Below the pieces are notes generated by a model. That model was not told the origin of the DNA. It saw nothing but the letters and a program-made list of their open reading frames with translations, and ran no database searches. Both the position numbers and the translations under genes were made by a program. 64,000 nucleotides of DNA from Minisyncoccia bacterium (GTDB taxonomy: Bacteria > Patescibacteriota > Minisyncoccia > 2-02-FULL-40-12 > IGHO2-01-FULL-4-A), in contig JBEKBN010000005.1 of NCBI GenBank assembly GCA_050015375.1, positions 1,858 to 65,857 on the forward strand, in the 5' to 3' direction. Below are positions 1-64,000 of the stretch, piece after piece. How positions within the stretch are numbered: position 1 is the first letter of the stretch; each line of letters starts with the position of its first letter.

Positions 1-305
1 TGCGCGATGAGGTCGGGAAGATAATTCTCCGGGAAAATATCGCGCCCGAAGGCGTTTTAATAACCGTTTTGAGGGCAGTAATTTCGGTCACGCTGGAACA
101 CGCCACGATTTACATTTCGGTTTTGCCCGAAGACAGATCAAAAGAGATGCTGAAAAAATTAAAATTCAAAATTTACGACATCCAGCAGCAACTGAATAAA
201 AAACTCAAGATCCGCACCGTGCCGAAGATCCGTTTCGAAATTGACACCGCCGAACTCCGGGCCCAACACATTGAAGAGCTTCTTCAAAAAGTCGGGGAGA
301 AGTGA
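1..305 (+). CDS. rbfA: Ribosome-binding factor A, 5'-truncated at window edge
   Basis: Frame is open from base 3. Translation ...AVISVTLEHATIYISVLPED...KIRFEIDTAELRAQ fits the RbfA KH-fold pattern (T.D..HA.VYVSV; C-terminal P.I.F..D). Confidence 0.6.
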   Translation, partial: RDEVGKIILRENIAPEGVLITVLRAVISVTLEHATIYISVLPEDRSKEMLKKLKFKIYDIQQQLNKKLKIRTVPKIRFEIDTAELRAQHIEELLQKVGEK

Positions 306-328
306 TAGGATGGAAGCGAGATTAGGAC

Positions 329-400
329 GACGGCGTAGCCAAGTGGCAAGGCGGTTCTCTGCAAAAGAACTATACGGGAGTTCGATTCTCCCCGCCGTCT
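329..400 (+). tRNA. tRNA-Cys (anticodon GCA)
   Basis: Cloverleaf folded by eye: acceptor gacggcg/cgccgtc, anticodon stem gttct/agaac with loop cuGCAaa, T arm gggag-ttcgatt-ctccc, discriminator U73. CCA not encoded. Confidence 0.75.
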
Positions 401-414
401 CAAAATAAATCATC

Positions 415-501
415 GCCCGGGTGGTGAAATTGGTTAGACACAAAGGACTTAAAATCCTTCGAGGGCAACACCTCATGTCGGTTCGACTCCGACCCCGGGC
501 A
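415..501 (+). tRNA. tRNA-Leu (anticodon TAA)
   Basis: Acceptor gcccggg/cccgggc, anticodon stem aagga/tcctt with loop cuUAAaa, long variable arm, T arm gtcgg-ttcgact-ccgac, discriminator A73. Confidence 0.8.
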
Positions 502-631
502 CATTAGCAAAGCGCCTGCGCGCTTTGCGTGTCGGACGAGAACGCCGGAGTGATATTCGGCGAGCAAATGGCGAGCCGAATCACGAGGCGGTGGTCAGGC
601 CGAGTCGGCGGAAGTCGCCGAGAGCCGCGAC

Positions 632-650
632 CGACTCCGACCCCGGGCAC
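632..650. repeat. 19-nt direct repeat of the tRNA-Leu 3' end (copy of 484..502, cgactccgaccccgggcac)
   Basis: Exact duplicate 130 bp downstream of the tRNA, resembling an attL/attR-type scar. Confidence 0.8.
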
Positions 651-1013
651 TTTTTGTTAATGTTTCTCCTTGCAATTATTTTTGAATTTGCGTATTATTA
701 AAGGTAGCTGTTTCATGCATGTTAATCAGATCGTCGGCCCGGTCCTCGCATGGCCCGTTTTGGGGACCGGAGAAAGAAAGGAGCTTGCGATGATCCAATA
801 TCGGATATATCCGGTTTTTGCGACAGCAAGGTCCGGTCCTTGACTTGATTCGTTGCTCCTTGATTTAGCAGTTTCACTTTTCCCGAGAGCGGTCGGACTC
901 CGTTCAGTCCGGCCGCCAGCCATCATATCCCCCAATCATCGGGGGATTTAATTTTATCAGATTTCTGGGTAATTTTGTCAAAGCCCGAAAAATAGGATAT
1001 GATTCAGTTGTTT

Positions 1014-1096
1014 GGAAGGGTCGGATAATGGCTATTCCACCGGTTTCGAAAACCGGCGTCCGCAAGGACTTGTGGGTTCGAGTCCCACCCCTTCCG
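1014..1096 (+). tRNA. tRNA-Ser (anticodon CGA)
   Basis: Acceptor ggaaggg/cccttcc, anticodon stem ccggt/accgg with loop uuCGAaa, long variable arm, T arm gtggg-ttcgagt-cccac, discriminator G73. Confidence 0.8.
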
Positions 1097-1270
1097 CTAA
1101 TTGAATTGAAACAACCATTTGGCTGTTTCAATTCAATAGACGAGGGAGCGAGTCGCCTGCGCGACTCGCGTTGGGATGAGAAGGCCGAAGCGATATTTCG
1201 TCAGCTGACGAAATCGCGAGGCCGTGCCCAACCCGAGGAGCGCGACGGCGCGACGAGAGGTGCGGGCGAA

Positions 1271-1285
1271 TCCCACCCCTTCCGC
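1271..1285. repeat. Direct repeat of the tRNA-Ser 3' end (tcccaccccttccgc; copy of 1083..1097)
   Basis: 18 of 19 nt identical to the tRNA T-loop/acceptor 3' strand, about 175 bp downstream. Confidence 0.8.
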
Positions 1286-1325
1286 CGGTGCATAAATTGC
1301 TCGTTAGGTGTGATATAATAAAAGG

Positions 1326-1718
1326 GTGGAAGAAAGAAAGAAAATTTTAATTGTTGATGATGACGCCGAGGTCAGGCAGATATTAGCCGACAAGCTAATT
1401 GCCGAAGGTTTTGATGTTATTCAGGCCGTAGACGGCGAAACTGGATTGCAGTCGGCGGACGCCGCGCGGCCGGATCTGATATTGCTTGATCTGATAATGC
1501 CGAAAATTGACGGTGTCGGCGTGATGACCAAATTGAGGGAAAACGAGTGGGGCAAAAACGAACCAATAATAATCATCACCAACATCGATCCTGACGAGAA
1601 CACGGTGCGGGCGATGGCCAAATGCAAACCGTATTATTTTTTTTCCAAAGGCATGTTCGATCTGGACGATCTGGTCAATAAAATAAAAGAAATATTGCCA
1701 CCGCTGATAATCCACTAA
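1326..1718 (+). CDS. Single-domain response regulator (CheY-like receiver)
   Basis: 130 aa, GTG start. KKILIVDDD...DLILLDLIMPKIDG receiver signature with phospho-acceptor Asp context. Confidence 0.85.
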   Translation: MEERKKILIVDDDAEVRQILADKLIAEGFDVIQAVDGETGLQSADAARPDLILLDLIMPKIDGVGVMTKLRENEWGKNEPIIIITNIDPDENTVRAMAKCKPYYFFSKGMFDLDDLVNKIKEILPPLIIH

Positions 1719-1731
1719 GATATTTTTATTA

Positions 1732-2514
1732 CTATCTGTTTCGGGCAAAGACAAATCCGATGACTTCTTTCGCGCCGGCCCCGACGGAGTCGGGGCCGGC
1801 GCTTTTTAATACTCGGGCGCAGTCATTCAATGTCGAACCGGTAGTCGAGACATCGTCAACCAAAATTATGGTTTTTCCGGAGAGGTCGGCGGCACCGGCC
1901 GCGAGCGCGGCCGGTGCCGCCGACCCAGCCGACGCCAATTCAAAAACCCCCTTCATATTATCCACCCGCGTCTGTCGGTCTTTGATCTCAGCTTGCGGCG
2001 GATTGTTGCGACCGCGAACTAAAAGTTCTTGATATGGCCAATTGAAATGTTTCCCGATTTCCCGCGCCGCCAATTCTGACTGATTATAACCCCGGTCATT
2101 AAGCCGGCGCCGGTGAAGCGGAACCGCTGTTATCACGATTGAACCCGGCTCAAGAGGTAAATTCGGAGAAACCTTTTTCTCGAAAAAATTAGCCATGAAT
2201 TTTCCGATGTCGCTACCCAACGACCGCAAATATCGGTATTTGACGGCTTTGATCATTTTTTCGACAAGTGGGTAATCGTAGTCGGAAGCGACAATGAGCC
2301 GATCCAAATAATTATCTTTTCGACAAAACGGGCATGTTTTTCCGAGAATCACCTGCGAGCTGCAAAAAGCGCAGATGAAATTTGTTTTGAAGGGAATTTG
2401 GGCATAGCAGGACGGGCAAACGTGGGATTCGTCGAGTTTGTTTATCAATTCCGAACAGCCAAGACAATATCTGGGAAAAATGAGATCGAGAAGAAAAGTC
2501 CGGGCGGTGTTCAT
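1732..2514 (-). CDS. comF: ComF-family competence protein (double zinc ribbon plus phosphoribosyltransferase domain)
   Basis: N-terminal CxxC...CxxC pairs and C-terminal PRTase motif TIILVDDVSTTGSTL. Confidence 0.8.
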   Translation of the reverse strand: MNTARTFLLDLIFPRYCLGCSELINKLDESHVCPSCYAQIPFKTNFICAFCSSQVILGKTCPFCRKDNYLDRLIVASDYDYPLVEKMIKAVKYRYLRSLGSDIGKFMANFFEKKVSPNLPLEPGSIVITAVPLHRRRLNDRGYNQSELAAREIGKHFNWPYQELLVRGRNNPPQAEIKDRQTRVDNMKGVFELASAGSAAPAALAAGAADLSGKTIILVDDVSTTGSTLNDCARVLKSAGPDSVGAGAKEVIGFVFARNR

Positions 2515-2550
2515 GTTAATAACTTGCGCCTTTGATATGGTATAATTTAT
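2515..2550. promoter_or_regulatory. Divergent promoter region between comF and pilM
   Basis: ttgcgc-N17-tataat (tataat at 2541..2546), 5 nt before the pilM ATG region. Confidence 0.4.
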
Positions 2551-3660
2551 TTGTCTGAAATTATGTTTAAATTTGCCTCAAAAAGCAAATTAGGTATTGA
2601 TATCGGCACCGCTTCGATCAAGATCGTCGAGCTTTCCAAATCGGCTGGCCGTTACAAACTGGAGAACTATGGTCTTTTTGAATTGGAATCCGTCGAAGCG
2701 TCGGTCGGCGGTTCGGATGAAATTGTGGAAGCTCACCCGCCGAAATTGTTGGAAGAAGACCTGGCTTGGGGGATAAAGGAAACAATGAAACGCTGCAAGA
2801 TCACGGCACGCGACGTCGTGGCTTCGATCCCGTCGTTCAACACTTTCTCCACCATTATAACCATGCCCTATCTCTCGGAGCAAGATATCGCCAAGACCAT
2901 TCCCTACGAAGCCCGCAAATATATTCCCATTCCTTTGAGCGAAGTCATCATGGACTGGACGATCATCAATGTCGCTCCGCCGAACCAAAACCAAATTTTG
3001 CCGAACAAACAGTCCGAAGCCAAATCGCCGATCGTCGAGGTTTTTATTGCCGCCGTACCCAAGGAAGAAACCGCCAGATACCAAAAGATCATGTCGAACG
3101 CCGGCGTAAACCTGCGGGCCCTGGAACTTGAGAACTCGGCGTTGATCAGAGCGCTGGTCGGAAACGATCTGAGTCCCATTGCCATCATCAATATCGGCGG
3201 CCGGAGCACATCCATTTTGATAGTTGACAACGGCTACGAAAGGATCAGCCACAATTATGAGGTTGGCGGCTTTGAGATCACAAAAGCCATTGCCCGCTCA
3301 CTGAACATCAGTTTGAAAAGAGCCGAAGAATTAAAACGGAGCATGGGTTTGAAGAACGCTAACACGGACATGATCACCAGCGCCATGTCGTCGCTGGTGG
3401 ATCTGATCGCTTTTGAGACCAGAAAAACCATTCACAATTATGAGGACCTGAAAAAAACCCAAATTGCCAAAGTCCTTTTGGTCGGGGGATTAGCGAACAT
3501 GCCGATGTTCATGGAATATTTCGCCGACAAACTGGGCATGGCGGTATCAGCCGGAAATCCTTTGGCCCGGATCATCTACCCACCTCCTCTTGACGCCATC
3601 AAGGACGAATTAAACTCAACATTCACTATTGCTTTGGGACTTGGCATGAGGGAGATCTGA
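2551..3660 (+). CDS. pilM: Type IV pilus assembly ATPase-like protein PilM
   Basis: 369 aa. LGIDIGTASIKIVEL actin-like N-terminus and overall PilM architecture. Confidence 0.9.
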   Translation: MSEIMFKFASKSKLGIDIGTASIKIVELSKSAGRYKLENYGLFELESVEASVGGSDEIVEAHPPKLLEEDLAWGIKETMKRCKITARDVVASIPSFNTFSTIITMPYLSEQDIAKTIPYEARKYIPIPLSEVIMDWTIINVAPPNQNQILPNKQSEAKSPIVEVFIAAVPKEETARYQKIMSNAGVNLRALELENSALIRALVGNDLSPIAIINIGGRSTSILIVDNGYERISHNYEVGGFEITKAIARSLNISLKRAEELKRSMGLKNANTDMITSAMSSLVDLIAFETRKTIHNYEDLKKTQIAKVLLVGGLANMPMFMEYFADKLGMAVSAGNPLARIIYPPPLDAIKDELNSTFTIALGLGMREI

Positions 3661-3714
3661 ACGTAACGCCGGGTGTGCATAACAACCCAAGCTAAATAAG
3701 TTAAAATATAACTA

Positions 3715-4266
3715 GTGGCCGACGCAGGCGGGTTACAACTTCTTCCGGAAACCCGGAAGAAAATAGAATATCACGCACCGGGGCATAATCGGCTCTTGAT
3801 TTTTTCTGTTGTTTTCTTGGCATTTATTTTCGCCGTATACGGCGGGTTGGTCTATTATCAAAAATCTGTTCAGGGCCAGCTTGATACTATCAACAGCGCC
3901 TTGGTCAAGAACGAGCAAGCCCGGAGCAAGACCGACGAAGATATGCTTTTGAATCTGAAAGACAATCTGGCCGTCGCTTCGAATATGCTGACCCAGCACC
4001 TGCCGTGGTCGCAAGCCCTGACCCATATCCAAGCCCTGATCGTTCCCCAAGTTCAGTTCGAAAACCTGACGGTCAAGTTCGATCAGAAACAATATTCATT
4101 CAAAGCCCTGGCCGTCAGTTACGCGGCGGTGGCGAAACAGGTCGCCGCTTTTTATTCCGACGGCGCCATCACCAATATCGTGATGGGAAACATTACTGCC
4201 CAGCCAGACGGCACTGTTGAGTTTTCAGTCCAATTGGGGTTTGACCCGACCAAAGCAACCAAATGA
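3715..4266 (+). CDS. pilN: PilN-like pilus assembly protein
   Basis: Single N-terminal TM helix plus coiled coil; located immediately after pilM. Confidence 0.55.
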   Translation: MADAGGLQLLPETRKKIEYHAPGHNRLLIFSVVFLAFIFAVYGGLVYYQKSVQGQLDTINSALVKNEQARSKTDEDMLLNLKDNLAVASNMLTQHLPWSQALTHIQALIVPQVQFENLTVKFDQKQYSFKALAVSYAAVAKQVAAFYSDGAITNIVMGNITAQPDGTVEFSVQLGFDPTKATK

Positions 4267-4294
4267 TAATTCCGGAAAATCATATTCAATGAAT

Positions 4295-4412
4295 CCCGTT
4301 AGAAGTAGCTAAAACTAAATACTATAAGCAATTTACGATTAATAATTATGGCTATTTCTAACGGATATCTAAATAAAGTACGGAAATGTAAACATTTCCT
4401 ACTTCTAACGGG
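4295..4412. mobile_element. MITE-like palindromic element (CCCGTTAGAAG termini), 118 bp, TSD ATGAA
   Basis: Terminal inverted repeats cccgttagaagtag / ctacttctaacggg. Flanks atgaaT and ATGAAc. The right TSD copy supplies the start codon of the next gene. Confidence 0.7.
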
Positions 4413-4943
4413 ATGAACAAAGATATCATCGCATCAATCATATTCGGAGCCAGTTGTTTCATCTTTTTTTGGTTGGCCGTTCCGGTCTATGACAATATTT
4501 TAGATATCAAATCGGCCACCGCCGATATGCAATCATTGCTGTCAGAAAGGACGACCTTGCGCCAAAATGTCTCCAACCTGATGCAACAATACGAATCCAG
4601 AAGCGCCGAGATCGCCAAACTGATGATGTTTTTGCCGAACCAAAGCCGTTTGGACCAAATAATCGAAACCCTTCAATCAACGGCGGGTTCGACCGGCATT
4701 CAGATGAAAGACATGAGTCTTGCGTCACAGCCCAGCACCAATAATAGTCCCTACGTGGTAACGAATATCAAGATCGAGGTTTCGGGAAATTACGATTTGA
4801 TGGTCAATTATATGAAACAACTTGAGCAAAGTTTACGGATCTATGATGTCACCGAGATCAGCATCGCCCGGAATCAGCAGGCTCCTCTGGCGGCTAACCT
4901 GTTCAATATCGAGATCAAAGCCAATACTTATAGTTTAAATTAA
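4413..4943 (+). CDS. pilO: PilO-like pilus assembly protein
   Basis: N-terminal TM helix plus coiled coil; position between the pilN-like gene and pilB. Confidence 0.55.
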   Translation: MNKDIIASIIFGASCFIFFWLAVPVYDNILDIKSATADMQSLLSERTTLRQNVSNLMQQYESRSAEIAKLMMFLPNQSRLDQIIETLQSTAGSTGIQMKDMSLASQPSTNNSPYVVTNIKIEVSGNYDLMVNYMKQLEQSLRIYDVTEISIARNQQAPLAANLFNIEIKANTYSLN

Positions 4944-4944
4944 A

Positions 4945-5253
4945 ATGGACGGCACACCGGTAAAAAATAAAAAAGGGAATTCGAGTTTGTTCATTCAGAT
5001 CGCCATCATCTTTTTGGGCCTCGTCGGCGGCTATATTTATTATTCCCAGATCATCAAACCGGCGAAGACGGCCGTTACTTTGCCTGATATCCCCAGGTCC
5101 GACACCTTGAACAAGTTTCAGGATTTCAGTTCCTATAACTTTGGGATTTTGAACGACCCGACCTTCAAATCCCTCAAAATTCTCGGCAATATTCCGATCC
5201 AGCCCGGCGTTACCGGAAGAACCGATCTTTTCGCCCCGCTAATTAGCGAATAG
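4945..5253 (+). CDS. Small membrane-anchored protein (possible PilP-like)
   Basis: 102 aa, one TM helix, operon position only. Confidence 0.35.
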   Translation: MDGTPVKNKKGNSSLFIQIAIIFLGLVGGYIYYSQIIKPAKTAVTLPDIPRSDTLNKFQDFSSYNFGILNDPTFKSLKILGNIPIQPGVTGRTDLFAPLISE

Positions 5254-5340
5254 TGATCAGCCAATAGCGAATAGCAATTCGTGAATTGGAAATAGCAGCT
5301 AATAACTATCGGCTAATGACTGTCCGCTATTTGCTACCCC

Positions 5341-7140
5341 ATGGCTTTCAAAACCCCATCAATTTTAGTTGATGAACTCATCAAAAGCGGCCTTTTGACC
5401 GAAGAATCATCGGTTGCCCTTGAACAAGAAGCGGCCGACGGCAATAAGGATTTCGGCGAAGTTCTCATCGACCGCGGCGTCATCACAGACGAAGATCTTC
5501 TGAAGATCAAGTCGAGGATCTATCAATTGCCGATCATTGATATCGTCAATGTCGAGATCAACCGCGAACTTTCCAAAGAGATCTCCGACGAGGTCATCAA
5601 TTTTTACAAGATCATTCCTTTTGCCAAGAGCAACGGCGTTCTTAAGGTGGCCATGATCAACCCCGAAAACATCAACGCCCTTGAGGCCCTGAAATTTCTG
5701 GCGTCCGATCGTGGCCTGATCCCCGAGAAATACCTGATAACTTACAAGGACTTTGGCGCTTTGAGCCGGAGTTATCAAACGTTGGGTACCGAGGTCGGCA
5801 AAGAACTTGAAAATCTATCGGAAGAAAATACTCAAAAAAATCTACAGATCACCGACAAGACCGGCGGTCTGGAACAGATCACGGCTGAAGCGCCGGTCAC
5901 CCGGATCGTGGCCGTCATCGTCAAGCATGCCGTTGAAACGCGGGCTTCCGACATTCACCTCGAACCGTTCGAAGACAAGATCCGGCTGCGGTTCCGGGTT
6001 GACGGCTTACTCCATACAACCTTGACCCTGCCCATTAATTTGCAATCGGCCATCGTTACCCGCATAAAAATTCTTGCCGATATGAAGATTGACGAGACCC
6101 GTCTGGCTCAAGACGGCCGGTTCTCAACGAAGATCGGCGACAGGCGGATTGATTTCCGGGTTTCAACCTTTCCGACAAGAAATGGCGAGAAAGTCGTGAT
6201 GAGGATCTTGGACCCGTTGGTTGGCAATGTCGAGTTAACCGACCTGGGGCTTGAAGGCAGATCGCTGGAACTCGTCATCGAAAATATCGGCAAGCCGTTT
6301 GGCGCCGTTCTGATCACCGGTCCGACCGGTTCGGGCAAATCCACGACCTTAGCCGCCATTTTGAGAAAGATCAACGACGACGAGATCAATGTCGTTACCC
6401 TTGAAGACCCTATCGAATATTATGTCGAGGGTGTCAATCAATCCCAGATCCACGAAGAGATCGGTTACACTTTCGCCAGCGGTTTGCGCCACATTTTACG
6501 CCAAGACCCCGATGTCATCATGGTCGGCGAAATTCGCGACGGCGAGACGGCGCAATTAGCGGTCCAGGCCGCTTTGACCGGCCATGTCGTCCTGTCAACT
6601 TTGCATACCAACGACACCATCGGCGTCATCCCTCGGCTCATTGACATGGGCGTTGAGAAATATTTGATCGCGCCGACGATGAACTTAGCTTTGGCCCAGA
6701 GATTACCTCGTAAACTTTGCAACGCCTGCAAGGTGAAGGTCAAGGCCTTGGACTCCGAGGCCGAAATGATCAGGCGGGCGATCGCCGATATGCCGACCGA
6801 TGCCCGGAGGGATCTGCCCAAAAATGATTTTGAATTGTTCAAACCCAGCCCCAGCGGTTGCCGCGAATGCAACAACCGGGCTTACAAAGGCCGGATCGGG
6901 ATTTTTGAGACATTGGCCATGACCGATGAACTGGAAAATATCGTCTTGACCGATATTTCCGAAGCCAGGTTGAGAGAGGAAGCGAAACGACAGGGGATGA
7001 TTACCATGTTCCAAGATGGTATAATAAAAGTTCTGCGGGGCGTCACGTCGCTCGAGGAGCTTTTGACCGTGGCTCAAGAAGCGGCGGATGATGAGTTGGA
7101 TGCGCCGGTGAAAACACCAGCGGGAAATTCGAAGAAATGA
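5341..7140 (+). CDS. pilB: Type IV pilus assembly ATPase PilB (GspE family)
   Basis: 599 aa. N-terminal GSPII domain, Walker A LITGPTGSGKSTTLAAIL, tetracysteine motif CNACK...CRECN. Confidence 0.9.
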   Translation: MAFKTPSILVDELIKSGLLTEESSVALEQEAADGNKDFGEVLIDRGVITDEDLLKIKSRIYQLPIIDIVNVEINRELSKEISDEVINFYKIIPFAKSNGVLKVAMINPENINALEALKFLASDRGLIPEKYLITYKDFGALSRSYQTLGTEVGKELENLSEENTQKNLQITDKTGGLEQITAEAPVTRIVAVIVKHAVETRASDIHLEPFEDKIRLRFRVDGLLHTTLTLPINLQSAIVTRIKILADMKIDETRLAQDGRFSTKIGDRRIDFRVSTFPTRNGEKVVMRILDPLVGNVELTDLGLEGRSLELVIENIGKPFGAVLITGPTGSGKSTTLAAILRKINDDEINVVTLEDPIEYYVEGVNQSQIHEEIGYTFASGLRHILRQDPDVIMVGEIRDGETAQLAVQAALTGHVVLSTLHTNDTIGVIPRLIDMGVEKYLIAPTMNLALAQRLPRKLCNACKVKVKALDSEAEMIRRAIADMPTDARRDLPKNDFELFKPSPSGCRECNNRAYKGRIGIFETLAMTDELENIVLTDISEARLREEAKRQGMITMFQDGIIKVLRGVTSLEELLTVAQEAADDELDAPVKTPAGNSKK

Positions 7141-7225
7141 GGATGGTTAGTAGTGAGTAGTGAGTAGTGAGTAGAAAATAAAACAGAAACTACCAACTAC
7201 TAACTACCAACTACAAACTAGTTCC

Positions 7226-8302
7226 ATGGAGGACTATAAAAAAATTGTTGATGAACTTTTGGAGATCGCGGCCGAAAAAGGCGGTTCCGACCTTCACTTA
7301 TCCACCGGTTATTATCCGACCGTCCGTGTTGACGGCCGATTGATCCCGATGGATGACCATAGGGTTCTTGATAAGCGCCTCGTCGAAGGCATCGCTTTTT
7401 CGATCCTTGACGATGAGCACAAAGAAAGATTTCTCAAAGAAAGAGAGATCGATTTTGCTTATGAGTTGAATCAAAAGGTCAGATGCCGGGTGAATATTTA
7501 CACCGCCCGCGGAAATTATTCGGTGGTTTTCCGTTTTATTCCCGAGCGTATCATGACCATCGAGGAATTGAATCTGCCCGAGAGCATCAAGTTATTCACG
7601 AAAATTTCACAGGGCTTCGTGCTGGTTGTCGGCCCCAACGGCCACGGCAAATCCACGACTTTGGCCGCTATGATAGATCTGATAAACAAAGAAAGGGCCG
7701 AAAAGATCGTCACCATTGAAGACCCCATCGAATACATTTTCAGCCCCGAGCGAAGCATTATTGACCAGCGCGAAGTTTATTTTGACACTCATTCTTTCGA
7801 CAACGCCCTCCGTTCTACTTTCCGGGAAAATGTCAACGTCATCATGGTCGGCGAAATGCGCGACTTTGCGACCATGAGCGCGGCGGTGTCGGCGGCCGAA
7901 ACCGGCCATTTGGTTTTCGCTTCCATCCACACCAACAATGCCGCCCAAACCATTGAAAGGATCGTTGATTCGTTTCCGCCCGACCAGCAAGCCCAGATCA
8001 TCAGCCAGCTGGCCAATACCATTTCGGGCGTCATTTCCCAGCGTTTGATCCCTCGGCTGAAGGGAGGACTTATCCCGGCGGTGGAAGTCATGATCGCCAA
8101 TGCCGCCGTCCGCAATTTGATAAGAGAAAGAAAAACCCAGCAATTGAACATGGCCATTGATACCGGCGGCGATATCGGCATGATCTCGCTGAATAAATCA
8201 TTGGCCGACCTGGTCAGGCGGGGAGAGGTTGGCATCGAACAAGCGGAATTTTTCTCCCTGAATCCGGTCGAGCTGAGATCATTGCTTCGCGAACAAAATT
8301 GA
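7226..8302 (+). CDS. pilT: Twitching-motility / pilus retraction ATPase PilT
   Basis: 358 aa. Walker A GPNGHGKSTTLAAMI followed by IEDPIEY. Confidence 0.9.
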   Translation: MEDYKKIVDELLEIAAEKGGSDLHLSTGYYPTVRVDGRLIPMDDHRVLDKRLVEGIAFSILDDEHKERFLKEREIDFAYELNQKVRCRVNIYTARGNYSVVFRFIPERIMTIEELNLPESIKLFTKISQGFVLVVGPNGHGKSTTLAAMIDLINKERAEKIVTIEDPIEYIFSPERSIIDQREVYFDTHSFDNALRSTFRENVNVIMVGEMRDFATMSAAVSAAETGHLVFASIHTNNAAQTIERIVDSFPPDQQAQIISQLANTISGVISQRLIPRLKGGLIPAVEVMIANAAVRNLIRERKTQQLNMAIDTGGDIGMISLNKSLADLVRRGEVGIEQAEFFSLNPVELRSLLREQN

Positions 8303-8322
8303 TTTTCTAAAATAATTTTTCC

Positions 8323-9534
8323 GTGGAATTCGATTATCAAGCGAAAAATCAGGAAGGAACGTTGGTTGAAGGCAGAGTCGAGGCGCCATCGGAAGATCAG
8401 GCGGTCTCGATCCTTCACCGCAAAGGACTGATCATCCTTTCTTTGGGGTCTTCGGTCAAACCGCTTTTCTCGATGGACCTGATGGCAATATTTAATCGGC
8501 CGAACCGGAAGGACATTGTCATGTTCACCCGACAACTGGCAACCCTGGTGGATGCCGATGTGCCGGTGGTTGAGGGTCTCCACGCTTTGGCCGAGCAGAT
8601 AGAAAAACCGCCGTTCAAAAAGATCGTTTCGACCATTGCCAACTCGATCGAAGGAGGAGCGTCGCTGTCCTTGTCCTTGGCCGAACACGAGAAGATCTTC
8701 GGTTCGTTCTACATAAGTTTGATAAGATCGGGGGAAGTGTCGGGCAAACTCCATGCCACCCTTCTTTATCTCGCCGATTATCTGGAACAGAGCGCGGCCC
8801 TGAACTCGAAGATAAAAGGCGCCATGACTTACCCGATATTCGTGGTCTGCGCCATTGTTCTTGTCAGTATCATCATGATGACCACGGTCTTGCCGAACCT
8901 CTTGGTAATTCTCAAGGACTCAGGCGCCACCGATCTGCCGCTGACCACCAGAATTCTGATGGCCGCCACTGATTTTGTGAATAATTATCTTTGGTACCTT
9001 GTGGTCGGCCTTTTGGCTTTGGCCATCGGCATCACTTACTATGTTAGAAGCGTGACCGGTCGGGCTATGTGGGACAAATTCAAGCTCCGGATACCCCAGT
9101 TCGGCAAGATCATCAGGAATTTTTATATCGCCCGACTAGGCGAAGCGCTTTCCACCCTGATCAAATCCGGCGTGCCGATCCTCGACGGCTTGGGCATCAC
9201 CTCCGAGGTCGTCAACAATGATACTTATAAGGGCATAATTCTCGAAGCTCGGACCAATGTCCAAAACGGCGGCACCATCTCCGAGGTTTTCCAGAAATAC
9301 AAAGAATTTCCGCCTCTGGTCACTTCGATGTTGTCTATCGGCGAGAGAACCGGCCGGACCGATACCATGCTTGACAATGTCACCAAATTCTATAAATCGG
9401 AGACCGAGAACTCCGTCCAGAATCTCACCACCCTGATCGAACCGGTTTTGATCCTATTCCTGGGCCTGGCGGTGGGTATTTTGGTGGCGGCGATCTTATT
9501 GCCGATATACAACACGATAAGCACATCGGGCTAG
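8323..9534 (+). CDS. pilC: Type IV pilus inner-membrane platform protein PilC (GspF family)
   Basis: 403 aa, duplicated GspF domains with TM helices. Confidence 0.9.
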   Translation: MEFDYQAKNQEGTLVEGRVEAPSEDQAVSILHRKGLIILSLGSSVKPLFSMDLMAIFNRPNRKDIVMFTRQLATLVDADVPVVEGLHALAEQIEKPPFKKIVSTIANSIEGGASLSLSLAEHEKIFGSFYISLIRSGEVSGKLHATLLYLADYLEQSAALNSKIKGAMTYPIFVVCAIVLVSIIMMTTVLPNLLVILKDSGATDLPLTTRILMAATDFVNNYLWYLVVGLLALAIGITYYVRSVTGRAMWDKFKLRIPQFGKIIRNFYIARLGEALSTLIKSGVPILDGLGITSEVVNNDTYKGIILEARTNVQNGGTISEVFQKYKEFPPLVTSMLSIGERTGRTDTMLDNVTKFYKSETENSVQNLTTLIEPVLILFLGLAVGILVAAILLPIYNTISTSG

Positions 9535-9700
9535 CCCCCACACCCAACAAGCATAAGTTCTGCATTCCACAAGTCCCAACAAACCAGTCCCATTTGCAAA
9601 CATAATGCTATGCGAACAATAATATGGACAGTTAAGCAGAACAGAATGACTTGCAAATGCTCATTGGGTGCGGGGGTGAAGCTGTTGATATCTTATTTTG

Positions 9701-9726
9701 TTGACGTGCACCAAAGATTGTATAAT
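9701..9726 (+). promoter_or_regulatory. Sigma70-like promoter of the major pilin gene (extended -10)
   Basis: ttgacg...tgTATAAT with perfect -10 at 9721..9726, about 85 nt upstream of the pilin start. Confidence 0.5.
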
Positions 9727-9810
9727 TAAGTTAGTTAATAAAGCGTAGCGATCGTTTGCGTTGAGCAAAAAGCTAAACGCCAATGTTATCCGCCTACCGC
9801 TGATTTCAAA

Positions 9811-10371
9811 GTGACGATTCCATTTAGGAAATCTTTGAAAGATTTCCGCGGGTTCACATTGGTCGAGTTGCTGGTGGTTATTGCCATCATTGGTATTTTG
9901 GCCACCTTGCTTTTGTTGCAATTGGGAGTAGCGCGCGCCAAGGCACGCGATGCCAAACGTATCGCGGATGTTAACCAGGTCCGGACAGCTATCGAACTGT
10001 ATTTTGATGACAATAGCGGAAATTACCCGTCAGCCGATATCTACACCGACGTCGCAACGAATACAAAAATGATCAAATACATGTCCTCCTTAAAGTTACC
10101 GGTTGATCCCCTAGACGCAGCAGTTAATTATCCGTATGCGTGGAATGTAAGTGGAACCAAGATATTACAGTTTCAGATTTGGACAAATTTAGAGCAAAGT
10201 AACGCTTCGGCGTTTTCCGGCGATACCAAGATTGACTCAACGGGTTGGTCCAATGGTGTAAAAGTTAATAGTAATGCCGCACATGAACTTTGTTCCACAG
10301 CGGCCACGACAGGTCCCGGAGCTATCGCTGCTGGAACCGCCGATTGTGTCTATGATTCTGGCCAGAGGTAA
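9811..10371 (+). CDS. pilA: Type IV major pilin (prepilin)
   Basis: Leader ...KDFRG | FTLVELLVVIAIIGILA with Glu+5. True start may be TTG at 9835 (MKDFRG leader, SD aggaaa). Confidence 0.85.
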   Translation: MTIPFRKSLKDFRGFTLVELLVVIAIIGILATLLLLQLGVARAKARDAKRIADVNQVRTAIELYFDDNSGNYPSADIYTDVATNTKMIKYMSSLKLPVDPLDAAVNYPYAWNVSGTKILQFQIWTNLEQSNASAFSGDTKIDSTGWSNGVKVNSNAAHELCSTAATTGPGAIAAGTADCVYDSGQR

Positions 10372-10387
10372 ATCCTAAACTTCAAAA

Positions 10388-10418
10388 CAAAATCCGCCTC
10401 ACCGGCGGATTTTGTTTT
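10388..10418 (+). terminator. Rho-independent terminator after the pilin gene
   Basis: aaaatccgcc-tcacc-ggcggatttt followed by a T-run. Confidence 0.7.
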
Positions 10419-10445
10419 GCATCCGCCGACTTTGTTCTATAATGA

Positions 10446-11228
10446 TTGAAGATGACCATGACATATTTGTTAACATTCATCTTCGGTTTGGTCTTTGGCA
10501 GTTTTGTCAATGTTTTGATATATCGGATCCCGCGGGGCGAGAACTTCGTGACCGATCGTTCCAAGTGTCCTCATTGCCACGCTTTCATCGAGTGGTATGA
10601 TCTCATTCCGCTTTTAAGTTTTTTGGTCCTGAACGGCAAGTGCCGGAACTGCGGCGCGAAGATCAGCTGGTCATATTTCTGGGTTGAGTTCTATTCCGGT
10701 TTGATCTTTCTTTTATCGTTCATGGTTTTCGGCAATTTCGGTGTCGGTCTCTGGCTGGCCAATGTCGCCATCCTCGAGATCTTTCTGATCCTGTTCATGA
10801 CCGATATCAAAGAGTTAATCTTACCCGACTCCGTGATTCTTGCTGGTATTGTCATCGCTCTCGCCGGATTCAAAACATTCAATTCAATTTCCGTTGAACA
10901 TCTTTTGACGGCTTTGATCTACTTGTTGTTTTTTTCGGCTGTCTGGTTTTTGTCGAAAGGGAAGTGGCTCGGCTTTGGCGACGGCAAGTTGATGTTTCTC
11001 GTCGGCTTGGTTTTCGGCGCGGTGGCGAGTGTTGTCGTTTTGTATATGGCGGTTATTTTGGGAACCATCATCGGCCTCGGACTTTTACTGTTCAAGAAAG
11101 CCAATCTCAAAACCCGCTTGCCCTTGGGCGCTTTTATCTGTTTCTCGGCCAGTGTGTATATCTTTTTTGGAAATGTTATAATAAGTAAGTTGGGGTCGAT
11201 ATATTTGATCTTAAACATTTTTAAGTAA
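10446..11228 (+). CDS. pilD: Prepilin peptidase PilD (A24 family)
   Basis: CPHC...CRNC zinc motif plus multi-TM core. Confidence 0.9.
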   Translation: MKMTMTYLLTFIFGLVFGSFVNVLIYRIPRGENFVTDRSKCPHCHAFIEWYDLIPLLSFLVLNGKCRNCGAKISWSYFWVEFYSGLIFLLSFMVFGNFGVGLWLANVAILEIFLILFMTDIKELILPDSVILAGIVIALAGFKTFNSISVEHLLTALIYLLFFSAVWFLSKGKWLGFGDGKLMFLVGLVFGAVASVVVLYMAVILGTIIGLGLLLFKKANLKTRLPLGAFICFSASVYIFFGNVIISKLGSIYLILNIFK

Positions 11229-11239
11229 AAACAATGAAT

Positions 11240-11434
11240 CCCGTTAGAAGTCACCCTAATCCCGTTAGAGAGCGTAAACCAATCAAAAGTTTTAAACAAA
11301 ATGGTTTATGCCACCTATTCGGGACTCTCTAACGGGACTAACGGGTTCGCGAATTAAAATTATATGTAAAAAGTTAACTGTTAGCAGGTTGTATAACTTA
11401 TGTAATTAACTATGCAACAGTGACTTCTAACGGG
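11240..11434. mobile_element. Nested MITE-like elements: outer 195 bp (CCCGTTAGAAG termini, TSD ATGAA) containing an inner GAGAG-subfamily copy at 11261..11336
   Basis: Outer TIR cccgttagaagtcac / gtgacttctaacggg flanked by atgaaT and ATGAAa. Inner cccgttagagagcg / ctctctaacggg. Confidence 0.7.
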
Positions 11435-11845
11435 ATGAAAACGGAGATTTCGCCAAAACAAGTCATATTGGCAGCCGTGGCAGTGATCATTATTGGGGTT
11501 GGTTTTAGTTTGATAAAGACCAGTTTTAACAAGGGCCAGGTTCAGAACCAGCAAGCCGCCCTCGTCCTTTATTTCGACCAGACCCAAAAACGGATATTTG
11601 AAGGCGATGTTACTGACAACATGTCGGTTTTGCAGGCGCTCTACGCTTCTTCTTTGGCCGGAAATTTTGATTTCCGCTATTCCGTCGAAAAGTCCGGCAA
11701 GATCCAGCTTTACAAGATCGGCGACAAGATCAATGATCTTGGCGGCCAATGGTATTTTTACCTCAACGGCAATCCCATAAATATCGGAGACATTGACCTG
11801 CAAAAAATAAACAAAGGCGACTTAATTGAGGCAAAATATCAATAA
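11435..11845 (+). CDS. Hypothetical membrane-anchored protein
   Basis: The ORF track starts at 11420 inside the MITE. The ATG at 11435 is the duplicated target ATGAA. One TM helix. Confidence 0.5.
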   Translation: MKTEISPKQVILAAVAVIIIGVGFSLIKTSFNKGQVQNQQAALVLYFDQTQKRIFEGDVTDNMSVLQALYASSLAGNFDFRYSVEKSGKIQLYKIGDKINDLGGQWYFYLNGNPINIGDIDLQKINKGDLIEAKYQ

Positions 11846-11860
11846 TAATTCGGGGCTTGC

Positions 11861-11938
11861 CCTGTTAGAGAGTGCAAAATTATTCGGGCGTTTTTTTTGT
11901 TCACAATTTTTCAATTATCAAAAGGACTCTCTAACAGG
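11861..11938. mobile_element. MITE-like element, GAGAG subfamily, 78 bp, TSD GCTTGC
   Basis: cctgttagagagtgc / ggactctctaacagg flanked by gcttgc on both sides. Confidence 0.7.
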
Positions 11939-11951
11939 GCTTGCCCCTCAC

Positions 11952-12563
11952 TTGAAAGCGATTTTAAAAAAAACGCCGCTTTTCGGCTGGTCGTTTTCAA
12001 GCGAGGGGTTCTCATTAGTTGAAATACTCGTTGTCACGACTATTATAGTCATCCTCTCGACGTTGATGGTTTTTAATTTCCGGTCATCGTCCACCAATAC
12101 CACCAGCCGCCATCAGGTGGCTTCGGTCATTGTCGCCGACATCAGAGAACTCCAGGCCCGGGCTTTAGCCGGAATTTCAGCGACCGGGACGATCGTTTGC
12201 GGCTACGGCATTCATTTTGTCAATTCCCAGAGCTATCTGACCTTTACGCGCCAACCGGATCCGGTGTTATGTTCAAAAACCGACGACCGGAAATTTGGCG
12301 CCGGCAACGACCAGGTTCTGGATACCAAGATCGTCGGTAATCCGAATTTTGCCATCCAAACGACCTCCGGTTGGGACAACAGCGACATTTATTTCGAACC
12401 GCCCGACCCGACGACATACATAAACAACGAGAAAACCGTCGCCGGCAATATTGAGCCCTCCGAGACCATATTGATAGTTCGCTCCAACGATCCAAGCGAT
12501 CTGTCTTCGAGCACCATAACCGTTTATGCGTCTGGAAAAATAGACATAACCGATTCGCAATGA
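11952..12563 (+). CDS. Minor pilin / pseudopilin
   Basis: ...SSEG | FSLVEILVVTTIIVIL prepilin N-terminus. The ORF track extends to 11826 through the MITE; TTG 11952 is proposed as the start (uncertain). Confidence 0.6.
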   Translation: MKAILKKTPLFGWSFSSEGFSLVEILVVTTIIVILSTLMVFNFRSSSTNTTSRHQVASVIVADIRELQARALAGISATGTIVCGYGIHFVNSQSYLTFTRQPDPVLCSKTDDRKFGAGNDQVLDTKIVGNPNFAIQTTSGWDNSDIYFEPPDPTTYINNEKTVAGNIEPSETILIVRSNDPSDLSSSTITVYASGKIDITDSQ

Positions 12564-13165
12564 CCCAGATGGAAAGATCAAAAGAAAAGGGGTTCACCCC
12601 GTTAGAGAGTGCAAAATCATTAGGACAATATTTTAGCGTGCGGTTTCGCAATTTCAAAAAGGACTCTCTAACGGGGTTCACCATGGTTGAGATCATCGTC
12701 ACCATTTTTATTTTGGGTTTGGCCCTGGCCGCTATTTATGGAATTTTGTCCGTTGACATGGCCAGCGCCACCGCCTCAAAAAACAATTACACCGCCAGCA
12801 TGCTGGCTCAGGAAGGAGTGGAATTGGTGAGAAATTTCAGGGATAGCGATTGGCTTGCCGGACGGGAATTTGGTTCGCTGGGAGGTTTAGGCGGACCAGT
12901 AGGCGATGGTACCTTTGCCGTTGAGTGGGATGGAACCACGCTTTTGCCGGCGGAGTTTGCCGATGAATATCTGGAGAAAGATTCGAACGGCGTCTTCTCA
13001 TATGATGGTGGCGGTGACACTCTTTTCAAAAGGGCGATTACTATTGATGAAACCACAGATCCGGGAGTTGAGATTATTGTAAGAGTTGATGTCACCTGGA
13101 CCGAAAGGGGACTGGATAAAAAATTATCCGCCGAAGATCATTTATTCAACTGGTACCAAAAATGA
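12560..13165 (+). CDS. Minor pilin with a MITE-encoded 28-aa insertion in the leader peptide
   Basis: MTQMERSKEKGFT[PLESAKSLGQYFSVRFRNFKKDSLTGFT]MVEIIV. The GFT...E cleavage site is regenerated after the insert. Confidence 0.7.
   Translation: MTQMERSKEKGFTPLESAKSLGQYFSVRFRNFKKDSLTGFTMVEIIVTIFILGLALAAIYGILSVDMASATASKNNYTASMLAQEGVELVRNFRDSDWLAGREFGSLGGLGGPVGDGTFAVEWDGTTLLPAEFADEYLEKDSNGVFSYDGGGDTLFKRAITIDETTDPGVEIIVRVDVTWTERGLDKKLSAEDHLFNWYQK
12598..12675. mobile_element. MITE-like element, GAGAG subfamily, 78 bp, TSD GTTCAC, in-frame in CDS
   Basis: cccgttagagagtgc...cactctctaacggg with 6-bp TSD; insert plus TSD is 84 nt (28 codons). Confidence 0.8.
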
Positions 13166-13788
13166 AAAAACCATTTCAAAAGGGCTTTACCCCGTTAGAG
13201 AGTGCAAGCTCAATCAAGAAATTTTTTAACGGACGATTTTGTAATTTTAAAAAGGACTCTCTAACGGGGTTTACATTGATCGAGGCCATAGTTTCCACAC
13301 TTATTTTCTCGATAATCTTGACTATCATCGGCGGCGCTTTCAGTTTGTTCCTGAACTCCCAAAGAAGAGCCATGAACATCCAGCAGGCGATCGAGAACTC
13401 CAACTTTATCTTCGAGTCCATGGCCAAAGAGATCAGGATGAGCACAATCCTCGATGTCGGCAACGACAATTGCCCGGGAACGTATTCGACGACTTTGAAC
13501 ATCGAGCATCCGATCAACGGCTTGGTTACTTACCAATGGGATAACGGCAATCTTTACCGGACCGTGAAAAATCAGACAACCAACGCAACGACCACGACGA
13601 TGCTGAATTCCGATTCGGTTCAATTGACCGGCTTCAAATTTTGCAAAATGGGCGTTGAAGTCGGCGACCAGATCCAGCAGAGGGTAACTATAATTTCGTC
13701 CGTTTCAACCAAGAACTCCAGTGACCAGCAAGCGGTCGTTGATGTTCAAACCACGATTTCCACGAGAAATCTGGAAACAAATCCATGA
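13162..13788 (+). CDS. Minor pilin with a MITE-encoded leader insertion
   Basis: MKKPFQKGFT[PLESASSIKKFFNGRFCNFKKDSLTGFT]LIEAIV. Confidence 0.7.
   Translation: MKKPFQKGFTPLESASSIKKFFNGRFCNFKKDSLTGFTLIEAIVSTLIFSIILTIIGGAFSLFLNSQRRAMNIQQAIENSNFIFESMAKEIRMSTILDVGNDNCPGTYSTTLNIEHPINGLVTYQWDNGNLYRTVKNQTTNATTTTMLNSDSVQLTGFKFCKMGVEVGDQIQQRVTIISSVSTKNSSDQQAVVDVQTTISTRNLETNP
13191..13268. mobile_element. MITE-like element, GAGAG subfamily, 78 bp, TSD (c/g)TTTAC, in-frame in CDS
   Basis: Same termini as 12598..12675; identical 78-bp length. Confidence 0.8.
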
Positions 13789-14132
13789 GCATAAATAACC
13801 CATCCAAAAAAAGATCGGACTCCGGCGTCGCCCTTTTGTTCACGATATTAATGATCGGCATTTTGCTCTCGATCATTTTGGTTTTGTCGAATATTTTTGC
13901 CATCAAGCTCAAACTGTCGGCTGAAACGAGGTACTCGGTCAGCGCCTATTACGCCGCCGAGAGCGGTGTTGAATACTGCCTGTACCTGAGAACATCGCCG
14001 ACTCCGGTTCCGGACCCGCCGGTTCTGGATAACGGCGCGACCTTTGATACCGGCGATACTTGCGCTTCCGGCAACATTAGATCGGTAGGTTCTTTCCGGA
14101 ATGTTTCCCGAGCCATCGAGATCTCATACTAG
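13785..14132 (+). CDS. PilX-N-like pilus-associated protein
   Basis: SDSGVALLFTILMIGILLSIILVL, the PilX N-terminal hydrophobic pattern. Four genes are linked by ATGA overlaps. Confidence 0.45.
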   Translation: MSINNPSKKRSDSGVALLFTILMIGILLSIILVLSNIFAIKLKLSAETRYSVSAYYAAESGVEYCLYLRTSPTPVPDPPVLDNGATFDTGDTCASGNIRSVGSFRNVSRAIEISY

Positions 14133-14133
14133 C

Positions 14134-14199
14134 CCCGTTAGAAGTCCGGTTCACAGATTTGAGCCGGCAGAAGCCCGTGCGCTTCTTGCTTCTAACGGG
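14134..14199. mobile_element. MITE-like element (CCCGTTAGAAG termini), 66 bp, immediately after a stop codon
   Basis: cccgttagaagtcc...gcttctaacggg starting 2 nt after TAG at 14130..14132. Confidence 0.6.
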
Positions 14200-14276
14200 G
14201 GGAGTTATGAACACCTAGCAATGCCAAAAACTGCGGGTGTGATAAAATATAACTACCAGGAAATGAAAAATTAAAC

Positions 14277-14822
14277 ATGGAAACTAACGAAAATCATCCA
14301 AAAAATTGGGCGGTGAAGGAAGTTGAAGAAAACTGGAGAAATATTTTAACGGTGATTTTAGCCGCGGTCATTTTGATTGTTGGATTAATTGTAATTTGGC
14401 GCAATCCGAAAGGACTGGTTACCATACCAACGCCAACGCCGACAGCGACGGCCAGACCGACAGTCAACATTATTCATGAGGGTTTGAAAACCGTTCTGAC
14501 CGGATTCCCGACCGATATTACATTCCCGGCCAGCGCCATTTTGACGGACAATCTCAAATACACCAGTCCCACCGGCCAAGTCCAGCTGACCAAGATGTTT
14601 ACGAGCACAAAAGCGGTCAGCGACAATTACACTTTTTTCTATAATCAATTCCAGAAATCCACGGCTTGGAAAATCGTTTCCAAACTTGATTCGGGCGCAC
14701 CTGCCGGTCTGATGGCTCTAGTTGCCACCGGCCACGGCGGAGTGTTGAGCGTTAACATCCGCAACGACAACTCCATCAAAAAAACCGTCATCGAAATCGA
14801 TTTCGTTCCGTCAACGAAATAG
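14277..14822 (+). CDS. Hypothetical membrane protein
   Basis: N-terminal TM helix, Thr/Pro-rich linker. Its 3' end is duplicated at 15876..15923. Confidence 0.5.
   Translation: METNENHPKNWAVKEVEENWRNILTVILAAVILIVGLIVIWRNPKGLVTIPTPTPTATARPTVNIIHEGLKTVLTGFPTDITFPASAILTDNLKYTSPTGQVQLTKMFTSTKAVSDNYTFFYNQFQKSTAWKIVSKLDSGAPAGLMALVATGHGGVLSVNIRNDNSIKKTVIEIDFVPSTK
14763..14810. repeat. 48-bp direct repeat, left copy (partner 15876..15923)
   Basis: aacgacaactccatcaaaaaaaccgtcatcgaaatcgatttcgt(t/c)ccg present twice, 1.1 kb apart. Confidence 0.85.
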
Positions 14823-14972
14823 AGACATCCCTGTTTATAAATTATAAAGTGGATTTAGGCCACTTTTTTCATTGAGTAAAAAAGCAAAAGCGGCAAATTC
14901 TTTATCAAACTGCCGAGGAGTTTGGCAAATTAATTAAGACAACCTTCCATCCATTTTGCGGTTGGATTCTAT

Positions 14973-15302
14973 TTGTTTTTGTGCTATAATAGAAATAGAA
15001 ATATGAAAATACCCGATTTCCTAAAAAAATACTTTTGGGATGTTGATTTTAACGGTCTCGATGCCAACACACATTCGCTTTTTATCGTTGAAAGAATATT
15101 AGAATACGGAGACGAAACCGCAACGAGTTGGATGCTGGATAATTTCAGCAAAGAGCAAATAAAGCAAACATTGCTGGAAAGAAAGGGTTTTTCGAAAAAA
15201 AGCGCTAACTATTGGTCTTTGATTTTAAATATACCTAAAGATAAAATTTCATGTTTGAACAGGTCTTACCAGCAGATGCAAAAAAGTCATTGGCCATATT
15301 AG
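14973..15302 (+). CDS. Hypothetical protein, upstream partner of the AbiEii-like gene
   Basis: 109 aa, low GC. Overlaps the next ORF by 52 nt in another frame. Confidence 0.4.
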   Translation: MFLCYNRNRNMKIPDFLKKYFWDVDFNGLDANTHSLFIVERILEYGDETATSWMLDNFSKEQIKQTLLERKGFSKKSANYWSLILNIPKDKISCLNRSYQQMQKSHWPY

Positions 15303-15874
15303 GCAAGAGCGGATTACTGAATGGCGCTTATCTGGCCGGCGGCACAGCTCTAGCCCTACAAATAGGACACAGGATTTCTGTTGATTTTGATTTTTTCACT
15401 CCGGAAGAATTTGACGAAAATATTCTAGTTCAACGGATGCAAAAAACAATTCCTGATTTTAAATTGGATAGGATGGAATGGGGAACCATTTTGGGATATA
15501 TTGGAGAAACCCGTTTCAGTTTGTTTTTTTACAATTATCCTCTTCTTTTCAAAACTCACGATTTCATGGGAGTTAAAATCGCAGACATAAAAGATATCGC
15601 CCCCATGAAAATAGCGGCCATATCGGACAGGGGGACGAAAAGAGATTTTATTGACTTATTTTTTTTAATAGAAGAGGAGAAAACATTGACGCTGGAAGAA
15701 GCGCTTGAGTTATATGATAAAAAATTCGGGTTACTTAAACAAAATAGAATTCATATACTGAAAAGCTTGGTCTATTTTGACGATGCCGAAAAAGGGGGAG
15801 AGCCCAAAATGATAAAAGACATATCTTGGGATAAAATAAAAAAAAGAATCGCAGAATTGGCGTTGGCTCAATAA
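15251..15874 (+). CDS. Nucleotidyltransferase, AbiEii/AbiGii toxin-like family
   Basis: AYLAGGTALALQIGHRISVDFDFFT, the characteristic GG(T/S)AL...D.DF NTase motif of this family. Confidence 0.65.
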   Translation: MFEQVLPADAKKSLAILGKSGLLNGAYLAGGTALALQIGHRISVDFDFFTPEEFDENILVQRMQKTIPDFKLDRMEWGTILGYIGETRFSLFFYNYPLLFKTHDFMGVKIADIKDIAPMKIAAISDRGTKRDFIDLFFLIEEEKTLTLEEALELYDKKFGLLKQNRIHILKSLVYFDDAEKGGEPKMIKDISWDKIKKRIAELALAQ

Positions 15875-15875
15875 T

Positions 15876-15923
15876 CAACGACAACTCCATCAAAAAAACC
15901 GTCATCGAAATCGATTTCGTCCC
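15876..15923. repeat. 48-bp direct repeat, right copy
   Basis: See 14763..14810. Confidence 0.85.
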
Positions 15924-15944
15924 CGGAAAATAATAAGTTGCTCT

Positions 15945-16003
15945 TCCGAGCCTTGTAGTTGACACTAAACTGTATATAGTTGTAAAATCCAGAAAGTACT
16001 TCC
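15945..16003 (+). promoter_or_regulatory. Promoter of the RiPP precursor gene
   Basis: TTGACA ... tgTAAAAT extended -10-like, then SD ggaggtg 7 nt before the ATG at 16018. Confidence 0.45.
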
Positions 16004-16017
16004 ATGGAGGTGTTTTT

Positions 16018-16194
16018 ATGTCTTTTATGTCTGGTTTTCTGACCTTGGACATTAGAGAGCCAGAGCAGGGCACACTTTCCGGCATCGAAATGCAACCGAC
16101 TTGTGATTGCGATGATATCGCCTGCGATACCAATTGCGATTGCCAAGATTGCGATTACAACTGTGAGGAATGCGACTGCGACAAAAGCGACTGA
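16018..16194 (+). CDS. Candidate RiPP precursor peptide A (58 aa), Cys/Asp-rich core
   Basis: Not in the ORF track because it is under 60 aa. MSFMSGFLTLDIREPEQGTLSGIEMQ-PTCDCDDIACDTNCDCQDCDYNCEECDCDKSD. Good SD, own promoter and terminator. Confidence 0.55.
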   Translation: MSFMSGFLTLDIREPEQGTLSGIEMQPTCDCDDIACDTNCDCQDCDYNCEECDCDKSD

Positions 16195-16224
16195 CAGTTT
16201 GCCCCGTTTGTAGCCAATGTCCCC

Positions 16225-16257
16225 GAGACGCCACTTCTTGGCGCCTCTTCTTTTTTA
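16225..16257. terminator. Bidirectional terminator after precursor A, convergent with the HExxH gene
   Basis: gagacgcc-acttctt-ggcgcctc followed by ttcttttttatt. Confidence 0.6.
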
Positions 16258-17124
16258 TTCAATGACGATGGGTTGTCTAAATTTTTTTAGAAGCTCCTGA
16301 TCTCTTAATGTTTTGTAGCCAAATTTATGCCACATCTCGATTTTTTTGCTTATTTGGTCGCCGATAGAAGCAAATAGTTTTATTAATTTATTAATAATCT
16401 GATTCATATCATTGTTATTATTTTTGTTAAAAATAATATTTTTGTCTACAAAATCAACCAGGGTCATATTATTATCTCCCTCCGATATGTGTATCTCTAC
16501 AATCTCTGGATTGCCTCGGGGAGATTTAGGCATATTAAAAAGGCTTAATAACTCTGGATTTTTAAACATACTTGAGGTGATTGATTCCTGTAAAACATAA
16601 ACCACATCCTTTGAAACATTTTGCCCAATTTTCCAGCCCATTTTCTCGATATATTCTAAAAAAATAATATGAGAAATTTCATGAATTGCAGTCGAAAGAA
16701 CCGACTTGTTTTCTGGATTTTTATTATTTAATTCTGCCAATACAGAATAAAAAAAATAATCTTTCTTGAATGGTGAAAACGGCAGGAGAGACAGATACGC
16801 GTTATATGCTATAGGATCAGACCATGAATAGTTCATAAATCCGCTCAAGAATTTAAAAGCCGCATTATTTTTTTTATTAATTATTTCTTGATTGTACTTG
16901 ATTATCTCTTCTAATTGATTACCCTTGCTTTGATGAAGTGAAACAACAAAATCACGCACTTTTTTTTCCGCATCAGAACTGTTTATTATGTCCGTAAGTT
17001 CCGGGTATGTTTTAAGGATCTTCTCTCGATTTTGAATAAAATATTTATGCCAAATAAAAGAAACGAAGGCGTCAGCATCTTTAATTGGGTCGTTAATAAT
17101 TTTGATTGTTGGGGATACGCCCAT
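16255..17124 (-). CDS. HExxH-motif protein, putative zinc metallopeptidase
   Basis: 289 aa, very low GC. TAIHEISHIIF. Homologous to 20241..20888 (T.IHEI.H.........W). Confidence 0.55.
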   Translation of the reverse strand: MGVSPTIKIINDPIKDADAFVSFIWHKYFIQNREKILKTYPELTDIINSSDAEKKVRDFVVSLHQSKGNQLEEIIKYNQEIINKKNNAAFKFLSGFMNYSWSDPIAYNAYLSLLPFSPFKKDYFFYSVLAELNNKNPENKSVLSTAIHEISHIIFLEYIEKMGWKIGQNVSKDVVYVLQESITSSMFKNPELLSLFNMPKSPRGNPEIVEIHISEGDNNMTLVDFVDKNIIFNKNNNNDMNQIINKLIKLFASIGDQISKKIEMWHKFGYKTLRDQELLKKFRQPIVIE

Positions 17125-17222
17125 TTCTTTAATATTTACAAATCTTTATTATAATTGTATAGTAAATTATAGCATAGCAACTGCACTTTAACAACGAAAT
17201 CCTAGCCAGAAAGAGGTTTTGT

Positions 17223-18563
17223 ATGTACAGGACTTTAAGCGCTCCGCTCATCACACAGGTTGAGTTGACTGAAAAATGTCCCAATAAATGTAGACATTGC
17301 TACAATTATTGGCGGACATTTAATACTGGCAAGTTCAATAATTTTCCAGCCAAAATGGTTGACCAGACGCTGGATAAATTAGCAGAAGCAAAAATATTTC
17401 ACTTAGTCATAACCGGTGGCGAACCACTTGCCAATAAACCAGTTCTTTTTAGTTTCCTCAAAGGCGTGGAAGCCCGAAAATTGACTTGCGGCATCAATTC
17501 GACATTATCAGGACTCACAAAATCAGATGCCGAATATTTTCAGGAAAGTGGCGTTATGAATGTCCTGATTTCGATATTGGGGTCAGACGAGAAAAAACAT
17601 GACGCTATTACCCAAAGCAGGGGTTCTTTTTCCCGCACAATTGATGGGATAAAAATATTGAAAAACACAAACATCCCCATTAGCGCAAATATGGTTGTCT
17701 CCGCCTTGAATATTGACGACATAATCCCGACTTCGATACTTGTTAAATCGCTCGGTTTTAAGAAATTCTTCATTACTAGGGCGGCTTGTCCCAGTAACTG
17801 TATTGATTTCAACGAGCTACGCTTAACAAGAGAACAGTTTACAGGTTACTTAAAAGAACTCCACGCTATTCAAGAACGGATGGGTTTGCGTACGGGTTTT
17901 TTGGAGTGCTACCCGCTTTGTGGCATGAAAGAATTACTACGATACAGTTCTTTTCTGGGTCGCAAATGTTTGGCCGGAATAACTAGCATGACCATAGGTC
18001 CGACCGGAGAAGCCAGACCCTGTTCCCATTTGGATAAGGTTTATGGAAATATATTCAAGGAAAATATCCGTGAAGTTTGGTCCAGAATGACGGAATGGCG
18101 TCATCAATCGTTGCTACCAGACATATGCAAGTCATGCAGAATCGTTAACTATTGTGGTGGCGGGTGCAGGATGGAAGCAAAAACGCTCGGGGGAGGTATA
18201 AATGAAATCGATCCCTTTGCTGAACCGGCAAATGTCGAATATGCGACAGAACAACTTGCCATTTTACACAGAAGAAAACTTGCGAAAAAAGATGAGCTAC
18301 CAAAATTCTGCAGGATAAACCCAAGCTTACGGGTGCGGAATGAATCCTTTGGAGGAGTGTTTTTTGTGGGGGATAAGTCATCTGGTTTAGTGGAATCTCC
18401 AGTGATGGATTTCGTTGGTAGGCTAGATAAAAGGCAAATTTATGAAGTTGATTTTTTGACCGCAGAGATAAATCGTTCTTTATCTTCCGTAAACATCACC
18501 AAGTTTCTCAACCGTATGTTCAAGGAAAAGATTTTCGTTGCTATTTCCGGGGATCATGTTTGA
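17223..18563 (+). CDS. Radical SAM / SPASM-domain peptide-modifying enzyme
   Basis: CPNKCRHCYN (CxxxCxxC) plus C-terminal SPASM cysteines CKSCRIVNYCGGGCR. Confidence 0.85.
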   Translation: MYRTLSAPLITQVELTEKCPNKCRHCYNYWRTFNTGKFNNFPAKMVDQTLDKLAEAKIFHLVITGGEPLANKPVLFSFLKGVEARKLTCGINSTLSGLTKSDAEYFQESGVMNVLISILGSDEKKHDAITQSRGSFSRTIDGIKILKNTNIPISANMVVSALNIDDIIPTSILVKSLGFKKFFITRAACPSNCIDFNELRLTREQFTGYLKELHAIQERMGLRTGFLECYPLCGMKELLRYSSFLGRKCLAGITSMTIGPTGEARPCSHLDKVYGNIFKENIREVWSRMTEWRHQSLLPDICKSCRIVNYCGGGCRMEAKTLGGGINEIDPFAEPANVEYATEQLAILHRRKLAKKDELPKFCRINPSLRVRNESFGGVFFVGDKSSGLVESPVMDFVGRLDKRQIYEVDFLTAEINRSLSSVNITKFLNRMFKEKIFVAISGDHV

Positions 18564-18745
18564 TCCCTTTTTTATTTGATAAATTTAATTATGCACTTAT
18601 CTTTCATATCTTCTTGACTTCTTCATTTAGGAGTAGTATATTGACAGAGTAGTGAAAGTGGGGTTTTTGGTTAGTTACCAGAACCTTAACAACGCAATAT
18701 TTATTTGACATCAGACGGGTTCAAGATTCGTCGGAAGGAGGGGCT

Positions 18746-19636
18746 ATGAAAGGCCTAAGATTATTTTTGATGATTTTGGCGGGGCTGGCGCTTATTACCC
18801 TGTTTCCGCAGGCCGTTTTCGGCCAGAAAGACGGGGATACCCGGCAGATCTATGTGTATCTTCCTACTCAAGTTGTAGGATTAGATGGACCGGCCGGGAA
18901 TCCAAATACTTACGAATATTTAACAGTTATGACATTTACCGTGCGACCCGGTGTTCCTGGTAGTTTTTATGCCTGGCATTTCGATTCGTCCGGGAAGAAA
19001 ATGCAACTGAGGATTTCAGGCGTCAACGGTAGCAGTTTTGAGGCTACTGAGTCGGGGGGCAGTATTGTACCCGGGGGGAGTATTACTCTGACATATTCCT
19101 ATTGCCAAGATAATCAATTTGGCGGATGCCCAAATACTAACATACGTAGCGGCTGGACGCGTTTTCAGGTGGGACAAACTTTTTCAGTGGCGTCTGGGTG
19201 GCAATACGACACCCTGATTTCCGTTGTCTTTCAGCGACGAGACAATCTCGGGTTTCCAAAAATCGTTGCTGATGCTCCCGTTGTTGAGCTTGACACTTCT
19301 TTTATCATTCCGGCATCAGTGACAACCGGCGGAATTGATTCGGGTATTGCCATAGTTAATCCTTCTGACCAACTAGCCAACTTGTCATTCCAGATTTTTA
19401 ATGATGTTGGCCAACTGAAAGGGTCAAAGCAACTGACACTTAATGCCGCCTATCAGTTGAGTGAGTTTGTATCCCAGCTTTTTCCAAATTTACCATTGGA
19501 TGGACTGGGCAATATGCTGACATCCGGCCAGTTAAGGATTTCTTCTGACACACCAATTGCCGTTCTTTCGCTGAAGTCCTACACCGCTCCCGGTTTTTTC
19601 AATATGGGCGGCGGAGCGGCTTTCGTTGTCAAATAA
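18746..19636 (+). CDS. Secreted hypothetical protein
   Basis: Signal peptide MKGLRLFLMILAGLALITLFPQAVFGQ. Confidence 0.5.
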   Translation: MKGLRLFLMILAGLALITLFPQAVFGQKDGDTRQIYVYLPTQVVGLDGPAGNPNTYEYLTVMTFTVRPGVPGSFYAWHFDSSGKKMQLRISGVNGSSFEATESGGSIVPGGSITLTYSYCQDNQFGGCPNTNIRSGWTRFQVGQTFSVASGWQYDTLISVVFQRRDNLGFPKIVADAPVVELDTSFIIPASVTTGGIDSGIAIVNPSDQLANLSFQIFNDVGQLKGSKQLTLNAAYQLSEFVSQLFPNLPLDGLGNMLTSGQLRISSDTPIAVLSLKSYTAPGFFNMGGGAAFVVK

Positions 19637-19643
19637 CCTTTCC

Positions 19644-19693
19644 AATCCCGATTGGTGAGCTCACACCGAACTCTCAGTCGGGGATTTTTTTTG
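19644..19693 (+). terminator. Putative terminator
   Basis: Imperfect hairpin atcccgattg...cagtcggggat plus T8. Confidence 0.45.
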
Positions 19694-19763
19694 GAATTTT
19701 TAACTAAATGAAACATTGACATTCCTATGTTAATGACCTATTATACCAACGACATCATCTAGG

Positions 19764-20111
19764 TTGTTTTTTGACAACCAAAGACAAAAGAAAAGAGGAA
19801 AAATGACTAAGAAATTCCAGCGAACAATAGAAGAATTTACCCGTGGAAAGTGTGTTTTTACTGTGCTTGGAAACGGCTACACTAATCACTGCCCGCAATG
19901 CCTATGGAGTAAGCATGTTGATATAAATCCTAGCGACCGCCAGGCAATATGCCAAGGGTTTATGGAACCCGTGGGCATTGAGCTCAAGAGTGGGGAATAT
20001 ACTATCCTCCATCGCTGTGTTTCGTGCGGTTTTGAGAAACGGAATAAGACGTCAAAAGATGATAATTTTGATGTAATTCTCCGACTCTCGAGTCGTCCAA
20101 CCAAACATTAA
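19764..20111 (+). CDS. RNHCP-domain zinc-ribbon protein
   Basis: NHCPQC...CVSCG. Likely start is ATG 19802 (MTKKFQ). Confidence 0.5.
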   Translation: MFFDNQRQKKRGKMTKKFQRTIEEFTRGKCVFTVLGNGYTNHCPQCLWSKHVDINPSDRQAICQGFMEPVGIELKSGEYTILHRCVSCGFEKRNKTSKDDNFDVILRLSSRPTKH

Positions 20112-20240
20112 TTATAGATTTATCTAATTTTTTAAGATATAATAAAAACGACAAATATCTTCGCCGTCTCGGGGGCAATTTGGAAATATCTTATCGGGAA
20201 ACACCAGTTTCCTTTTTGCCATAAATTCCCTTGATTTTTT

Positions 20241-20888
20241 CTAAGATTTGGAGGTTTTTTTGAGTATTTCCTCTAGATTTGGAAAGTTTGAGTTGAAGAT
20301 CTCGTCAATTTTTTCGATATTAAACCCTTGGGGAAGTTTCTGCATTTTACTTATTTCCGGCATGATTTTCGAGAATATTAGGTCAACAATCCTTTCTTTT
20401 TCCCAGTGACCAATATGATATTTAACTATTAAAGATTCGATATTTAGGTGTAAAATTTCGTGAATAATGGTTCTGCAAATTTCGTTTGGTTGTCTATTAT
20501 TGACATTGATAATTATTGTGCTGGGAGGATCGTAACTCCCGCCGACTCCATATTTTGTAAGAATAATTTTATATAATCCAAATCCTGTCGTTAGACCGTT
20601 TTTTTCTATATTGTTTTCAAGAATATCTGAGATCTTGCCCCATTCTGCATAAATCGAATTAGTCAATTTTTGGTATTCGTTTCGATCAAATTCGTCTTCC
20701 AATTTGTCAGTGATGGTGTCCAAATTAACATCTTCATAACCATCCATGACTATCTCAGAAATTCTGGCAGGTAGACTAATGTTATACCCTCTCTCTCGAT
20801 ACCATTTTAACTTTTTTAATGTATCTAAAACTCTCTCCACTTCAAACTTGAGAGAGAATTTGATTTTGATTTCAATCTGTTTGTTCAT
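20241..20888 (-). CDS. HExxH-motif protein, paralog of 16255..17124
   Basis: TIIHEILHLNIESLIVKYHIGHW; low GC. Confidence 0.55.
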   Translation of the reverse strand: MNKQIEIKIKFSLKFEVERVLDTLKKLKWYRERGYNISLPARISEIVMDGYEDVNLDTITDKLEDEFDRNEYQKLTNSIYAEWGKISDILENNIEKNGLTTGFGLYKIILTKYGVGGSYDPPSTIIINVNNRQPNEICRTIIHEILHLNIESLIVKYHIGHWEKERIVDLIFSKIMPEISKMQKLPQGFNIEKIDEIFNSNFPNLEEILKKTSKS

Positions 20889-20930
20889 AAAAAATTAGGG
20901 GTTAGCATAAGCTATGCTTATACTAACCCC
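20888..20930 (-). terminator. Hairpin terminator/attenuator between precursor B and the HExxH gene
   Basis: ggggttagcataagc / gcttatactaacccc stem with a T-run on the minus strand. Confidence 0.6.
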
Positions 20931-20960
20931 TTTTGGAGAGAACAGCGCAACCGCGTCTGG

Positions 20961-21146
20961 TTAAACGCATTGCCCGGTAGTGCAGTCGCCAGTCACGACA
21001 TCACAACAGTTAATGCCGAACCGGTTTTGCAGGACAGAAGACGGCTGGGTGCTATCTTTCGAATCTTTCTTCAGATGATCCCCGGCCAAATTTACGAAGA
21101 GCAACTTCAATTCCTGCATACCACGATTACCCCTGTTTTTGACCAT
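20961..21146 (-). CDS. Candidate RiPP precursor peptide B (61 aa), Cys-rich C-terminus
   Basis: MVKNRGNRGMQELKLLFVNLAGDHLKKDSKDSTQPSSVLQNRF-GINCCDVVTGDCTTGQCV. SD ggaaggag. Starts 2 nt after the rSAM stop. Confidence 0.5.
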   Translation of the reverse strand: MVKNRGNRGMQELKLLFVNLAGDHLKKDSKDSTQPSSVLQNRFGINCCDVVTGDCTTGQCV

Positions 21147-21148
21147 AA

Positions 21149-22198
21149 CTAAGGATCTCCTTCCTTATTCGAGATCATACCAGAAAAGTCAAAACTATTC
21201 CACCACAGTGGACAACCTCCACGACACCACCACCTATAATCACAATTTGTGCACTTTCGATGACGAAAAACATCAATCGTTCTTCTAAGACGGCTCATTT
21301 CAGAGCCACTCCAAAAATCAATGAATGATTGTGAGCTGGAAATCACAGAATCAATTTCGGATGGACAAACAAGCTCAAATCCCGTCGTGTGAGTGCACAA
21401 AGAAATCGCACGGTTCTCCTTAATTGTTACCGCGTTGCCCGTAAAAACCGGGCAGTTAAACATCAATGACTTTTCCGCCATTATTTCTCTCAATGTCATT
21501 TCCTCTATAAGGCACCACGGTAAGCTAATGACGAAACAGCATTTCTGCTCCAATTTTTTACAAAGTCGAAAAATGTCTGGGATCGCATCAGCAATCAAGA
21601 CCGGATCGGTTTTATATTGCCTGGTATCATCCAAGGAAGGAAGACCGAAAGTGAAGCAAAGCGATTTTGCTTCGAACTTTTTTGCCAAAGCGATGCAATC
21701 TCCAACATTGCCCAGATTTTCCGGACATAGAACGACATTGACCGAAAAACCAATATTTCGATCACGCAGATTTTTCAATCCCTGGCACATTTCATCAAAT
21801 CCTTCCGATGCGCCCGTGTTTGCAAAATAGTGCTCCCGATTGGTTCCGTGCATAGAAACAGAAATACTGAGATGAGGGATGTTTTTTATTACTGACAAGG
21901 GAATGCCATTTGAAAACGATCTCCCGTTGGTAATTAAATTACAGAACTGAAAAAAACTACACAAGTCATCTGCAATTGAAGAAAATTCTGGATGAAGAGT
22001 CGGTTCGCCGCCCGTAATTACGCAGGATTTCGTCCCGCATTCGGACAAGGTTTTTGCAACCCTGACAATAAAATCGCGATTCAAAAAAGTTGCTATTTCC
22101 GACCCCTTACGCAAACACCACAAACAATCGTTGTCGCAAATCCCAGTTAGTGACAACCATACTCGATTTGGTACGACGTTTTGCAACTTTTCAGCCAT
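21149..22198 (-). CDS. Radical SAM / SPASM-domain peptide-modifying enzyme
   Basis: CDNDCLWC (CxxxCxxC) plus SPASM CTNCDYRWWCRGGCP. The ORF track extends to 22285, but ATG 22198 has SD ggagg and is preferred. Confidence 0.85.
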   Translation of the reverse strand: MAEKLQNVVPNRVWLSLTGICDNDCLWCLRKGSEIATFLNRDFIVRVAKTLSECGTKSCVITGGEPTLHPEFSSIADDLCSFFQFCNLITNGRSFSNGIPLSVIKNIPHLSISVSMHGTNREHYFANTGASEGFDEMCQGLKNLRDRNIGFSVNVVLCPENLGNVGDCIALAKKFEAKSLCFTFGLPSLDDTRQYKTDPVLIADAIPDIFRLCKKLEQKCCFVISLPWCLIEEMTLREIMAEKSLMFNCPVFTGNAVTIKENRAISLCTHTTGFELVCPSEIDSVISSSQSFIDFWSGSEMSRLRRTIDVFRHRKCTNCDYRWWCRGGCPLWWNSFDFSGMISNKEGDP

Positions 22199-22441
22199 AA
22201 ATACCTCCGAATAATAGCAAAAATGTTTTTTATTGTGTTGTAAACGAACAATTATAAAGATACTAGAATATTGCATTTTTGTCAAAATATATTAGAATAT
22301 TTAGAATAATAAAAAACATTACCACTTCAACTGCCACTATGGGTTTCCGAAGTTTTTCCATGTATAATTAAGGCAATAAACATCTTCACCGCCTCGGGGA
22401 ATAATTTAGAGAAGCCCTGGTTATTTTCAAAAAGTTGATAA

Positions 22442-25400
22442 ATGATGTTGTTCACAATTTCCGGGATTGGTATAATTGAGACAATGAGAAGCGGGGCAAT
22501 TTCTTATAGAAGACAAGGAGTAGTTTTGATTTCGGTTTTGGTTTTGTCTTTTGTTGTCATCTTTTTATCTTTTTCCGATGCTCAAGCTAGGACCTGCTCG
22601 ATAAATAACGTTCATCCAACCTTTTTATATGGTGACGGCACCCAAACCGCGCCTTTTGCGGCTGACGGTTACCGAGCGAAAATTGGCTCTGTTGATTATT
22701 CGTATCAACCACCGTTGTGTGGAAACTCGGGGATTATTTCGATAACACCTTCGGATCGAACCTATGTCCCGGGTGTCAATATTAATGTTACGCACAGCCT
22801 AAAGGGCTCTGTTGATTCCCCGGATTGGATTTATATCTCGGTTCAAAGAGATGTCCCGCCCGGAAATTATCCCGTCTCATTTGATAGCGTCGTTAATGTT
22901 GGCGGAGGAATGTGTCAGATTGATACATATAACGGTCCGTGCGACGGTTTTGGCTTTACCATAATGGGCAACTCACTTGTCGTAGCAATCAGTCCGGCGG
23001 GAGGCGGGACTGTAACCGGAGGCCACGATATACATTGTCCGAGTAATTGTACAGATGAAGATTCCGAACTTATTAGTGGCTGGGGTAATGGCACCGGCTA
23101 CTCAACTGCCGAAAGTGTTACTTTAACCGCTACCCCTAATACCGGATATGCTTTTGACCATTGGAGCGGAGTTCCTAATACTGGTGATTGTAACGGCTCG
23201 ACAACCACAACATGTAATATGCCCATGTCGATATCAAGAAGTGTAACAGCGGTTTTTCGCGCCACTTCTAATCCGAAACCGAAGGTGGATCTTAGCTCAA
23301 TTATGTCTTATTTCAGTTATCCGACTAAGGATTTAGGAAATAATTCCGTTTCGGTAACAAATGATGGAGATGCTGGAAGCTTGTTAAATTATAGTTATGG
23401 AAAATACGGTCACTTAGCTTCAAGATTTGAATTTAAAGATGCTTCAGATCAAAATAATAATTACAGTTGGCTTGATAAAATTAAAAATATTCTGATTAAT
23501 ATTGCTGACGCCACGGTAAATTTACACGATGGTCTATTAGGTGATGGCGGTGTGCCCCTAGCTAAAGATGTATGGAGAGCCGGGTGGTATGATGGGAGTT
23601 TCAGCGATAACGACATTGCTGGTTTGCATCGCGGAGATAATCCTGTTGCTGTGATTACTGAAACTTGTGAAACTGTGGGTGGCTGCCTTGGTTCCCAAAC
23701 CGCTTCTCACTCGATTATCTACAACATCCCCGATCCATACATTAAGATAAACGGCAAACTTTACGAAACAATTTCGGCAACTTCCGGCCAGCAACTTAAT
23801 ATCGTAATCTCTAGCGGAAACCTTAATACTACGACTCCTACCGTTGTTCCCTCAACAACCGGTTATACCGACCTTTCCGGTATTTGTTATGGCTTGAATG
23901 GCCATTGCATTTTCAACGCTCCCGCCTCTACCACGATTTACGAGATTCGAGTCAAGGGTGTTTCCAATGACGACTACGCAACCGATTCAGGCAATTTCGT
24001 TTCCGCTTTCTTGACTGTGAACATCGGCCAGCCGCCATCTGGCTGTCTCCCCGGCGCGGTTTCACTTTCGGGCTATTCCATTCCCGTTGGTGATTCTGTT
24101 ACTGCTTCAATCCCATCCGGCTGGAGCGGTAGTGGCGCTTTCATTTCTAGTGATGCCACTGTCGCTTCCGTTGGTCCAACAAGCGGCGTAGTTACTGGCA
24201 ACAAAGTCGGTAGCGCCAGTATCAGCGGCACCGGCTGGACCGATCCCAGCGGCAAAACAAATTGTCCTTTGGACAATTCAAATGTCTTATCTATCGGGCC
24301 GCCGCCTTCTAGCCCGCCGCCGCCTTCTGGCGCAGTTTCTGTTTCTCTGACCGCAGACCCCGATACTGTTGACTACGGCCACTCTTCTACTCTGACCTGG
24401 GTTCCGACCAATGCTACCTCTTGCACCTCAACTAATCTGCCAGCCGGCAATTGGTCAACCGGCGACTCCGGGAGCGTTTTCACCGGTTCCCTGACTGGCA
24501 CTACAACTTATTACATAACCTGCACCGGCTCAGATGGCACAGCTAACGCCACCGCCACGGTTGATGTTAGGTTGCCATCAAGCGTCCTAGCCGCCAATCT
24601 TACCATCAAAGACGATGACCAAAACGTCATCAATGTCGCCATTGTTAACAGCTATGTTAATCTCTACGTCGATGCGTCTGCCGACACAGGGCAACATATT
24701 ACTAATGTGAAATTTTGTTCCGATGACACGCCGGGCGACCATTCTTGCGACAGTTCATGGACGAATGTCTATGATTGGACGATCAGTAACAACGGCTTCG
24801 GCATTCCGTGGAACGCTGTCTATAAAAGAATGAAGTGGTCTTTCGCTACACCCGGCATTAAGGGCGTCTATGTTCGAGTTCAGGAGAATGGTGGAACCTG
24901 GTCAAGTATTGCCGAAGCCGACATCACGATTAACGATACTTTTTGGAAACTTCATGTTTATAAAAACGGCTCTGGCGATGGCACTGTCCAGCTCAATTGG
25001 GATGATAGCATATTTGATACCTTAACTTGTGGGTCTGATACATCATGGTCGGACTGTAACGCTGGCACTAGGCAGGTCAATAGATCTAGCGTCTATGTCC
25101 TAGCAGCAGATGTCACAACTCAGCTTCATGCCTCTCCCGCCACCGGCTCTACTTTTGCCGGCTGGTCTGGCAGCGGTTGTTCGGGCACCGGCGGTTGCGC
25201 TGTTACCCCGGCTGGCGATGCCAATGGTTATTTGTATCCCGGCTCGCCGGACAATAGTGTCACTGCCACATTCAATACTCTGGCAACCCCGACTCCTCCT
25301 CCGGGCAACAGCAATCCCAACACTCCTTCAAGTGTCGCCGCGCCGGGCAGTGTTGATTATTGCGCCGGTCTGGCGGCGAGTGTGAACTGGACATATTCTG

Positions 25401-25981
25401 ACACGGACAATAATCCAGTTGGGACTGATCCCCAAAGCGCCTATGATGTAAACATATTAGCTTCTGGTTTTTCTTTCGACACTGGCAAAGTTATGAGTAG
25501 CGGCAACTCATATTCCATTGATCCATCTAAATTAGCCCCGGCAACTACATACAGCGCCAAGGTTAAGGTCTGGGATTCACATAACGCCGCCAGTCCTTGG
25601 TCGTCGGTTGTCTCGTGGACAACGCCGCCCTATCACTATCCGGGTCCGGCTGATTTCACTCCGACGCCGGCAAATATTACCCACGCCAATACCTCGACCC
25701 AGTTCACAGATAAAACAAATTATTATTCCGGCGGCACGCCCTCCCAGCTCTGGACTTTCGCGAATCTTTCCACCGGAGCTCCGGCGACGACTTTCACTTC
25801 CGCTACTCCGACATTCTCATTCCCGACAGCCGGACTTTGGTCCGTGTCGTTAGTTGCCAGTAAAGGGACCTACGCCTGCAGCTCGGGTACTTGCAACGCC
25901 GTTTGCACGCCCAAAGACATCTTTGTCAATGTCGGCAATGTTCCCGTTCCTTCCTGGATAGAAGTTCCGCCTGCGAAGTAG
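22442..25981 (+). CDS. Large secreted/surface protein with Ig-like / InlB-B-repeat-like and Fn3/PKD-like modules
   Basis: 1179 aa, N-terminal TM/signal. C-terminal roughly 230 aa paralogous to 42403..43818. Confidence 0.6.
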   Translation: MMLFTISGIGIIETMRSGAISYRRQGVVLISVLVLSFVVIFLSFSDAQARTCSINNVHPTFLYGDGTQTAPFAADGYRAKIGSVDYSYQPPLCGNSGIISITPSDRTYVPGVNINVTHSLKGSVDSPDWIYISVQRDVPPGNYPVSFDSVVNVGGGMCQIDTYNGPCDGFGFTIMGNSLVVAISPAGGGTVTGGHDIHCPSNCTDEDSELISGWGNGTGYSTAESVTLTATPNTGYAFDHWSGVPNTGDCNGSTTTTCNMPMSISRSVTAVFRATSNPKPKVDLSSIMSYFSYPTKDLGNNSVSVTNDGDAGSLLNYSYGKYGHLASRFEFKDASDQNNNYSWLDKIKNILINIADATVNLHDGLLGDGGVPLAKDVWRAGWYDGSFSDNDIAGLHRGDNPVAVITETCETVGGCLGSQTASHSIIYNIPDPYIKINGKLYETISATSGQQLNIVISSGNLNTTTPTVVPSTTGYTDLSGICYGLNGHCIFNAPASTTIYEIRVKGVSNDDYATDSGNFVSAFLTVNIGQPPSGCLPGAVSLSGYSIPVGDSVTASIPSGWSGSGAFISSDATVASVGPTSGVVTGNKVGSASISGTGWTDPSGKTNCPLDNSNVLSIGPPPSSPPPPSGAVSVSLTADPDTVDYGHSSTLTWVPTNATSCTSTNLPAGNWSTGDSGSVFTGSLTGTTTYYITCTGSDGTANATATVDVRLPSSVLAANLTIKDDDQNVINVAIVNSYVNLYVDASADTGQHITNVKFCSDDTPGDHSCDSSWTNVYDWTISNNGFGIPWNAVYKRMKWSFATPGIKGVYVRVQENGGTWSSIAEADITINDTFWKLHVYKNGSGDGTVQLNWDDSIFDTLTCGSDTSWSDCNAGTRQVNRSSVYVLAADVTTQLHASPATGSTFAGWSGSGCSGTGGCAVTPAGDANGYLYPGSPDNSVTATFNTLATPTPPPGNSNPNTPSSVAAPGSVDYCAGLAASVNWTYSDTDNNPVGTDPQSAYDVNILASGFSFDTGKVMSSGNSYSIDPSKLAPATTYSAKVKVWDSHNAASPWSSVVSWTTPPYHYPGPADFTPTPANITHANTSTQFTDKTNYYSGGTPSQLWTFANLSTGAPATTFTSATPTFSFPTAGLWSVSLVASKGTYACSSGTCNAVCTPKDIFVNVGNVPVPSWIEVPPAK

Positions 25982-26011
25982 CCGGTTGCCGCGACAAATA
26001 TATTTTCAAAA

Positions 26012-26037
26012 AGAAGTCCCAAGGGGCTTCTTTTTTG
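26012..26037 (+). terminator. Rho-independent terminator
   Basis: agaagtccc-aa-ggggcttct plus T6. Confidence 0.6.
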
Positions 26038-26068
26038 CCGCTGAATGTGATAGATTTGGCATATATCC

Positions 26069-28072
26069 ATGACCAAATCTGAAGCCAAAACCAGGATCGA
26101 AAAATTGAAAGTCCTCATCAACAAATACCGCTACAGCCGGTTGGTCTTGAATAAAGAATTGGTTGAAGAATCGGTCGAGGACTCGCTTAAAAAAGAACTT
26201 TTCGATCTGGAGCAGGAATTTCCCGATCTGGTCACGCCGGATTCGCCGACCCAGCGCGTCGGCGGAAAACCGCTGGAAAAATTTGAGAAATTCGCCCATC
26301 CGGCGAGGATGCTTTCATTCAACGACGCTTTCAGCCGTGAGGACATGGAGGAATGGCTCGAAAGATTGAAAAGGATCGACTCACGCGCCGTTGACGGCGG
26401 ATTTTATTGCGAACTCAAACTCGACGGGCTGGCGATTGAAATGATATATAAAGACGGAATTTTTACGACCGGAGCAACACGGGGTGATGGGACGATCGGT
26501 GAAAACGTGACCCAAAATCTGAGAACGATCGAAGCCGTTCCGCTTTCACTACAAACTACAAACTACTCACTACCAACTACTCTCGTCGTCCGCGGCGAAG
26601 CTCTGGTCACGAAAAAAGAATTCGCTCGGATAAATAAAGAACAGAAAAAATTGGATTTGCCGGTCTATGCCAATCCGCGCAATCTTGCCGCCGGTTCCAT
26701 CCGCCAGCTCGATCCCGCCGTCATGGCCGGCCGGAAACTTGATTCCAATGCCTATTCTCTTATCACCGATCTCGGCCAAAAGGTTCACGAGGACGAGCAC
26801 AAAATTCTCCACCAACTCGGATTCAAAACCAATCCTCATTGCAAATTTTGCAAAAACATGGACGAAGTCCAAAAATTCCGCGATCACTGGGAGAAACATC
26901 GTGTTGACCTAGATTACGAAATTGACGGCATTGTGGTCATCGTCAACAACAACCAAATGTTCCGAAAACTCGGTGTCGTCGGCAAAGCGCCCCGCGGCGG
27001 CATCGCCTATAAATTCTCGCCCAAAGAATCCACGACAAAATTGAAGGACATCATTGTCAGCGTTGGCCGGACGGGAATTTTGACGCCGGTGGCGGTGCTT
27101 GAACCGGTTGAGATCGGCGGCACGACGGTCTCGCGGGCGACGCTTCACAATGAAGATGAGATCAAACGCCTGAATGTGAAAATAGGGGACACGGTAGTGG
27201 TCGGCCGGGCCGGCGATGTCATTCCCGATATCAAAAAATCACTTGTCGAACTTCGAACCGGCAAGGAGAAAAATTTTCATTTTCCGGCAAAATGCCCGGT
27301 TTGTCGTGAGCCTGTCGAACGATCCGAGGGTGAAGCCGCCTACAAATGCGTCAACAAAAACTGCCCCGCCATCAAGCGCGAGGCGATCTATCATTTTGTC
27401 TCCAGAGCGGCCGTGGATATTGACCGCGTCGGCCCGAAGATCATTGACCAGCTGATGGACACGGGTCTTATCAAAGACGCCGCCGATCTGTATGTCTTGA
27501 AAAAAGACGACTTGCTGAATCTGGAACGTTTTGCCGACAAATCCGCCGACAATGTCATTTCGTCGATCCAATCCAGAAAAGAAATTCCGCTTGACCGATT
27601 CATTTTCGCTCTTGGCATTCCCCATGTCGGTTCGGAAACGGCGGTGGACTTGGCGCGGCGGTTCGGAACGCTGGAAAAAGTAGGCCAAGCCGAACTTGAA
27701 GAGTTGAATATTATCCGAGATATCGGCGAAATTGTCGCCAAAAGCATTTATGATTGGTTCCGGCAAAATTACAATCAGAAACTTTTGGAAAAATTCAAAA
27801 ATGTCAGCGTTCACATTTTGAAACAGGAATCCACCCAAAAATCAAAAAAACTCGAAGGCCTGACATTCGTTTTTACCGGTTCGCTGGAAACCATGAGCCG
27901 CGAACAGGCGGAAGAAATGACCCGCGAAAACGGCGGCGACGCTTCGTCATCGGTTTCGAAAGAAACCAGCTATGTCGTCGCCGGAAATGAACCCGGCTCG
28001 AAATACGACAAAGCAAAGAAACTCGGAGTGAAAGTCATCTCCGAACCCGATTTCTTGAAAATGATAAAATAG
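26069..28072 (+). CDS. ligA: NAD-dependent DNA ligase
   Basis: Adenylation motif ELKLDGLA, Zn finger CPVC...C, HhH and BRCT regions. In-frame ACTAC-repeat insert at 26548..26582. Confidence 0.9.
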   Translation: MTKSEAKTRIEKLKVLINKYRYSRLVLNKELVEESVEDSLKKELFDLEQEFPDLVTPDSPTQRVGGKPLEKFEKFAHPARMLSFNDAFSREDMEEWLERLKRIDSRAVDGGFYCELKLDGLAIEMIYKDGIFTTGATRGDGTIGENVTQNLRTIEAVPLSLQTTNYSLPTTLVVRGEALVTKKEFARINKEQKKLDLPVYANPRNLAAGSIRQLDPAVMAGRKLDSNAYSLITDLGQKVHEDEHKILHQLGFKTNPHCKFCKNMDEVQKFRDHWEKHRVDLDYEIDGIVVIVNNNQMFRKLGVVGKAPRGGIAYKFSPKESTTKLKDIIVSVGRTGILTPVAVLEPVEIGGTTVSRATLHNEDEIKRLNVKIGDTVVVGRAGDVIPDIKKSLVELRTGKEKNFHFPAKCPVCREPVERSEGEAAYKCVNKNCPAIKREAIYHFVSRAAVDIDRVGPKIIDQLMDTGLIKDAADLYVLKKDDLLNLERFADKSADNVISSIQSRKEIPLDRFIFALGIPHVGSETAVDLARRFGTLEKVGQAELEELNIIRDIGEIVAKSIYDWFRQNYNQKLLEKFKNVSVHILKQESTQKSKKLEGLTFVFTGSLETMSREQAEEMTRENGGDASSSVSKETSYVVAGNEPGSKYDKAKKLGVKVISEPDFLKMIK

Positions 28073-28077
28073 TTTTC

Positions 28078-28112
28078 GTTCCATTATGAACATATGTTCG
28101 TAATGGAACGAA
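28078..28112. repeat. 34-bp near-perfect palindrome (cgttccattatgaacatatgttcgtaatggaacg)
   Basis: Partner palindrome at 28712..28746. The pair brackets the PaaX-like gene. Confidence 0.8.
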
Positions 28113-28218
28113 CCGAATCATTAATAGGTTTAAGAAAAACTCATTCGCCACGAAATTATTATCCACGCTCAAAGTTACCGGTATTGTTTTATTATGCGCT
28201 ACGAGTCCAAATTTTGGT

Positions 28219-28695
28219 TTGCGTTTGGTAGAAGGTGCGATAAAAGAATTGTCCGGCAAGAATAAAAGAAAAGAATGGAACAAGATCAATCAAACCTTAC
28301 GGTATCTTAAGAAAAAGCGACAAGTTCAGATAATAACCCGCGATATTAATAGTGTTGGTTTAAAGATTACTGACGAGGGTCGGAAAATTGCGGATTTTGT
28401 CGATGTCACGAATCTAAAACTTCGAAAAAATTCCATTTGGGATGGGAAATGGAGGATTGTTATATTTGACGTCCCCAACGACAAAAGCAAGAATCGCTTA
28501 GCTTTTATTAGAGAGTTAAAGGACCTTGGTTTTATAATGGTTCAACGAAGTGTCTGGGCTTATCCTTATGAGTGCCGAAAAGAAGTTGAGATAATTAGGA
28601 ATTATTTTGAAATAGGCAAATTTGTAACATATATTGAATCTTCGGAAATCGAAGATGGCCACCTTTGGTTAAAACGATTCAAGGAAACAGTTTAG
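28219..28695 (+). CDS. PaaX-family-like small regulator (Cas2-like fold motif)
   Basis: WDGKWRIVIFDVPNDKSKNRLAFIRELKDLGFIMVQRSVWAYP matches the PaaX C-terminal pattern. TTG start. Confidence 0.5.
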   Translation: MRLVEGAIKELSGKNKRKEWNKINQTLRYLKKKRQVQIITRDINSVGLKITDEGRKIADFVDVTNLKLRKNSIWDGKWRIVIFDVPNDKSKNRLAFIRELKDLGFIMVQRSVWAYPYECRKEVEIIRNYFEIGKFVTYIESSEIEDGHLWLKRFKETV

Positions 28696-28711
28696 GTAAA
28701 AACCACATTCA

Positions 28712-28746
28712 TTCCATAATGAACATATGTTCATTATGGAATGAAG
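28712..28746. repeat. 34-bp perfect palindrome (cattccataatgaacatatgttcattatggaatg)
   Basis: Same core as 28078..28112. Confidence 0.8.
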
Positions 28747-28795
28747 ATATTAGTTGGTATTGTTTCGCAAGGTATTTTCGTGATATTTTTAAGAT

Positions 28796-29101
28796 ATGAT
28801 TTTAAACATTAAAGATGTTGAGCATATCGCCGAATTGGCGAGGATAAAGCTGACGGGGGAGGAGAAAGAAAAAATGGCCGAGGACCTGGGCCAGATTTTG
28901 GATTATATAAATAAATTGAAAGAAATTAAAACTGATGGAGTGGAACCGACAGCGCAAGTGACAGGTTTGGAAAATGCTTTCAGAAAAGATGAAACAACTC
29001 CGGCCGATCCCGAACAGCGGCAGAAAATAATTGATGAATTTCCGCACAAAAAAGACGATTTCCTAAAAGTGAGAGCGGTGTTTGGTGAAAAAGAATCATG
29101 A
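28796..29101 (+). CDS. gatC: Asp/Glu-tRNA amidotransferase subunit C
   Basis: LTGEEKEKMAEDLGQILDYINKLKEI pattern. Confidence 0.85.
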   Translation: MILNIKDVEHIAELARIKLTGEEKEKMAEDLGQILDYINKLKEIKTDGVEPTAQVTGLENAFRKDETTPADPEQRQKIIDEFPHKKDDFLKVRAVFGEKES

Positions 29102-29111
29102 ATCAAGAATC

Positions 29112-30590
29112 ATGGATTTGAAAAATCTGACAATCAAATCATTGCGCGACGGCTACGCCAAAAAAGAATTCACACCCGAAGAGATCCAGAAGGAGTTTTT
29201 GAAATTGATAGAGAAAGAAAATCCGAAACTCAACGTTTTCTTGTCTGTTTCCGAGAATCTCACCCATGATTCAAAATTCATGATTCATGATTCAATTCTT
29301 ACCGGTGTTCCATGCGCGATCAAGGATAATATTATGACCAAGGATTCGATCACCACCGCCGGCTCAAAAATTCTGAAGCATTACAAAGCGCCATACGATG
29401 CTACGGTGATCAAACTTTTGAAAAAACACGGAGCGATTTTTTTGGGCAAAACAAATATGGACGAATTTGCCATGGGTTCGACCACCGAAAATTCCGCTTT
29501 CGGGCCGACGAGAAATCCTCATGACCATGATCGCGTTACCGGCGGTTCATCAGGCGGTTCGGCGGCGGCTGTGGCTTCGGGGATGGCCGTCTTTGCTCTT
29601 GGTTCGGATACCGGCGGTTCGATCCGGGCGCCGGCATCTTGGTGCGGAGTTGTGGGTTTGAAGCCGACTTACGGAAGAGTTTCGCGCTACGGTCTCATTG
29701 CTATGGCTTCCAGTTTGGACCAGATAGGACCCATTACCAAAAATGTAGAAGACGCGGCCATTGTCATGAACGCCATTGCCGGCCACGATTCGATGGATTC
29801 AACGAGTTCACCCCCACACTCAAAATTTGAGTGTGGGGGCGAGCCAAAAGACACCCCCGATTTCACGAAAAATCTTGGCAAATCCATCAAAGGATTAAAA
29901 ATCGCCATCGCCAAAGAATTTTTCGGTTCACCTCCACACTCAGCGACTGAGTGTGGGGGCAAGGGTTTGAATTCAGAAGTGGCCGATGCCATCGAGAAAG
30001 CGATTTCAAAACTCCAATCCCAGGGCGCTCATATTGACTATGCCAGTTTGCCGTTGACGGACTATTCCATTGCTGTCTATTATATAATCGTGCCGGCGGA
30101 AATTTCAGCGAACCTGGCAAGGTTCGATGGCATCCGTTACGGCCATTCGTCGGTGAAAGGTAAAAATCTGCTTGACACCTATCTTGATTCCCGCGAGGAA
30201 GGTTTTGGCGCCGAGGTCAAACGCCGGATAATGCTCGGCACTTATACTTTGTCAGCCGGTTATTATGATGCTTATTATTTGAAAGCCCAAAAAGTCCGGA
30301 CTCTTATCAGACAAAGTTTTGACAAAATTTTTGAACATTATGACGCCATTATCGGTCCGACCATGCCTACGATCGCGCCTAAGATCGGGGAATACAACGA
30401 CCCATTGACTTTTTACATGGCTGATATTTACACCTGCCAGGCGAATCTGGCCGGACTGCCGGCGATTTCCGTGCCTTGCGGGTTCATTGAAACCGGTGGC
30501 AAAAAACTTCCGGTCGGTTTGCAGATCATCGGCAAACATTTTGACGAAGAAACGATTTTACGAATAGCCAATGCTTACTCGAATTCATAA
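29112..30590 (+). CDS. gatA: Asp/Glu-tRNA amidotransferase subunit A (amidase signature)
   Basis: GGSSGGSAAAVA amidase signature. Start taken at MDLKNLTIK. Contains two in-frame palindrome inserts. Confidence 0.9.
   Translation: MDLKNLTIKSLRDGYAKKEFTPEEIQKEFLKLIEKENPKLNVFLSVSENLTHDSKFMIHDSILTGVPCAIKDNIMTKDSITTAGSKILKHYKAPYDATVIKLLKKHGAIFLGKTNMDEFAMGSTTENSAFGPTRNPHDHDRVTGGSSGGSAAAVASGMAVFALGSDTGGSIRAPASWCGVVGLKPTYGRVSRYGLIAMASSLDQIGPITKNVEDAAIVMNAIAGHDSMDSTSSPPHSKFECGGEPKDTPDFTKNLGKSIKGLKIAIAKEFFGSPPHSATECGGKGLNSEVADAIEKAISKLQSQGAHIDYASLPLTDYSIAVYYIIVPAEISANLARFDGIRYGHSSVKGKNLLDTYLDSREEGFGAEVKRRIMLGTYTLSAGYYDAYYLKAQKVRTLIRQSFDKIFEHYDAIIGPTMPTIAPKIGEYNDPLTFYMADIYTCQANLAGLPAISVPCGFIETGGKKLPVGLQIIGKHFDEETILRIANAYSNS
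29811..29839. repeat. 29-bp perfect palindrome cccccacactcaaaatttgagtgtggggg, in-frame in gatA
   Basis: Encodes SPPHSKFECGGEP. Confidence 0.85.
29931..29959. repeat. Palindrome cctccacactcagcgactgagtgtggggg (same family), in-frame in gatA
   Basis: Encodes SPPHSATECGGKG, 120 bp from the first copy. Confidence 0.8.
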
Positions 30591-30599
30591 TTTTTTACC

Positions 30600-31142
30600 A
30601 TGAGTTGGATGATCTTATTCCATAATATCACCGCTTCCATTTCAAGTTTTATTTCCGGACTGGATCTGGCGGTTTGGCTTTCATATTTTAAAGATGTAAT
30701 GATATTCATCTCAATAATTTTTGGGATTTTGTTTGTGGTCTTGATCTTTAAACTTCGGTCGTTGATAAAAAGCAGAGTCGAGGAGATCGAGACCGAACTA
30801 AAATCGCCAGCTGAAGCCATAACGACCTATGATATTCGTTGGGACGAGATCAAAAAACATGTCCAGTCATTCAACGAAGCTGAATGGAAAATGGCCGTCA
30901 TCGAAGGCGACAAATTCACAGATGACGCGCTTAAGGCCGGCGGCTACGCCGGAGAATCCATGGGCGAACGGCTGATGCTGATCGAACCGGGCCAGCTTTT
31001 GTCTTTGCAAAATCTGTGGGACGCCCACAAATTAAGGAATCTTCTGGTTCACGACGCCAACTACCAGCTCGATCATCGCCAAGCGGTCATGGCCATCGAG
31101 GCCTTCGAACAAGCGTTGAGAGAATTGGGGGCGCTGTCATAA
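30600..31142 (+). CDS. Hypothetical membrane protein
   Basis: Two N-terminal TM helices. Confidence 0.4.
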   Translation: MSWMILFHNITASISSFISGLDLAVWLSYFKDVMIFISIIFGILFVVLIFKLRSLIKSRVEEIETELKSPAEAITTYDIRWDEIKKHVQSFNEAEWKMAVIEGDKFTDDALKAGGYAGESMGERLMLIEPGQLLSLQNLWDAHKLRNLLVHDANYQLDHRQAVMAIEAFEQALRELGALS

Positions 31143-32806
31143 TGCTACACCGTTCTCAAGTTTTTTTGCTGATCATGCTGGCCTTCATCAGCGGTATTTT
31201 TTTGGGCTCGTTCGTTTCGGTTGATCAAAAATATGTTTGGATCGCCATAGCGATCTGCGCGGCCGCGGTCGCTGTTTTTTTTCGGCGCGACTCCAAGCTT
31301 CTTCGTCCGAAGGTCGCTTTTTACGCTTTTTTGGCCCTGATCTTCCTGTTCGGTTTTTCCCGCATCAACACCACGAACTCTGAAAAACATTTGCTCCAAG
31401 AATTCGCCAAAGCCGCCGCCAACATCAAAGATCCTTCAGGTAAACACAAAGTTAAGATTGACCTCATCGGCTATATCAACAACGAACCATCCCGCGGCGC
31501 CAAAATGCAATCATTTGTTTTTAAATCGAAGGAATTGATCTCTGGCAATTACTCCGCCGATACCGATGAAAGCGTTTTGGTCAACACCGATTTTTTTCCG
31601 GAGTACAAATATGGCCAAAAACTCGAGATCTACGGAGAATTGCAATTGCCGTCGAGCACGGCCAGCCCCCACACTCAAAATTTGAGTGTGGGGGCCAGTT
31701 CCTCGATGGACCCCGTTAGAGGCAAGACACCGTCCCAGGTGTCTGCCGACACGCCTTCGGCGGGGCGGGCCTCTAACGGGGTGGATTACGCCGCTTATCT
31801 CGCCAAAGATGATATTTTCACGACGATGTATCAGCCGATGATAAGACAGGTTGATTTCAATTTTTCTTTTTTTGAAAAATATAAAGTTGCGATTTTGCAA
31901 AAAATATTCACTTTCAAATCGGCTTTTGAAACAGCCGTAAGCAAAGCCATTCCCGAACCCAACGCCGCTTTCGTCAACGGAATTTTGCTTGGCAGTCGAG
32001 CCCAAATTCCGGATGCTCTCAAAAATGATTTTGCCATCACCAGCACAACCCACATTCTGGCCATCTCCGGTTTCAATATTACCATCGTCGCCGGAATTCT
32101 CGCTTCATTTTTTCTTTTCTTTTTCAAACGCCGGACGGCATTCTGGTTCGCCATCGCCGGCATCGCACTTTTCACGATCCTGACTGGCGCCCAGGCCTCG
32201 GTCATTCGGGCGGCGATCATGGGCTGTTTGTTCTTGCTGGCAACGCGAGTTGGTAGGCCTTACACTGCCCGAAACGCCGTAATATTCGCCGGCGCCTTGA
32301 TGGTTTTGCTAAGCCCGGAAATTTTACGATACGATGTAGGTTTTCAGCTTTCTTTCATGGCAACTTTGGGTCTGATATATCTCTGTCCGTTTTTCACCGA
32401 CAAATTCAAAAAGATCACAAATTTTTTCGGTCTGCGAGAGAATCTAGCCATGACATTATCGGCGCAAATTGCCGTTCTTCCTCTTCTGATATTTTATTTC
32501 AACCGATTGTCAATTGTTTCTCTGCCAACAAATCTTCTGGTCTTGCCGATGGTGCCCCTGGCGATGCTCTTGGGTTTCGTCGCCGGATTGGCCGGGATGA
32601 TCTTGCCATTTTTGGGCGTCATTATCGGATATTTCGCCTGGTTTTTGACTGCGATACAGCTCTGGTTGGTGGAATTTTTTGCCAAGCCGTCATGGGCGGC
32701 GCCGGCGGTTGCTTTTCCGTGGTATGCTTTGGCGATAACTTATGTGGTCATGATTTTTGTGATCTACAAATGGATTTATGCTCGGCCCAAACCAAAACAA
32801 AAATGA
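31142..32806 (+). CDS. comEC: ComEC/Rec2 competence protein, membrane channel part (DUF4131 plus competence domain)
   Basis: Multi-TM. ATG 31142 (MLHRSQVFLL) is preferred over the track start at 31016. Contains one palindrome and one MITE in-frame. Confidence 0.75.
   Translation: MLHRSQVFLLIMLAFISGIFLGSFVSVDQKYVWIAIAICAAAVAVFFRRDSKLLRPKVAFYAFLALIFLFGFSRINTTNSEKHLLQEFAKAAANIKDPSGKHKVKIDLIGYINNEPSRGAKMQSFVFKSKELISGNYSADTDESVLVNTDFFPEYKYGQKLEIYGELQLPSSTASPHTQNLSVGASSSMDPVRGKTPSQVSADTPSAGRASNGVDYAAYLAKDDIFTTMYQPMIRQVDFNFSFFEKYKVAILQKIFTFKSAFETAVSKAIPEPNAAFVNGILLGSRAQIPDALKNDFAITSTTHILAISGFNITIVAGILASFFLFFFKRRTAFWFAIAGIALFTILTGAQASVIRAAIMGCLFLLATRVGRPYTARNAVIFAGALMVLLSPEILRYDVGFQLSFMATLGLIYLCPFFTDKFKKITNFFGLRENLAMTLSAQIAVLPLLIFYFNRLSIVSLPTNLLVLPMVPLAMLLGFVAGLAGMILPFLGVIIGYFAWFLTAIQLWLVEFFAKPSWAAPAVAFPWYALAITYVVMIFVIYKWIYARPKPKQK
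31666..31694. repeat. Palindrome cccccacactcaaaatttgagtgtggggg, in-frame in comEC
   Basis: Flanked by (g)ccag on both sides. Confidence 0.85.
31711..31781. mobile_element. MITE-like element (CCCCGTTAGAGGC termini), in-frame in comEC, TSD TGGA
   Basis: ccccgttagaggc...gcctctaacgggg. Confidence 0.7.
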
Positions 32807-33686
32807 TCTGACGAATGGTCACAAAGCGATCTCCCGACTCGAATGGTATGTTTTTTCGGTGATTTTGGTCGCGGCAATTCTAAGTTTCATTGCCGTCAAT
32901 GCCCAGGCCATCGGCGACGGATATTTGCGGATATATTTTCTCGATGTCGGCCAGGGCGATTCCGAATTCATCCAAAATTTCAACGGCAACCAGGTTTTGA
33001 TAGACGGCGGACCAGACGACAAGGTCTTGTCCGATTTGGCCAAGGTCATGCCCATCAATGACCGCTCTATCGACATGGTCATCCTGACCCATCCGCATTC
33101 CGACCACGTCACCGGCCTCATCGATGTTTTGAAAAGATACCAGGTCGGACAAATTTTGGAAAATAATTATCCCTACCAGGCGCCCGTTTACGACGAATGG
33201 AATAAAATAAAAACCAATTCTGTCGTCACTCAAGCAGTGGCCGGGCAAGTCGTTGACCTTGGCGGGGGAGTGAAGATGACCGTGGTGTTTCCGGGTGTTT
33301 CCGAGGCCGGCAAGTTCAACAGCAATCCCAATAATACTTCCGTCGTCACTCGGCTGACGTATGGCGATGAGTCAGTTTTGTTCACCGGCGACATTGAAGC
33401 GCCGGTGGAGAAAAAATTGACGCTCAATGGCAGTATCCTTGATTCTGATTTTTTGAAAATCGGCCATCACGGTTCGCGGACTTCGACAACGGAGGATTTC
33501 TTGAACGCCGTGACGCCAAAAGTCGCTTTTATCGAAGTCGGAGCCGGCAATACTTTCGGCCATCCGAATCAGGAAGTCCTCGACCGGCTTGCAAATCACG
33601 GGATAAAATATTATCGTACAGATAAGGACGGCACGATAGAACTGATTCTTGACGGTCAGTCCTTTTCAACCAAGGAGAACATATGA
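32778..33686 (+). CDS. ComEC C-terminal metallo-beta-lactamase domain protein, separately encoded
   Basis: ILTHPHSDHVTGL MBL motif. Overlaps the upstream comEC ORF by 29 nt in another frame. Confidence 0.7.
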   Translation: MLGPNQNKNDLTNGHKAISRLEWYVFSVILVAAILSFIAVNAQAIGDGYLRIYFLDVGQGDSEFIQNFNGNQVLIDGGPDDKVLSDLAKVMPINDRSIDMVILTHPHSDHVTGLIDVLKRYQVGQILENNYPYQAPVYDEWNKIKTNSVVTQAVAGQVVDLGGGVKMTVVFPGVSEAGKFNSNPNNTSVVTRLTYGDESVLFTGDIEAPVEKKLTLNGSILDSDFLKIGHHGSRTSTTEDFLNAVTPKVAFIEVGAGNTFGHPNQEVLDRLANHGIKYYRTDKDGTIELILDGQSFSTKENI

Positions 33687-34198
33687 GCAAAGATAAACTC
33701 GAAAGAACATTGGTCTTGTTAAAACCCGATGCCATCCATCGGGGAATTACCGGCGAGATAATCACCCGGTTCGAGAGGATCGGGGCAAAGTTGGTCGGTC
33801 TGAAATTGTTGGTTTCGGAGCGTGACACGGCCGAGAAACACTATACCGAGGATTTGGCAAAACGACGGGGCGAACGGGTTCGCCAGCTTATGATAAAAAT
33901 GCTGACTGCGAGCCCGATTGTAGCCATGGTTTGGGAAGGCGTTGAAATTGTTGAAGTCACCCGCAAAATTGTCGGAGAAACCGAGCCCCAAAAAGCCCTT
34001 CCGGGAACAATTCGAGGCGACTATTCCCATGTTTCATATGCTTATTCAGACGCGAAGAAAATCGGCGTTTTTAATCTGATACACGCTTCGGCTTCACCGG
34101 AAGAAGCGGAGGTTGAAATCGGAGTTTGGTTCAAACCCGAAGAATTAGTGAACCACAAACCCTATTATACTCGACTGACCTTGCGTGAAGACGAATAA
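33683..34198 (+). CDS. ndk: Nucleoside diphosphate kinase
   Basis: TLVLLKPDAIHRGITGEIITRFE... Confidence 0.9.
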   Translation: MSKDKLERTLVLLKPDAIHRGITGEIITRFERIGAKLVGLKLLVSERDTAEKHYTEDLAKRRGERVRQLMIKMLTASPIVAMVWEGVEIVEVTRKIVGETEPQKALPGTIRGDYSHVSYAYSDAKKIGVFNLIHASASPEEAEVEIGVWFKPEELVNHKPYYTRLTLREDE

Positions 34199-34226
34199 CT
34201 AGCTGACTTTCGGGTCAGCTTTTTTC

Positions 34227-34733
34227 TTGATGGGAAACAAAAACGAAAATAAACTAGATCCCAGATTGCATTTCGTGGTTGCGACAGCTATAATCCACCG
34301 AAAGAGAAAAGACAAGACCCGCGAGTATTTAATATTGAAGCGGGCGGCGCATGAAAAAGCATTTCCCAACCGCTGGACCGTGCCCGGCGGAAAACTGGTC
34401 CTTCACGAATACGAGAAACTGCCCAAGACAACTATTTCACAATGGTACAACGTCGTTGACTGGGTCTTGAAAAAAGAGGTCAAAGAGGAGGCCAATCTTG
34501 AGATCCACCAGCCGGAATATCTCTGCGACCTGACTTTCGTCAGGCCGGACGGCTATCCGGTGGTAACCCTTTCATATTTCGCCAAATACAAAAAAGGCAT
34601 TGCCAAACCCGGAAAAGATTTAACAGACCACGCCTGGGTCACCCTCAAAGAAGCCAAAAAATACGACCTCATCGAAGGCATTTGGAACGAAATCAAAGAA
34701 GTCGAAAAGATACTCAAATCAAAATCCCGCTGA
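34227..34733 (+). CDS. Nudix hydrolase
   Basis: Nudix-box-like GGKLV...KKEVKEEANLEI. Confidence 0.6.
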   Translation: MMGNKNENKLDPRLHFVVATAIIHRKRKDKTREYLILKRAAHEKAFPNRWTVPGGKLVLHEYEKLPKTTISQWYNVVDWVLKKEVKEEANLEIHQPEYLCDLTFVRPDGYPVVTLSYFAKYKKGIAKPGKDLTDHAWVTLKEAKKYDLIEGIWNEIKEVEKILKSKSR

Positions 34734-34795
34734 TTGCGGGATTTTGATTTAGTCGGGCTGCGGGGAATCGGCTTCGATCTCATTCCGTTTTGTTG

Positions 34796-35071
34796 TTATT
34801 TGAATGGTTTTCCGTACTTGATTAAATATTCTTTCTTTTCACGACGCCATTTCTTAATTTGTGTTTCTCTTTTTCTAGCATTGAGCAGGTCTGGATGTTC
34901 TTCTTTGTAAACCAGTTGAAATGTTTTGTTTCTTTTTGTAAATTCAGCTCCTTCTCCTTTTTGATGCCTTTGAATCCTAGCTTCAATATTGGAAGTTGTT
35001 CCAATATAAATATGGTCTCGCGGTCCTCGGAGAATATAAACGAAGTAACTAGAATTGTTGGTCGAAGACAT
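34796..35071 (-). CDS. GIY-YIG nuclease-domain protein
   Basis: YFVYILRG...IYIGTTSNIEARIQRH. The track ORF extends over the tRNA; ATG 35071 is chosen as the start. Confidence 0.6.
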   Translation of the reverse strand: MSSTNNSSYFVYILRGPRDHIYIGTTSNIEARIQRHQKGEGAEFTKRNKTFQLVYKEEHPDLLNARKRETQIKKWRREKKEYLIKYGKPFK

Positions 35072-35147
35072 TGAGCAGCAAAGCGAAAGAAATGAGCAGA
35101 GCTTCGACAAGCTCAGCTCATTTCGCCACGCTTTGCGTGTCGAAATG

Positions 35148-35218
35148 TCGGGCCGTGGGGAATCGAACCCCAGCTGCAAGACCCCCAGCCTCGCGTACTA
35201 CCATTATACGACGACCCG
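35148..35218 (-). tRNA. tRNA-Pro (anticodon GGG)
   Basis: Minus-strand fold: acceptor cgggtcg/cggcccg (C1:G72), anticodon stem cgagg/tcttg, loop cuGGGgg, T arm tgggg-ttcgatt-cccca, discriminator A73. Confidence 0.75.
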
Positions 35219-35235
35219 AAATTATTGTTTTGTTC

Positions 35236-35931
35236 TCACAAACCTTCCGGAAATTTCCCTCCCCTAAACACGAAACGCGTTTCTTCGGTTTCATTTTCTC
35301 CCAAATATTCTTCCGGAAATACCGATTTAGGCATTCTTAAAATTAAATATTTTATTTGTTGAGGCAGCAAATCTCCGCTCACGTGCCGGCAAAAATTTTC
35401 TCTGAAAGCGGTATCTCTTATATCTGTATCGCCGGCTTTAGCTTTTCCAACTTCTATTGGTTCAACTTGAAGATTTCCCGGTTCAAACCCGATCAAGGAT
35501 CGGATATCAAAAGCAATTAATAATTTTATTGGCCCGGGCGCTCGGGCTTCAGCAAAGGCGATTTTTACGCCTTCCAGCTCAGGGATCACCGCATTAGCGT
35601 AATGATCTTTTCTGTCACCAACATGAATGGGCCGGTGGTCAATTATTGATTCAAAGATTTTGCTCATACTCTCGCATCGCAACATTAACCCCTCTTTTTT
35701 CATTGAATCATAAATTTTGGCGACATCGCCCGTGAGTTCCATCTTTATAATACTTTCAAGAAAGAAAAAAACCCTCTTCAATATCTCTCTAGCTTCCTCG
35801 GGAGTTTTTGAGTTTTCTAATTGTCTAGCCAGAGTTGTTATTATAGACCGATCAACGTCCTCTAATTTTTTCACCGGTGTGTTCGGTTCCTGCGTGGTTT
35901 TTTCAAAACTGTTCATTTTGAATTTATTCAA
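35236..35931 (-). CDS. Hypothetical protein
   Basis: 231 aa, no recognised motif. Confidence 0.4.
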   Translation of the reverse strand: MNKFKMNSFEKTTQEPNTPVKKLEDVDRSIITTLARQLENSKTPEEAREILKRVFFFLESIIKMELTGDVAKIYDSMKKEGLMLRCESMSKIFESIIDHRPIHVGDRKDHYANAVIPELEGVKIAFAEARAPGPIKLLIAFDIRSLIGFEPGNLQVEPIEVGKAKAGDTDIRDTAFRENFCRHVSGDLLPQQIKYLILRMPKSVFPEEYLGENETEETRFVFRGGKFPEGL

Positions 35932-35956
35932 TTTTTTTGAGGAGATTTACGAACCG

Positions 35957-36145
35957 CTAGGTCTTGGCGACTTTAGCTTGGGCTTTGAGGCAGGAAGTGC
36001 AGATCTTGATTCGCTTGCCGTCAACTCGTGCCCATTGCAAATTCGGATATTTTTTGTACCGATTCACGATATTATAATTTCCGCGCAGTAGCTTGCGCTT
36101 GTTGGCCATCACCGGTTTTTTTCCGCAAATAGGACACTTAGTCAT
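35957..36145 (-). CDS. rpmB: 50S ribosomal protein L28
   Basis: MTKCPICGKKPVMANKRK...PNLQ...CTSCL, the L28 Cys pattern. Confidence 0.8.
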   Translation of the reverse strand: MTKCPICGKKPVMANKRKLLRGNYNIVNRYKKYPNLQWARVDGKRIKICTSCLKAQAKVAKT

Positions 36146-36182
36146 GATTTACATCATATCCTAAAGATGCTAAATTAGCAAT

Positions 36183-36791
36183 ATGTCCCCGCTGGAAATC
36201 ATATTTTTAATCGTCGTTTTCCTGTATTCCGTGGTTTTGCACGAAGTATCCCACGGTTTCGTGGCTTACAGCATGGGCGACAACACGGCCAGGGATCTCG
36301 GCCGATTGACCCTTAATCCGCTCAAACATCTGGACTTTTTCGGTTCGATAATTTTGCCGTTGTTTCTTTTTCTGGTGGGCTCGCCGTTCTTGTTCGGCTA
36401 CGCCAAGCCGGTGCCTTACAATCCGCTGAATCTCAATGACCGAAAATACGGCCCGGCCAAAGTTGCCATCGCCGGCCCGATAGTCAACTTCATCCTTGCG
36501 GTCATGTTCGGGCTGGTTTTGAGGTTTTTGCCGAGTTCCACCGGTCCAGCTTTGCCGATCCTTCTGGGTTATATCGTCCAGATCAATTTGTTGCTGGCGA
36601 TATTCAATTTAGTGCCGATTCCGCCGCTTGACGGCCATTGGATATTGTTCACTTTTTTGCCGGCCAGATTCGACCATGTCAGGCAAACCCTTAGCCGCTA
36701 CGGCATTTTTATATTACTGATCTTCCTGTTCTTTATTTTCCCGTTCATCCTGCCCTTGATTAATTTTCTTTATAGAGTTATAGTTAATTAG
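36183..36791 (+). CDS. Site-2 protease family zinc metalloprotease (M50-like)
   Basis: HEVSHGFVA HExxH inside a multi-TM protein. Confidence 0.75.
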   Translation: MSPLEIIFLIVVFLYSVVLHEVSHGFVAYSMGDNTARDLGRLTLNPLKHLDFFGSIILPLFLFLVGSPFLFGYAKPVPYNPLNLNDRKYGPAKVAIAGPIVNFILAVMFGLVLRFLPSSTGPALPILLGYIVQINLLLAIFNLVPIPPLDGHWILFTFLPARFDHVRQTLSRYGIFILLIFLFFIFPFILPLINFLYRVIVN

Positions 36792-36810
36792 CGTCTGAGC
36801 ACAGGCGAAT

Positions 36811-36939
36811 GAAATGAGCCGAGCACAGAAACGATAATTAACCCAGCACATATTTTACCATAAGAGGCGAGACCAGTTTGGCAATGGAGGTTATTGGTAA
36901 TTGCCCTCGCTATTGAGGGTTTTGTTTGCGGTAAAATAT
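36811..36939. other. Long imperfect inverted repeat / structured leader upstream of rpsL
   Basis: aacccagcacatattttacc (36840..36859) pairs with ggtaaaatatgtgctgggtg (36920..36939). Pairing extends further (aaatgagc / gctcattt). Confidence 0.5.
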
Positions 36940-36991
36940 GTGCTGGGTGCTCATTTTATTACCCAATCGCTTTGCTCTTGGATAAAATGGC

Positions 36992-37402
36992 ATGCCGACA
37001 TTCAACCAATTGCTGAAAAAACCCAGAACCAAAGCCAAGGCGAAGACCAAATCGCCGGCTTTGTCGTTCGGCTTCAATACCAAAAAGAACCGTCCGATGA
37101 AATATAACTCGCCGTTCAAAAGGGGAGTGGCTACCAAAGTCACGACCATCACTCCAAAAAAACCGAATTCCGCTTTGCGGAAGATCGCCCGGGTCCGCTT
37201 AACCAACGGCATGGAAGTCACCGCCTATATTCCTGGCGTCGGCCATAATTTGCAGGAACACTCGGTTGTCACCCTTCGAGGCGGCAGAGTCAAAGATCTG
37301 CCCGGCGTCCAGTATCATATCATCCGGGGCCGGCTGGATGCCACCGGTGTTGAAAACCGCAAACAAGGCCGGAGTAAATATGGGGCCAAAGCTCCCAAAT
37401 AA
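36992..37402 (+). CDS. rpsL: 30S ribosomal protein S12
   Basis: [12 protein letters not shown]... Confidence 0.95.
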
Positions 37403-37404
37403 AT

Positions 37405-37872
37405 ATGCGCAGAGCCACCAAACGTCGACAACCGCTTGAACCCGACAGAAAATACAACTCCATTCTCGTGGCCGGTTTTATCAATAAAATTATGCAAAAT
37501 GGCAAGAAAAATATTGCCGAGAAAATCGTCTACGGCGCCCTTGAAAATGCCGAGAAAAAGATCGGCAAACCGGCGATGGAGGTTTTGGACTTGGTCATTG
37601 AAAATGCCGGTCCGCAATTGGAATTGAAATCGCGGCGCATCGGCGGCGCCAATTATCAGGTTCCTTACGAGATAAAAGGCAATCGCCGGATGACCCTGGC
37701 TTTCCGCTGGATCATTGAGGCCGCCCGGAACGGCAAAGGCAAACCGATGGAACAAAAATTGACCGAAGAATTGATAAACGCTTTCAACAACACCGGTGTG
37801 GCCGTCAAAAAGAAACAGGACACTCATCGCATGGCTGACGCCAACAAAGCGTTTGCGCATTTCGCCTGGTGA
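37405..37872 (+). CDS. rpsG: 30S ribosomal protein S7
   Basis: Typical S7 sequence. Confidence 0.95.
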   Translation: MRRATKRRQPLEPDRKYNSILVAGFINKIMQNGKKNIAEKIVYGALENAEKKIGKPAMEVLDLVIENAGPQLELKSRRIGGANYQVPYEIKGNRRMTLAFRWIIEAARNGKGKPMEQKLTEELINAFNNTGVAVKKKQDTHRMADANKAFAHFAW

Positions 37873-38335
37873 GTTACTACGAAATTACGAATCTTTACGA
37901 ATATACGAATGGAATTGAAGAGAAAAGATCTTATACTTCCAGAACTAAGCTATAAAATTATAGGAGTATTGTTCGATGTTTTCAATTACTTAGGTTACGA
38001 ATATAGAGAAAAGTATTATCAAAGAGCGATTGCGAAAGCATTCAAAGAAATAAGAGTAAATTTTAAAGAGCAGGTATACTCGCCAATTGAATACAAAGGA
38101 GAAAATATTGGTGGTTATTTTTTCGACTTTTTAGTAGAAAACAAAATTATTCTTGAAATTAAAAGAGGAGACAATTTTTCTTCAAACGATATATCACAAA
38201 TTCTTTCTTACTTGAAAAAATCAAAATTACAGCTTGGTATCCTCGCACGTTTTTCAAGTAAAGGTTTGAAGTATAGGAGGATTGTTAATATAAATTGATT
38301 CGTATATTCGTAGCAATTCGTAATTTCGTAGTAAC
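37873..38335. mobile_element. 463-bp low-GC cassette with about 38-bp terminal inverted repeats carrying a GxxExxY gene, inserted between rpsG and fusA
   Basis: Left gttactacgaaattacgaatctttacgaatatacgaat; right attcgtatattcgtagcaattcgtaatttcgtagtaac, its reverse complement. Confidence 0.7.
37909..38298 (+). CDS. GxxExxY-family protein (PD-(D/E)XK-like)
   Basis: LGYEYREKYYQRAI motif, AT-rich. Confidence 0.7.
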   Translation: MELKRKDLILPELSYKIIGVLFDVFNYLGYEYREKYYQRAIAKAFKEIRVNFKEQVYSPIEYKGENIGGYFFDFLVENKIILEIKRGDNFSSNDISQILSYLKKSKLQLGILARFSSKGLKYRRIVNIN

Positions 38336-40444
38336 ATGTCAGATTACCCAATAGAAAAGATAAGAAATATAGGCATTGTCGCCCACATAGACGCCGGAAA
38401 AACCACAACAACCGAGCGGGTTTTGTTTTACACCGGTTTGACCCACAAGATTGGCGAGGTCCACGAAGGCGAAGCAGTCATGGATTGGATGGAACAGGAA
38501 CGCGAGCGGGGCATCACCATCACCGCCGCCGCCGTTACTTGTTATTGGTATCCGGTGGGCCTGCCCAGAGACAAAGAGAACGAGAGCCGTTTCAACATCA
38601 TTGACACCCCGGGGCATATTGATTTCACGGTTGAAGTCAAAAGATCACTCCGTGTTTTAGACGGCGCAGTCGTCGTTTTTGACGGCGTGGCCGGCGTTGA
38701 GCCTCAATCGGAAACCAACTGGCGCTACGCCGATGAATACAAAGTTCCCCGGATCTGTTTCATAAATAAGCTCGACCGACTGGGCGCGTCTTTTGAACGC
38801 TCCTACAAATCAATTTTGGAAAGATTAACGCCCAATGCCGTCCGGATGCAATTGCCCGACGGCGAGGAAGACAAATTCCACGGCGTTTTGGATTTGCTGG
38901 AAATGAAATATTATATTTTTGAAGGCGAGCATGGCGAGAAAGTCATCGAGAAACCGATCCCGTTCGAGGATCTGAGGGAACGAGCCGAAGCCGCCCGAGC
39001 AGAACTCGTCGAAAAAATTGTCGAGAACGATGATGTTGCCATGCAGAATTACCTGGAAGGAAAAGAAGTGCCCATTGCCGAACTTAAAAGGATCCTCCGC
39101 AAAGCGACCATCGAGAACAAATTAGTGCCGGTCTACGCTGGTTCGGCGTTGAAGAACAAGGGCGTCCAATTCATTTTGGACGGCGTGGTGGATTATTTGC
39201 CTTCGCCGATCGACCGGGCGGTAGTAAAGGGAATTGACCCAAAAACCGGCGGCGAGATATCCAGAAAATTAATTGATACCCAACCTTTCGCCAGTTTGGC
39301 ATTTAAAGTCGCCACCGATCCTTTTGTCGGCCAATTAACTTTCATCAGGGTTTATTCGGGCGTTCTCAATGCTGGTTCTTATACTTTGAACAGCACCAGC
39401 GGACAAACGGAACGTATCGGCCGGCTTTTACGAATGCGCGCCAATGACAGGGAAGAAATAAAAGAAATCTACGCCGGCGGAATTGCCGCCATTGTCGGCC
39501 TGAAGGGAACCAAAACCGGAGATACGCTTTGCGATCCGGAGGATCCGATCGTTCTTGAGAAAATTTCATTCCCCGAGCCGGTCATTCACATGCGAATTGA
39601 ACCCAAGACCAAGGCCGACCAGGAAAAAATGGGCTTGGCCTTGAAGAAACTTTCCGACGAGGACCCGACTTTCAAGATCAGGACCGACCAAGAAACCGGC
39701 GAAACCATCATCGGCGGGATGGGCGAGTTGCATTTGGATATCATCGTTGACCGGATGAAACGCGAGTTCAGCGTCGGCGCCAATGTCGGCCGGCCACAAG
39801 TCGCCTACAAAGAAACCATCCGCCAAAACGCTCAAGCCGAAGGCAAATATATCCGCCAATCCGGCGGCCGCGGCCAGTACGGACACGTTTGGTTGCGCAT
39901 CGAACCCCAGAAAAGGGGAGCGGGTTTTGAATTTCTTGATGAGATCAAATCCGGCGTCATTCCTAATGAATTTATTCCGGCTGTTGAAAAAGGCGTCCGC
40001 GAGGCGCTCGACAAAGGCATCGTTGCCGGTTTTCCGATTGTTGACCTGAAAGTCGCCCTTTATGATGGTTCGTATCATGAAGTTGACTCGTCGGAGATCG
40101 CCTTCAAGATAGCCGGCGCCATGGCCCTCCAGGAAGCCGCCAGACGCGCAAAACCGGTCCTGCTTGAGCCGATAATGAAGGTTGAGGTCATTGTGCCGGA
40201 GAAGTTTTTAGGCGAAGTCGTGGGTGATCTGAACTCACGGCGGGGAAAGATCGAACAGGTTTCGGATCGCTCGCCGTTGAATCTCAAAGTCATTGATTCC
40301 AAAATTCCGCTCTCGGAAATGTTCGGTTACGCGACCACGATCCGTTCGCTTTCCGAAGGCCGGGGAAATTATAATATGGAGTTCTCGAATTACGAGGAAG
40401 TACCGAACAACATCGCGGAACTGATCAAAGAAGGAAAAAAGTAA
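38336..40444 (+). CDS. fusA: Elongation factor G
   Basis: [20 protein letters not shown]. Confidence 0.95.
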
Positions 40445-40459
40445 CTCGCCTCCGTTTTG

Positions 40460-40650
40460 AAAATCCCGGACCAGGCTCACCGGATTGCTTTCCGGGGACT
40501 TAGGAAATCCCAGCGAGATTTCCGTCATCCGGTTGTCAGTTGCCGTCACTGATTGACGGCTTTTTGATTTCACAAAAAGCCGTCAATCAGACCCTGCCGA
40601 CGGCACCGACAACGGCCCCTGAAAGCAATCCGGTTCGCAGGGATTTTCAA
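40460..40650. repeat. 191-bp palindromic repeat element, copy 1 (about 98% identical to 53025..53215)
   Basis: Arms aaaatcccggaccaggctcaccggattgctttccgggga...cccctgaaagcaatccggttcgcagggatttt. Centre carries a bidirectional terminator-like hairpin gattgacggctttttgatttcacaaaaagccgtcaatc. Confidence 0.85.
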
Positions 40651-40744
40651 AACGGTAGCTCGCTGGGGGCTGTTGCATTATTTTCTGTTTTTTGGTATAA
40701 GTCAATTGCGATAATTGGGTCGTAATTATTAAGGAGATTGAATA

Positions 40745-41197
40745 ATGGGACGCTCTTTGAAAAACAAAAGATTCGATCCATTTAAGTTGTCGGTGCGATA
40801 TTTGGAACGAAAAATCCGGTCACTAAAAGAAGCCCTGAAATATCTCGAAAATGTGCTAATCGTGAAAAAAATGGGGAAAAAGCCGCCCTTTCTTCCTGGT
40901 GATAAAGTTGATCCGGGACGGGCAGAGTGGGGAGCATTAGAGGTTTTAGCTCGCAAAGGATTTCGCGGTCAGTCGATTGCGGTGACGATGTCCCACCCAA
41001 ATTATATCGTCGAAGAAGTTCATTATTACCCGGCTTCAAATTTCAGCCCGTGGTCTTTGGTTTTAAAAGGAATTCCGAAACATGATGGCGAGGATCTTCT
41101 GTTTGATGCTTCTGATTTCCACAATGTAACCGAAGGGATGAAATTACTCGAACGAAAATCCAGAAAAGTTCTCCGTGGTAAAAATCCTAGCCGCTGA
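40745..41197 (+). CDS. Hypothetical protein
   Basis: 150 aa. Confidence 0.4.
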   Translation: MGRSLKNKRFDPFKLSVRYLERKIRSLKEALKYLENVLIVKKMGKKPPFLPGDKVDPGRAEWGALEVLARKGFRGQSIAVTMSHPNYIVEEVHYYPASNFSPWSLVLKGIPKHDGEDLLFDASDFHNVTEGMKLLERKSRKVLRGKNPSR

Positions 41198-41276
41198 AAA
41201 ATGCGGCTTTTTGTTGCAAATTTTGGACGGTTATTGTATAAATCAGTTGCGATAATTTTCGGAATTTGGAGGGGAT

Positions 41277-41783
41277 ATGGAAATCGAAAATTATGATCCG
41301 AGCAATTCGACTGACGAAAAGCTCATTGATGAATTTGTCCGGATAGCCGGAATTGTCTATCAGATAGAGCACGGCAATAATCCGGTATCATCTGACGGTC
41401 ATGACAGCGAAAGATTGGCGGTCTTGAAGAAGATCGTTTTGGGACGCATGATCAAAGATGAAGTTTCTTCACTGGAACCGGTTGATGGAAAACCGGCACA
41501 TGAAATAGTACTTTCCAAACTCAAAACAATCTTGCCGGATTTGCGAGCATACCTGGAATTTAAAACGGAATCTCCCGGGTCAGCCAATTTCTTTTGCGAA
41601 ACATCGAATGGGGCAAGGGTTCTTATTGATGTGCTTTCCGAGATGATCGTATTCGAGAGGGACAAGCTGGATGCCGCGAAACAAATCCACGAGCTCCGCT
41701 CATTCGGGATCTTATTGCCAGAGTTGCAAATATTAGAGGACAAATTTTCGAAGAAACCGCCGGCTCCGGCAGAAACTCTCTGA
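41277..41783 (+). CDS. Hypothetical protein
   Basis: 168 aa. Confidence 0.4.
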   Translation: MEIENYDPSNSTDEKLIDEFVRIAGIVYQIEHGNNPVSSDGHDSERLAVLKKIVLGRMIKDEVSSLEPVDGKPAHEIVLSKLKTILPDLRAYLEFKTESPGSANFFCETSNGARVLIDVLSEMIVFERDKLDAAKQIHELRSFGILLPELQILEDKFSKKPPAPAETL

Positions 41784-41886
41784 CCGCCAAGACACGGCGG
41801 TTTTTGATTCCCAAGCGCCTGACCTGTGGATAATTATTACATTTCATTTTGCAGATGTAGTAAAATGGTAGAGTAGGTCAAAAATC

Positions 41887-42378
41887 GTGAAACCACTCGA
41901 AAACAAGAAATTATTGATCAAGATCGCCGTTGCGGCGGTTTGCGTTGTCGTTGTTATTGTCGTGGTCCTGACAATTGTGAGCATTTACACCAAGCCGGTT
42001 CCGGAGATCGGCAGTGGACTTGTCGTTGTTCCATCAAGGACGGGAGAGACCGAGGTTTCAATAAACAAATTGCCGGTGGGTTTTCCGACCAATATCCCGC
42101 TCGAAAAAAATGCCAAGGTCGTCCAGAATTATAACGCGACGGGAACCGACGGCAGGAGCCAGGCCACCCGTGTTTTTGAGTCAAAACTGACCCTGGACCA
42201 GAATTACAAGATCTATACGAATTTCTTTCAGGCCAATAGCTGGAAGATTGATAACAAATACCAATCGGCATCTTTGGACTCGATTTTCGCATCGAACGGA
42301 CAAGGTCAGCTTGCCGTCAATATTTCCAAAAACAGCGTGTCAGGCGTGGTGACGGTGAATTTAAGTTATGTTTATTAA
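41887..42378 (+). CDS. Hypothetical membrane-anchored protein
   Basis: N-terminal TM helix. Confidence 0.4.
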   Translation: MKPLENKKLLIKIAVAAVCVVVVIVVVLTIVSIYTKPVPEIGSGLVVVPSRTGETEVSINKLPVGFPTNIPLEKNAKVVQNYNATGTDGRSQATRVFESKLTLDQNYKIYTNFFQANSWKIDNKYQSASLDSIFASNGQGQLAVNISKNSVSGVVTVNLSYVY

Positions 42379-42402
42379 ATGGATACGGGAAATTAAAATT
42401 GT

Positions 42403-43818
42403 ATGAGAAATTTTAAATTATTATTCTTTCTTTCTTTTTGTTTTGTAGTGTTTCTTGATTTTGTCTCATTGCCCAAAGTTGCCATGGCAGCCGGTAATTT
42501 TAGATTATTCGCTTCGCCTATTTCACAACATATTGTTCCGGGAGGTGCGACGTCATATACAATTACAGTTATTTGCACGGATGTTTCAGGACCGATTCAA
42601 CTTTATCAGGTTTCCGTGTCTCCATATGATAGCGAAACTCCCACCGACCAGGTTACTACAAGTTTATCTTCTACCTCCTTAAGTTGTAATGGATCCGTTG
42701 TTCTTACCGCACAGGCAAAAGCGTCGGCTACCCCATATAGTTATTCTATAATTGTATACGGGCAATTCAGTAGCGCTGTGCCGTCCACGAGTTATGTCAA
42801 GATGAGTTTATATATTGATGGCGTACCCCCCGCTCCCACCAATTTGACTCTGGACAATTCCGTATGCGGTCAAATAACCCTGAACTGGTCTTTCACCAGT
42901 TACAATCCGTGGACGGCCCAAACGGGTTTTAATATCTATATGACGGCAGACCTCGCTTTTCCGGTTAGTCTAATCGGCCAAGCCGGTCCGACCGACAGGA
43001 GTTTTACTTATACCCCATCCACAAACGATTTATTGTACTATGCGATTACGGCTTATAATGATGCTGGTGAATCCTCAAAAGTCACAACCTCGGGCGCGAT
43101 GACATCCTGTCCAACCCCCACCCCCACTCAACCGCCGAGTGGAAGCAACACCCCCACCCCCACTCCTACACCAACCAATCAACCGCCAACCGCGAGCAAT
43201 GTCACAGCCACCGAACTTGATTATTGTTTTGGAGTCCCGATAAATATAAGTTGGAATTATAACCATCCTGGGGCAAGCGCGCAGGGCGCTTATCAGGTTC
43301 AAATTGACACATTTGGATCTTTGTTCGGTTCGCCAGATTTTGATACCGGCAAAGTTCTGTCAACAAGCACTTCTGCCGCCCTCACCGGCTTGGCATTTAA
43401 CACGACCTATCAGGCAAGGGTCAAGGTTTGGGACGCGAATGACAATGAATCAGATTGGTCTGTGCAATCGGCTTGCGCGGGTTCAGGTTGCCTTCCCAGC
43501 CAGTTAGCTTGGAAAACACCCATTCACGCTTATCCGAATGTTAATTTCAGCTGGACACCGGATGTGCCCCTGGATAAACAATCGGTCCAATTTACCGATC
43601 TGACCACTTTTGCTTCAGGCGGGGGATCGTGGAATTGGAATTTTGGCGATAATGGTTCGTCGCTTTTGCAAAATCCGACCCACATTTATTCAACTGAAAA
43701 TATTTATAATGTCACCCTGACGGCGACAGATGAGGTTGGTCAAAGCTGTTCGTTGTCGAAAATGATAACCGTGAGTCCAAACAACAAGATTCCCGTCTGG
43801 AAGGAAGTCGAACAGTAG
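42403..43818 (+). CDS. Secreted surface protein with Fn3-like and PKD domains
   Basis: Signal peptide; PKD signature WNWNFGDNG...TATDEVGQ; Pro/Thr linker. Paralog of the 22442..25981 C-terminus. Confidence 0.55.
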   Translation: MRNFKLLFFLSFCFVVFLDFVSLPKVAMAAGNFRLFASPISQHIVPGGATSYTITVICTDVSGPIQLYQVSVSPYDSETPTDQVTTSLSSTSLSCNGSVVLTAQAKASATPYSYSIIVYGQFSSAVPSTSYVKMSLYIDGVPPAPTNLTLDNSVCGQITLNWSFTSYNPWTAQTGFNIYMTADLAFPVSLIGQAGPTDRSFTYTPSTNDLLYYAITAYNDAGESSKVTTSGAMTSCPTPTPTQPPSGSNTPTPTPTPTNQPPTASNVTATELDYCFGVPINISWNYNHPGASAQGAYQVQIDTFGSLFGSPDFDTGKVLSTSTSAALTGLAFNTTYQARVKVWDANDNESDWSVQSACAGSGCLPSQLAWKTPIHAYPNVNFSWTPDVPLDKQSVQFTDLTTFASGGGSWNWNFGDNGSSLLQNPTHIYSTENIYNVTLTATDEVGQSCSLSKMITVSPNNKIPVWKEVEQ

Positions 43819-43842
43819 AAATCTGGCTTCTGTTGTGTTGTC

Positions 43843-43885
43843 GCCGCCGCTTATTGGCGGCTTTTTGTTTACAAAAAGCCGCCGA
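43843..43885. terminator. Bidirectional terminator hairpins
   Basis: ggcggctttttgtttacaaaaagccgcc; centre motif related to the 191-bp element centre. Confidence 0.6.
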
Positions 43886-43991
43886 CACCCATTCTTCTGC
43901 CCGATTGACAGTATTAATCTGATTTGGTATAAGGATTACGCAGTTCGTTGACATATTCACAATATAACAACCATTTCCGAAAGGAGAAGTC

Positions 43992-44789
43992 ATGCCAGGC
44001 AAAGTGCTATTATGTGGAAATACATTTGATTTTTTGGCACCCGACATCACACTTTGTCTTCGTTTCGGCGAGGAACTTAGGCCTGAAATGATGCGCTGGG
44101 GCATGCCGGTAATATTGAGAAATGTCCTTTACGCCTTGTTATCTCTTGACGGTTTCGTTTCCGCCATATCGGCGAATGTCGGTATTAACTGGATTCATGA
44201 GACCAGACATCCTGATAGAATGTTTTGTCGGATTTTTCTCGGCGACATTTGCGTTGCTGGTTTTATTCATGTAGCAGGCAAGCCATATTCCGATAGCCAA
44301 TGCAGAGAAATCGCCGAGTGGCTTTGGCCGGAAACCGACAAAAAAACTACCGAGACCTGGACGGCGGACCAATGGCGGGAATTCTTCTTGGGACAAATTC
44401 AGGAAAATGCCGAGGCCACCCTAAAAAATGCCGAAGCTAAAATCGCCGAAGGTAATGTGGAAAAAATTGTTCCCGAATCCATCCTCCGCCACATCGGGAA
44501 ATTGCCGGCGAAAAAGAGGAAACCTCCCTATCTTTTTGCCGTTGAATGTATAGAGGCCGTCTACGGAACTTCGATGCGGGATATCACTTGGCCGCCGTTG
44601 AGAGAAATCGGCATGGCCGCCCTAGATATTCTCAAACAATCATTTGTTCAGGGTAAAATTCCAGAAGATGGATTGTCCGATGTGATTAAGCGTTTGGAAA
44701 AAATCCTTTACGATCCTGAAGCTTTCGACGCGTTGGGCCTTTTAATCAAAGACTTTATAAAGGTGATGAAACAACCCCCAAAAATCTAA
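43992..44789 (+). CDS. Hypothetical protein
   Basis: 265 aa; true start uncertain. Confidence 0.35.
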   Translation: MPGKVLLCGNTFDFLAPDITLCLRFGEELRPEMMRWGMPVILRNVLYALLSLDGFVSAISANVGINWIHETRHPDRMFCRIFLGDICVAGFIHVAGKPYSDSQCREIAEWLWPETDKKTTETWTADQWREFFLGQIQENAEATLKNAEAKIAEGNVEKIVPESILRHIGKLPAKKRKPPYLFAVECIEAVYGTSMRDITWPPLREIGMAALDILKQSFVQGKIPEDGLSDVIKRLEKILYDPEAFDALGLLIKDFIKVMKQPPKI

Positions 44790-45249
44790 CCGCTGAAATA
44801 CGCGGTTTTTATATTTTGTAATAATCCCAATGCCCGCCCTCGAAATCTTCCATAATTCCTCCCGAACAACAGCTCGCCAATATGGTTCTGGCGGCCGTTG
44901 TCGGTGCCGTTGGCACGGTTCGGTTTTTGTAATCAAAAAACGACAACGGCATCCGACAACCGGATGAGCAAATCGCTCGCTGGGCGATGCGAAGTCCGCA
45001 AGAGCCATATTGGCGAGCTATGGGAGAAATTGATAGAGAGATTTCGAGGCGAGCGTCATGTTGACAAACTAAAAATAAAGGAGTAAGCTGGTTCTATTGT
45101 AGGTTGTGTTCTAAGAGCCCTTGGTACTGTAGGTTTATCCTCAAAGGCCTAGGCGATTGGACAGGTCTTTCCTACAGGAAAAACGGGATATCTAGCGGTT
45201 GCGAGAATCTAGCTTCTAGATTCTAACTTCCGATGTTTATCCCCGAAAA

Positions 45250-45579
45250 ATGGGTAAAAAATTATATGTCGGCAGCTTGCCTTACAGCACGACCGATCAA
45301 CAGCTGAAAGAACACTTTTCCGCAGCTGGAACAGTGGAAACAGCGACGGTCATTTCCGACAAGTTCTCCGGCCGGTCCAAGGGCTTCGGTTTCGTCGAAA
45401 TGTCGACGGACGAGGAAGCTCAGAAAGCCATTGAGATGTTCAATGGAGCGGACATGGGCGGCAGGAACATTGTCGTGAACGAGGCGAGACCGTTGGAACC
45501 CCGCGCTCCTCGCGCCGGCGGTTTCAACAGAGGCGGCGGAAGCCGCGACCGCGGCTTTGGCGGCGGCAGGGACTACTAA
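45250..45579 (+). CDS. RRM-type RNA-binding protein with Gly/Arg-rich tail
   Basis: RNP-1 KGFGFVEM and RNP-2 LYVGSL. Confidence 0.85.
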   Translation: MGKKLYVGSLPYSTTDQQLKEHFSAAGTVETATVISDKFSGRSKGFGFVEMSTDEEAQKAIEMFNGADMGGRNIVVNEARPLEPRAPRAGGFNRGGGSRDRGFGGGRDY

Positions 45580-45587
45580 CCTTTCAT

Positions 45588-45613
45588 CCCCACGCTCACG
45601 CGTGAGTGTGGGG
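45588..45613. repeat. Palindrome ccccacgctcacgcgtgagtgtgggg (variant of the CCCCCACACTC family), intergenic
   Basis: One mismatch between arms. Confidence 0.6.
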
Positions 45614-45630
45614 ACAAGCCAAAACTCAAG

Positions 45631-45657
45631 AGGCGCTCGAAAGGGCGCCTTTTGGTT
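45631..45657 (+). terminator. Rho-independent terminator after the RRM gene
   Basis: aggcgc-tcgaaag-ggcgcct plus tttt. Confidence 0.65.
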
Positions 45658-45694
45658 TCTTGCTAATAATTTCATGTTCGAGGTATAATGTATG

Positions 45695-45783
45695 GCATGG
45701 GCCCAACTTGCGAGGGGTTCATTCTCATTTGGCAGTTAGGGAAGAGTCGGGAATGAAGTCGCGAGTTGGGCCCTCTTTTTTCC
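45695..45783 (+). ncRNA. Candidate small RNA or attenuator: promoter-proximal 75-nt hairpin ending in a T-run, upstream of the glutaredoxin gene
   Basis: tataat at 45684..45689; stem gggcccaacttgcgag / ctcgcgagttgggccc; then ctcttttttt. Confidence 0.35.
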
Positions 45784-45811
45784 TATAGATAATTTTGTTA
45801 TCATTAAATCC

Positions 45812-46054
45812 ATGACAAAAAACAAAAAAGTCGAGATCTATTCCACGCCATTTTGCGCTTATTGCAATTTGGCCAAAGAATATTTCAAGAAAAACAATAT
45901 CATCTATCACGAATACGATGTCGCCGCCGATATTAAAAAGCGGCAGGAGATGCTGGATAGAACCCGTCAGTTCGGCGTGCCGGTCATCGTCATTGATGGC
46001 CAGATAGTCATCGGCTTTGATAAGCCGAAGATAAACGAGCTGTTGGGGATTTAA
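45812..46054 (+). CDS. Glutaredoxin-like protein (NrdH/Grx family)
   Basis: CAYC redox motif in a thioredoxin-fold-sized 80-aa protein. Confidence 0.75.
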   Translation: MTKNKKVEIYSTPFCAYCNLAKEYFKKNNIIYHEYDVAADIKKRQEMLDRTRQFGVPVIVIDGQIVIGFDKPKINELLGI

Positions 46055-46057
46055 TTT

Positions 46058-46663
46058 ATGGAAATCAAACCATTGTCATTCACAAAAGATCTCGATGGAA
46101 TTTCAAAAAAAACCATTGAGATCCATCACGACAAACTTTACGCCGGCTATGTGAAAAAAGCCGGTGAGATTGCTGAGAAGTTGGTTGCTTTGCGGAAATC
46201 GGGAACGTTCGAAGGCAGTGCCACTTTCAGTGATTTGCGCGCGCTCAAAAGCGAAGAAACTTTTGCCGTCAACGGCGCCTATCTCCACGAATATTATTTC
46301 GACAACCTTGGCGGAGACGGCGACGCGAAATTAGCGCCGGAATTGTCGAAGGCATTTGTGGAAAAATGGGGGAGTGTGGAAAACGGGCTGAAATATTTTA
46401 GTGAGTGCGCTATGGCGGCACGCGGCTGGGCGGTGCTTGCGTGGGATATTAAGAAGCAGAAAATAATGCAATACAACGGTGATGCCCATAATCAGGGCGG
46501 GGTTTGGGGCTGTATTCCGATAATCGCACTGGATGTTTATGAGCACGCCTATTTTATTGACTTTGGTTCCGACCGCAAGGCCTACATCGAAGCGTTTTGG
46601 AAGAATTTTGATTGGCAAAAAGCCGAGGAATTATTCAAAAAAGTCAGAGAGATAAAAATTTAA
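46058..46663 (+). CDS. sodA: Fe/Mn superoxide dismutase
   Basis: IEIHHDKLYAGYV ... DVYEHAYFIDFGSDRKAYIEAFW. Confidence 0.85.
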   Translation: MEIKPLSFTKDLDGISKKTIEIHHDKLYAGYVKKAGEIAEKLVALRKSGTFEGSATFSDLRALKSEETFAVNGAYLHEYYFDNLGGDGDAKLAPELSKAFVEKWGSVENGLKYFSECAMAARGWAVLAWDIKKQKIMQYNGDAHNQGGVWGCIPIIALDVYEHAYFIDFGSDRKAYIEAFWKNFDWQKAEELFKKVREIKI

Positions 46664-46681
46664 CAGGCATATTAAAAGCAA

Positions 46682-46706
46682 AGGCCGCTCGAATGAGCGG
46701 CTTTGT
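46682..46706. terminator. Bidirectional terminator
   Basis: aaggccgctc-gaat-gagcggcttt. Confidence 0.65.
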
Positions 46707-46728
46707 CTACTGCGTTTACCACACAACT

Positions 46729-47004
46729 TCAGCTCAGCGGTTCGACAAGAACCTCATATGACCCGCACCTCAAACAATTCCTCGCGAAATTCTCCAGGGT
46801 CGGAGCACGAAGGGTAATGCTCTCGGGATCCCGGCCCTTAATCGGTTTGACGTGAATAAGCGCTTGACCCTGGACTGGAGTTTCAGCGTCTTTTGGAATT
46901 CTGGGGATAAGTTCTAGCCCGGCTTCCTGTACCATGTCTTCGATGTTTGCAAGGGCGTGATCAAGCGATCTATTCGCCGGACCAGTTATCAGCATATTGA
47001 ACAT
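46729..47004 (-). CDS. Hypothetical protein
   Basis: 91 aa. Confidence 0.3.
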   Translation of the reverse strand: MFNMLITGPANRSLDHALANIEDMVQEAGLELIPRIPKDAETPVQGQALIHVKPIKGRDPESITLRAPTLENFARNCLRCGSYEVLVEPLS

Positions 47005-47105
47005 CTATCTTTCTCCTTCTCTAGTGTTCCGTGTGTGGTTGACAAAATGAACTATTGAGTATATTACTCTTTTTGAAAAAAGATGTCAATTGTGAATAAG
47101 TGCCA

Positions 47106-48476
47106 CTACTCCCAAGACGAGAACCAGACGCGGGCGTTGTACGCTTTCGTGGTCAACGGCAGACCATAGATAATAGGCGCGAAGAAAAGAAACACGATCG
47201 CCGAGAGAACGATTATGGTTGTCAGGATGGCTTTGTTGAATTTGAACCGGTCAATAATGAATACCAGGGCCAAAATGGCGAAGATGAGCGCCGACATGTA
47301 ATGATACAAGAACATTGCCCGGGTGATGCCGATGAAAGGAAGGAGATTGAACAAATAACCGCCGGCGATGAGAAGCGGAAAAGGCGACCCAATGAATTTT
47401 TTGAAGAGTCCGAGGATGAGCTTCCAGCCCCACATCAGCAAACCGTAAAAGATCGCCACCGAGGAAAGCCACCAGATCAGCGGATTGCCGATCAGATATA
47501 TCCGCGAAGCCATGCCGTTAAAATTGTCGTGGAACCAATAATATATCGGCCGGGTCATGAACGGCCAGGTGTACCAGGCGCTCTGGTACGGATGGGTGGC
47601 GGTGAGGGTGGCGTTGGCGCGGTACATTTCAATGTTCAACTCCACGAATTCGCCGATGAGCCCGATCGGTTTCACATTCGGATTTTGGGCGTAGACACTG
47701 CCGACCAAATTTTTTTGGAATGACGGAGTCATAAAAGCATCGCCCGGACCGCTCTTGGTCAGAAGTTTCAAATGAACGGCGAAGATCGAGAAATAAATGA
47801 CGACCGGAACAACAACTACCGCCGCCAGAATATTGCCGATGGAGACAAGGAGTTTCCGTTCTTTCAGTGTTCTGATGATATTGATCGCCTCAAGGATGAA
47901 GATCAGCCCCAAAAAAGACGCGCCAGTCCACTTGACCGACATTGAAAGCGCGCCCAAGATGCCGGCAAGATAAAGATAATTTATTTTTTTCTCCTGGTGA
48001 TATTTGAAATACGCGAGCAATGCCGAAAAGCCGAACAAAAGCAGAAACGAATCTAAAAGGATGAATCGTGACTGGACCAAAAGCGAACTTTCAAGAGTAA
48101 CGAACATACCGGCGGCGAAGGAACCGAATTTGGAAATTCCCAGTCGCAAAGCCAGAAAGAAAATAATTATCGGCAGAAGCACGCCGGCCAACGTCGGCAG
48201 GAGTCGGAGCCAAAGATATGAATTGTCGGGGAATTTCTGGCCGATTTCGGCGTAGCTGAAACCGGGCTTGAATCCGGTCAGATAACCGACGCCGGAAATG
48301 AGCAGTTTACCTAGCGGCGGGTGGATATCGAAAAAATATTGATGGGTAAAATAGCCGGAAATGAACTTGCCGAAATGAACCTCGTCGAAAACGGTCTCGT
48401 TGGGATGGCCGTAATAGGCGAAATGGACGACCAGGGTCGCGACGATGAGAATTATCAGCAGAAGATGTTTTTTCAT
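47106..48476 (-). CDS. Membrane glycosyltransferase, GT39/PMT (ArnT-like) family
   Basis: Multi-TM; HFAYYGHPNETVFDEVHFGKF...DIHPPLGKLL matches the PMT N-terminal loop. Confidence 0.75.
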   Translation of the reverse strand: MKKHLLLIILIVATLVVHFAYYGHPNETVFDEVHFGKFISGYFTHQYFFDIHPPLGKLLISGVGYLTGFKPGFSYAEIGQKFPDNSYLWLRLLPTLAGVLLPIIIFFLALRLGISKFGSFAAGMFVTLESSLLVQSRFILLDSFLLLFGFSALLAYFKYHQEKKINYLYLAGILGALSMSVKWTGASFLGLIFILEAINIIRTLKERKLLVSIGNILAAVVVVPVVIYFSIFAVHLKLLTKSGPGDAFMTPSFQKNLVGSVYAQNPNVKPIGLIGEFVELNIEMYRANATLTATHPYQSAWYTWPFMTRPIYYWFHDNFNGMASRIYLIGNPLIWWLSSVAIFYGLLMWGWKLILGLFKKFIGSPFPLLIAGGYLFNLLPFIGITRAMFLYHYMSALIFAILALVFIIDRFKFNKAILTTIIVLSAIVFLFFAPIIYGLPLTTKAYNARVWFSSWE

Positions 48477-48507
48477 ATATAATTATGATATAATAATCCC
48501 ATATTTT

Positions 48508-49482
48508 ATGAAAGTTTATGATTTGATCATTATCGGAGGATCTGCCGCCGCTACCAGCGCCGGCATCTATGCCGCCAGACGCGGCTTGGATTTTTTGATC
48601 CTGACCAAAGAATTCGGCGGGGAAGTCGCGACATCGGGCGAGATCGGCAACTGGCCCGGCGTCAACAAAACCGACGGCATCACATTATCGCGGCAATTCA
48701 AAGAACACCTCAAGTCGTATAAAGTCGAACCCCGGGAAGGCGTCGAAGTGGCGAAGATCACCAAACAAGAAGACGATCTGTTTTGCGTGACCGTTAAGAC
48801 CGATGGCGAGAAAATGGTTTCCGATAAAATGCTTGTCGAGGCCGATGCTGTTCCCAAATGCGATTATGTTTCGAGAACCGTCATTGTAGCCACGGGCGTT
48901 CATCCCCGAACTTTAGGTATTCCCGGCGAAAAAGAATTCCGCAACAAAGGTTTGAGCTATTGCACCGTTTGTGACGGTCCGCTTTTCGCTGGTTTGACGG
49001 CGGCGACCATCGGCGGCGGCAATTCGGCGCTGGAATCGGCCCTGATGCTTTCGGATATTTGCAAAAATGTCATCGTCATCAATAAAAACCATATTTTTAA
49101 AGGCGAAGAGGTGCTGATCAATAACCTCAAAACCAAGAAAAATGTCGAGATCATTTATGACGCGTTAACCACAGAAATCATTGGCAATGAATTCGTTTCT
49201 GGGTTAAAATATATCAAGGACGGTAAGTCGGAAGAGGCAGCGGTCAATGGCGTTTTCGTCCACATTGGCATGACGCCAAACAATAAGCTCGTTCCCGATA
49301 ACGTTGTCAAAAATCAAGTCGGCGAGATCGTAGTCAATCGAAATTGTGAGACCAACATCCCCGGGCTTTACGCCGCCGGCGACGTCACCGATACGCCTTT
49401 CAAGCAAATCATCATTGCCGCCGGTCAGGGGACGATCGCAACATTATCAGCGGTGCAATATTTGAATAAAATAAAAATTTGA
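48508..49482 (+). CDS. trxB: Thioredoxin-disulfide reductase
   Basis: FAD motif IIGGSAAATSAG, redox CTVCDG, NAD GGGNSALE. ATG 48508 (MKVYDL) chosen. Confidence 0.8.
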   Translation: MKVYDLIIIGGSAAATSAGIYAARRGLDFLILTKEFGGEVATSGEIGNWPGVNKTDGITLSRQFKEHLKSYKVEPREGVEVAKITKQEDDLFCVTVKTDGEKMVSDKMLVEADAVPKCDYVSRTVIVATGVHPRTLGIPGEKEFRNKGLSYCTVCDGPLFAGLTAATIGGGNSALESALMLSDICKNVIVINKNHIFKGEEVLINNLKTKKNVEIIYDALTTEIIGNEFVSGLKYIKDGKSEEAAVNGVFVHIGMTPNNKLVPDNVVKNQVGEIVVNRNCETNIPGLYAAGDVTDTPFKQIIIAAGQGTIATLSAVQYLNKIKI

Positions 49483-49486
49483 AATT

Positions 49487-49966
49487 ATGACGATCTATAT
49501 CGGTACCGATCATAAAGGTTTCAGAATAAAGGAAAAGGTCAAAGCGTGGCTGACCGACTGGGGTTATGACATCGAGGATGTGGGCGCCCACAGTTTGGAT
49601 CCGGACGACGACTATCCGGATTACGCTTCCCAAGTGGCTGCCAAGGTCTCCGCCGATCCTGGAGAAACCAAGGGCATAATATTGGGCGCTACCGGCGAAG
49701 GCGAAGCCATTGTGGCCAACAAATATAACGGCGTCAGGTGTAGTGTTTATTATGGCGGGCCGGAAGAGATTGTCGCTTTGTCCCGCGACCACAGCGACGC
49801 CAATATCTTTTCCATCGGAGTTCTGTTCTTAGACGAAGAAACTTTGAAAAAAATGATAAAATTGTGGCTTGAGAAACCGTTCAGCGGAATGGAAAGACAC
49901 ATCCGGAGATTGGCGAAGATCAAAGAGATCGAAGCCGAGTTTGGCGAACAACACAAGAAAGCTTAA
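49487..49966 (+). CDS. rpiB: Ribose-5-phosphate isomerase B
   Basis: MTIYIGTDHKGF... Confidence 0.85.
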   Translation: MTIYIGTDHKGFRIKEKVKAWLTDWGYDIEDVGAHSLDPDDDYPDYASQVAAKVSADPGETKGIILGATGEGEAIVANKYNGVRCSVYYGGPEEIVALSRDHSDANIFSIGVLFLDEETLKKMIKLWLEKPFSGMERHIRRLAKIKEIEAEFGEQHKKA

Positions 49967-49968
49967 TA

Positions 49969-50417
49969 TGAAAATCTATATCGGAGCGGATCATCGAGGA
50001 TTCGCCCTGAAAGAAAAAATAAAAGTTTGGCTGGCGAATTGGAACTACCAATCAGAAGATGTCGGCGCTTTTGAGCACAATGAAAGCGACGACTACCCGG
50101 ATTTTGCCGAACTGGTCGCTAAAAAAGTCGCCGCCGATGCCGGGAGCAAGGGAATTTTGCTTTGCGGCTCCGATATCGGCGTAACCATTGCCGCCAACAA
50201 AATAAAAGGCATCCGTGCCGGCGGCGCGACCATCGCCGAGCAGATCCAAGCGGCGGTCTATGATGACGATATAAATGTCTTAACGATCGGCGCCGACTAT
50301 CTGAACGAAGAACAGGCCAAAGAAATCGTCAAAATTTTCTTGGAGGCCAAATTTTCCAACGGCCGGAGGTTCGTCAGACGAATTGAAAAGATCAATAATT
50401 TAGAAAAAAATAATTAA
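49969..50417 (+). CDS. rpiB: Ribose-5-phosphate isomerase B, tandem paralog
   Basis: MKIYIGADHRGFALKEK. The track ORF starts earlier at 49869. Confidence 0.8.
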
Positions 50418-50428
50418 CTTTTCATAAT

Positions 50429-51400
50429 ATGGCAAAAGTATTTGTGACAAGACCCATTCCCGAAGCCGGAATAAATTTGCTGAAAAGCAAAGGATTTGAG
50501 ATCGTCGTCAACGAAGCGGCGGCTGACCGGGTAGCGACAAAGGAAGAACTGATTGCCGGTGCCGCTGGCGCCGATGCAATACTCTCGGTCCTAACTGATA
50601 ATATTGATGCTGATGTCATAGCGGCGGGATTACCGGCATTGAAGATCGTGGCCAATTTCGCCGTCGGCTATGATAATGTTGATGTCAAAACCGCCAAAGA
50701 AAAAAATATTTTTGTGACCAACACGCCCGGCGTTCTGACCGAAACGGTGGCCGAACATACCTTCGGTCTTTTAATGGCCATCAGCCGGCGGATCCCGGAA
50801 GGGGACAAGTTTGCCCGCGCCGGCAAATATACCGCTTGGGGACCGAAACTGCTTTTGGGCACTGACATGGCCGGGAAAACCCTCGGCATTATCGGTCTTG
50901 GCAGGATCGGCTCGCGGGTCGCCCATTTTGCCATCAGGGCTTTGGAGATGAAGGTCATTTACACCGATACCAAACCCAATCCTGAATTTGAAAAAGAATA
51001 CGGAGCAGTTTTCGCGCCGACAGTTGATGCGCTTTTACCTCAAGCCGACTTTGTTTCCATTCATGTCCCTATGCTTGAATCAACAAGGCACCTGATGAAC
51101 GAAGCCAGATTTAAACTAATGAAAAAGTCGGCTTATCTAATCAATACCGCCCGCGGACCGATCGTGGACGAACTTGCTTTGGCGGCCGCTCTGAAAAATG
51201 GCACCATCAAAGGCGCGGCGATCGATGTTTTCGAATTCGAACCGAAAATTTCGCCCGAATTGATCGCTTTGGATAATATCGTCATGACTCCCCACACGGC
51301 CTCGGCCTCGGAAGAAACCAGAGATAAAATGGCGATCATGGCCGCGACAAATATAATAGAAGTTTTGGAGGGCCGAAACCCGCCAAATCCAGTTCAATGA
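50429..51400 (+). CDS. D-isomer-specific 2-hydroxyacid dehydrogenase (glyoxylate/hydroxypyruvate reductase-like)
   Basis: GIIGLGRIGSRVA NAD-binding motif and family architecture. Confidence 0.85.
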   Translation: MAKVFVTRPIPEAGINLLKSKGFEIVVNEAAADRVATKEELIAGAAGADAILSVLTDNIDADVIAAGLPALKIVANFAVGYDNVDVKTAKEKNIFVTNTPGVLTETVAEHTFGLLMAISRRIPEGDKFARAGKYTAWGPKLLLGTDMAGKTLGIIGLGRIGSRVAHFAIRALEMKVIYTDTKPNPEFEKEYGAVFAPTVDALLPQADFVSIHVPMLESTRHLMNEARFKLMKKSAYLINTARGPIVDELALAAALKNGTIKGAAIDVFEFEPKISPELIALDNIVMTPHTASASEETRDKMAIMAATNIIEVLEGRNPPNPVQ

Positions 51401-52032
51401 GCGTTGAAATAATTCCGTCAATTTTGGTCAAAACCAAAGAAGAGTTCCTGGACAAAGTTATCACGATTGAACCTTACGCCGATCAGGCGCACATTGACGT
51501 TGCCGACGGGATATTCGTGCCCAACATGACCATTGACGGGGTTGAAGAGCTGGAAGAAGTCGAATCAAGTTTGCGATTTGGCGTCCATTTGATGGTTTCC
51601 AAACCGGAAAATCACATCCATCGCTGGCTCCAAACCCAAGTTGAGAGAATAGTTTTTCATATCGAGGCCACTAAAAAATCCCGAGAGATAATTGACGCCG
51701 CCAAGGAAGGCGAAAAATTGATCGGTATCGCTTTGAATCCCAAAACGCCGGTTTCCGAGATCGAACCTTTTGTTGATTCGGTTGATTTCGTTCATTTCAT
51801 GACCGTTGAGCCGGGTTTCAACGGCGGCGCGTTCGTGGACAGCGTCATTGATAAAATTTCCGATTTTCATTATTTCTATCCCGACAAGGAAATTGAAGTT
51901 GATGGCGGGGTGACGCCTGAGACCGCGCCGCGACTCATCGCCGTCGGCGCGACGCTTTTAGTCGTCGGAAGTTATATTTGGCAAAATCACGATGCCGGAA
52001 AAGCGATTGAAAATTTAAAAAATTTGATTTGA
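51397..52032 (+). CDS. rpe: Ribulose-phosphate 3-epimerase
   Basis: HIDVADGIFVPNMTID. Confidence 0.85.
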   Translation: MSVEIIPSILVKTKEEFLDKVITIEPYADQAHIDVADGIFVPNMTIDGVEELEEVESSLRFGVHLMVSKPENHIHRWLQTQVERIVFHIEATKKSREIIDAAKEGEKLIGIALNPKTPVSEIEPFVDSVDFVHFMTVEPGFNGGAFVDSVIDKISDFHYFYPDKEIEVDGGVTPETAPRLIAVGATLLVVGSYIWQNHDAGKAIENLKNLI

Positions 52033-53018
52033 TCATGCCCCATAAATTTGATGTCATCTCCCTCGGTTCCTCGACTCGCGATGTCCTCTTGAAAAGCGGT
52101 TACTTTGAGACGCGCAAACATGGCGATTCACCGACGGGAGTGGAGCAGTGTTTTCCTTTGGGTACGAAACTGGAGATCAAAGAGATATATTTTACCACTG
52201 GCGGCGGCGGACACAACGCGGCGGTGACATTTGCCCGGCAAGGTTTCAAAACGGCTTGCGTTGGCGTCATCGGCGACGATATCACCGGTCAGGAAATAAT
52301 CTGGGAATTGAAAAAAGAAGGCGTCAACGCCGACATGTTCCAGAAACATGCCGAAGGCCATTCGGCCTACTCGATAATCATGGTTCATCCGAACGGCGAG
52401 CGGACAATTTTGAGTTACAAAGGCGAGGGCCAGCATTTCGATGTCAAAAAAATTCCTTTGGAAAAAATGGATTCGGAATGGCTGTATCTGGATTCAATGG
52501 GCGGCCATTACGACTTGATGTGGTCGGTGGTCAATCACGCCGTCAAGAACGGGATCAAGATCGCTTTCAATCCCGGCGGCAAAGAACTCGAGCACGGACT
52601 GGAAAGATTGAAACCAATTTTGCGCCACATTGATGTTTATCTCACAAACAAAGAAGAAGGCGCTGAGTTACTGAAAGTCAAATCCCAGAATTGGGGGATC
52701 GTTTTGGAAAAATTGTCGAAACTCGTGAAAGGCGTAGCCATCGTTTCGGACGGCCACAACGGAGTTCGGGTATCGGACAAAAGAAATATTTACAGCGCCG
52801 GCGTGCCCGATTCGCCGGTCATTGAGAGAACCGGCGCCGGAGATGCGTTCGGTTCGGGATTCGTCAGTGAGTTCATGCGGGTGGGAAATATTACCAAGGC
52901 CATTCAATTCGCGACGGCCAACGCTTCATCGGTAGTGACGAAATTCGGGGCCAAGGCGGGGATTCTCAAAAAAGGGGATTGGGGACCGTGGAAGCTGGTT
53001 GAGGTCAGCAAAAAGTAG
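52029..53018 (+). CDS. PfkB-family carbohydrate kinase (ribokinase-like)
   Basis: GGGGHNAAV ... TGAGDAFGSGFV. Confidence 0.8.
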   Translation: MIMPHKFDVISLGSSTRDVLLKSGYFETRKHGDSPTGVEQCFPLGTKLEIKEIYFTTGGGGHNAAVTFARQGFKTACVGVIGDDITGQEIIWELKKEGVNADMFQKHAEGHSAYSIIMVHPNGERTILSYKGEGQHFDVKKIPLEKMDSEWLYLDSMGGHYDLMWSVVNHAVKNGIKIAFNPGGKELEHGLERLKPILRHIDVYLTNKEEGAELLKVKSQNWGIVLEKLSKLVKGVAIVSDGHNGVRVSDKRNIYSAGVPDSPVIERTGAGDAFGSGFVSEFMRVGNITKAIQFATANASSVVTKFGAKAGILKKGDWGPWKLVEVSKK

Positions 53019-53024
53019 TTAATT

Positions 53025-53215
53025 AAAATCCCGGACCAGGCTCACCGGATTGCTTTCCGGGGACTTAGGAAATCCCAGCGAGATTTCCGTCATCCGGTTG
53101 TCGGTTGCCGTCGCTGATTGACGGCTTTTTGATTTCACAAAAAGCCGTCAATCAGACCCTGCCGACGGCACCGACAACGACCCCTGAAAGCAATCCGGTT
53201 CGCAGGGATTTTCAA
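53025..53215. repeat. 191-bp palindromic repeat element, copy 2
   Basis: Inserted at the centre of a pre-existing palindrome gcaaaaagtagttaatt | aattaactactttttgc that includes the kinase stop codon. Confidence 0.85.
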
Positions 53216-53229
53216 TTAACTACTTTTTG

Positions 53230-54100
53230 CTGTTGTATTCGGTTGGTTAAAACAAAAGACCCCTGTCCAAATGGATCAGAGGCCGGAACCCTACAGAAGC
53301 CGTTCGGTTATTTCAGCTTCTTTGCCTTTTGTTTGTCGGCAGGTTCGGATTATGTATGATGTGAGTCCCATTTTACTCCACGGGTTTCTCACGATGTCTG
53401 CCAACCGAAAGGTCAGGCACCTGAAGGATTTTCACCTTCTAAAGATCTATGATTGCGGGCCCGCCTGCCGCAGATCGGGAAACCCGACAAAAACTGCGGC
53501 AGGACAGGTAAATGGGAACATTTGTTCGCATTGGGAGGCGAACCTTCCGGAGTTCCCGACCCGGAAATGACACGAACAATGATGAACCAGTGGGCGACCG
53601 CTCCAAAAAATGGGTGGCCCGTCATCATCTGATGTTCGTGCCGGTGGTGCGAGTTACACCAGATTGTGGGTGACCCGATTGAACGGGAACCCTATGTCCA
53701 AGCGTAACTCGCGCCGGTGTACGGGAGCTACCGATACATTGAGTGGCTACTTCGTGCCTTTTTTTACGAAGTGCCTGCACTGATAACTCTCGCACAAGTC
53801 GGTCTTGCCGTGGAGAAGGCCAGGGCGCCGGTCGTCAGGAACTCTTCATTTTCAAAGAAATGGAAAGGGTCAAAACCTTCATAGGCGTATTCCTCGCTAT
53901 GCTAGCGGAAAAAGGGGTGGGCACGGCTGTGCGCCACCACGGTTTCAGAGAAAAACACTGATGTGATAAGTTGGGTCTGGCATTTATGCGGGTGGGAAGC
54001 GCGCCAGACCCTATTTGCGGGGTAGTCCCGGCCCACCACATCTCCCAAAACATATTTAATTGTTAATGTATCCAGTATAGCACAACCATATATCCTGTCA
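53230..54100. other. ORF-free GC-rich structured region of about 870 bp; candidate large ncRNA(s)
   Basis: No ORF over about 75 aa on either strand. Segment 53780..54045 resembles the RNase P RNA P4-P5 region (aaguc...ggccagggcgcc) but lacks full consensus. Confidence 0.25.
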
Positions 54101-54101
54101 A

Positions 54102-54129
54102 CCCCCACACTCAAATTTGAGTGTGGGGG
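54102..54129. repeat. Palindrome cccccacactcaaatttgagtgtggggg, intergenic
   Basis: Family member; see 29811..29839. Confidence 0.85.
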
Positions 54130-54269
54130 TTAAGTCCTGAAAGGTAGATTGTGTCAATATCATCAAAAAACCGTGAAAAATAAGGGTTTTTGAGGAGTGA
54201 CTAGCGGTGCGGCGGCATCGCCGCCGCGCCGCTGGCTTGTTTATTCTTTTTTTGATAAAATTACGTCAT

Positions 54270-55499
54270 ATGTCGCAATCACATGAGAAATTAGCCAAAA
54301 TCTTGCGGGTTGAGCCGCAGGTTTTAGTTGATTTGGAGAAAAAAATGATTGAGATTTGCGGCCACGACAGTGTTGTCGAGCGGATTATGGGCCAGAACGA
54401 AGCTCGCATTGATCAGACATTGTTGAAGTTCGGTTTGGATAGAAAATCCAGCGCCGAGGACGTTTATGCCACACTTGTGGGCAACCTAAAAGAGCTTGAC
54501 GCAAAACTTTATGACTATCTTGACCAGCCGAAACTCGGGGGTATGAGCGAGAACATCGGCAAACTCGGCGAAGTGGCTTTGCGCTTGAGCCATCCCTCGA
54601 CCGGATTTTTCATCAAAAGAGAAAAAGCCGTTGAAATGCTCGAAAAATTCCCGCCGGAGAATATTTTGAAATTCTTTGGCTATCAGACCGTGGCCGAACT
54701 TGTTAAAAAAGAAGGTTTCTCATCCGTTTTCAGCGCTTTGCGTTTTGCCCAGGACCAGAAATGGATGCACAAGTTTTTTGACGAGGCATATTCCGATCTG
54801 AAAGCCGATGATTTCGAAGAAAGAAACGTCGAGATAAAAGTTCTCGACACCAAATGGCTTAAAGTTGCCGAAAAATTTCTTGAGAAAAAATATCACAACC
54901 TCAGCCACCTCAAAGAATTCGGCGTCATCTTCATAATTCCGCTTGAGATCGATACTGACGGGGAAATGATGCGAGTTTTCACCCTGCTTTTGCACTATTT
55001 GAACGAAGTTCCGTTCTATTCCAAACTTTTCCGCAAATATTCTCATGACGCGGATTTTCCCGACAAACTAAAATCGCTTTTGCGCGGCGATGTGCCGGAA
55101 GATAAAAACGACGACATCGGCGCCAAATGGCGGATCGTCCAGCGCTATCTCGCCAAAGACGACGTTGATGATTTCCGATTGCTTGAACCTCATGTCAATC
55201 CCGAAGCCGAGCATTGGTTCAAAGCCGCTGGAAATCTGTCAGGTTTGGATTTTTTGGGCAACTGGCAGGACTTAGATTTCGTCGGCGACTTTTTCCCATC
55301 AAAAGGCGGCGGCGATTTGCTTGTAAGTTTTGATTTGATCGATCTGGTGATGTCATTGGTCAAAAAGGGTGAGATAAAATATTTATATCATCAGGAAGAG
55401 GCGCTGTGGAACAAAATATTTCTAGAATATGTCGGCCGCGACCGGATGAATGAGTTGATCGAGGAAAATCTCATCAGTGGATATATAAATTTAAAATGA
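54270..55499 (+). CDS. Hypothetical protein upstream of fba
   Basis: Track ORF starts at 54207; MSQSHEK at 54270 is the more plausible start. Confidence 0.4.
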   Translation: MSQSHEKLAKILRVEPQVLVDLEKKMIEICGHDSVVERIMGQNEARIDQTLLKFGLDRKSSAEDVYATLVGNLKELDAKLYDYLDQPKLGGMSENIGKLGEVALRLSHPSTGFFIKREKAVEMLEKFPPENILKFFGYQTVAELVKKEGFSSVFSALRFAQDQKWMHKFFDEAYSDLKADDFEERNVEIKVLDTKWLKVAEKFLEKKYHNLSHLKEFGVIFIIPLEIDTDGEMMRVFTLLLHYLNEVPFYSKLFRKYSHDADFPDKLKSLLRGDVPEDKNDDIGAKWRIVQRYLAKDDVDDFRLLEPHVNPEAEHWFKAAGNLSGLDFLGNWQDLDFVGDFFPSKGGGDLLVSFDLIDLVMSLVKKGEIKYLYHQEEALWNKIFLEYVGRDRMNELIEENLISGYINLK

Positions 55500-56356
55500 A
55501 AAAATTAAACGAATATTTTCAAAAGGCAAAGGCGGAAAAGTGGGCAATCGGTCATTTTAATTTTTCGACCGAGGACCAATTGAAAGCATTCGTCGAGGCG
55601 GCGGCGGAATTAAAATCTCCAATCATGGTGGCGGTTTCGGAAGGCGAGGCCAAGTATTTCGGACGGCCGCAAGCGGCGGCGCTGGTGAAATCATTTCAGG
55701 AAACCGGCAATCCCGTCTATCTCAACGCCGATCATCACAAGTCATGGGAGACGATCAAAGATGCCATTGATGCCGGGTTTGACACGGTTTTGTTCGACGG
55801 GTCAAAATTGCCATATGAAGAAAATATCGCTTTGACCAAAAAGGTCGTCACCTACGCCAAGAAAAAAGATTCGGACATGATGGTGGAAGGGGAGCTGGGT
55901 TATCTTCGGGGCGATTCTCAAATTCAGGAAAATGTCGAGATAAGCCCGGCGGATTACACTCAACCGGAACAAGCTACGGACTTCGTTAAAAAAACCGGCG
56001 TTGACCGGCTGGCGATTGTTTTTGGCAACATCCATGGCATTGTTACCAAACAAGAAGAACATCTCGATATCGGTTTATTAAAAAAAATCGTGACAGCGGT
56101 ACCGGATGTCTATCTGGTTTTGCATGGCGCGTCAGGTTTGCCGCCGGTGGAAATCAAAGAAGCCATCGCCAACGGCATTACCAATGTCCACATCAATACC
56201 GAACTTCGGGTGGCATATATTGACGCGTTGAAAGAAGCCATTCAAAAAGATCCGAAACAAACCACGCCCTACAAAGTTTTCGGCGATTCTTACGAAGCCA
56301 CAAAAAAAGCCATCAGAGAAAAACTGGAACTCTTCGGGTCAGTCGCAGGGATCTGA
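55496..56356 (+). CDS. fba: Class II fructose-bisphosphate aldolase
   Basis: AIGHFNFST...LNADHHKS...LVLHGASGL. Confidence 0.9.
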   Translation: MKKLNEYFQKAKAEKWAIGHFNFSTEDQLKAFVEAAAELKSPIMVAVSEGEAKYFGRPQAAALVKSFQETGNPVYLNADHHKSWETIKDAIDAGFDTVLFDGSKLPYEENIALTKKVVTYAKKKDSDMMVEGELGYLRGDSQIQENVEISPADYTQPEQATDFVKKTGVDRLAIVFGNIHGIVTKQEEHLDIGLLKKIVTAVPDVYLVLHGASGLPPVEIKEAIANGITNVHINTELRVAYIDALKEAIQKDPKQTTPYKVFGDSYEATKKAIREKLELFGSVAGI

Positions 56357-56563
56357 CGCGAACCCCTTTTGATATTTCCGAACCTCCATCTCTATTTTCC
56401 GGCTAGCTTCGGCGATTGCCTCTCTGATCACCACTCCATTTCCCAGCGAGAAATGTCGTTCGCTCAAAAGCGTGGATTTTGCTCGCAGTGGCTCACGCCG
56501 ATATTATACTGCTCGCAAACCGTGCAATCCACCCTTTTGAGCGTGCTCCGAGAGGCAATCACC
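56354..56563 (+). ncRNA. Structured repeat element copy A, beginning at the fba stop codon
   Basis: Outer stem gattgcctctctga / tcagagaggcaatc enclosing a conserved core. About 90% identical (reverse-complemented) to 62682..62828, with compensatory outer-stem changes. Confidence 0.4.
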
Positions 56564-56690
56564 TCGCCTGATCGCTGGAATATTATTGAAGTCCGGAAAT
56601 GATGCGGGCCTGCCTAAATCTTCTCAACTGACACCGCCGAGTTTGCAGGTGAGCGGCTTAGACACAAAAAAGCCACCCATTCGGATGGCG

Positions 56691-56969
56691 TTACGACCGG
56701 GATTCAAGATCGCCCAATAATCTAGAAATCTCATCGTCTAATCCAAAGCCTATGTAAGGTTCTTTGACCCTTATTTTAGCTAGCCGAATAATTACCCCCT
56801 GTAAATCATTTTCGGGTATTGTCATTTCTCGCATCACATGAATGAGGGTTCGGGTCGTATGCTGAATAGTGATGTGATTGATACGATTACTGGTTAGGGA
56901 CAGGTTATGCATTATTCTTGAAACAATAACCTCGTGAGGCGATTTTTTCTCATATATTATATTCGGCAT
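56691..56969 (-). CDS. Hypothetical protein
   Basis: 92 aa, low GC. Confidence 0.3.
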   Translation of the reverse strand: MPNIIYEKKSPHEVIVSRIMHNLSLTSNRINHITIQHTTRTLIHVMREMTIPENDLQGVIIRLAKIRVKEPYIGFGLDDEISRLLGDLESRS

Positions 56970-57299
56970 GATTTCCTCATTTAGATTAAAGAACTGGCGA
57001 CATCATCGTCGCAAATACTTTATATGCCAAACCCGAAAAAAATACAAGAAGGCGATACGGATGTTTAGGAATGCGGATGAACGAAGCCGATTAATCCCTG
57101 CGAACCCTGGTTCCTTTGGAGGGCACTGCCAGTCCCGTCGAGCAAGGTTTTTCTTGAGCTGTAATCAGCAAAAGAAAATCGACGGGATCTGGCAATGAGC
57201 GGAGATTTCGAAAGACAAAGACCTCGCAGGGGTCATAGAGTCGAAGCGTCCCGACAAAGGGACTAGGGTGAGCCCAGGTCGGGGATTGATCGGCTCGCG

Positions 57300-58265
57300 C
57301 TAGATCTTGATTTCCACCACATCCCCGTCCTGGATGAGATAATCCTTGCCGACGGTGTGGATTTTGCCGTGGGTTTTGGCGGCAGACCAGGAGCTGGCGG
57401 CCAGAAGTTCGCGCCAATTGATTACATCGGCGCGGATGAATTTTTGCTCAAAATCAGTGTGAATGGCCCGGGCGGCACGGGGGATGAAGTCGCCGCGCTT
57501 CGCCGTCCAGGCTCGGGTCTCGTCTTCGCCGGTGGTCAGGAAAGTAACGAGATCCAATGTCTCATAGGATTTTTTTATCAACGAGTCAAGTCCGCTTTGA
57601 CTAATTTCCAATTCCTCCATGAATAACGCTTGCTCATCGGGCGCGGATTCCGAAAGCGTCAGTTCGAATGTTCCGCACAGAATGACGAACTCGTCTTTTC
57701 CAACCGCTCCCAATATTTTTTCATCCGGCCGCCACTTATTTTTTATCTGTTCTTCGGAAGCGTTGAAAACATAAATGATCTTTTTATCGGTCAAAAGGTC
57801 AAGTTTCGGCAGTTCCTCTTTGCCTTTCTTTTTCGCGTCTCGTTTTTCTTTTGTCTCCAGATCGGCGAGCGCCAACTCGGTATTGATAACTCCGATATCA
57901 TTGGCTGGATCTATTTTCTTATGAACATGGAGTATTTTTTCATTTTCAAAAACTCGGACGACTTCGGCAATGGCATCCACTTCGCGGATGTTGGCCAGAA
58001 ATTTATTACCTAGACCTTCGCCTTGAGCCGCGCCTTTGACCAGGCCGGCAATGTCAATGAATTCTATCGCCGTCGGAATTATCTTCGCCGAATGAGACAT
58101 CTTGGCCAATAAATCCAACCGTTCGTCTGGGACGGCAACAACGCCCACATTCGGATCAATGGTTGTGAAAGGATAGTTCTGGATATCAACTTGTTTTTTC
58201 GTCAGGGCCTTGAAAAGCGTTGACTTTCCCACATTTGGTAGGCCCACGATGCCGATAGAGAGCAT
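57300..58265 (-). CDS. ychF: Ribosome-binding ATPase YchF (Obg family)
   Basis: [19 protein letters not shown] plus C-terminal TGS domain. Confidence 0.9.
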
Positions 58266-58317
58266 GTTTATAAGTGGTTATTGATTATGTTTTCAATGGA
58301 TGATATCATGAAAATAT

Positions 58318-58645
58318 GAGTGGCGTGGGTGTTAACCTGTGCCATTCCGGAGTAGGTAGTACCTTTTCTTGAGTGGACAGTTCTGACGGCGAAAGGTAGG
58401 GTAGCTTATGAATGTACGCACTTTGCTAAACACTCTATTTCACAGTGGTTTAGCTTCGAATACGGTGGAGACGATCGCCTAAGCATATAACGAGCGGCCT
58501 CGAGCCCTTTAGGTGATTTGCTCTCATTGTCCGCACGCCGGCCCTTCAATATTCGGTGTGCGGCCCGCTATCATTTGTTCTTTTTTACAAGTTTTTCACG
58601 GTTCGATCCCGTAGCCCGGCATACCATAGCCGGGCTTCCTTTTTA
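58318..58645 (+). ncRNA. Tandem structured element 1 (about 330 nt) with its own terminator and a 24-codon mini-ORF (58408..58482)
   Basis: Conserved boxes agtggcgt, ccggagtagg, hairpin tccgcacgccggcc..caatattcggtgtgcggcccgc, terminator gcccggc-ataccatag-ccgggc plus T5. Confidence 0.35.
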
Positions 58646-58723
58646 ATCATATCTTCTTTTGCCGGAGAGCATATTTATAACTGGTTATTGCTCTGATTCA
58701 TATAGTTTGATATTATTGAAATG

Positions 58724-58987
58724 CAGTGGCGTTAGTGTTAGATTGACGCCGTTGCGGAGTAGGCGTTACCCGCGAGAACTGGGAGAAAAAAGGGAGAATT
58801 GCCTATGAATGCGTTTAACAGCTTTACGGTGGAGTTCATCGCCTAGGATCGCTATCCAGTAAGGATGATGAAATTTCCAAGTCCGCACGCCGGCCTACAA
58901 TATTCGGTGTGCGGCCCGCCATCATCGCTCTTTCATATATTTTCTTTCTTATTAAGGCCGAGACCAGTTCTCGGCTTTGCCTTTTTT
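58724..58987 (+). ncRNA. Tandem structured element 2, paralog of 58318..58645, with a 13-codon mini-ORF (58805..58846) and terminator
   Basis: Same conserved boxes; terminator gccgaga-ccagt-tctcggc plus T6. Confidence 0.35.
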
Positions 58988-59016
58988 ATAATCTCATATT
59001 CTGATAAAATATCAAT

Positions 59017-60405
59017 ATGATATACAACTCGGAAATTTTCAGGGCATACGATATCAGGGGAATTTATGACAGGGATTTTGATGATGAATTCGCGGTCGCA
59101 TTGGGCAAGGCGGCGGTAGAATATTTCAAAGCCGGGAAAATTCTGGTTGGCCATGATAGCCGGGCATCATCGCTGGCTTTGGCCGGAAAATTATCCGAAA
59201 GTTTAACCGGTTTTGGCTGTGATGTGGCGAGTATCGGTCTGGTCACCACGCCGTTTTTCAATTTTGTCCTTTCCAGCATTAAGCCCGACGCCGGCATCAT
59301 GGTTACCGCTTCGCACAACCCGACCGAATACGGCGGTTTCAAGATCTACGACGGTTCGGGAACAATAATTGGCCTGACAGCGGGGCTTGGCGAGATAAAA
59401 AAGATAATTGATCCCGTTAGAGACCTCGCCCGCGCTGGCGCGCCCGGAGGGCCTATGGGGCGGGCTGTCTCTAACGGGGTTGATTCCGGAAATTTTAAAA
59501 CCGCCGACAAAAAGGGCGAATATTTAAAAGTTCCCGTGGCAGAACTCCTGCAAAAATACACAAACCGTATCGTTACCGGTTCAAAGTTGAGGAAAGGTGA
59601 GCTCAGCAATCTCAAATTTAATATCACCGGCCGGAAAAGTGTTATGGCCGAAGTCGAGTTGATACTGAAGAAATTGGATTTGCGATTGACACCCAACGGC
59701 TTTGACATCGCTTTTTCTTTTGACGAGGATTCGGACCGTTTGATAGTCATGGATTCCGCCGGCAACAAGATAGGCACCGATTTCGTCGTCGGTTTGTTGG
59801 CGAAAAATTCGGTCAGGTTCTTGTCAAAACCGAAAGTCGTCTACGATGTCCATTTTTCCAAAGGCGTCATCGGCAAATTCAAAGAGTGGGGGATAAAGTC
59901 ATACAGATCAAAAGTCGGCCGGTTCTATCTTCGCGATGCCATGGTAAAACACCGCGCCGATATCGGCGGCGAGATCTCCGGCCATATCTATTTCAAAGAA
60001 AATAACCGCAATGAATTGCCGCTTCTGGCTTTGTTGCGGCTTTTGAGAATTTTAGCCGCCAGTAAAATGAGCATCAACGAAATGATTAAGCCATTCCAGA
60101 CATGGTTCAGTTCCGGCCGGCTGGATTTCAGGGTCAACAATCTGCAGACCGCCAGAGAATTAATAAAAAAAATCGCGGGCAAATATCCCGACGGCCAAAA
60201 GGACGAATTAGACGGCATTACCATCGAATACACCGACCCGGAAAAAATAGACAACCTGACGCCGGACAAATTTTGGTGGTTCAATCTCCGTGCTTCCAAC
60301 ACCGAACCGGTTCTCCGTCTCATCGTTGAGGCGAAAAACGCCGACTTATTGAAAGAAAAGGTCGGCGAGATCTCGCAAATTATTGAAGAAAAAAATGCCG
60401 CGTAG
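59017..60405 (+). CDS. Phosphomannomutase/phosphoglucomutase (alpha-D-phosphohexomutase)
   Basis: Active-site TASHNPTEYGGFK. Confidence 0.85.
   Translation: MIYNSEIFRAYDIRGIYDRDFDDEFAVALGKAAVEYFKAGKILVGHDSRASSLALAGKLSESLTGFGCDVASIGLVTTPFFNFVLSSIKPDAGIMVTASHNPTEYGGFKIYDGSGTIIGLTAGLGEIKKIIDPVRDLARAGAPGGPMGRAVSNGVDSGNFKTADKKGEYLKVPVAELLQKYTNRIVTGSKLRKGELSNLKFNITGRKSVMAEVELILKKLDLRLTPNGFDIAFSFDEDSDRLIVMDSAGNKIGTDFVVGLLAKNSVRFLSKPKVVYDVHFSKGVIGKFKEWGIKSYRSKVGRFYLRDAMVKHRADIGGEISGHIYFKENNRNELPLLALLRLLRILAASKMSINEMIKPFQTWFSSGRLDFRVNNLQTARELIKKIAGKYPDGQKDELDGITIEYTDPEKIDNLTPDKFWWFNLRASNTEPVLRLIVEAKNADLLKEKVGEISQIIEEKNAA
59413..59479. mobile_element. MITE-like element (CCCGTTAGAGAC termini), in-frame in the phosphohexomutase gene, TSD TTGAT
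   Basis: cccgttagagacc...gtctctaacgggg flanked by ttgat on both sides. Confidence 0.7.
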
Positions 60406-60618
60406 ATCACACGGCACGAGGGAGTTCAATTCCCCAATCATGAGCTATTTTATCTAATATGATTCTATCGTCAGGATCGGGATGTTCAAAATGTTTGAGA
60501 ATTGATTCCTCATCGTCAACTTCATCGAACAGAAAGCAAGATTCGTCGAAAATGAACGAAAAGAGAAACGCAATAACTCCACCACCCAAAAAAATTTTAA
60601 GAAAGAGCATAGTCCCTC

Positions 60619-61596
60619 CTACAGCCCCATTTTGGCCTTAATTTCAGCCATATTTGAAGTAGCTATTTCCTTGGCCTTATTTTCACTCTTGGTGAGGATT
60701 TTGTCAACTTCAGGCAAGTCATCTTCAAATTTTTTCCGTCTTTTCTGAAACGGTGTCAAAAAATCGACTACCATTTCCGCCAGGTCATTTTTGAAATCAA
60801 CATATGTTTTTCCGGCGAACTCATCCTCAAGTTTTTTCACGGGCTTTCCAGCAAGAAGGGAATAGATGGTTAATAAATTTGAAATCGCCGGTTTTTTCTC
60901 TTCATCGAAAATTATTTCTTTCCCCGAATCAGTTACGGCTTTTTTTATTTTGGCGCGGATGACATCGGGCTCATCGGTCAGAGCAATGCCTTCATCATTG
61001 GTTTTTGACATTTTCTTTGTCGGTTCCTGAAGCGACATGATCCTGGCGCCGGTATTGACATGGGCTTTCACATTCGGAAATACATCGCCGAACATTGAGT
61101 TGAATTTATGGCCAATTTCGTTTGTTAGATCAATGTGAGGCAGTTGGTCTTCACCAACCGGTACCATATTCGATTTATAGATTAAAATATCTGCCGCCAT
61201 CAAAACCGGATAATCAAGCAAACCCATGTGATTATATTTTCCCGCTTGCTCAAGTTTTTCCCGATAAGTTGGCAATCTGTCCAGCCAGCTGACTGGTGTG
61301 ATTGTATTGAAAAGCCAAGCAAGCTCGGTGTGCTCGGGGATTTTTGACTGGCGGATGAGAAGCGATTTCTCCGGATTGATTCCGGCGGCTAGATAATCTA
61401 AAACCACATCCATGACTTGCTGATGGTATGTTTTTGGGTCGTAAGGCGTGGTAATGCCATGCAAATCAACCACGCCATAAATCGCCCGTTCGGTCTCTGG
61501 GTCGTCCTGCAATGCTATCCAGTTCTTTATCGCCCCCAAATAATTGCCCAGATGCAATTTCCCCGACGGCCGGATGCCACTGAATATGCGGTTCAT
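60619..61596 (-). CDS. trpS: Tryptophan--tRNA ligase
   Basis: SGIRPSGKLHLGNYLG (HIGH-type) and KMSKT. Confidence 0.9.
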   Translation of the reverse strand: MNRIFSGIRPSGKLHLGNYLGAIKNWIALQDDPETERAIYGVVDLHGITTPYDPKTYHQQVMDVVLDYLAAGINPEKSLLIRQSKIPEHTELAWLFNTITPVSWLDRLPTYREKLEQAGKYNHMGLLDYPVLMAADILIYKSNMVPVGEDQLPHIDLTNEIGHKFNSMFGDVFPNVKAHVNTGARIMSLQEPTKKMSKTNDEGIALTDEPDVIRAKIKKAVTDSGKEIIFDEEKKPAISNLLTIYSLLAGKPVKKLEDEFAGKTYVDFKNDLAEMVVDFLTPFQKRRKKFEDDLPEVDKILTKSENKAKEIATSNMAEIKAKMGL

Positions 61597-61685
61597 ATAT
61601 CAAGAATACAATAATTTGTTCAAAATATAAACTATTGACAAGTAATTGCTAATGATATACTATTCTCTGAAAGGAGAGATAACCC

Positions 61686-62102
61686 ATGAGAACCTTAAAA
61701 ACAGTCGTGTTTTTAGTGGTTTTGCTTTTAACTTTTTCGGCGTGTTCCGGGTCGGTCAGTGTTTCAAGCGTTCCATCTGACAAAGACCAGGAAGTCGAAA
61801 AAACGGTAGGGGAATTTGTCGCATACGGCTATGTCCGGTCGGTTTGGACGCTGGACCACAAGATAGGTAGTATCACGAATTATCGGCACATGGTTGTTGC
61901 ATTCGAAGGCGACGACCACCGATTATTTCAAATTACATTTTTTTCACTGGAGCCAGTTCTTTGGCAAGGTTTGCATGCCAAAATCAGATACAAATTATCC
62001 GGAAAAAACGAGCCGAACGCTTATGTTTCTAATAAAGTGGGATATTGCGTATCCTATGGAACCGATCTTTATGACTTGATTTCAGTAGAGCGAATCCGTT
62101 AA
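61686..62102 (+). CDS. Putative lipoprotein
   Basis: Signal peptide with lipobox LTFSAC. Confidence 0.45.
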   Translation: MRTLKTVVFLVVLLLTFSACSGSVSVSSVPSDKDQEVEKTVGEFVAYGYVRSVWTLDHKIGSITNYRHMVVAFEGDDHRLFQITFFSLEPVLWQGLHAKIRYKLSGKNEPNAYVSNKVGYCVSYGTDLYDLISVERIR

Positions 62103-62207
62103 TATCTCATCCATTTTTCACCGAGTTTGCACCGAGGCGCCCCCCGCGCCTCTTTTTTTTGCAAATATTTTGCGGTCGTGATATCCTTTTGATGACAAAA
62201 TTGTTCT

Positions 62208-62567
62208 TTGGAGGTGAATATGGCAGGGGAGAGGTATTGCACGTATGACGGCGGAGAGCTTCTATTTCGCCAATTTCTCGGTAGTATTCGCGTATTTATT
62301 TGCAGAAAATGTAGGCAGGTTTTTTTTGCGGAAACAGCAGAACATAGAGCAAAAATGGGCGTGGCCGATTCGAGCGAATGCGAGAAAGCCAAACGGGAAA
62401 AGCTGGAAAAAGATTTGGAGCAATCAATCGGAAAAACCCAGACCATGGCTCGGGAACACGAACTTTTAAAAAAACGGGTTAACGAATTGGAAGAAAAGTT
62501 GGGCGACGAAGATTTCAGAAGAATGGGTGGAGTGTCTTTTCCTCCCCCTGAAAATCAAGGTACCTAA
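62208..62567 (+). CDS. Hypothetical zinc-ribbon / coiled-coil protein
   Basis: CTYDGG...CRKCRQ; likely start MAGERY at 62220. Confidence 0.4.
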   Translation: MEVNMAGERYCTYDGGELLFRQFLGSIRVFICRKCRQVFFAETAEHRAKMGVADSSECEKAKREKLEKDLEQSIGKTQTMAREHELLKKRVNELEEKLGDEDFRRMGGVSFPPPENQGT

Positions 62568-62591
62568 CAAGACAATTATCGCAAACATCAC

Positions 62592-62614
62592 GAGGCGGAA
62601 ACGCCTCTTTTTTA
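62592..62614 (+). terminator. Rho-independent terminator
   Basis: gaggcg-gaaa-cgcctc plus tttttt. Confidence 0.7.
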
Positions 62615-62650
62615 ATACTACGAAATTACGAATTAGTACGAATATACGAA
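62614..62650. repeat. Solo copy of the GxxExxY-cassette terminal repeat
   Basis: aatactacgaaattacgaattagtacgaatatacgaatcc, compared with 37873..37910. Confidence 0.75.
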
Positions 62651-62681
62651 TCCCTGAGCGAGCCCCTCAATCCATGCGAGT

Positions 62682-62862
62682 CCCGGTCTCTCTGGGCACG
62701 CTCAAAAGAGTGGATTGCACGGTTTGCGAGCAGTATAATGTCGGCGTGAGCCACTGCGAGCAAAATCCACGCTTTTAAGTGAACGGTAAAACTCGCTGGG
62801 TTTTGGAGTGGTGACCAGAGAGACCGGGACGAGCCCAGGTTGAGGATTAAGGGCTCGCGCTA
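62682..62862 (-). ncRNA. Structured repeat element copy B, beginning at the RNase J stop codon
   Basis: Outer stem cccggtctctctgg / ccagagagaccggg. Core is the reverse complement of copy A (56414..56563). Shares the stop-adjacent motif cgcgagcc..acctgggctc with the ychF 3' end. Confidence 0.4.
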
Positions 62863-64000
62863 GACTTCAATGACCACCGGCAGAACCATCGGACGCCGTT
62901 CTGTCTTTTGGAACAGGAACAGTCCGATTTCGTCGCGGAGAATGTCTTTCAGGTCAACCCAGTTTATCGGATGGGTGGCTTTTTTCTCGACGATGAATTT
63001 AATTTTCTTGCGGACCGTAGCCAGAAGTTCCTTGTTCTCTTTCAAATAAACGAACCCGCGGGAAATGATATCCGGACTGCCGCGGACCTTGCCGGTTTTG
63101 CCATCAATGAGCGTGATAAGAACGAACATGCCATCTTCAGCCAAAACTTGCCGGTCGCGCAAAACCACATTGCCGATATCGCCAATGCCAAGGCCGTCAA
63201 CCATGATATTATCCGACGGCGCGGTTCTTTTGTCGAAAAACCAACTTCCCGAATTCCGGACCTCCGGTTTCGGATCGTCAATGTGGATTATCGAACCGTT
63301 GTCGGCGATTATCATGCTTGAATCGGGCATGCCTTCTTTGAGCCCCAGATAACTGTGGTTGACCATCATTGAGTAGTAGCCGTGGATCGGCATCAAAAAT
63401 TTCGGCCGTATCAAGGTAATTATTTTCCGCAAGTCCTCCTGCTGGGCGTGGCCCGACGCGTGAATATCCATCAAACCCGAGTGGTAGACCTTCGCACCCA
63501 TCCGATAGAGTAAATCCTTCAGCCGCTGGACGGTTCTTTCGTTGCCGGGAATGACCGATGACGAGAACACGACCGAATCGGTTTTTTTCAATCGGATATA
63601 TTTGTGTTCACCCGATGCGATGCGCATCAGAACGGCCCGGTCTTCGCCTTGGGCGCCGGTGCCGATGACGGTCACATTCTGGTCGGGATAATTGTCTATC
63701 TGGTCAATGGGTATTTGAGTATTTTTTGAAATGTGTAATTGTCCGGATTCTTTGGCGAATTCAACATTACTTTTCAAACTGAATCCGTCAAATGCCACTT
63801 TGCGGTTATATTTTTCCGACAAAGTGATAAGTTGTTGGACGCGGTTCAAAAGGGAAGAGAAGGTAGCGGTGATGATCCGGCCTTTGGCTTCTTTGAAAAT
63901 TATTTCCAAATTATCTTGGATCAACCTTTCGGAAATGGTTGAGCCCTCTTTTTCGGCGCCGGTCGAATCCGACATCAAGACGCTGACGCCGCGATCGCCG
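62860..64000 (-). CDS. rnj: Ribonuclease J, 5' end beyond the window
   Basis: Beta-CASP and C-terminal region, HASGHAQQEDLRKI...PKFLMPIHG. Frame stays open past 63978 to the window edge. Confidence 0.85.
   Translation of the reverse strand, partial: GDRGVSVLMSDSTGAEKEGSTISERLIQDNLEIIFKEAKGRIITATFSSLLNRVQQLITLSEKYNRKVAFDGFSLKSNVEFAKESGQLHISKNTQIPIDQIDNYPDQNVTVIGTGAQGEDRAVLMRIASGEHKYIRLKKTDSVVFSSSVIPGNERTVQRLKDLLYRMGAKVYHSGLMDIHASGHAQQEDLRKIITLIRPKFLMPIHGYYSMMVNHSYLGLKEGMPDSSMIIADNGSIIHIDDPKPEVRNSGSWFFDKRTAPSDNIMVDGLGIGDIGNVVLRDRQVLAEDGMFVLITLIDGKTGKVRGSPDIISRGFVYLKENKELLATVRKKIKFIVEKKATHPINWVDLKDILRDEIGLFLFQKTERRPMVLPVVIEV

Follow-up and report, generated by a model that had tools for sequence, protein, structure and literature searches.

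Rickettsia palindromic elements (RPEs) are small palindromic mobile repeats that lie in frame in unrelated protein-coding genes and are translated as an extra peptide (PMC10969869). The Correia/NEMIS, ERIC, RUP and BOX repeats are non-autonomous, have terminal inverted repeats, form hairpins in transcripts, and are often co-transcribed and sometimes intragenic (PMC10969869, PMC2229807). REP/BIME sequences are extragenic palindromes of 20-40 nt that lack target duplications, carry GTAG/CGTC tags and are linked to RAYT transposases (PMC3733652). A preliminary description of the 64-kb stretch of DNA analyzed here, hereafter the window, likened its palindromic repeats to RPEs on account of in-frame read-through, and many copies do behave in this way. 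That description also took the repeats for non-autonomous MITEs, which is supported by their size, inverted repeats, target duplications, nesting and in-frame copies, and by the absence of a transposase from the window. We estimate a probability of about 80% that the elements are a family of non-autonomous DNA transposons (MITEs).

The window contains 16 exact matches to CCCGTTAGA where 0.40 are expected, a count reached by none of 100 shuffled sequences. Every exact match belongs to an inverted pair, giving eight copies with exact CCCGTTAGA termini; a ninth copy is a one-mismatch pair with ends CCTGTTAGA. Positions proposed for the nine copies were accurate to within 1 nt. Interior GC ranges from 31 to 74%. 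The copies are given below with the inverted pair in parentheses.

Copy 1, 4294..4413 (4295-4412), no strand assigned: long, AT-rich element with a 118-nt core between pilN and pilO; duplication TGAA at 4290-4293 and 4414-4417; the pilO ATG begins with its terminal A (4413).
Copy 2, 11239..11435 (11240-11434), no strand assigned: outer long element of 195 nt (~113 nt minus the nested copy) between pilD and gene 11435; duplication TGAA at 11235-11238 and 11436-11439; its terminal A is the A of the ATG of gene 11435.
Copy 3, 11260..11337 (11261-11336), no strand assigned: short element with a 76-nt core, nested in copy 2; duplication CTAA at 11256-11259 and 11338-11341.
Copy 4, 11860..11939 (11861-11938), no strand assigned: 78-nt core whose ends are degenerate (CCTGTTAGA / TCTAACAGG); duplication CTTG; located 5' of the minor pilin gene that ends at 12563, or within its extended leader.
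Copy 5, 12597..12676 (12598-12675), plus strand: 78-nt core; duplication TTCA; in frame in a prepilin leader that reads KGFT[PLESAKSLGQYFSVRFRNFKKDSLTG]FTMVEI.
Copy 6, 13190..13269 (13191-13268), plus strand: 78-nt core; duplication TTTA; in frame in the next pilin paralogue, at the leader position of copy 5, reading KGFT[PLESASSIKKFFNGRFCNFKKDSLTG]FTLIEA.
Copy 7, 14133..14200 (14134-14199), no strand assigned: 66-nt core with a three-way junction fold, directly after the stop codon of ORF 13785-14132.
Copy 8, 31711..31781 (31712-31780), plus strand: 69-nt core of the three-way-junction class, 70% GC; duplication TGGA; in frame in ComEC, reading SMD[PVRGKTPSQVSADTPSAGRASNG]VDY.
Copy 9, 59412..59479 (59413-59478), plus strand: 66-nt core, 74% GC; duplication TTGA; in frame in phosphomannomutase, reading IID[PVRDLARAGAPGGPMGRAVSNG]VDS.

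The element has the form 5'-Y-CCCGTTAGA(G/A)...(C/T)TCTAACGGG-R-3', with a terminal stem of 12-21 bp in which CCCGTTAGA / TCTAACGGG is lengthened by covarying bases; these ends are invariant in the collected copies, but they were also the search key. Insertion sites are R-TNNA-Y and the target duplication is 4 bp, with consensus TNNA. Duplications had been described as 5-6 bp long; the additional Y (left) and R (right) are part of the element. They had also been claimed for all copies but are present in eight of nine, the flanks of copy 7 (14134) having no recognizable duplication. Among 150 listed elements, the central dinucleotide of the flanks agrees as a direct match in 99 but as an inverted repeat in only 12, against 16 expected in each case, the 4-mer at -5..-2 equals that at +2..+5 in 91, and positions -1 and +1 are complementary in 137. 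A general 6-bp duplication is countered by the same elements, where -6/+1 match in only 76 and -1/+6 in only 69, and by the empty site of the nested copy, which fits 4 bp plus T/A exactly. Flank positions -6/+1 and -1/+6 are weakly correlated, and a 5-6-bp duplication may apply to some insertion events but is not the general rule. The presence of target duplications sets the elements apart from integron attC sites and IS200-IS605-type hairpin elements, which recombine in a structure-specific manner and leave none; the GTTA/TAAC motif order read from the sequence is also the reverse of the attC layout.

The nesting reported for one copy is real and supplies a filled and an empty site. An uninterrupted paralogue of copy 2, ~80% identical, lies upstream of RNase J just outside the window (L120:15767-15877) and reads CACC-CTAG-CGGGTCC where copies 2 and 3 read CACC-CTAA-T[...]A-CTAA-CGGGTTC. 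A metagenome scan for the un-nested form of copy 2 gave 0 matches. Short elements are nested in long ones at L150, L215 and L218 as well, and L077 contains two identical 61-nt copies at different loci with independent TTCA flanks. These identical copies, together with short-in-long nesting, indicate recent mobility. BLASTP placed the phosphomannomutase insert outside the closest homologues (67% and 56% identity), which lack it. The ComEC insert is likewise absent from the four closest homologues, and more distant ones have PVR...SNG inserts at the site of copy 8. Small size (58-195 nt), no coding capacity for a transposase, terminal inverted repeats, a target duplication of fixed length, and filled versus empty sites are properties that the elements share with MITEs.

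Copies 5 and 6 occupy identical positions in adjacent paralogues and the Jorgensenbacteria loci L005 and L031 have similar tandem arrangements, which raises the question of whether repeated copies, especially in pilin paralogues, arose by gene duplication or conversion of an element-bearing segment, or by assembly error. Such an origin is extremely improbable: flanking repeats are identical within each pilin gene but different between genes (TTCA versus TTTA), the remaining copies are in unrelated genes, orthologues lack the inserts, and ENA, JGI and Logan contigs contain independent assemblies of the same sequence. Duplication or conversion may explain individual tandem copies; as an account of the whole family it is largely refuted.

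An exact-end scan of MAGs recovered at least 119 loci with the same flank signature, where ~17 would be expected by chance in the whole collection. Their hosts are mainly Patescibacteria (many classes), Planctomycetota, Omnitrophota and Nitrospirota, with others also represented. The elements are thus neither confined to this locus nor devoid of duplications elsewhere, as shown by the additional copy at L120:15767-15877 and by ~150 copies elsewhere with the duplication signature. The family spans several phyla, which refines the earlier view from one genome, and we read it as a new, unusually widespread MITE superfamily that is apparently undescribed. Our literature search returned no relevant paper on the motif, on MITEs in CPR, Omnitrophota or Planctomycetes, on RPE-like elements in these groups, or on MITEs in pilin leaders, and a scan of viral contigs for the element gave 0 matches. 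Across phyla, the 9-10-nt end by which copies were collected is exactly conserved and internal hairpins covary. Selfish MITEs do not usually combine these traits, which could stem from a function at the level of the host.

A DNA uptake sequence of the kind found in Neisseria or Pasteurellaceae would be enriched near competence machinery (type IV pilus, ComEC), and the window copies are indeed concentrated in the type IV pilus cluster (7 of 9) and comEC (one), with PilB/PilT loci recurring among the at least 119 loci. We nevertheless give this explanation almost no credence and rejected it, since the motif is seen solely in inverted pairs, which are spaced by 57-195 nt and come with target duplications and empty sites, and is common to several phyla, the opposite of a kin-recognition tag. 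Uptake sequences lack such traits: they are single short motifs scattered over the genome of one lineage, with no duplications.

On the MITE reading, a transposase acting in trans with a 4-nt staggered cut would generate the duplications. The reported absence of a transposase from the window was confirmed by Pfam analysis of 30 window ORFs, none of which has a transposase domain. A search for long terminal-repeat pairs that enclose ORFs and have matching duplications yielded just neighboring short copies. Clustering of ORFs from ~1.6 Mb of element-bearing loci (8-kb windows around short elements) produced housekeeping families only, with no recurrent transposase. Unpaired ends were considered as ends of autonomous elements and dismissed, their partner being degenerate or the match due to chance (L143, L161). 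No cognate autonomous element was present within the regions searched, a result that in 8-kb windows cannot prove absence. Because no autonomous element or transposase with such ends was found, we infer mobilization from footprints alone.

Host tolerance would decide which copies are seen, and three modes of insertion recur. In the first, short copies of 60-81 nt, mostly multiples of 3 and with ends stop-free in two of three frames, would be translated into hydrophilic stretches (PVRDK...SNG or PLE...LTG) situated in loops or at the N-termini of proteins. The four clearly intragenic window copies (12598, 13191, 31712 and 59413) are all multiples of 3 without stop codons, in agreement with the preliminary description. 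Copy 4 (11861), too, has a length divisible by 3 and is free of stops, and is probably located in a 5' UTR. Excision in silico restores an ORF for 32 listed elements, 24 of which have lengths divisible by 3. Most of the other eight lie upstream of genes or in spurious ORFs and are not truly intragenic; the sole convincingly intragenic one (L029) resembles a disruption or indel. Elements average 1.70 stop-free frames versus 1.38 +/- 0.07 for shuffled interiors. Flanking direct repeats and a compact hairpin also resemble the build of bypass elements, such as that of T4 gene 60 and the mitochondrial byp elements. Intragenic copies might accordingly go untranslated, removed from mRNA as a small intron or skipped by ribosomes between identical take-off and landing repeats. 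This is very unlikely and was rejected: copies that truly lie within genes have lengths divisible by 3 and no stop in the host frame, which neither removal nor bypass would require, and the out-of-frame "intragenic" copies are mostly those upstream of genes or in spurious ORFs.

The second mode of tolerated transposition concerns the prepilin leader G-FT(L/M)(I/V)E, which is hit by 9 of 152 listed elements in 6 genomes. The prepilin G-F-T codons (GGN TTY ACN) match the target consensus, which explains the enrichment in pilus clusters. Insertion at this motif duplicates GFT and merely lengthens a leader that prepilin peptidase should cut off.

In the third mode, insertion would take place at A-TGNA-Y, such that the original ATG stays on the left and the last base of the element (A or G) joins the duplicated TG to rebuild ATG or GTG on the right. 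Use of ATGAA as a target had been claimed for two window copies, and those at 4295 and 11240 do stop precisely at the start codons (ATG) of pilO and gene 11435, ATGAA being present again on the left. The ATG of an ORF with 100 codons or more is found exactly at +1 for 19 of 304 listed element ends, versus 18 of 4800 random positions.

A ~115-nt class of elements, with lengths of 106-124 nt at 120 or more metagenome loci, is prominent at start codons. Of 100 listed copies, 90 directly precede a start codon, which always adjoins the same side of the element and the other side in 0. Downstream genes are unrelated housekeeping genes, their 86 proteins falling into 74 clusters. In 24 of 81 cases (~1.4 expected) the original ATG is preceded, at a distance of 6-9 nt, by a -10-like hexamer, and the target genes often look leaderless. 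In 30 of 69 copies the right-arm TAA terminates an upstream ORF, and in 6 more the ORF ends at an ATGA overlap. Frame 0 of the interior is open in 48 of 95 (15.5 +/- 3.5 when shuffled) and reverse frame 0 in only 12 of 95. The terminal helix extends to the AU of the AUG. Fixed orientation suggests that, over and above simple tolerance, selection acts on the mRNA or on translation.

We propose that the ~115-nt class is a specialist of the third mode, surviving in one orientation only. It would tend to hold open an ORF from the original, often leaderless, ATG to the right-end TAA, 4 nt before the rebuilt ATG, and its long terminal helix would pair the A and U of that ATG. With an upstream ORF and a helix that pairs the AUG, the downstream gene is probably translated by coupling, through unwinding by the ribosome and/or re-initiation. 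The coupling ORF is intact in only about half of long-class copies and in none of the three in this genome (4295, 11240 and L120:15767); long copies without it must be expressed by another route, e.g., an internal promoter. A more elaborate model is possible, and we hold it tentatively: the class would be a mobile "translational adaptor," a 5' leader placed in the start codons of leaderless genes that hands ribosomes from the 5'-terminal AUG to the rebuilt AUG via a short helix-unwinding ORF, possibly with a switchable alternative helix, within a superfamily driven by a putative transposase, perhaps IS1380/piggyBac-related, and moving among Patescibacteria, Omnitrophota and Planctomycetota.

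The same features might be taken to mean that the elements, or at least the ~115-nt class, are chiefly cis-regulatory RNAs that benefit the host, structured 5' leaders with two alternative helices that control translation, kept for regulation with transposition secondary. Gene-relative orientation is fixed (90:0) and length is tightly constrained, the start codon sits in the helix base, and an internal RRRUAGG can pair, with wobbles and as read from the alignment, to UCCUAUUU in the right arm, excluding the terminal helix. Orientation bias is equally well explained by purging of the orientation that closes the upstream ORF (12 of 95 open in reverse), and a regulon logic is lacking, since the downstream housekeeping genes are unrelated. 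Non-Watson-Crick pairs of the terminal helix are G.U in 27 cells versus A.C in 2. This excess is inflated, with a neutral expectation of roughly 57-69% G.U, because the left arm could not vary under the search pattern and C-to-T change is favored in AT-biased genomes. The short class has no G.U in P1 and P2, consistent with palindromy at the DNA level. Finally, Rfam 15 at gathering and E-value thresholds gave no match at any window element or in 14 long-class loci. A primarily regulatory origin is in our judgment unlikely, and we retain the reading of a transposon family.

If that reading is correct, a very widespread and apparently undescribed mobile family exists in the least-studied bacterial phyla. 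Essential enzymes, ComEC and pilin leaders would owe part of their sequence to its in-frame peptide inserts, and it would also shape the regions where translation of housekeeping genes starts, in genomes that generally pass for streamlined, with little mobile DNA. It would account for puzzling inserts specific to a lineage and for long N-terminal extensions of genes called in these genomes, and the ends would provide a sequence tag, or marker, for DNA exchange between uncultured phyla. The start-codon class would be a natural system for the study of leaderless initiation and translational coupling, and the missing transposase would become a concrete discovery target.

Several features set the elements apart from the systems they resemble. 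RPEs, compared here by description, are ~100-150 bp and restricted to Rickettsia and relatives, whereas the present elements are 58-120 nt, occur in several phyla, have different ends and a clear 4-bp TNNA duplication, and insert in start codons too. Like Correia/NEMIS, ERIC, RUP and BOX repeats, they are non-autonomous, hairpin-forming and bounded by terminal inverted repeats; each of those groups is limited to one genus or family, with duplications of TA or another kind, and our literature search found none of that type that has CCCGTTAGA ends or a hot spot in prepilin leaders, spreads across phyla or regenerates start codons. Like REP/BIME they are abundant, short palindromes in which the end motif is conserved and the hairpin varies in sequence, but they have duplications and are frequently intragenic. 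IS1380 and piggyBac elements have ends starting CC(C) and a 4-bp duplication that fits TNNA (TTAA for piggyBac; 4-5 bp for IS1380), and CCCGTTAGAAAG of some copies resembles CCCTAGAAAG, which we take to be the piggyBac end. This likeness is one of anatomy, a lead and not membership: no such transposase was found near any copy, and literature on IS1380 end sequences was uninformative. Mycobacterial interspersed repetitive units (MIRUs), attributed to Supply et al. 1997, are reportedly short intergenic repeats in one orientation relative to flanking genes, and their small ORFs are said to overlap or abut neighboring ORFs in a manner suggesting translational coupling. The ~115-nt class is similar in its single orientation and in a small ORF adjoining the next ORF. 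MIRUs, however, are tandem, minisatellite-like repeats between operon genes without terminal inverted repeats or target duplications, whereas the elements described here are solitary hairpins, bounded by inverted ends and duplications, that reside inside the start codon itself.

The stretch derives from a 72 kb MAG contig of Minisyncoccia (Patescibacteria/CPR). Genes for type IV pili are clustered in it (pilM, N, O, B, T and C, a pilin gene, pilD, minor pilin genes), and housekeeping genes come next. The 9-mer CCCGTTAGA matches 16 times in these 64 kb, compared with 0.40 expected and a number that no shuffle reached. All 16 matches are arms of inverted pairs and, together with a CCTGTTAGA pair found at one mismatch, they bear out the paired-terminus family of the preliminary description.

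Element copies in the window (core coordinates and core length)
4295-4412, 118 nt, inverted CCCGTTAGA pair
11240-11434, 195 nt, outer copy, inverted CCCGTTAGA pair with a nested copy within
11261-11336, 76 nt, nested in 11240-11434, inverted CCCGTTAGA pair
11861-11938, 78 nt, CCTGTTAGA pair
12598-12675, 78 nt, inverted CCCGTTAGA pair
13191-13268, 78 nt, inverted CCCGTTAGA pair
14134-14199, 66 nt, inverted CCCGTTAGA pair
31712-31780, 69 nt, inverted CCCGTTAGA pair
59413-59478, 66 nt, inverted CCCGTTAGA pair

The interiors show no sequence kinship and range from 31 to 74% GC, versus 46% for the window. Every copy folds, with a terminal stem of 12-13 bp (z-scores -4.4 to -7.2), and bases directly inside the invariant 9-10 nt of the ends covary. 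Independent assemblies from ENA, JGI and Logan contain the same sequence; thus, the copies are no assembly artefact. Nor are they confined to this locus, as an exact-end scan (CCCGTTAGAG-N38-68-CTCTAACGGG, one genome per species) returned at least 119 loci, with about 17 chance matches estimated over the whole collection.

A looser re-scan of these loci plus the window gathered 150 elements with the consensus flank profile xTNNAY|CCCG...CGGG|RTNNAx. The central two flank bases, which served to test duplication against an extended palindrome, matched directly in 99/150 elements and in inverted orientation in 12/150, each against an expectation of 16. Flank 4-mers at -5..-2 and +2..+5 were identical in 91 of the 150, and positions -1/+1 were complementary in 137 (C:G 96, T:A 41), whereas -6 equalled +1 in only 76 and -1 equalled +6 in only 69. 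The duplication is thus TNNA, flanking an element of the form Y-CCCG...CGGG-R, and an initial estimate of 5-6 bp is corrected to 4 bp. The nesting reported initially provides an empty site. A paralogue of outer element 11240, ~80% identical and uninterrupted, lies just past the window, upstream of RNase J (locus L120, 15767-15877), and reads CACC-CTAG-CGGGTCC where the filled site reads CACC-CTAA-T[CCCG...CGGG]A-CTAA-CGGGTTC. This comparison fits a 4-bp duplication plus an element-borne T/A pair and needs no further changes. Perfect 4-bp duplications flank 8/9 window copies; the flanks of copy 14134 lack any duplication. With inverted ends, TNNA duplication and empty sites, the MITE reading holds.

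Orthologues also reveal insertion. The window phosphomannomutase contains an extra PVRDLARAGAPGGPMGRAVSNG and a duplicated VD, and its closest homologues (BLASTP, 67% and 56% identity) read through without an insert. Likewise, an extra PVRGKTPSQVSADTPSAGRASNG in ComEC is absent from the four closest homologues (55-64% identity). Five more distant ComEC homologues have differing inserts of the form PV(R/K)...S(N/S)G precisely there, and the site GAY|TTY/ATG GAY agrees with the target consensus. It has therefore been hit repeatedly, or elements have been lost repeatedly. Different insertions of other lineages were seen in phosphomannomutase homologues P0013 and P0006 (alignment A2, columns ~155-185 and 410-432), in the former within the same surface loop as the window copy at 59413 and in the latter within a second loop. 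The aligned sequences suggest recurrent acquisition of inserts in this protein.

Tolerance of intragenic insertion was assessed where in-silico excision restores an ORF with at least 50 codons either side of the element. In this set 24/32 elements are multiples of 3 in length; the eight exceptions are mostly spurious ORFs or positions upstream of genes, with one (L029) resembling real gene disruption. Two of the three frames meet no stop in the element ends, and stop-free frames number 1.70, compared with 1.38 ± 0.07 for shuffled interiors. The prepilin leader site G|FT(L/M)(I/V)E, whose codons GGN-TTY-ACN hold a perfect target G|TTYA|C, is hit exactly by 9/152 elements from six genomes, including window copies 12598 and 13191. 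Insertion here duplicates GFT, and a cleavage site consequently stays beside the mature pilin; prepilin peptidase would then cope with a lengthened leader. This hot spot, along with pilus operon junctions that probably tolerate insertion, accounts for the location of 7/9 window copies in the pilus cluster and for the recurrence of PilB/PilT loci among matches.

Many copies of 60-69 nt from different phyla share one fold, consisting of a 12-13-bp terminal stem and two 7-bp hairpins separated by a 1-3-nt linker. Window copies 14134 and 31712 belong to this three-way-junction class; the fold of 59413 differs. An oriented alignment of 18 short copies displayed double compensatory changes in 15/24 pairs. 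No G.U intermediates occurred in the terminal stem or first hairpin of this alignment, which suggests that palindromy is kept at the DNA level. Within genes, most copies of this class have the same orientation and frame, in which they encode hydrophilic PVRDK...GR...PVSNG peptides.

Start codons are a further target. Position +1 coincides exactly with the ATG of an ORF of 100 codons or more at 19/304 element ends, versus 18/4800 random positions. The original ATGNAY is retained in the left flank, and the new ATG or GTG consists of the last element base (A or G) plus duplicated TG. Copies 4295 and 11240, which the preliminary description already placed at the start codons of pilO and gene 11435, are of this type, as is the RNase J copy. 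Three long copies of other genomes have in common a longer end, CCCGTTAGAARTNGCGGAC, and a metagenome scan with this 20-mer found at least 120 loci (estimated chance ~15). Among the occurrences listed, 100/124 have a partner end GTCCGCGTCCTATTTCTAACGGG at 106-124 nt (modes 115 and 118). Directly past the right arm, 90 of these 100 paired elements have ATG, GTG or TTG as the start of an ORF that runs for 60 codons or more, and none has a start codon reading outward from the left arm. Downstream proteins are unrelated (86 proteins in 74 clusters among matches listed). By N-terminal sequence, we take the genes to resemble dnaX, ychF, rplI, secY, nrdR and lysS, and others ftsW, ssb, pilB, prs, rnc and hpf.

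In 24/81 elements listed (~1.4 expected), a hexamer that shares five or six positions with TATAAT ends 6-9 nt before the left ATG copy, in our reading the spacing expected for transcription start at the A of ATG. From this ATG a frame reads across the entire element and terminates at the right-arm TAA (UAACGGGAUG) in 30/69 listed, and the upstream ORF ends in an AUGA overlap in 6 more of the 69. Element lengths are enriched for L mod 3 = 1, at which the TAA falls in frame (48/93 listed). Among matches listed, interiors are open in the upstream-ORF frame in 48/95, compared with 19 and 27 for the other sense frames, 15.5 ± 3.5 for shuffled interiors, and only 12/95 for the corresponding frame of the reversed element. 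The terminal helix is extended by pairing of -2/-1 with +2/+1, so that the first two bases of the real AUG, A and U, lie in the helix. These features fit translational coupling via RNA unfolding and/or re-initiation (reviewed in PMC12548453). Coupling through the upstream ORF would explain why a sole orientation survives before essential genes. Helix deviations (G.U 27 cells, A.C 2) and an internal RRRUAGG motif able to pair with right-arm UCCUAUUU are only suggestive of selection at the RNA level, because G.U counts are raised by C-to-T bias and the left arm was set by the search pattern. In the window genome itself, the ends of the long copies have diverged (AGAAGTCAC, AGAAGTAGC) and their upstream ORF is stopped early; these copies must be expressed by another route.

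Tallied from record titles, the 119 matches listed comprise ~72 in Patescibacteria of many classes, 19 in Planctomycetota, 11 in Omnitrophota, 4 in Nitrospirota, one each in Elusimicrobia, Ratteibacteria, Bdellovibrionales and delta-proteobacterial MAGs, two in one MAG labelled Gammaproteobacteria, and 6 unclassified. A Methanosarcinales match, missing the flank signature, is probably due to chance. None of the viral contigs scanned carried the element. The L077 genome has two identical 61-nt copies at separate sites, a Jorgensenbacteria MAG (L005, L031) has five near-identical copies, which may partly reflect pilin-gene duplication, and other genomes also show short elements nested inside long ones. 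Identical, near-identical and nested copies indicate recent activity. Separately, tandem minimal versions of 33-48 nt, with ends and loop only, occur at L126:975-1130, and in the 223-nt elements of L149 and L157 the right arm of a long-class copy hosts a different palindrome, GC-rich and of the form CCTGCCCGCC...GGCGGGCAGG.

Very short palindromes of about 29 nt (CCCCCACACTCA-loop-TGAGTGTGGGGG), unrelated to this element, form a second family in the window; three or more of them are intragenic and read through.

Short palindromes in the window
29811-29840 and 29931-29959, within an amidase/GatA-like gene
31669-31697, ComEC, 15 nt upstream of the element copy at 31712
45590-45611
54105-54126

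The ComEC palindrome has CCAG on either side, and thus adds 29 + 4 = 33 nt in frame. A third MITE-like family has two 98% identical palindromic copies of ~192 nt (~40459-40650 and 53024-53215), whose ends are TTGAAAATCCC...GGGATTTTCAA and whose internal hairpins are nested; one copy is apparently TTAA-flanked. At 37909-38298, between presumed ribosomal protein S7 and fusA (EF-G) genes by str operon position, a 129-aa PD-(D/E)XK nuclease ORF (Pfam PDDEXK_3, E = 2e-27) is bracketed by 38-nt inverted repeats (92% complementary; span 37873-38335) and resembles a small gene cassette inserted at this place. Near-perfect 38-40-nt palindromes at 28075-28112 and 28708-28745 (TTCGTTCCATTATGAACAT / TTCATTCCATAATGAACATA type) flank ORF 28219-28695, which matches a PaaX central / Cas2-like domain, and could be operator sites. 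An AbiEii-type nucleotidyltransferase toxin domain (15251-15874) neighbors several ORFs lacking a Pfam match and two radical-SAM proteins (16-22 kb), surroundings that may be a variable or defence region.

Consistent with the preliminary description, Pfam searches of 30 window ORFs revealed no transposase. Long terminal-repeat pairs enclosing ORFs were not found, recurrent ORFs over ~1.6 Mb of loci were housekeeping families only, the window copies and 14 long-class loci had no Rfam match, and literature searches turned up no account of the motif or of comparable elements in these phyla. Ends starting with CCC and a 4-bp TNNA duplication resemble those of the IS1380/piggyBac group, a candidate relation. 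A transposase making a 4-nt staggered cut would mobilise the elements, and leaderless transcription with translational coupling would drive genes downstream of the long class. The copies belong to a large MITE superfamily that spans phyla and has apparently not been described before. In function, its in-frame mode is closest to Rickettsia palindromic elements (RPEs), and its oriented, ORF-coupled mode to mycobacterial interspersed repetitive units (MIRUs).

Follow-up and report, generated by a model that had tools for sequence, protein, structure and literature searches.

MITE-like elements in frame in the leaders of three Patescibacteria minor pilins, with a predicted rebuilt prepilin-cleavage site

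Known in-frame repeats and long-leader prepilins

Short palindromic repeats that lie in frame in coding genes and are translated are known from the RPEs, which are described as about 100-150 nt long (Ogata et al. 2000, in PMC10969869). The elements considered here sit in the leaders of three adjacent minor pilins of an ultra-small bacterium (Minisyncoccia, Patescibacteria) within a 64-kb window, the whole stretch of DNA that we analysed. As far as the RPEs are described in PMC10969869, both are in-frame palindromic inserts of a reduced, gene-dense genome that are tolerated and translated (here by prediction) as an extra peptide. By that same description, the two are unrelated in sequence family and host phylum. 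The elements here are also shorter (60-125 nt), have clear terminal inverted repeats and a 4-bp TNNA duplication, and lie in a segment that is expected to be cut off, where the insertion itself rebuilds the processing site. We found no case of an insertion that rebuilds a processing site in the literature on RPEs and other MITEs, and searches on Patescibacteria MITEs, on insertions into prepilin leaders and on the end sequences returned nothing relevant. In-frame insertion of this kind is known from RPEs, whereas the form that rebuilds a processing site and the Patescibacteria family do not appear to have been described.

Classical MITEs (Correia/CREE, ERIC, Nezha and the Coxiella QMITE1; PMC10969869) share with our elements their small size, inverted ends, target duplication and high copy number, as well as the lack of a transposase, occasional in-frame fusions and differences in presence between strains. 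Unlike them, the family described here has YCCCGTTAGA ends that leave two of the three reading frames open and a 4-bp TNNA duplication. About a quarter of its copies lie in frame in genes, and another fifth occupy and restore a start codon. For a family with YCCCGTTAGA ends, no parent insertion sequence is known.

On the side of the pilins, type IVb pilins have leaders of roughly 15-30 residues. The pilins in the window resemble such long-leader type IV prepilins in their class III signal peptide, variable cytoplasmic leader and predicted cleavage by a PilD-family enzyme after Gly-1, but their leaders were lengthened recently by mobile DNA and are not a family trait. IVP-type elements (23S_rRNA_IVP/bAvd-like, PF05635; GxxExxY, PF13366) represent another kind of insert at the same G/FT site (the slash marks the cleavage position). 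In L013, P0012 and P0052, an ORF of the PF05635/PF13366 type lies directly upstream of the pilin and is fused to it in frame up to G/FT. In contrast to the elements here, IVP-type elements span hundreds of nucleotides, carry a gene and have different, long inverted repeats. The encoded fusions may be made and processed.

Elements in the leaders of three minor pilins

The prepilin peptidase gene pilD (10446..11228, + strand as for all features below; Pfam A24_N_bact 3.8e-33, Peptidase_A24 2e-09) shares its cluster with genes for PilM, PilO, two T2SSE ATPases, T2SSF and the major pilin, with the assembly genes upstream. The major pilin at 9811 lacks an element, and all three adjacent minor pilins carry at least one.

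P1 (12560..13165) encodes a PilV-like minor pilin of 201 aa that reads MTQMERSKEKGFT-PLESAKSLGQYFSVRFRNFKKDSLT-GFTMVEII. Its leader contains an 80-nt GAGAG-type element, no. 5 in the window (12597..12676), which encodes (T)PLESAKSLGQYFSVRFRNFKKDSLTG and is flanked by the 4-bp duplication TTCA (12593-12596 and 12677-12680). P2 (13162..13788) encodes a ComGF/PilW-like minor pilin of 208 aa that reads MKKPFQKGFT-PLESASSIKKFFNGRFCNFKKDSLT-GFTLIEAI, with the 80-nt GAGAG-type element no. 6 (13190..13269) encoding (T)PLESASSIKKFFNGRFCNFKKDSLTG between two copies of TTTA (13186-13189 and 13270-13273). The ATG of P1 shares bases with the stop codon of the gene before it (ATGA), that of P2 overlaps the P1 stop in the same way, and the next gene is arranged alike. 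The initial annotation had placed in-frame elements in these two minor-pilin leaders: the palindrome-ended sequences are present, both ORFs are open, and each insertion adds exactly the 84 nt (28 codons) that it gave, as 80 + 4 nt.

A third minor pilin gene, pilin 0 (11826..12563), has a single open frame through two tandem elements and a 61-residue leader; the leaders of the set are 36-39 and 61 residues long. Its leader runs MRQNINNNSG, LA, an element, LA and a second element, followed by G/FSLVEILVV, and removal of both elements in silico leaves MRQNINNNSG/FSLVEILVV. The first is an 80-nt GAGAG-type element, no. 4 (11860..11939; ends CCCTGTTAGAGAGT and ACTCTCTAACAGGG; flanks CTTG at 11856-11859 and 11940-11943), and the second a PHLK-type palindromic element (CCCCTCACTTGAAAGCGA...TCGTTTTCAAGCGAGGGG; 11944..12008) in frame directly before G/FSLVE. 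The predicted RNA folds are strong for the PHLK-type element (-32 kcal/mol, z -5.0) and for the elements in P1 (-35.6 kcal/mol, z -5.9) and P2 (-29.3 kcal/mol, z -4.4). The pattern GTTAGAGAGT-N(30-60)-ACTCTCTAAC occurs three times in the window versus 0.00 expected from 100 shuffles, and the terminal octamer TCTAACGG occurs 17 times versus 1.4 expected. The three GAGAG-type copies in the window share 74-80% identity over their full length and 63-69% within their interiors.

Beyond the element, a second intact cleavage motif follows, as the initial annotation had said. It reads GGG TTC ACC ATG GTT GAG (G/FTMVE, 12674..12691) in P1, with the Gly codon supplied by the element end, and GGG TTT ACA TTG ATC GAG (G/FTLIE, 13267..13284) in P2. 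These sites and G/FSLVE of pilin 0 have Gly-1, Phe+1 and Glu+5 and lead into a hydrophobic helix of ~20 residues. The prepilin motifs Pfam N_methyl and TIGR02532 align there; in P1, the Pfam and NCBIfam matches cover residues 39-60, and P2 likewise has both at its rebuilt site. Removal of the inserts in silico raises the N_methyl score from 17.7 to 25.4 bits in pilin 0, from 18.5 to 31.8 in P1 and from 17.7 to 29.8 in P2 (cut-off 21.2). With the insert in place, TIGR02532 scores 18.7 for P1 against a threshold of 16.3, and 10.2, below threshold, for P2. The second GFT had been attributed to the target duplication. It is indeed present, but the duplicated TTYA rebuilds it only together with the CC.../...GGG ends of the element, which are element-borne and hence give GGC TTT ACC on the left and GGG TTT ACA on the right. 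We also observed that the upstream motif, G/FTPLE, which has Glu at +5, itself resembles a cleavage site and might be cut in competition with the rebuilt one.

We compared filled and empty sites by synteny and in the contigs L013 and L014, from relatives that are 92-97% identical in DNA. Three window copies are absent or replaced in one of these relatives, which bears out the mobility of the elements. The element at 11860-11939 is absent in L014, which has one GGGGCTTGCCCC in its place, and so is a whole block at 11239..11435, where L014 has one CATGAAAACGG. At the P1 site, L014 carries a PHLK-type element at G/FT instead of the GAGAG-type one, a turnover that occurred between relatives of about 8% DNA divergence. 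The P2 element is absent in L013, whose site GGC TTT ACA TTG is the predicted empty site. The PHLK-type element of pilin 0 is also found in L014, with differences at 5/69 nt, and P0027 has an element of this type as well. Among 90 homologues of the pilin at 13162, most have leaders of ~4-20 residues directly before GFTLIE. P0002, which carries an insert, and P0003, which does not, share 76% identity, and P0030 and P0034 show the same pattern of presence and absence. A filled site is also seen in the DNA of L012, as GGA TTCA/CCCCG...CGGGG/TTCA CA. Orthologues without the 28 residues therefore exist in P0003, P0034, the empty site of L013 and most of the 90 homologues, and by this comparison the residues are insertions and not ancestral sequence.

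An element family with a TNNA target

To define the family, we analysed 162 distinct copies from Patescibacteria, covering nine copies in the window, 10 loci in other Patescibacteria genomes and at least 120 metagenome loci. The termini and duplications noted in the initial annotation are reproduced in 160 other copies across many Patescibacteria, and on this sampling the family is widespread in the group (CPR). Copies are about 60-125 nt long, the majority of them 62-122 nt, with 80 nt for the GAGAG-type copies in the pilins. Their ends (consensus YCCCGTTAGA...TCTAACGGGR, at the target r/TNNA/y) are common to all copies and form perfect terminal stems of 13-15 bp, and the elements contain no ORF beyond the reading frame of the host gene.

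The initial annotation had described 78-bp elements with 6-bp duplications, which requires amendment, since the repeat around the second copy is imperfect (CTTTAC versus GTTTAC). Over the 162 copies, the two flanks agree in 74-81% at the four inner positions and in 44-50% at the outer two, and without exception the outer base is Y at the left end and R at the right end. Because the inner flanks agree and the outer bases are invariably Y and R, and thus element-borne, we rejected the 6-bp duplication in favour of an 80-nt element with a 4-bp duplication. This duplication is perfect in 102/162 copies, with the consensus T(0.88)-N-N-A(0.85). A perfect duplication is missing in the other 60, of which ~19 have C-Y-Y-G on one flank, both PHLK-type copies included. 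The CYYG flank does not fit a simple cut-and-duplicate model. Carry-over of a donor flank, of the tyrosine-recombinase type, was considered for it and dropped, since 63% of copies have identical flanks, which such a mechanism would not produce.

The elements are short, lack a transposase gene, have inverted ends and a duplication, and occur as dispersed copies at sites that are filled in one genome and empty in another, as is characteristic of MITEs. A search of the window and of 814 kb of loci for an autonomous element or a transposase bounded by these ends found none: all pairs of ends spaced 260-5000 nt apart are separate small elements or tandem copies. Pfam identified no transposase in ten further ORFs of the window, and Rfam recovered only four tRNAs from it. 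Integron attC sites were rejected because the RYYYAAC 5' / GTTRRRY 3' arrangement is not found, the order here being reversed (GTTAGAG 5', CTCTAAC 3'). REP/RAYT-type and IS200/IS605-type elements make no target duplication, and we dropped both on account of the duplications present here.

Elsewhere in the window, copies lie on start codons, past a stop codon or in frame inside genes. The family member at 11239..11435 (ends TCCCGTTAGAAGTCAC and GTGACTTCTAACGGGA; duplication TGAA) sits on the start codon of the ORF 11435-11845 and has another member nested inside it (11260-11337, duplication CTAA). The one at 4294..4413 (duplication TGAA) sits on the start codon of a PilO-like ORF (4413-4943), where its final base A restores ATG with the TG of the duplication. 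The copy at 14133..14200 follows immediately on the stop of the ORF 13785-14132 and has no recognisable duplication; a second copy, 94% identical, is found elsewhere in the relative L013. Two members are in frame: one in a ComEC-like gene, between its two Pfam domains (31711..31781; 75 nt with the duplication TGGA), and one in a phosphomannomutase-like gene, past domain I (59412..59479; 72 nt with the duplication TTGA).

Insertion recurs at the pilin site. Three of the nine window copies are located at 4 pilin sites among 898 RTNNAY sites (P = 7e-6), and 8/162 copies overall are at a pilin G/FT site, five of them from the 151 copies at loci found by the element pattern alone. This enrichment may reflect target preference, survival of tolerated insertions or both. 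The lengths of all eight are divisible by 3 (P = 1.5e-4 for a baseline of 1/3), and seven are open in frame. A further ~29/162 copies are in frame within other genes, and 32/162 occupy a start codon and restore it. Of the copies inside genes, 26/29 have a length divisible by 3 and no stop. Longer ORFs contain about 31 copies that keep the frame open, versus at most 16 copies that interrupt an ORF, several of these spurious, which speaks for translation of the elements and against splicing. Outside recognised genes, any given frame is free of stops in ~55% of the copies with a length divisible by 3, and taken by itself the open frame in the pilins therefore counts as weak evidence (P about 0.06). 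Whichever way the element is oriented, both of its ends leave two of three frames open; at the pilin sites, the frame used is stop-free only in the observed orientation.

Predicted processing and alternative readings

The initial annotation read the elements as MITE insertions that rebuild the prepilin site, and our data support this. Taking all observations together, we consider it probable that MITE-like elements inserted at G/FT are translated and then cut off by PilD at the rebuilt site. The Gly-Phe-Thr codons GGN TTY ACN would provide the target, TTYA followed by C, with R in front where the third base of the Gly codon is A or G. Insertion at r/TNNA/y would duplicate TTYA, the first bases CC of the element would complete the left Thr codon (ACC), and its last bases GGG would form a new Gly codon ahead of the right TTYA, so that G-F-T would be read on both sides. 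The added 28 codons (80 + 4 = 84 nt) would be read in the stop-free frame CCG TTA GAG (PLE) ... CTA ACG GGG (LTG). Translation would begin at the original ATG, coupled to the upstream gene by the ATGA overlap, and run through the element. The precursor would be inserted into the membrane while its longer leader stays in the cytoplasm, and PilD would cut at the second G/F, beside the hydrophobic helix, thereby leaving the mature pilin unchanged.

The mature parts of the three pilins are under strong purifying selection, with dN/dS values of 0.078, 0.02 and 0.075 versus a close relative. In the only insert shared by both lineages, 3/23 residues have changed, compared to 3/184 in the mature portion of that protein (Fisher P = 0.019). 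We infer from this, as indirect support, that the insert is removed with the leader by the adjacent PilD and is close to neutral, in line with the phenotypic silence proposed in the initial annotation.

An unlikely alternative is that the elements are not translated at all, the true start lying inside or after the element and the upstream ATG with the first GFT being a dead remnant. The NCBI annotation of the MAG begins P1 past the element, at the ATG of FT-M-VEII (160 aa, P0092), an in-frame GTG in the P1 element would give the leader MRFRNFKKDSLTG, and the pilin with two tandem elements in L021 apparently starts at an ATG inside an element. A start at MVEII would, however, lose Gly-1, Phe+1 and the Glu+5 register. 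P2 has no in-frame ATG, GTG or TTG between 13165 and the second Gly codon (13267-13269), and a P2 precursor with Gly-1 thus needs the upstream ATG. The overlap of the upstream ATGs with the preceding stops, shared with the next gene, and the open frame of pilin 0 through two elements also speak against a downstream start, and the divisibility by 3 of all eight pilin-site lengths would be needless in untranslated DNA.

Co-option of the inserts, with the hairpin or long leader, for example, regulating translation of the minor pilins, setting when they are processed or acting as a switch through precise excision, seems similarly improbable to us. Inserts of different types recur at this one site in several lineages. 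This recurrence, the turnover of the P1 site, the strong terminal stems and the presence of inserts in all three adjacent minor pilins, with the major pilin spared, would be consistent with such a role. Yet conservation of the insert sequences is poor, the shared insert has evolved faster than the mature protein and most homologues have no insert. The family is also found in unrelated genes and intergenic DNA, as expected of selfish spread combined with tolerance.

It is very improbable that the insertions inactivated the pilin genes and that these are now decaying pseudogenes. The Pfam prepilin motif does fall below its cut-off with the inserts in place, and source databases name the pilins "hypothetical", but the frames are intact, and the low dN/dS of the mature parts indicates constraint. 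This includes pilin 0, which had already acquired its PHLK-type insert when the two lineages diverged. We give almost no weight to an ancestral 28-residue leader, contradicted by the empty sites in relatives, or to removal of the element from RNA like an intron or through a bulge-helix-bulge, for which the hairpin structure and flanking direct repeats are all that speaks, with no Rfam match at the elements and a length and frame constraint inside genes that removal would make needless.

If the elements are translated and removed with the leader, as we favour, PilD tolerates leaders of 36-61 residues and possibly fusions of ~107-155 residues to small ORFs; the initial annotation's claim that leader length is unconstrained goes beyond these data. 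Substrate tolerance of the prepilin peptidase is a testable prediction. The family accounts for several annotation problems in these genomes, namely pilins named "hypothetical", start codons assigned too far into the gene and contig breaks at pilin genes. Filled and empty sites provide natural markers with which populations of uncultured CPR bacteria can be studied at strain level.

More tentatively, and with some doubt on our part, the family may be adapted to the genes of gene-dense CPR genomes, with start codons and class III leaders acting as safe harbours, given that its ends are open in two of three frames, that the terminal R with TG rebuilds ATG or GTG and that GGG rebuilds Gly-1. If so, elements and ORF-carrying inserts would occasionally supply new start codons and leaders, and CPR PilD enzymes would process leaders from ~10 to >60, perhaps 150, residues. 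The family, defined across Patescibacteria by its ends, target and 4-bp duplication, is an example of mobile DNA surviving in a genome with almost no non-coding space, where the element would land in a segment that is discarded after synthesis and its insertion would restore the processing site.

Inserts at the cleavage sites of two minor pilins

The inserts lie within a cluster of type IV pilus genes. Their source is a genome assembled from metagenome data that bears the name 'Minisyncoccia bacterium'; Minisyncoccia is a class within Patescibacteria/CPR. Genes for PilM, a PilO-like protein, two T2SSE ATPases and T2SSF lie upstream, as do those for a major pilin (9811-10371; ...RGFTLVELLVVIAIIGILA) and for PilD, the prepilin peptidase (10446-11228; Pfam A24_N_bact 3.8e-33, Peptidase_A24 2e-09). 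Both reading frames named in the initial annotation were read directly in the sequence: P1 (12560-13165) resembles PilV, and P2 (13162-13788) resembles ComGF/PilW-type minor pilins. P1, P2 and the gene after them each start within an ATGA, in which the ATG overlaps the stop codon of the gene before. Downstream of the cluster are a DUF6922/AbiEii-type toxin-antitoxin pair and radical SAM/SPASM genes (14973-15874, 17223-18563, 21149-22285). In a close relative (contigs L013, L014 and L015; 92-97% DNA identity to the window), L013 skips from ~15900 to 18632 in window positions, and the intervening region is therefore variable.

P1 translates as MTQMERSKEKGFT-PLESAKSLGQYFSVRFRNFKKDSLT-GFTMVEIIVTIFILG... 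and P2 as MKKPFQKGFT-PLESASSIKKFFNGRFCNFKKDSLT-GFTLIEAIVSTLIF...; in both, the inserted DNA (GAGAG type; 12597-12676 and 13190-13269) starts with CCCCGTTAGAGAGT and ends with ACTCTCTAACGGGG. In the window, GTTAGAGAGT-N(30-60)-ACTCTCTAAC has three matches versus 0.00 expected; the third (11860-11939) falls within the leader-coding part of pilin 0, the pilin gene just before P1. As RNA, the terminal repeats are computed to fold into a 15-bp stem (z-scores -4.4 to -7.3); an Rfam search returned no family at the inserts.

A family of mobile elements and its target duplication

Elements with the outer ends CCCGTTAGA...TCTAACGGG and differing interiors are present in nine copies in the window, at ten loci of other Patescibacteria genomes and at at least 120 metagenome loci, which together gave 162 distinct copies. 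Next to CCCG, on its outer side, is C (0.60) or T (0.39), and next to CGGG, G (0.64) or A (0.36); these bases are therefore part of the element. The next four bases are equal on either side in 102 of the 162 copies, with the consensus T(0.88)-N-N-A(0.85), mostly preceded by a purine and followed by a pyrimidine. Read in a 6-bp register, the flanks agree in 74-81% of cases at positions 2-5 and in 44-50% at positions 1 and 6. The description of the inserts as 78 nt plus 6 bp is therefore better given as 80 nt plus 4 bp, and its sum of 84 nt stands. The elements are mobile, and their insertion at TNNA duplicates 4 bp. The two G-F-T triplets of P2 differ (GGC TTT ACC, then GGG TTT ACA) because the element brings the CC of ACC and the entire GGG, a difference that is accounted for by a 4-bp duplication and cannot be by a 6-bp one. 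Insertion at the TTYA of Gly-Phe-Thr, combined with the CC... and ...GGG ends of the element, yields G-F-T on either side, and the 28 added codons are open.

Sixty copies lack a perfect duplication, and about 19 of them carry C-Y-Y-G (CTTG, CCTG or CTCG) on one flank and a normal TNNA on the other (for example L018 567-645, L069 556-632, L121 1155-1230, window 11940-11943 and L014 1319-1322). Both copies of a different palindromic element, the PHLK type (in window pilin 0 and in P1 of L014), have CTTG on the left, read G-L-A, and native TTCT or TTCA on the right. Such a one-sided flank is not what a simple staggered cut would produce. At locus L132, a GGG CTT GCC CCG (G-L-A-P) junction, as in the C-Y-Y-G copies, follows the conserved NNLGL motif of LamG-type proteins.

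The close relative lacks the block 11239-11435 and the element 11860-11939, with a single CATGAAAACGG and a single GGGGCTTGCCCC at the respective sites. Its P2 site reads TCA GGC TTT ACA TTG ATC GAG, exactly the empty site that a 4-bp duplication predicts, and its P1 G|FT site holds another palindromic element, CCCCTCACTTGAAA...TTTCAAGTGAGGGG, encoding PHLKTTIKRSPLCGRSFSSEG, instead of the GAGAG type. Among more distant homologues, P0002 (GFT-PLERLKSISQYFIRQCKASKQNSLT-GFTLIEAI; DNA GGA TTCA|CCCCGTTAGAG...CTCTAACGGGG|TTCA CA) is 76% identical to P0003, which has no insert; P0030, with a longer insert, is 78% identical to the insert-free P0034, which has a homologous upstream leader (KNKKIQR...). 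Leaders are typically ~10 residues long in 95 homologues. The initial annotation's reading of the 28 residues as an insertion, rather than as ancestral sequence, is borne out by these empty or refilled sites, insert-free homologues and short leaders; the elements are insertions that were recently mobile.

L013 also carries, at 1012-1507, a ~490-nt element with long inverted repeats (TGAGTAGTTTGTAGTG...) and a 23S_rRNA_IVP/bAvd-like ORF. This ORF continues in frame into pilin P2, joining it at G|FTLIE, and P2 has no leader of its own there. Comparable fusions are found in other lineages (P0012, IVP-pilin; P0052, GxxExxY/PF13366-pilin). The first bases of contig L012 (1-40) fall within the end of an element (...AATTTAACGGGG TTTACA) that occupies the G|FT site of the P1 orthologue. 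Such repeats apparently interrupt assemblies, and insert-bearing pilin genes are thus probably under-represented in metagenome gene catalogues.

Copies in reading frames and at pilin sites

Two further window copies are in frame within non-pilin genes and encode DPVR...SNGV segments: 31711-31781 in a ComEC-like gene, where it falls in the linker that joins DUF4131 to the Competence domain, and 59412-59479 in a phosphomannomutase-like gene, behind domain I. Sample-wide, ~31 copies are open inside longer ORFs, and at most 16, several of them in spurious antisense ORFs, break an ORF that element removal would restore. Compatibility with reading frames stems from the end sequences: two frames of CCCGTTAGAG encode PLE and PVR and the third meets TAG, and two frames of CTCTAACGGG encode LTG and SNG and the third meets TAA. 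The three window pilin copies share one orientation because the other would bring stop codons into the frame used. A length divisible by 3, found in 26 of 29 in-gene copies, would not be needed if the element were removed from the RNA. Since ~55% of divisible-by-3 copies outside recognised genes are open as well, openness by itself is weak evidence for translation. A cleavable precursor of P2 must begin at 13162, since no other in-frame start codon precedes the second Gly. Overall, the data indicate that the elements are translated. A further 32 of the 162 copies, including window 4294-4413 and 11239-11435, lie exactly at start codons, where the duplicated TGxx and the element's last base (A/G) rebuild ATG or GTG before the gene, the original ATG stays upstream of the hairpin and the ribosome-binding site is displaced.

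Other repeats were seen in the window. A second family, of very short palindromes (~29 nt; CCCCCACACTCAAAATTTGAGTGTGGGGG), occurs at 31666-31694, 29811-29840 and 54100-54131, with half copies at 29948-29957 and 45603-45612; CCCACACTCA is found 8 times versus 0.05 expected. The first of these palindromes, 31666-31694, stands shortly before element 31711-31781 and forms part of the ComEC-like reading frame, as PHTQNLSVG; CCAG flanks it on either side. Two apparent repeat copies of ~156 nt (40479-40634 and 53044-53199) have in common outer 19-nt inverted-repeat arms (ACCGGATTGCTTTCCGGGG...CCCCTGAAAGCAATCCGGT) and an inner hairpin (CTGATTGACGGCTTTTTG), and the ORF 28219-28695 lies between related perfect or near-perfect palindromes (28075-28112 and 28708-28745; TTCATTCCATAATGAACATA / TATGTTCATTATGGAATGAA).

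The pilin cleavage site has been struck repeatedly. Pilin 0 (11826-12563) carries the GAGAG copy 11860-11939 and a PHLK-type copy (11944-12008) in tandem ahead of G|FSLVEILVV, giving a 61-residue leader in a single open frame; in silico removal of both leaves MRQNINNNSG|FSLVEILVV. Other inserts occupy the same junction in other lineages (P0027, GFT-PHLKAESIKIAKGSRLLSA-GFT; P0035; P0031). Of the 151 copies from loci that the element pattern by itself had turned up, five occupy a pilin G|FT site: L050 (MNKNGFT-PLERRLIMDKKQKISKRGYKKDSLT-GFTLLEMIVAIG), L063 (RGFT-PLEIKKSGGKAGKLRKSLT-GFTIIEVL), L074 (GGPA-PLEKGRLWRLTASTLGRRRSLT-GFTLIEVL), L086 (GFI-PLEIARPAGPFGARASARARSLT-GFTLVEL) and L021, whose two tandem elements contain stop codons and whose pilin appears to start at an ATG within the element. 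Total length (66-126 nt) is divisible by 3 in all eight pilin-site copies (P = 1.5e-4 against a baseline of one third), and the frame is open in seven. Three of the nine window copies fall on 4 pilin sites among 898 RTNNAY sites, giving P = 7e-6 if targeting is uniform and P = 0.006-0.04 if only 5-10% of these sites tolerate insertion. TTYA followed by C (the Phe codon and the first two Thr bases) is a consensus target, with a purine before it if the Gly codon ends in A or G; recurrence at G|FT therefore probably reflects both target preference and tolerance, which are confounded in these data.

Proposed pilin processing and relation to known elements

The mature pilins are still under selection: against the close relative, dN/dS is 0.078 for P1, 0.02 for P2 and 0.075 for pilin 0, compared with 0.049 for the neighbouring ORF 11435-11845. 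Because the PHLK-type insert of pilin 0 is common to both lineages, selection acted there on a gene that already bore an insert. Between the lineages the mature part differs at 3 of 184 residues and the shared insert at 3 of 23 (Fisher P = 0.019); the insert's faster change fits a discarded segment. The Pfam prepilin motif aligns at the second site in insert-bearing forms, which score 17.7-18.5 bits, below the 21.2-bit cut-off, versus 25.4-31.8 bits once the inserts are removed in silico.

The NCBI pipeline starts P1 at MVEII (160 aa), a product that would be without Gly-1 and Phe+1. We favor translation from the upstream ATG; the lengthened leader would then lie in the cytoplasm, and PilD would cut at the second site, adjoining the hydrophobic helix. 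The first site, G|FTPLE, has Glu at +5 too, because the inverted repeat encodes PLE, and is 28 residues away from the helix; a cut there would leave the second site in place.

The elements are MITE-like in size, inverted repeats, duplication, copy number and mobility. No parent transposase was found among end pairs 260-5000 nt apart in 814 kb of loci or in the scanned window ORFs. In-frame MITE insertion is established, best known from the Rickettsia palindromic elements and also from ERIC and Coxiella QMITE1 (PMC10969869). The Rickettsia elements work similarly, but host and published description set the window elements apart from them. Our literature search, incomplete in coverage, found no published account of this element family, of Patescibacteria MITEs or of a mobile element inserted where a prepilin is cleaved. 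Within in-frame MITE insertion, what appears new is insertion at a leader site whose processing site the insertion itself restores.

Follow-up and report, generated by a model that had tools for sequence, protein, structure and literature searches.

A compact cassette of two low-GC genes stands behind a Patescibacteria host gene in the 64-kb stretch of DNA analysed here (the window), bracketed by two copies of a 48-nt direct repeat, and our results support its being an accessory element. It pairs a short nucleotidyltransferase (NTase) with a small upstream protein of the DUF6922 family. The explanation that we consider probable, with somewhat better than even confidence, is that the two form a module of a MenT/AbiEii toxin and a DUF6922 neutraliser, which was inserted by long target duplication without a recombinase of its own. 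The features of the locus are as follows:

14277..14822, + strand: host gene, 181 aa, with an N-terminal hydrophobic segment (ORF list; ends ...IDFVPSTK-stop)
14762..14809, + strand: direct repeat copy 1, in the 3' region of the host gene, codons ...NDNSIKKTVIEIDFVP
14810..14935, + strand: leader of the bracketed segment, with the present gene end STK (stop 14820-14822) and a hairpin
14936..15002, + strand: start of the variable cassette; the similarity to locus L005 ends at 14935/14936 (blastn, sequence reading)
15003..15302, + strand: DUF6922 gene, 99 aa, putative antitoxin/regulator (PF21956)
15251..15302, + strand: overlap of the DUF6922 and NTase genes, 52 nt, NTase in the -1 frame (ORF list)
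15251..15874, + strand: short DUF1814/AbiEii/MenT-type NTase, 207 aa, putative toxin (PF08843)
15876..15923, + strand: direct repeat copy 2, starting 2 nt past the NTase stop codon
15959..15988, + strand: strong promoter-like site TTGACA-18-TAAAAT, 11/12 (promoter/consensus scan)

The host gene is the last one after a type IV pilus/pseudopilin operon, and the genes upstream of it matched PilO, T2SSE (twice), T2SSF, N_methyl and Peptidase_A24. Its protein matched no Pfam family, and a search among 5.8 billion proteins returned a single homologue, 99% identical; to judge from these sequence comparisons, it is restricted to its lineage. No integrase or transposase Pfam matches were found within about 10 kb on either side of the cassette. 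Host sequence resumes after the second repeat copy, where the promoter-like site precedes the gene of a 58-aa Cys-rich peptide (16018-16194).

The two repeat copies are identical at 47 of 48 positions, with the first 45 nt exact and the single mismatch at 14807/15921. In the window the 45-mer occurs at these two sites only, even when 3 mismatches are allowed; it found matches in 0 of 100 shuffles, and the 45-nt match ranks third-longest among the exact repeats of the window. Similarity ends abruptly at both repeat edges (flank shuffle tests, p = 0.08-1.0), and we rejected the idea of homology past the 48 nt, in which an indel would connect the STK and GK tails or host sequence would have supplied the NTase C-terminus, since the shuffle tests were non-significant. 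An initial sequence-only reading of this DNA had taken the repeat for the last 48 bp of the host gene; the repeat is real, but it covers nucleotides -61 to -14 counted from the gene end. The alternative C-terminus proposed in the same reading was borne out: copy 1 reads on as ...FVPSTK-stop and copy 2 as ...FVPGK-stop (stop 15929-15931), so that copy 2, followed in the host-gene frame to 15931, gives ...NDNSIKKTVIEIDFVPGK and a stop, a displaced or alternative gene end. The repeat encloses a perfect palindrome of 14 nt, CGAAATCGATTTCG, and no tRNA or Rfam match was found at the repeat site. As a separate observation, the 7-nt sequence TCAACGA is present at 14811-14817 and again at 15875-15881, a possible junction microhomology that is weak and was noticed post hoc.

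The bracketed segment (14810-15875; 1,066 nt) has a GC content of 35.6% versus 46.2% for the whole window, which places it in the lowest 1.6% of equal-size windows of the 64 kb, and the value is back to 45.6% at 15924-16254. The description of a low-GC module therefore stood, with the two compact genes (DUF6922, 15003-15302, and AbiEii/DUF1814 NTase, 15251-15874) as its content. We also weighed whether the duplication might be an artefact, produced by the assembly of strain variants into a chimera, as the source is metagenomic and short-k contigs break off within each of the two copies (at 14782, the start of L003; at 15905, the end of L004; and at 15891, the start of L100 and L101). However, such breaks are expected of k=31 graphs that meet a 45-nt exact repeat, and a k141 assembly from ENA (contig L001) spans both junctions with unique flanks. 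The same structure was present at 100% identity in contigs from other samples, and the independent JGI contig L003 covers 14782-18924, with the NTase, repeat 2 and the downstream genes, at 100% identity. Moreover, analogous duplications occur in many independent assemblies, those of L012-L015 coming from four samples and assemblers. An artefact is thus very improbable.

The NTase gene product matched PF08843 (AbiEii) with E 1e-13 and 52.2 bits, well over the cut-off of 22.5, so that the early assignment to AbiEii/AbiGii-type NTases passed the HMM search; 12 AbiEii models of PADLOC were matched weakly (best E 4.8e-8). In an alignment of 26 homologues, GG (30-31), S43-x-D45-x-D47, K120, R127, D132 and D135 were invariant, as was the N-terminal MFE in the family alignment. 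Neither the NTase sequence nor its profile retrieved anything meaningful in sequence searches of the PDB. The AlphaFold model (pLDDT 92.8) has a Pol-beta-like NTase fold, and its best PDB fold matches, both with probability 1.00, were JHP933 (E 9e-8) and MenT1 (E 1.4e-4). Gathering score, predicted fold and the apparent active-site residues together place the protein in the DUF1814/AbiEii/MenT toxin family.

The upstream ORF measures 109 aa from a TTG at 14973 or 99 aa from the ATG at 15003, and it matched PF21956 (DUF6922) with E 2.6e-16 and 59.2 bits (cut-off 27). Its AlphaFold model is all-helical (pLDDT 87) and gave no PDB fold match with E below 3.8; the tail ...CL...WPY-stop is conserved. 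No similarity to known antitoxins was detectable by PADLOC, NCBIfam or the PDB fold search. The type IV system initially suggested for this locus was not sustained as a canonical AbiE: the partner of the NTase is DUF6922, and the upstream gene has no AbiEi match in Pfam, PADLOC, NCBIfam or solved structures.

The overlap of a 109-aa ORF with the NTase by 52 nt, out of frame, was confirmed in the ORFs, and it turned out to be a property of the family. In all, 68 of the 80 related loci, which come from many phyla, have a DUF6922 gene immediately ahead of the NTase gene, and 69 of the 70 upstream ORFs scanned, the window ORF included, matched DUF6922. The overlap is exactly 52 nt long in 42 of the 80 loci and 49 nt in a further 9; the conserved overlap arrangement was likewise seen in loci L006-L017, with tandem arrays of the pairs in L006-L008. 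The layout is that of a generic toxin-antitoxin system, with two small, adjacent, co-oriented and tightly linked genes whose alleles vary between strains. The sequence-only reading had left room for a frameshifted single gene. This could be a pseudogene, or else a DUF6922-NTase fusion could be made by programmed frameshifting; the -1 frame of the NTase and an A6 run in the overlap (GCAAAAAAG) would suit such a gene. The separate DUF6922 gene in 68/80 and the 52-nt overlap in 42/80 loci, that is, the same two-ORF architecture across phyla, led us to reject this idea, which we regard as hardly credible: among the matches listed, all 6,550 NTase homologues (about 207-215 aa) and all 175 DUF6922 homologues (about 100 aa) stand alone, each with one Pfam domain only. 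We likewise discarded slippage during transcription, or a programmed -1 frameshift, at the A6 run, since the closest relative is already without the run and reads CAAAAGAG, and the NTase start codon and MFE are invariant.

Between the first repeat copy and the DUF6922 gene lies the 126-nt leader, which carries a terminator-like hairpin at 14846-14866. L005, the sole conspecific variant found, has the same gene end and leader (98% over 14810-14935, identical from 14829 on) and then a different DUF6922 allele; its contig stops short of the right junction. The history of the locus therefore includes allelic substitution, and the sharing of gene end and leader with another allele points to a slot that is polymorphic for its cassette, and not to an insertion that is simply present or absent. 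Outside L005 the leader was absent from all other loci and did not lie next to any other cassette, so we dismissed it as a conserved end of a mobile-element family; it may instead be native host sequence, the STK-stop end and terminator included. Were that so, taking 14810-15875 as the insert would be wrong, and the second repeat copy may have come or arisen otherwise. Within the variable part, a putative promoter-like extended -10 element (TGCTATAAT, 14982-14990) lies 12 nt 5' of the ATG; the consensus scan omitted this site, and by sequence reading no Shine-Dalgarno sequence precedes the DUF6922 ATG.

The closest relative of the cassette was found in a related organism (L098; 82% DNA identity), with similarity beginning at 14989. 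Its pilin genes are 73-81% identical in DNA to those of the window. There the cassette is found in the syntenic position, where the pilus operon ends, although the gene in front of it is an unrelated response-regulator gene; the cassette may therefore be old at this locus.

We then looked for flanking repeats around related cassettes. Same-strand repeats between the 400-nt flanks were present in 11 of 74 cassettes and in 3 of 363 slid controls (1/119 and 2/244; against the first set, Fisher p 1.3e-4); 85% of the related loci have no flanking repeat. Where present, the repeats are locus-specific host sequence of 24 to ~450 nt with 72-98% identity, and they have no sequence in common. In L012 and L018 the repeated sequence is the 3' part of the gene for an rRNA methyltransferase (88% identity over 300 nt, with a length of up to ~450 nt), in L036 it is the 3' end of the upstream gene, and in L037 a gene junction. 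The downstream copy starts close to the NTase stop, at +2 in the window, +3 in L036 and L046, +9 in L050 and -11 in L060. An empty site, with FVPGK-stop directly before the peptide promoter, was not found in any collection examined: JGI metagenome contigs scanned with the repeat core gave 0 matches, a metagenome scan with the NTase protein returned 3 distant loci only, and exact-protein look-ups with the downstream peptide and a radical SAM protein led only to identical contigs or to ones broken in the repeat. The insertion is hence deduced from the repeat alone.

The variable length of these repeats and their lack of a common sequence make a site-specific insertion, one of the two routes first proposed, unlikely. 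The other, homologous insertion, held up better, as a real duplication of the host-gene 3' region with no mobility gene nearby fits host recombination. The segment does not have the make-up of an integrase-mediated genomic islet, with no recombinase nearby and no conserved att core. It could still be a satellite lacking an integrase and moved by a recombinase encoded elsewhere in the genome, the 48-nt repeat being the attL/attR core; an insertion in a gene 3' end with a restored gene end is typical of integrase-driven islands, and the perfect palindrome in the repeat would agree with it. We nevertheless give this possibility little credence, given the absence of an integrase within ~10 kb, the unrelated repeats of the related cassettes, the lack of further copies of repeat and leader, both in the rest of the window and at other loci, and the absence of cassette relatives from IMG/VR viral contigs and PLSDB plasmids.

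A more serious competitor, although still unlikely in our judgement, holds that the cassette has long been in place where the pilus operon ends. The second 48-nt copy would then be a by-product of later recombination, such as allelic replacement of the cassette core or the gain of the orphan gene and leader, and not the footprint of an insertion; the host gene with its STK-stop end and terminator would be native, and only 14936-15923 imported. The L098 cassette at the same operon end, behind a different gene, speaks for this, as do the species-specific leader and the other allele from 14936 onwards in L005. In addition, 11 of the 13 mismatches between L005 and the window cluster at 14741-14828, as in a recombination patch around repeat 1, and Logan contig L004 begins at 14906, exactly 30 nt before 14936, which fits a k=31 graph with two alleles branching there in one sample. 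What it leaves unexplained is a sharply bounded 48-nt piece of the host gene 2 nt past the NTase stop, and the same geometry at unrelated loci in other phyla. At the other extreme, DUF6922-NTase pairs could be recombinase-free mobile addiction modules that spread across phyla by long, variable target duplications, their own products aiding insertion or stabilisation. DNA ends might then be a substrate of the pol-beta-type NTase, and the frequent start of the downstream repeat copy a few nucleotides from the NTase stop would be accounted for in this way, while DUF6922 would be a new antitoxin class and the 52-nt overlap a translational safety device. This we regard as a long shot.

According to the favoured explanation, insertion by long target duplication, segment 14810-15875 would be a two-gene addiction or defence-type module, with the NTase as the toxin and the small DUF6922 protein as its cognate neutraliser, both probably made from overlapping frames of one short-leader transcript. 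Toxicity and neutralisation are suggested by homology only. If the NTase works like MenT1, MenT3 and AbiEii, it would block translation by adding nucleotides to tRNA 3' acceptor ends; DUF6922 might restrain it by binding or by inducing auto-phosphorylation of the active-site S43. What we infer of the translational logic of the overlap, of the direction and mechanism of insertion and of which gene end is ancestral is the following. The overlap would keep translation of the toxin subordinate to that of the antitoxin. The module would have entered the host gene in its 3' region, duplicating 48 nt of the target; most likely, the host took up DNA and incorporated it by its own homologous or illegitimate recombination, for example in a single crossover of a circularised fragment bearing 48 nt of the host gene. 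The incoming DNA would have brought a substitute gene end (STK-stop) and a terminator, stranding the old end (GK-stop) behind the cassette, and the cassette core would later have been exchanged between strains. The type IV pilus operon directly upstream may be noted here beside the natural competence of Saccharibacteria, which belong to the Patescibacteria (PMC10633639).

Homologues of the DUF6922-short NTase pair number in the thousands, mostly in Patescibacteria, and the pair is also present in Nitrospirota, Omnitrophota, Planctomycetota, Proteobacteria and others; our literature search found no paper on it. The pair would give the MenT/AbiEii toxin family a new antitoxin partner, with a gene overlap that is unusually long and kept to the exact nucleotide count. 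The recurring host-derived duplications would carry over to toxin-antitoxin-like cassettes a recombinase-free route of gene movement so far documented for restriction-modification systems; this route is poorly understood, and the lineages concerned probably depend on natural transformation for gene flow. Should recombination between the direct repeats be able to remove the cassette, an addictive cargo would counteract its removal, which offers a testable model for the persistence of modules in tiny genomes.

The module shares with AbiE systems a toxin that scores above the Pfam AbiEii cut-off and matches PADLOC AbiEii models, and a bicistronic order with the antitoxin-like gene first. However, it has no AbiEi gene (winged-helix and C-terminal domain), and its NTase falls about 90 aa short of the classical AbiEii length, with two partial stretches as the only parts that match the Pfam model; the module is not a canonical AbiE system. 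From sequence and predicted structure, the pair is comparable to MenAT1 of Mycobacterium tuberculosis (Rv0078B-Rv0078A) and JHP933 of H. pylori, whose toxins are likewise small DUF1814/PF08843 NTases (~190-230 aa), are the closest fold matches (MenT1, E 1.4e-4; JHP933, E 9e-8) and have a small partner gene directly upstream. The active site of MenT1 comprises T39/D41/K137/D152 (PMC11375011), and the window NTase has S/T-x-D followed by K-15-D, the same pattern and spacing; any residue-by-residue equivalence would follow from this spacing, not from an alignment. JHP933 comes from a naturally competent bacterium, in which it lies in a variable 'plasticity' region (PMC4125220). The differences are that the window NTase has no sequence-level similarity to any solved structure, that its DUF6922 partner does not recognisably resemble MenA1, and that the genes overlap by 52 nt.

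As regards the insertion, long target duplication was reportedly described by Nobusato et al. in 2000 for restriction-modification gene complexes. In the cases analysed by Furuta et al. (2010; PMC2853133), restriction-modification systems of low GC content were inserted with target duplications of at least 46 bp overlapping gene 3' ends, mostly in naturally competent species. The published cases are defined by an empty target allele, and none was found for the window locus; the cargo here is a toxin-antitoxin-like pair and not a restriction-modification system. By the measures of that study, the window repeats (48 nt) exceed 30 bp, the insert (1,066 nt) is below 20 kb with both genes inside, no mobility gene is linked, and the repeat is neither a multi-copy element nor a tRNA. 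The likeness thus extends to an addiction-type pair within a direct duplication of 48 bp, versus 46-47 bp in the cases of H. influenzae and T. thermophilus, placed over a gene 3' end around an insert with GC below that of the genome, to a unique repeat (two copies only in the 64 kb), to DNA-uptake machinery in the host lineage and to allelic substitution at the same locus.

The low-GC segment follows a type IV pilus operon, and its surroundings consist of these features:

Upstream: type IV pilus operon (PilO, two T2SSE ATPases, T2SSF, pilin, prepilin peptidase, four pseudopilin-like genes)
14277-14822: host gene, 181 aa, after the pilus operon
14762-14809: repeat copy 1
14810-14935: leader, with a terminator-like hairpin at 14846-14866
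14973-15302 (TTG start, 109 aa) or 15003-15302 (ATG start, 99 aa): ORF1
15251-15874: ORF2, 207 aa, in the -1 frame relative to ORF1
15876-15923: repeat copy 2
Downstream: gene for a Cys-rich 58-aa peptide with a strong promoter, then a radical SAM/SPASM gene

The repeat finder returned one outstanding direct repeat in the region, 48 nt long and identical at 47/48 positions. With up to three mismatches permitted, its exact 45-mer was found at two sites only in the 64-kb window and in 0/100 shuffles, and the exact match ranked third-longest among the exact repeats of the window. The similarity breaks off abruptly at both ends of the repeat, and global alignments of 12-90 nt on each side did not score above shuffles (p 0.08 to 1.0). 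The sequence-only reading had described the repeat as the last 48 bp of the host gene; the direct repeat itself stands, and its position has to be corrected, as it ends 13 nt short of the gene end. Copy 1 is followed by GTCAACGAAATAG, which gives …FVP-STK*, and copy 2 runs on through CGGAAAATAA into …FVP-GK*, the alternative C-terminus that had been read there. The bracketed 14810-15875 was indeed low in GC (35.6% vs 46.2% for the window, within the lowest 1.6% of same-size windows). We hold this anatomy of the feature with high confidence. The heptamer TCAACGA was also observed right after copy 1 (14811-14817) and across the junction of the NTase stop and copy 2 (15875-15881); it may be a microhomology left by the joining event, a post hoc observation with weak statistics.

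Other repeats were noticed in the window. A palindromic 33-nt element (CCCCCACACTCAAAATTTGAGTGTGGGGGC), reminiscent of the Rickettsia palindromic elements inserted into coding sequence, occurs at 29811-29843, 29931-29963 and 31666-31698 (79-97% identical). All three copies lie in frame inside long ORFs, two in a GatA-like amidase (…SPPHSKFECGGEP…, …SPPHSATECGGKG…) and one in a ComEC-like membrane protein (…ASPHTQNLSVGAS…). About 190 nt of non-coding sequence is also repeated (40460-40650 and 53025-53215, spacing 12,565, exact blocks of 78, 66 and 35 nt); the repeat is located just 3' of fusA and just 3' of a sugar-kinase-like gene, and gave no tRNA or Rfam family match. Downstream of the cassette, 15959-18563 forms a RiPP-like cluster, in which the promoter TTGACA-18-TAAAAT precedes the 58-aa peptide with its Cys/Asp-rich C-terminus (…CDCDDIACDTNCDCQDCDYNCEECDCDKSD), accompanied by the radical SAM/SPASM enzyme and a very low-GC 289-aa gene on the opposite strand.

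ORF1 was assigned to DUF6922 (Pfam PF21956, E 2.6e-16) and ORF2 to AbiEii (Pfam PF08843, E 1e-13), the latter at 52.2 bits against a cut-off of 22.5 in the HMM test that had been named as decisive. PADLOC AbiEii models matched the NTase weakly and PADLOC had nothing for the DUF6922 protein; NCBIfam had a model for neither. The name given by NCBI to the identical protein places the organism in the Patescibacteria. The out-of-frame overlap of 52 nt between the 109-aa ORF and the NTase, as noted from the sequence, agrees with the ORF list. The alternative of a frameshifted single gene was not borne out by the homologues. More than 6,500 NTase homologues were detectable, and those among the matches listed stood alone, measured 207-233 aa and carried PF08843 as their single Pfam domain; the DUF6922 protein had 175 homologues, each of about 100 aa. 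The overlap was exactly 52 nt in every context fetched (three homologues). We then took 80 loci from GTDB species representatives (NTase 37-69% identical to that of the window; Patescibacteria, Nitrospirota, Omnitrophota, Planctomycetota, Gammaproteobacteria, Chloroflexota and others), in 68 of which a DUF6922 ORF of at least 75 aa lay directly upstream of the NTase; 69 of the 70 upstream ORFs scanned, the window's own included, matched DUF6922. The overlap measured 52 nt in 42/80 loci and 49 nt in 9/80, the MFE N-terminus of the NTase was invariant in the family alignment, and the DUF6922 tail within the overlap (…CL…WPY*) was kept. Slippage on the A6 run of the overlap was also considered and rejected, the run being gone already in the closest relative. 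Thus the conserved two-ORF state, the overlap and the stand-alone homologues indicate a genuine two-gene unit whose long overlap is deeply conserved. Ribosomes translating DUF6922 would cross the NTase start, which would tie toxin synthesis to antitoxin synthesis. A -10-like TGCTATAAT sits 12 nt 5' of the DUF6922 ATG, a Shine-Dalgarno sequence is absent, and similar -10-like elements lie 6 nt 5' of the ATGs in the conspecific variant L005 and the closest cassette relative L098, which together suggests a short-leader or leaderless transcript.

The locus is polymorphic. Over 13826-14740, L005, from another sample, matches the window at 99.8% identity. Of its 13 mismatches, 11 are packed into 14741-14828 (L005:916-1003, 88 nt), with only two in the surrounding 1 kb; the types given for the patch are 8 synonymous, 3 nt in two codons and 2 past the stop. 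This is a recombination patch of short extent, with repeat copy 1 at its centre and reaching beyond the repeat. At six sites within the repeat the two copies of the window are alike and L005 differs; at position 14807 L005 agrees with copy 2. The sequences are identical again over 14829-14935 and diverge completely from 14936, where L005 carries a different DUF6922 gene (METLSKPSLFWDV…). The alignment therefore shows a conspecific strain that has the STK* end in common with the window, and likewise the 126-nt leader and its hairpin, but bears another cassette allele. The start of Logan contig L004, at 14906, precedes 14936 by exactly 30 nt, as a k=31 graph would produce if both alleles coexist in that sample; short k-mers explain the contigs that end within the repeats. 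The closest cassette relative, 82% identical in DNA from 14989 on, likewise stands at the corresponding end of a related pilus operon, but the gene in front of it encodes an unrelated response regulator. Taken together, these comparisons mark the locus as a cassette slot that has long been in place and is polymorphic. No empty site was found in protein, contig and metagenome searches, and the host protein is an orphan with one homologue, 99% identical, among 5.8 billion proteins.

Flanking duplications recur across the cassette family. In a Staskawiczbacteria-type locus from four samples (L012-L015), DUF6922-NTase stands between a full rRNA adenine dimethylase gene on its 5' side and a 110-aa fragment of that gene on its 3' side; the direct repeat is 88% identical over 300 nt and reaches about 450 nt if gaps are allowed. 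We compared 400 nt upstream with 400 nt downstream of each cassette (same strand, blastn E <1e-4) and obtained repeats in 11/74 cassettes vs 1/119 controls slid ±2,400 nt (Fisher p 1.3e-4, odds ratio 20.6); controls slid ±1,700 and ±3,100 nt were positive in 2/244. These repeats (24-245 nt, 72-98% identical) differ from locus to locus and are therefore host sequence, not element ends. For example, the upstream gene contributes its 3' end in the window, L036 and L012/L018, as a convergent gene does in L046; in L037 the repeat comes from the junction of two genes, and in L020 from the 5' end of a divergent gene. The downstream copy tends to begin at the stop codon of the NTase, with offsets of +2 (window), +3 (L036), +3 (L046), +9 (L050) and -11 nt (L060), and the upstream copy ends 0-200 nt 5' of DUF6922.

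In ENA/JGI contigs L006-L008 (e.g. L008:118-3590), two or three AbiEii-type pairs stand in tandem (85-aa gene and 203-aa NTase; DUF6922 and 209-aa NTase; 208-aa gene and 240-aa NTase), with one 43-62-nt host-like segment recurring in diverged copies between the units, as though a single site had been used repeatedly. In unrelated genomes, other NTase-type toxin-antitoxin pairs (MNT/HEPN; Polbeta and NTase_sub_bind) lie within 1-2 kb of the cassette (L016:6158-7176, L012:5202-5916), which suggests small toxin-antitoxin or defence islets.

The predicted NTase model is confident (pLDDT 92.8). Its top PDB matches were JHP933 of H. pylori (4O8S/4OK0, E 9e-8 to 3e-7) and MenT1 of M. tuberculosis, both on its own and complexed with MenA1 (8AN4/8AN5, E 1.4e-4 to 1e-3), followed by aminoglycoside and poly(A)/CCA nucleotidyltransferases; NTase sequence searches never reached solved structures. 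The residues invariant across the family alignment, G30, G31, S43, D45, D47, K120, R127, D132 and D135, share with the conserved T39, D41, K137 and D152 of MenT1 (PMC11375011) the [S/T]-x-D pattern and the 15-residue K-to-D spacing, a probable equivalence drawn from pattern rather than structural alignment. In MenT1, T39 is the site of antitoxin-induced auto-phosphorylation (PMC11375011), and MenT toxins lengthen tRNA acceptor ends and stop translation (PMC7450476, PMC10435456). The putative toxin belongs to the DUF1814/AbiEii/MenT family, in the short MenT1/JHP933-like form. The DUF6922 model (pLDDT 87, six helices) had no PDB match, and no mention of DUF6922 was found in the literature searched. 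Since this uncharacterised protein stands in place of the AbiEi partner, this is not a strict AbiE system; of the type IV toxin-antitoxin or abortive-infection-like cassette proposed from the sequence, the AbiEii-family NTase was retained and the canonical AbiE was not. The cassette is of a DUF6922/MenT-like toxin-antitoxin type, and we consider actual toxin-antitoxin function reasonably probable. Taken alone, the single locus is a modest finding; interest is added by an abundant and unstudied gene pair, by a 52-nt overlap kept across phyla, and by host-derived flanking duplications about twenty times commoner than at control positions.

No gene within about 10 kb matched integrase or transposase families, and no cassette relatives were found on IMG/VR viral contigs or PLSDB plasmids; the cassette is embedded with a long target duplication, recombinase-free. 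A circularised fragment with a piece of the target gene would yield exactly this structure by a single crossover, the repeat then being as long as the homology on the fragment. Template switching or microhomology-mediated joining would also yield it. The closest known mobility mode is the "insertion with long target duplication" named by Kobayashi's group for restriction-modification systems, which we favour, at slightly better than an even chance, as the origin of the 48-nt repeat. Saccharibacteria, the cultivated Patescibacteria, are naturally competent (PMC10633639). In the restriction-modification cases the repeats exceed 30 bp, with lengths of 46-47 bp for H. influenzae and T. thermophilus and as much as about 400 bp for H. 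pylori; these cases also show overlapped gene 3' ends, deviating insert GC, no mobility gene, mostly naturally competent species and allelic substitution at the same loci (PMC2853133), the same pattern as that of the cassette described here.
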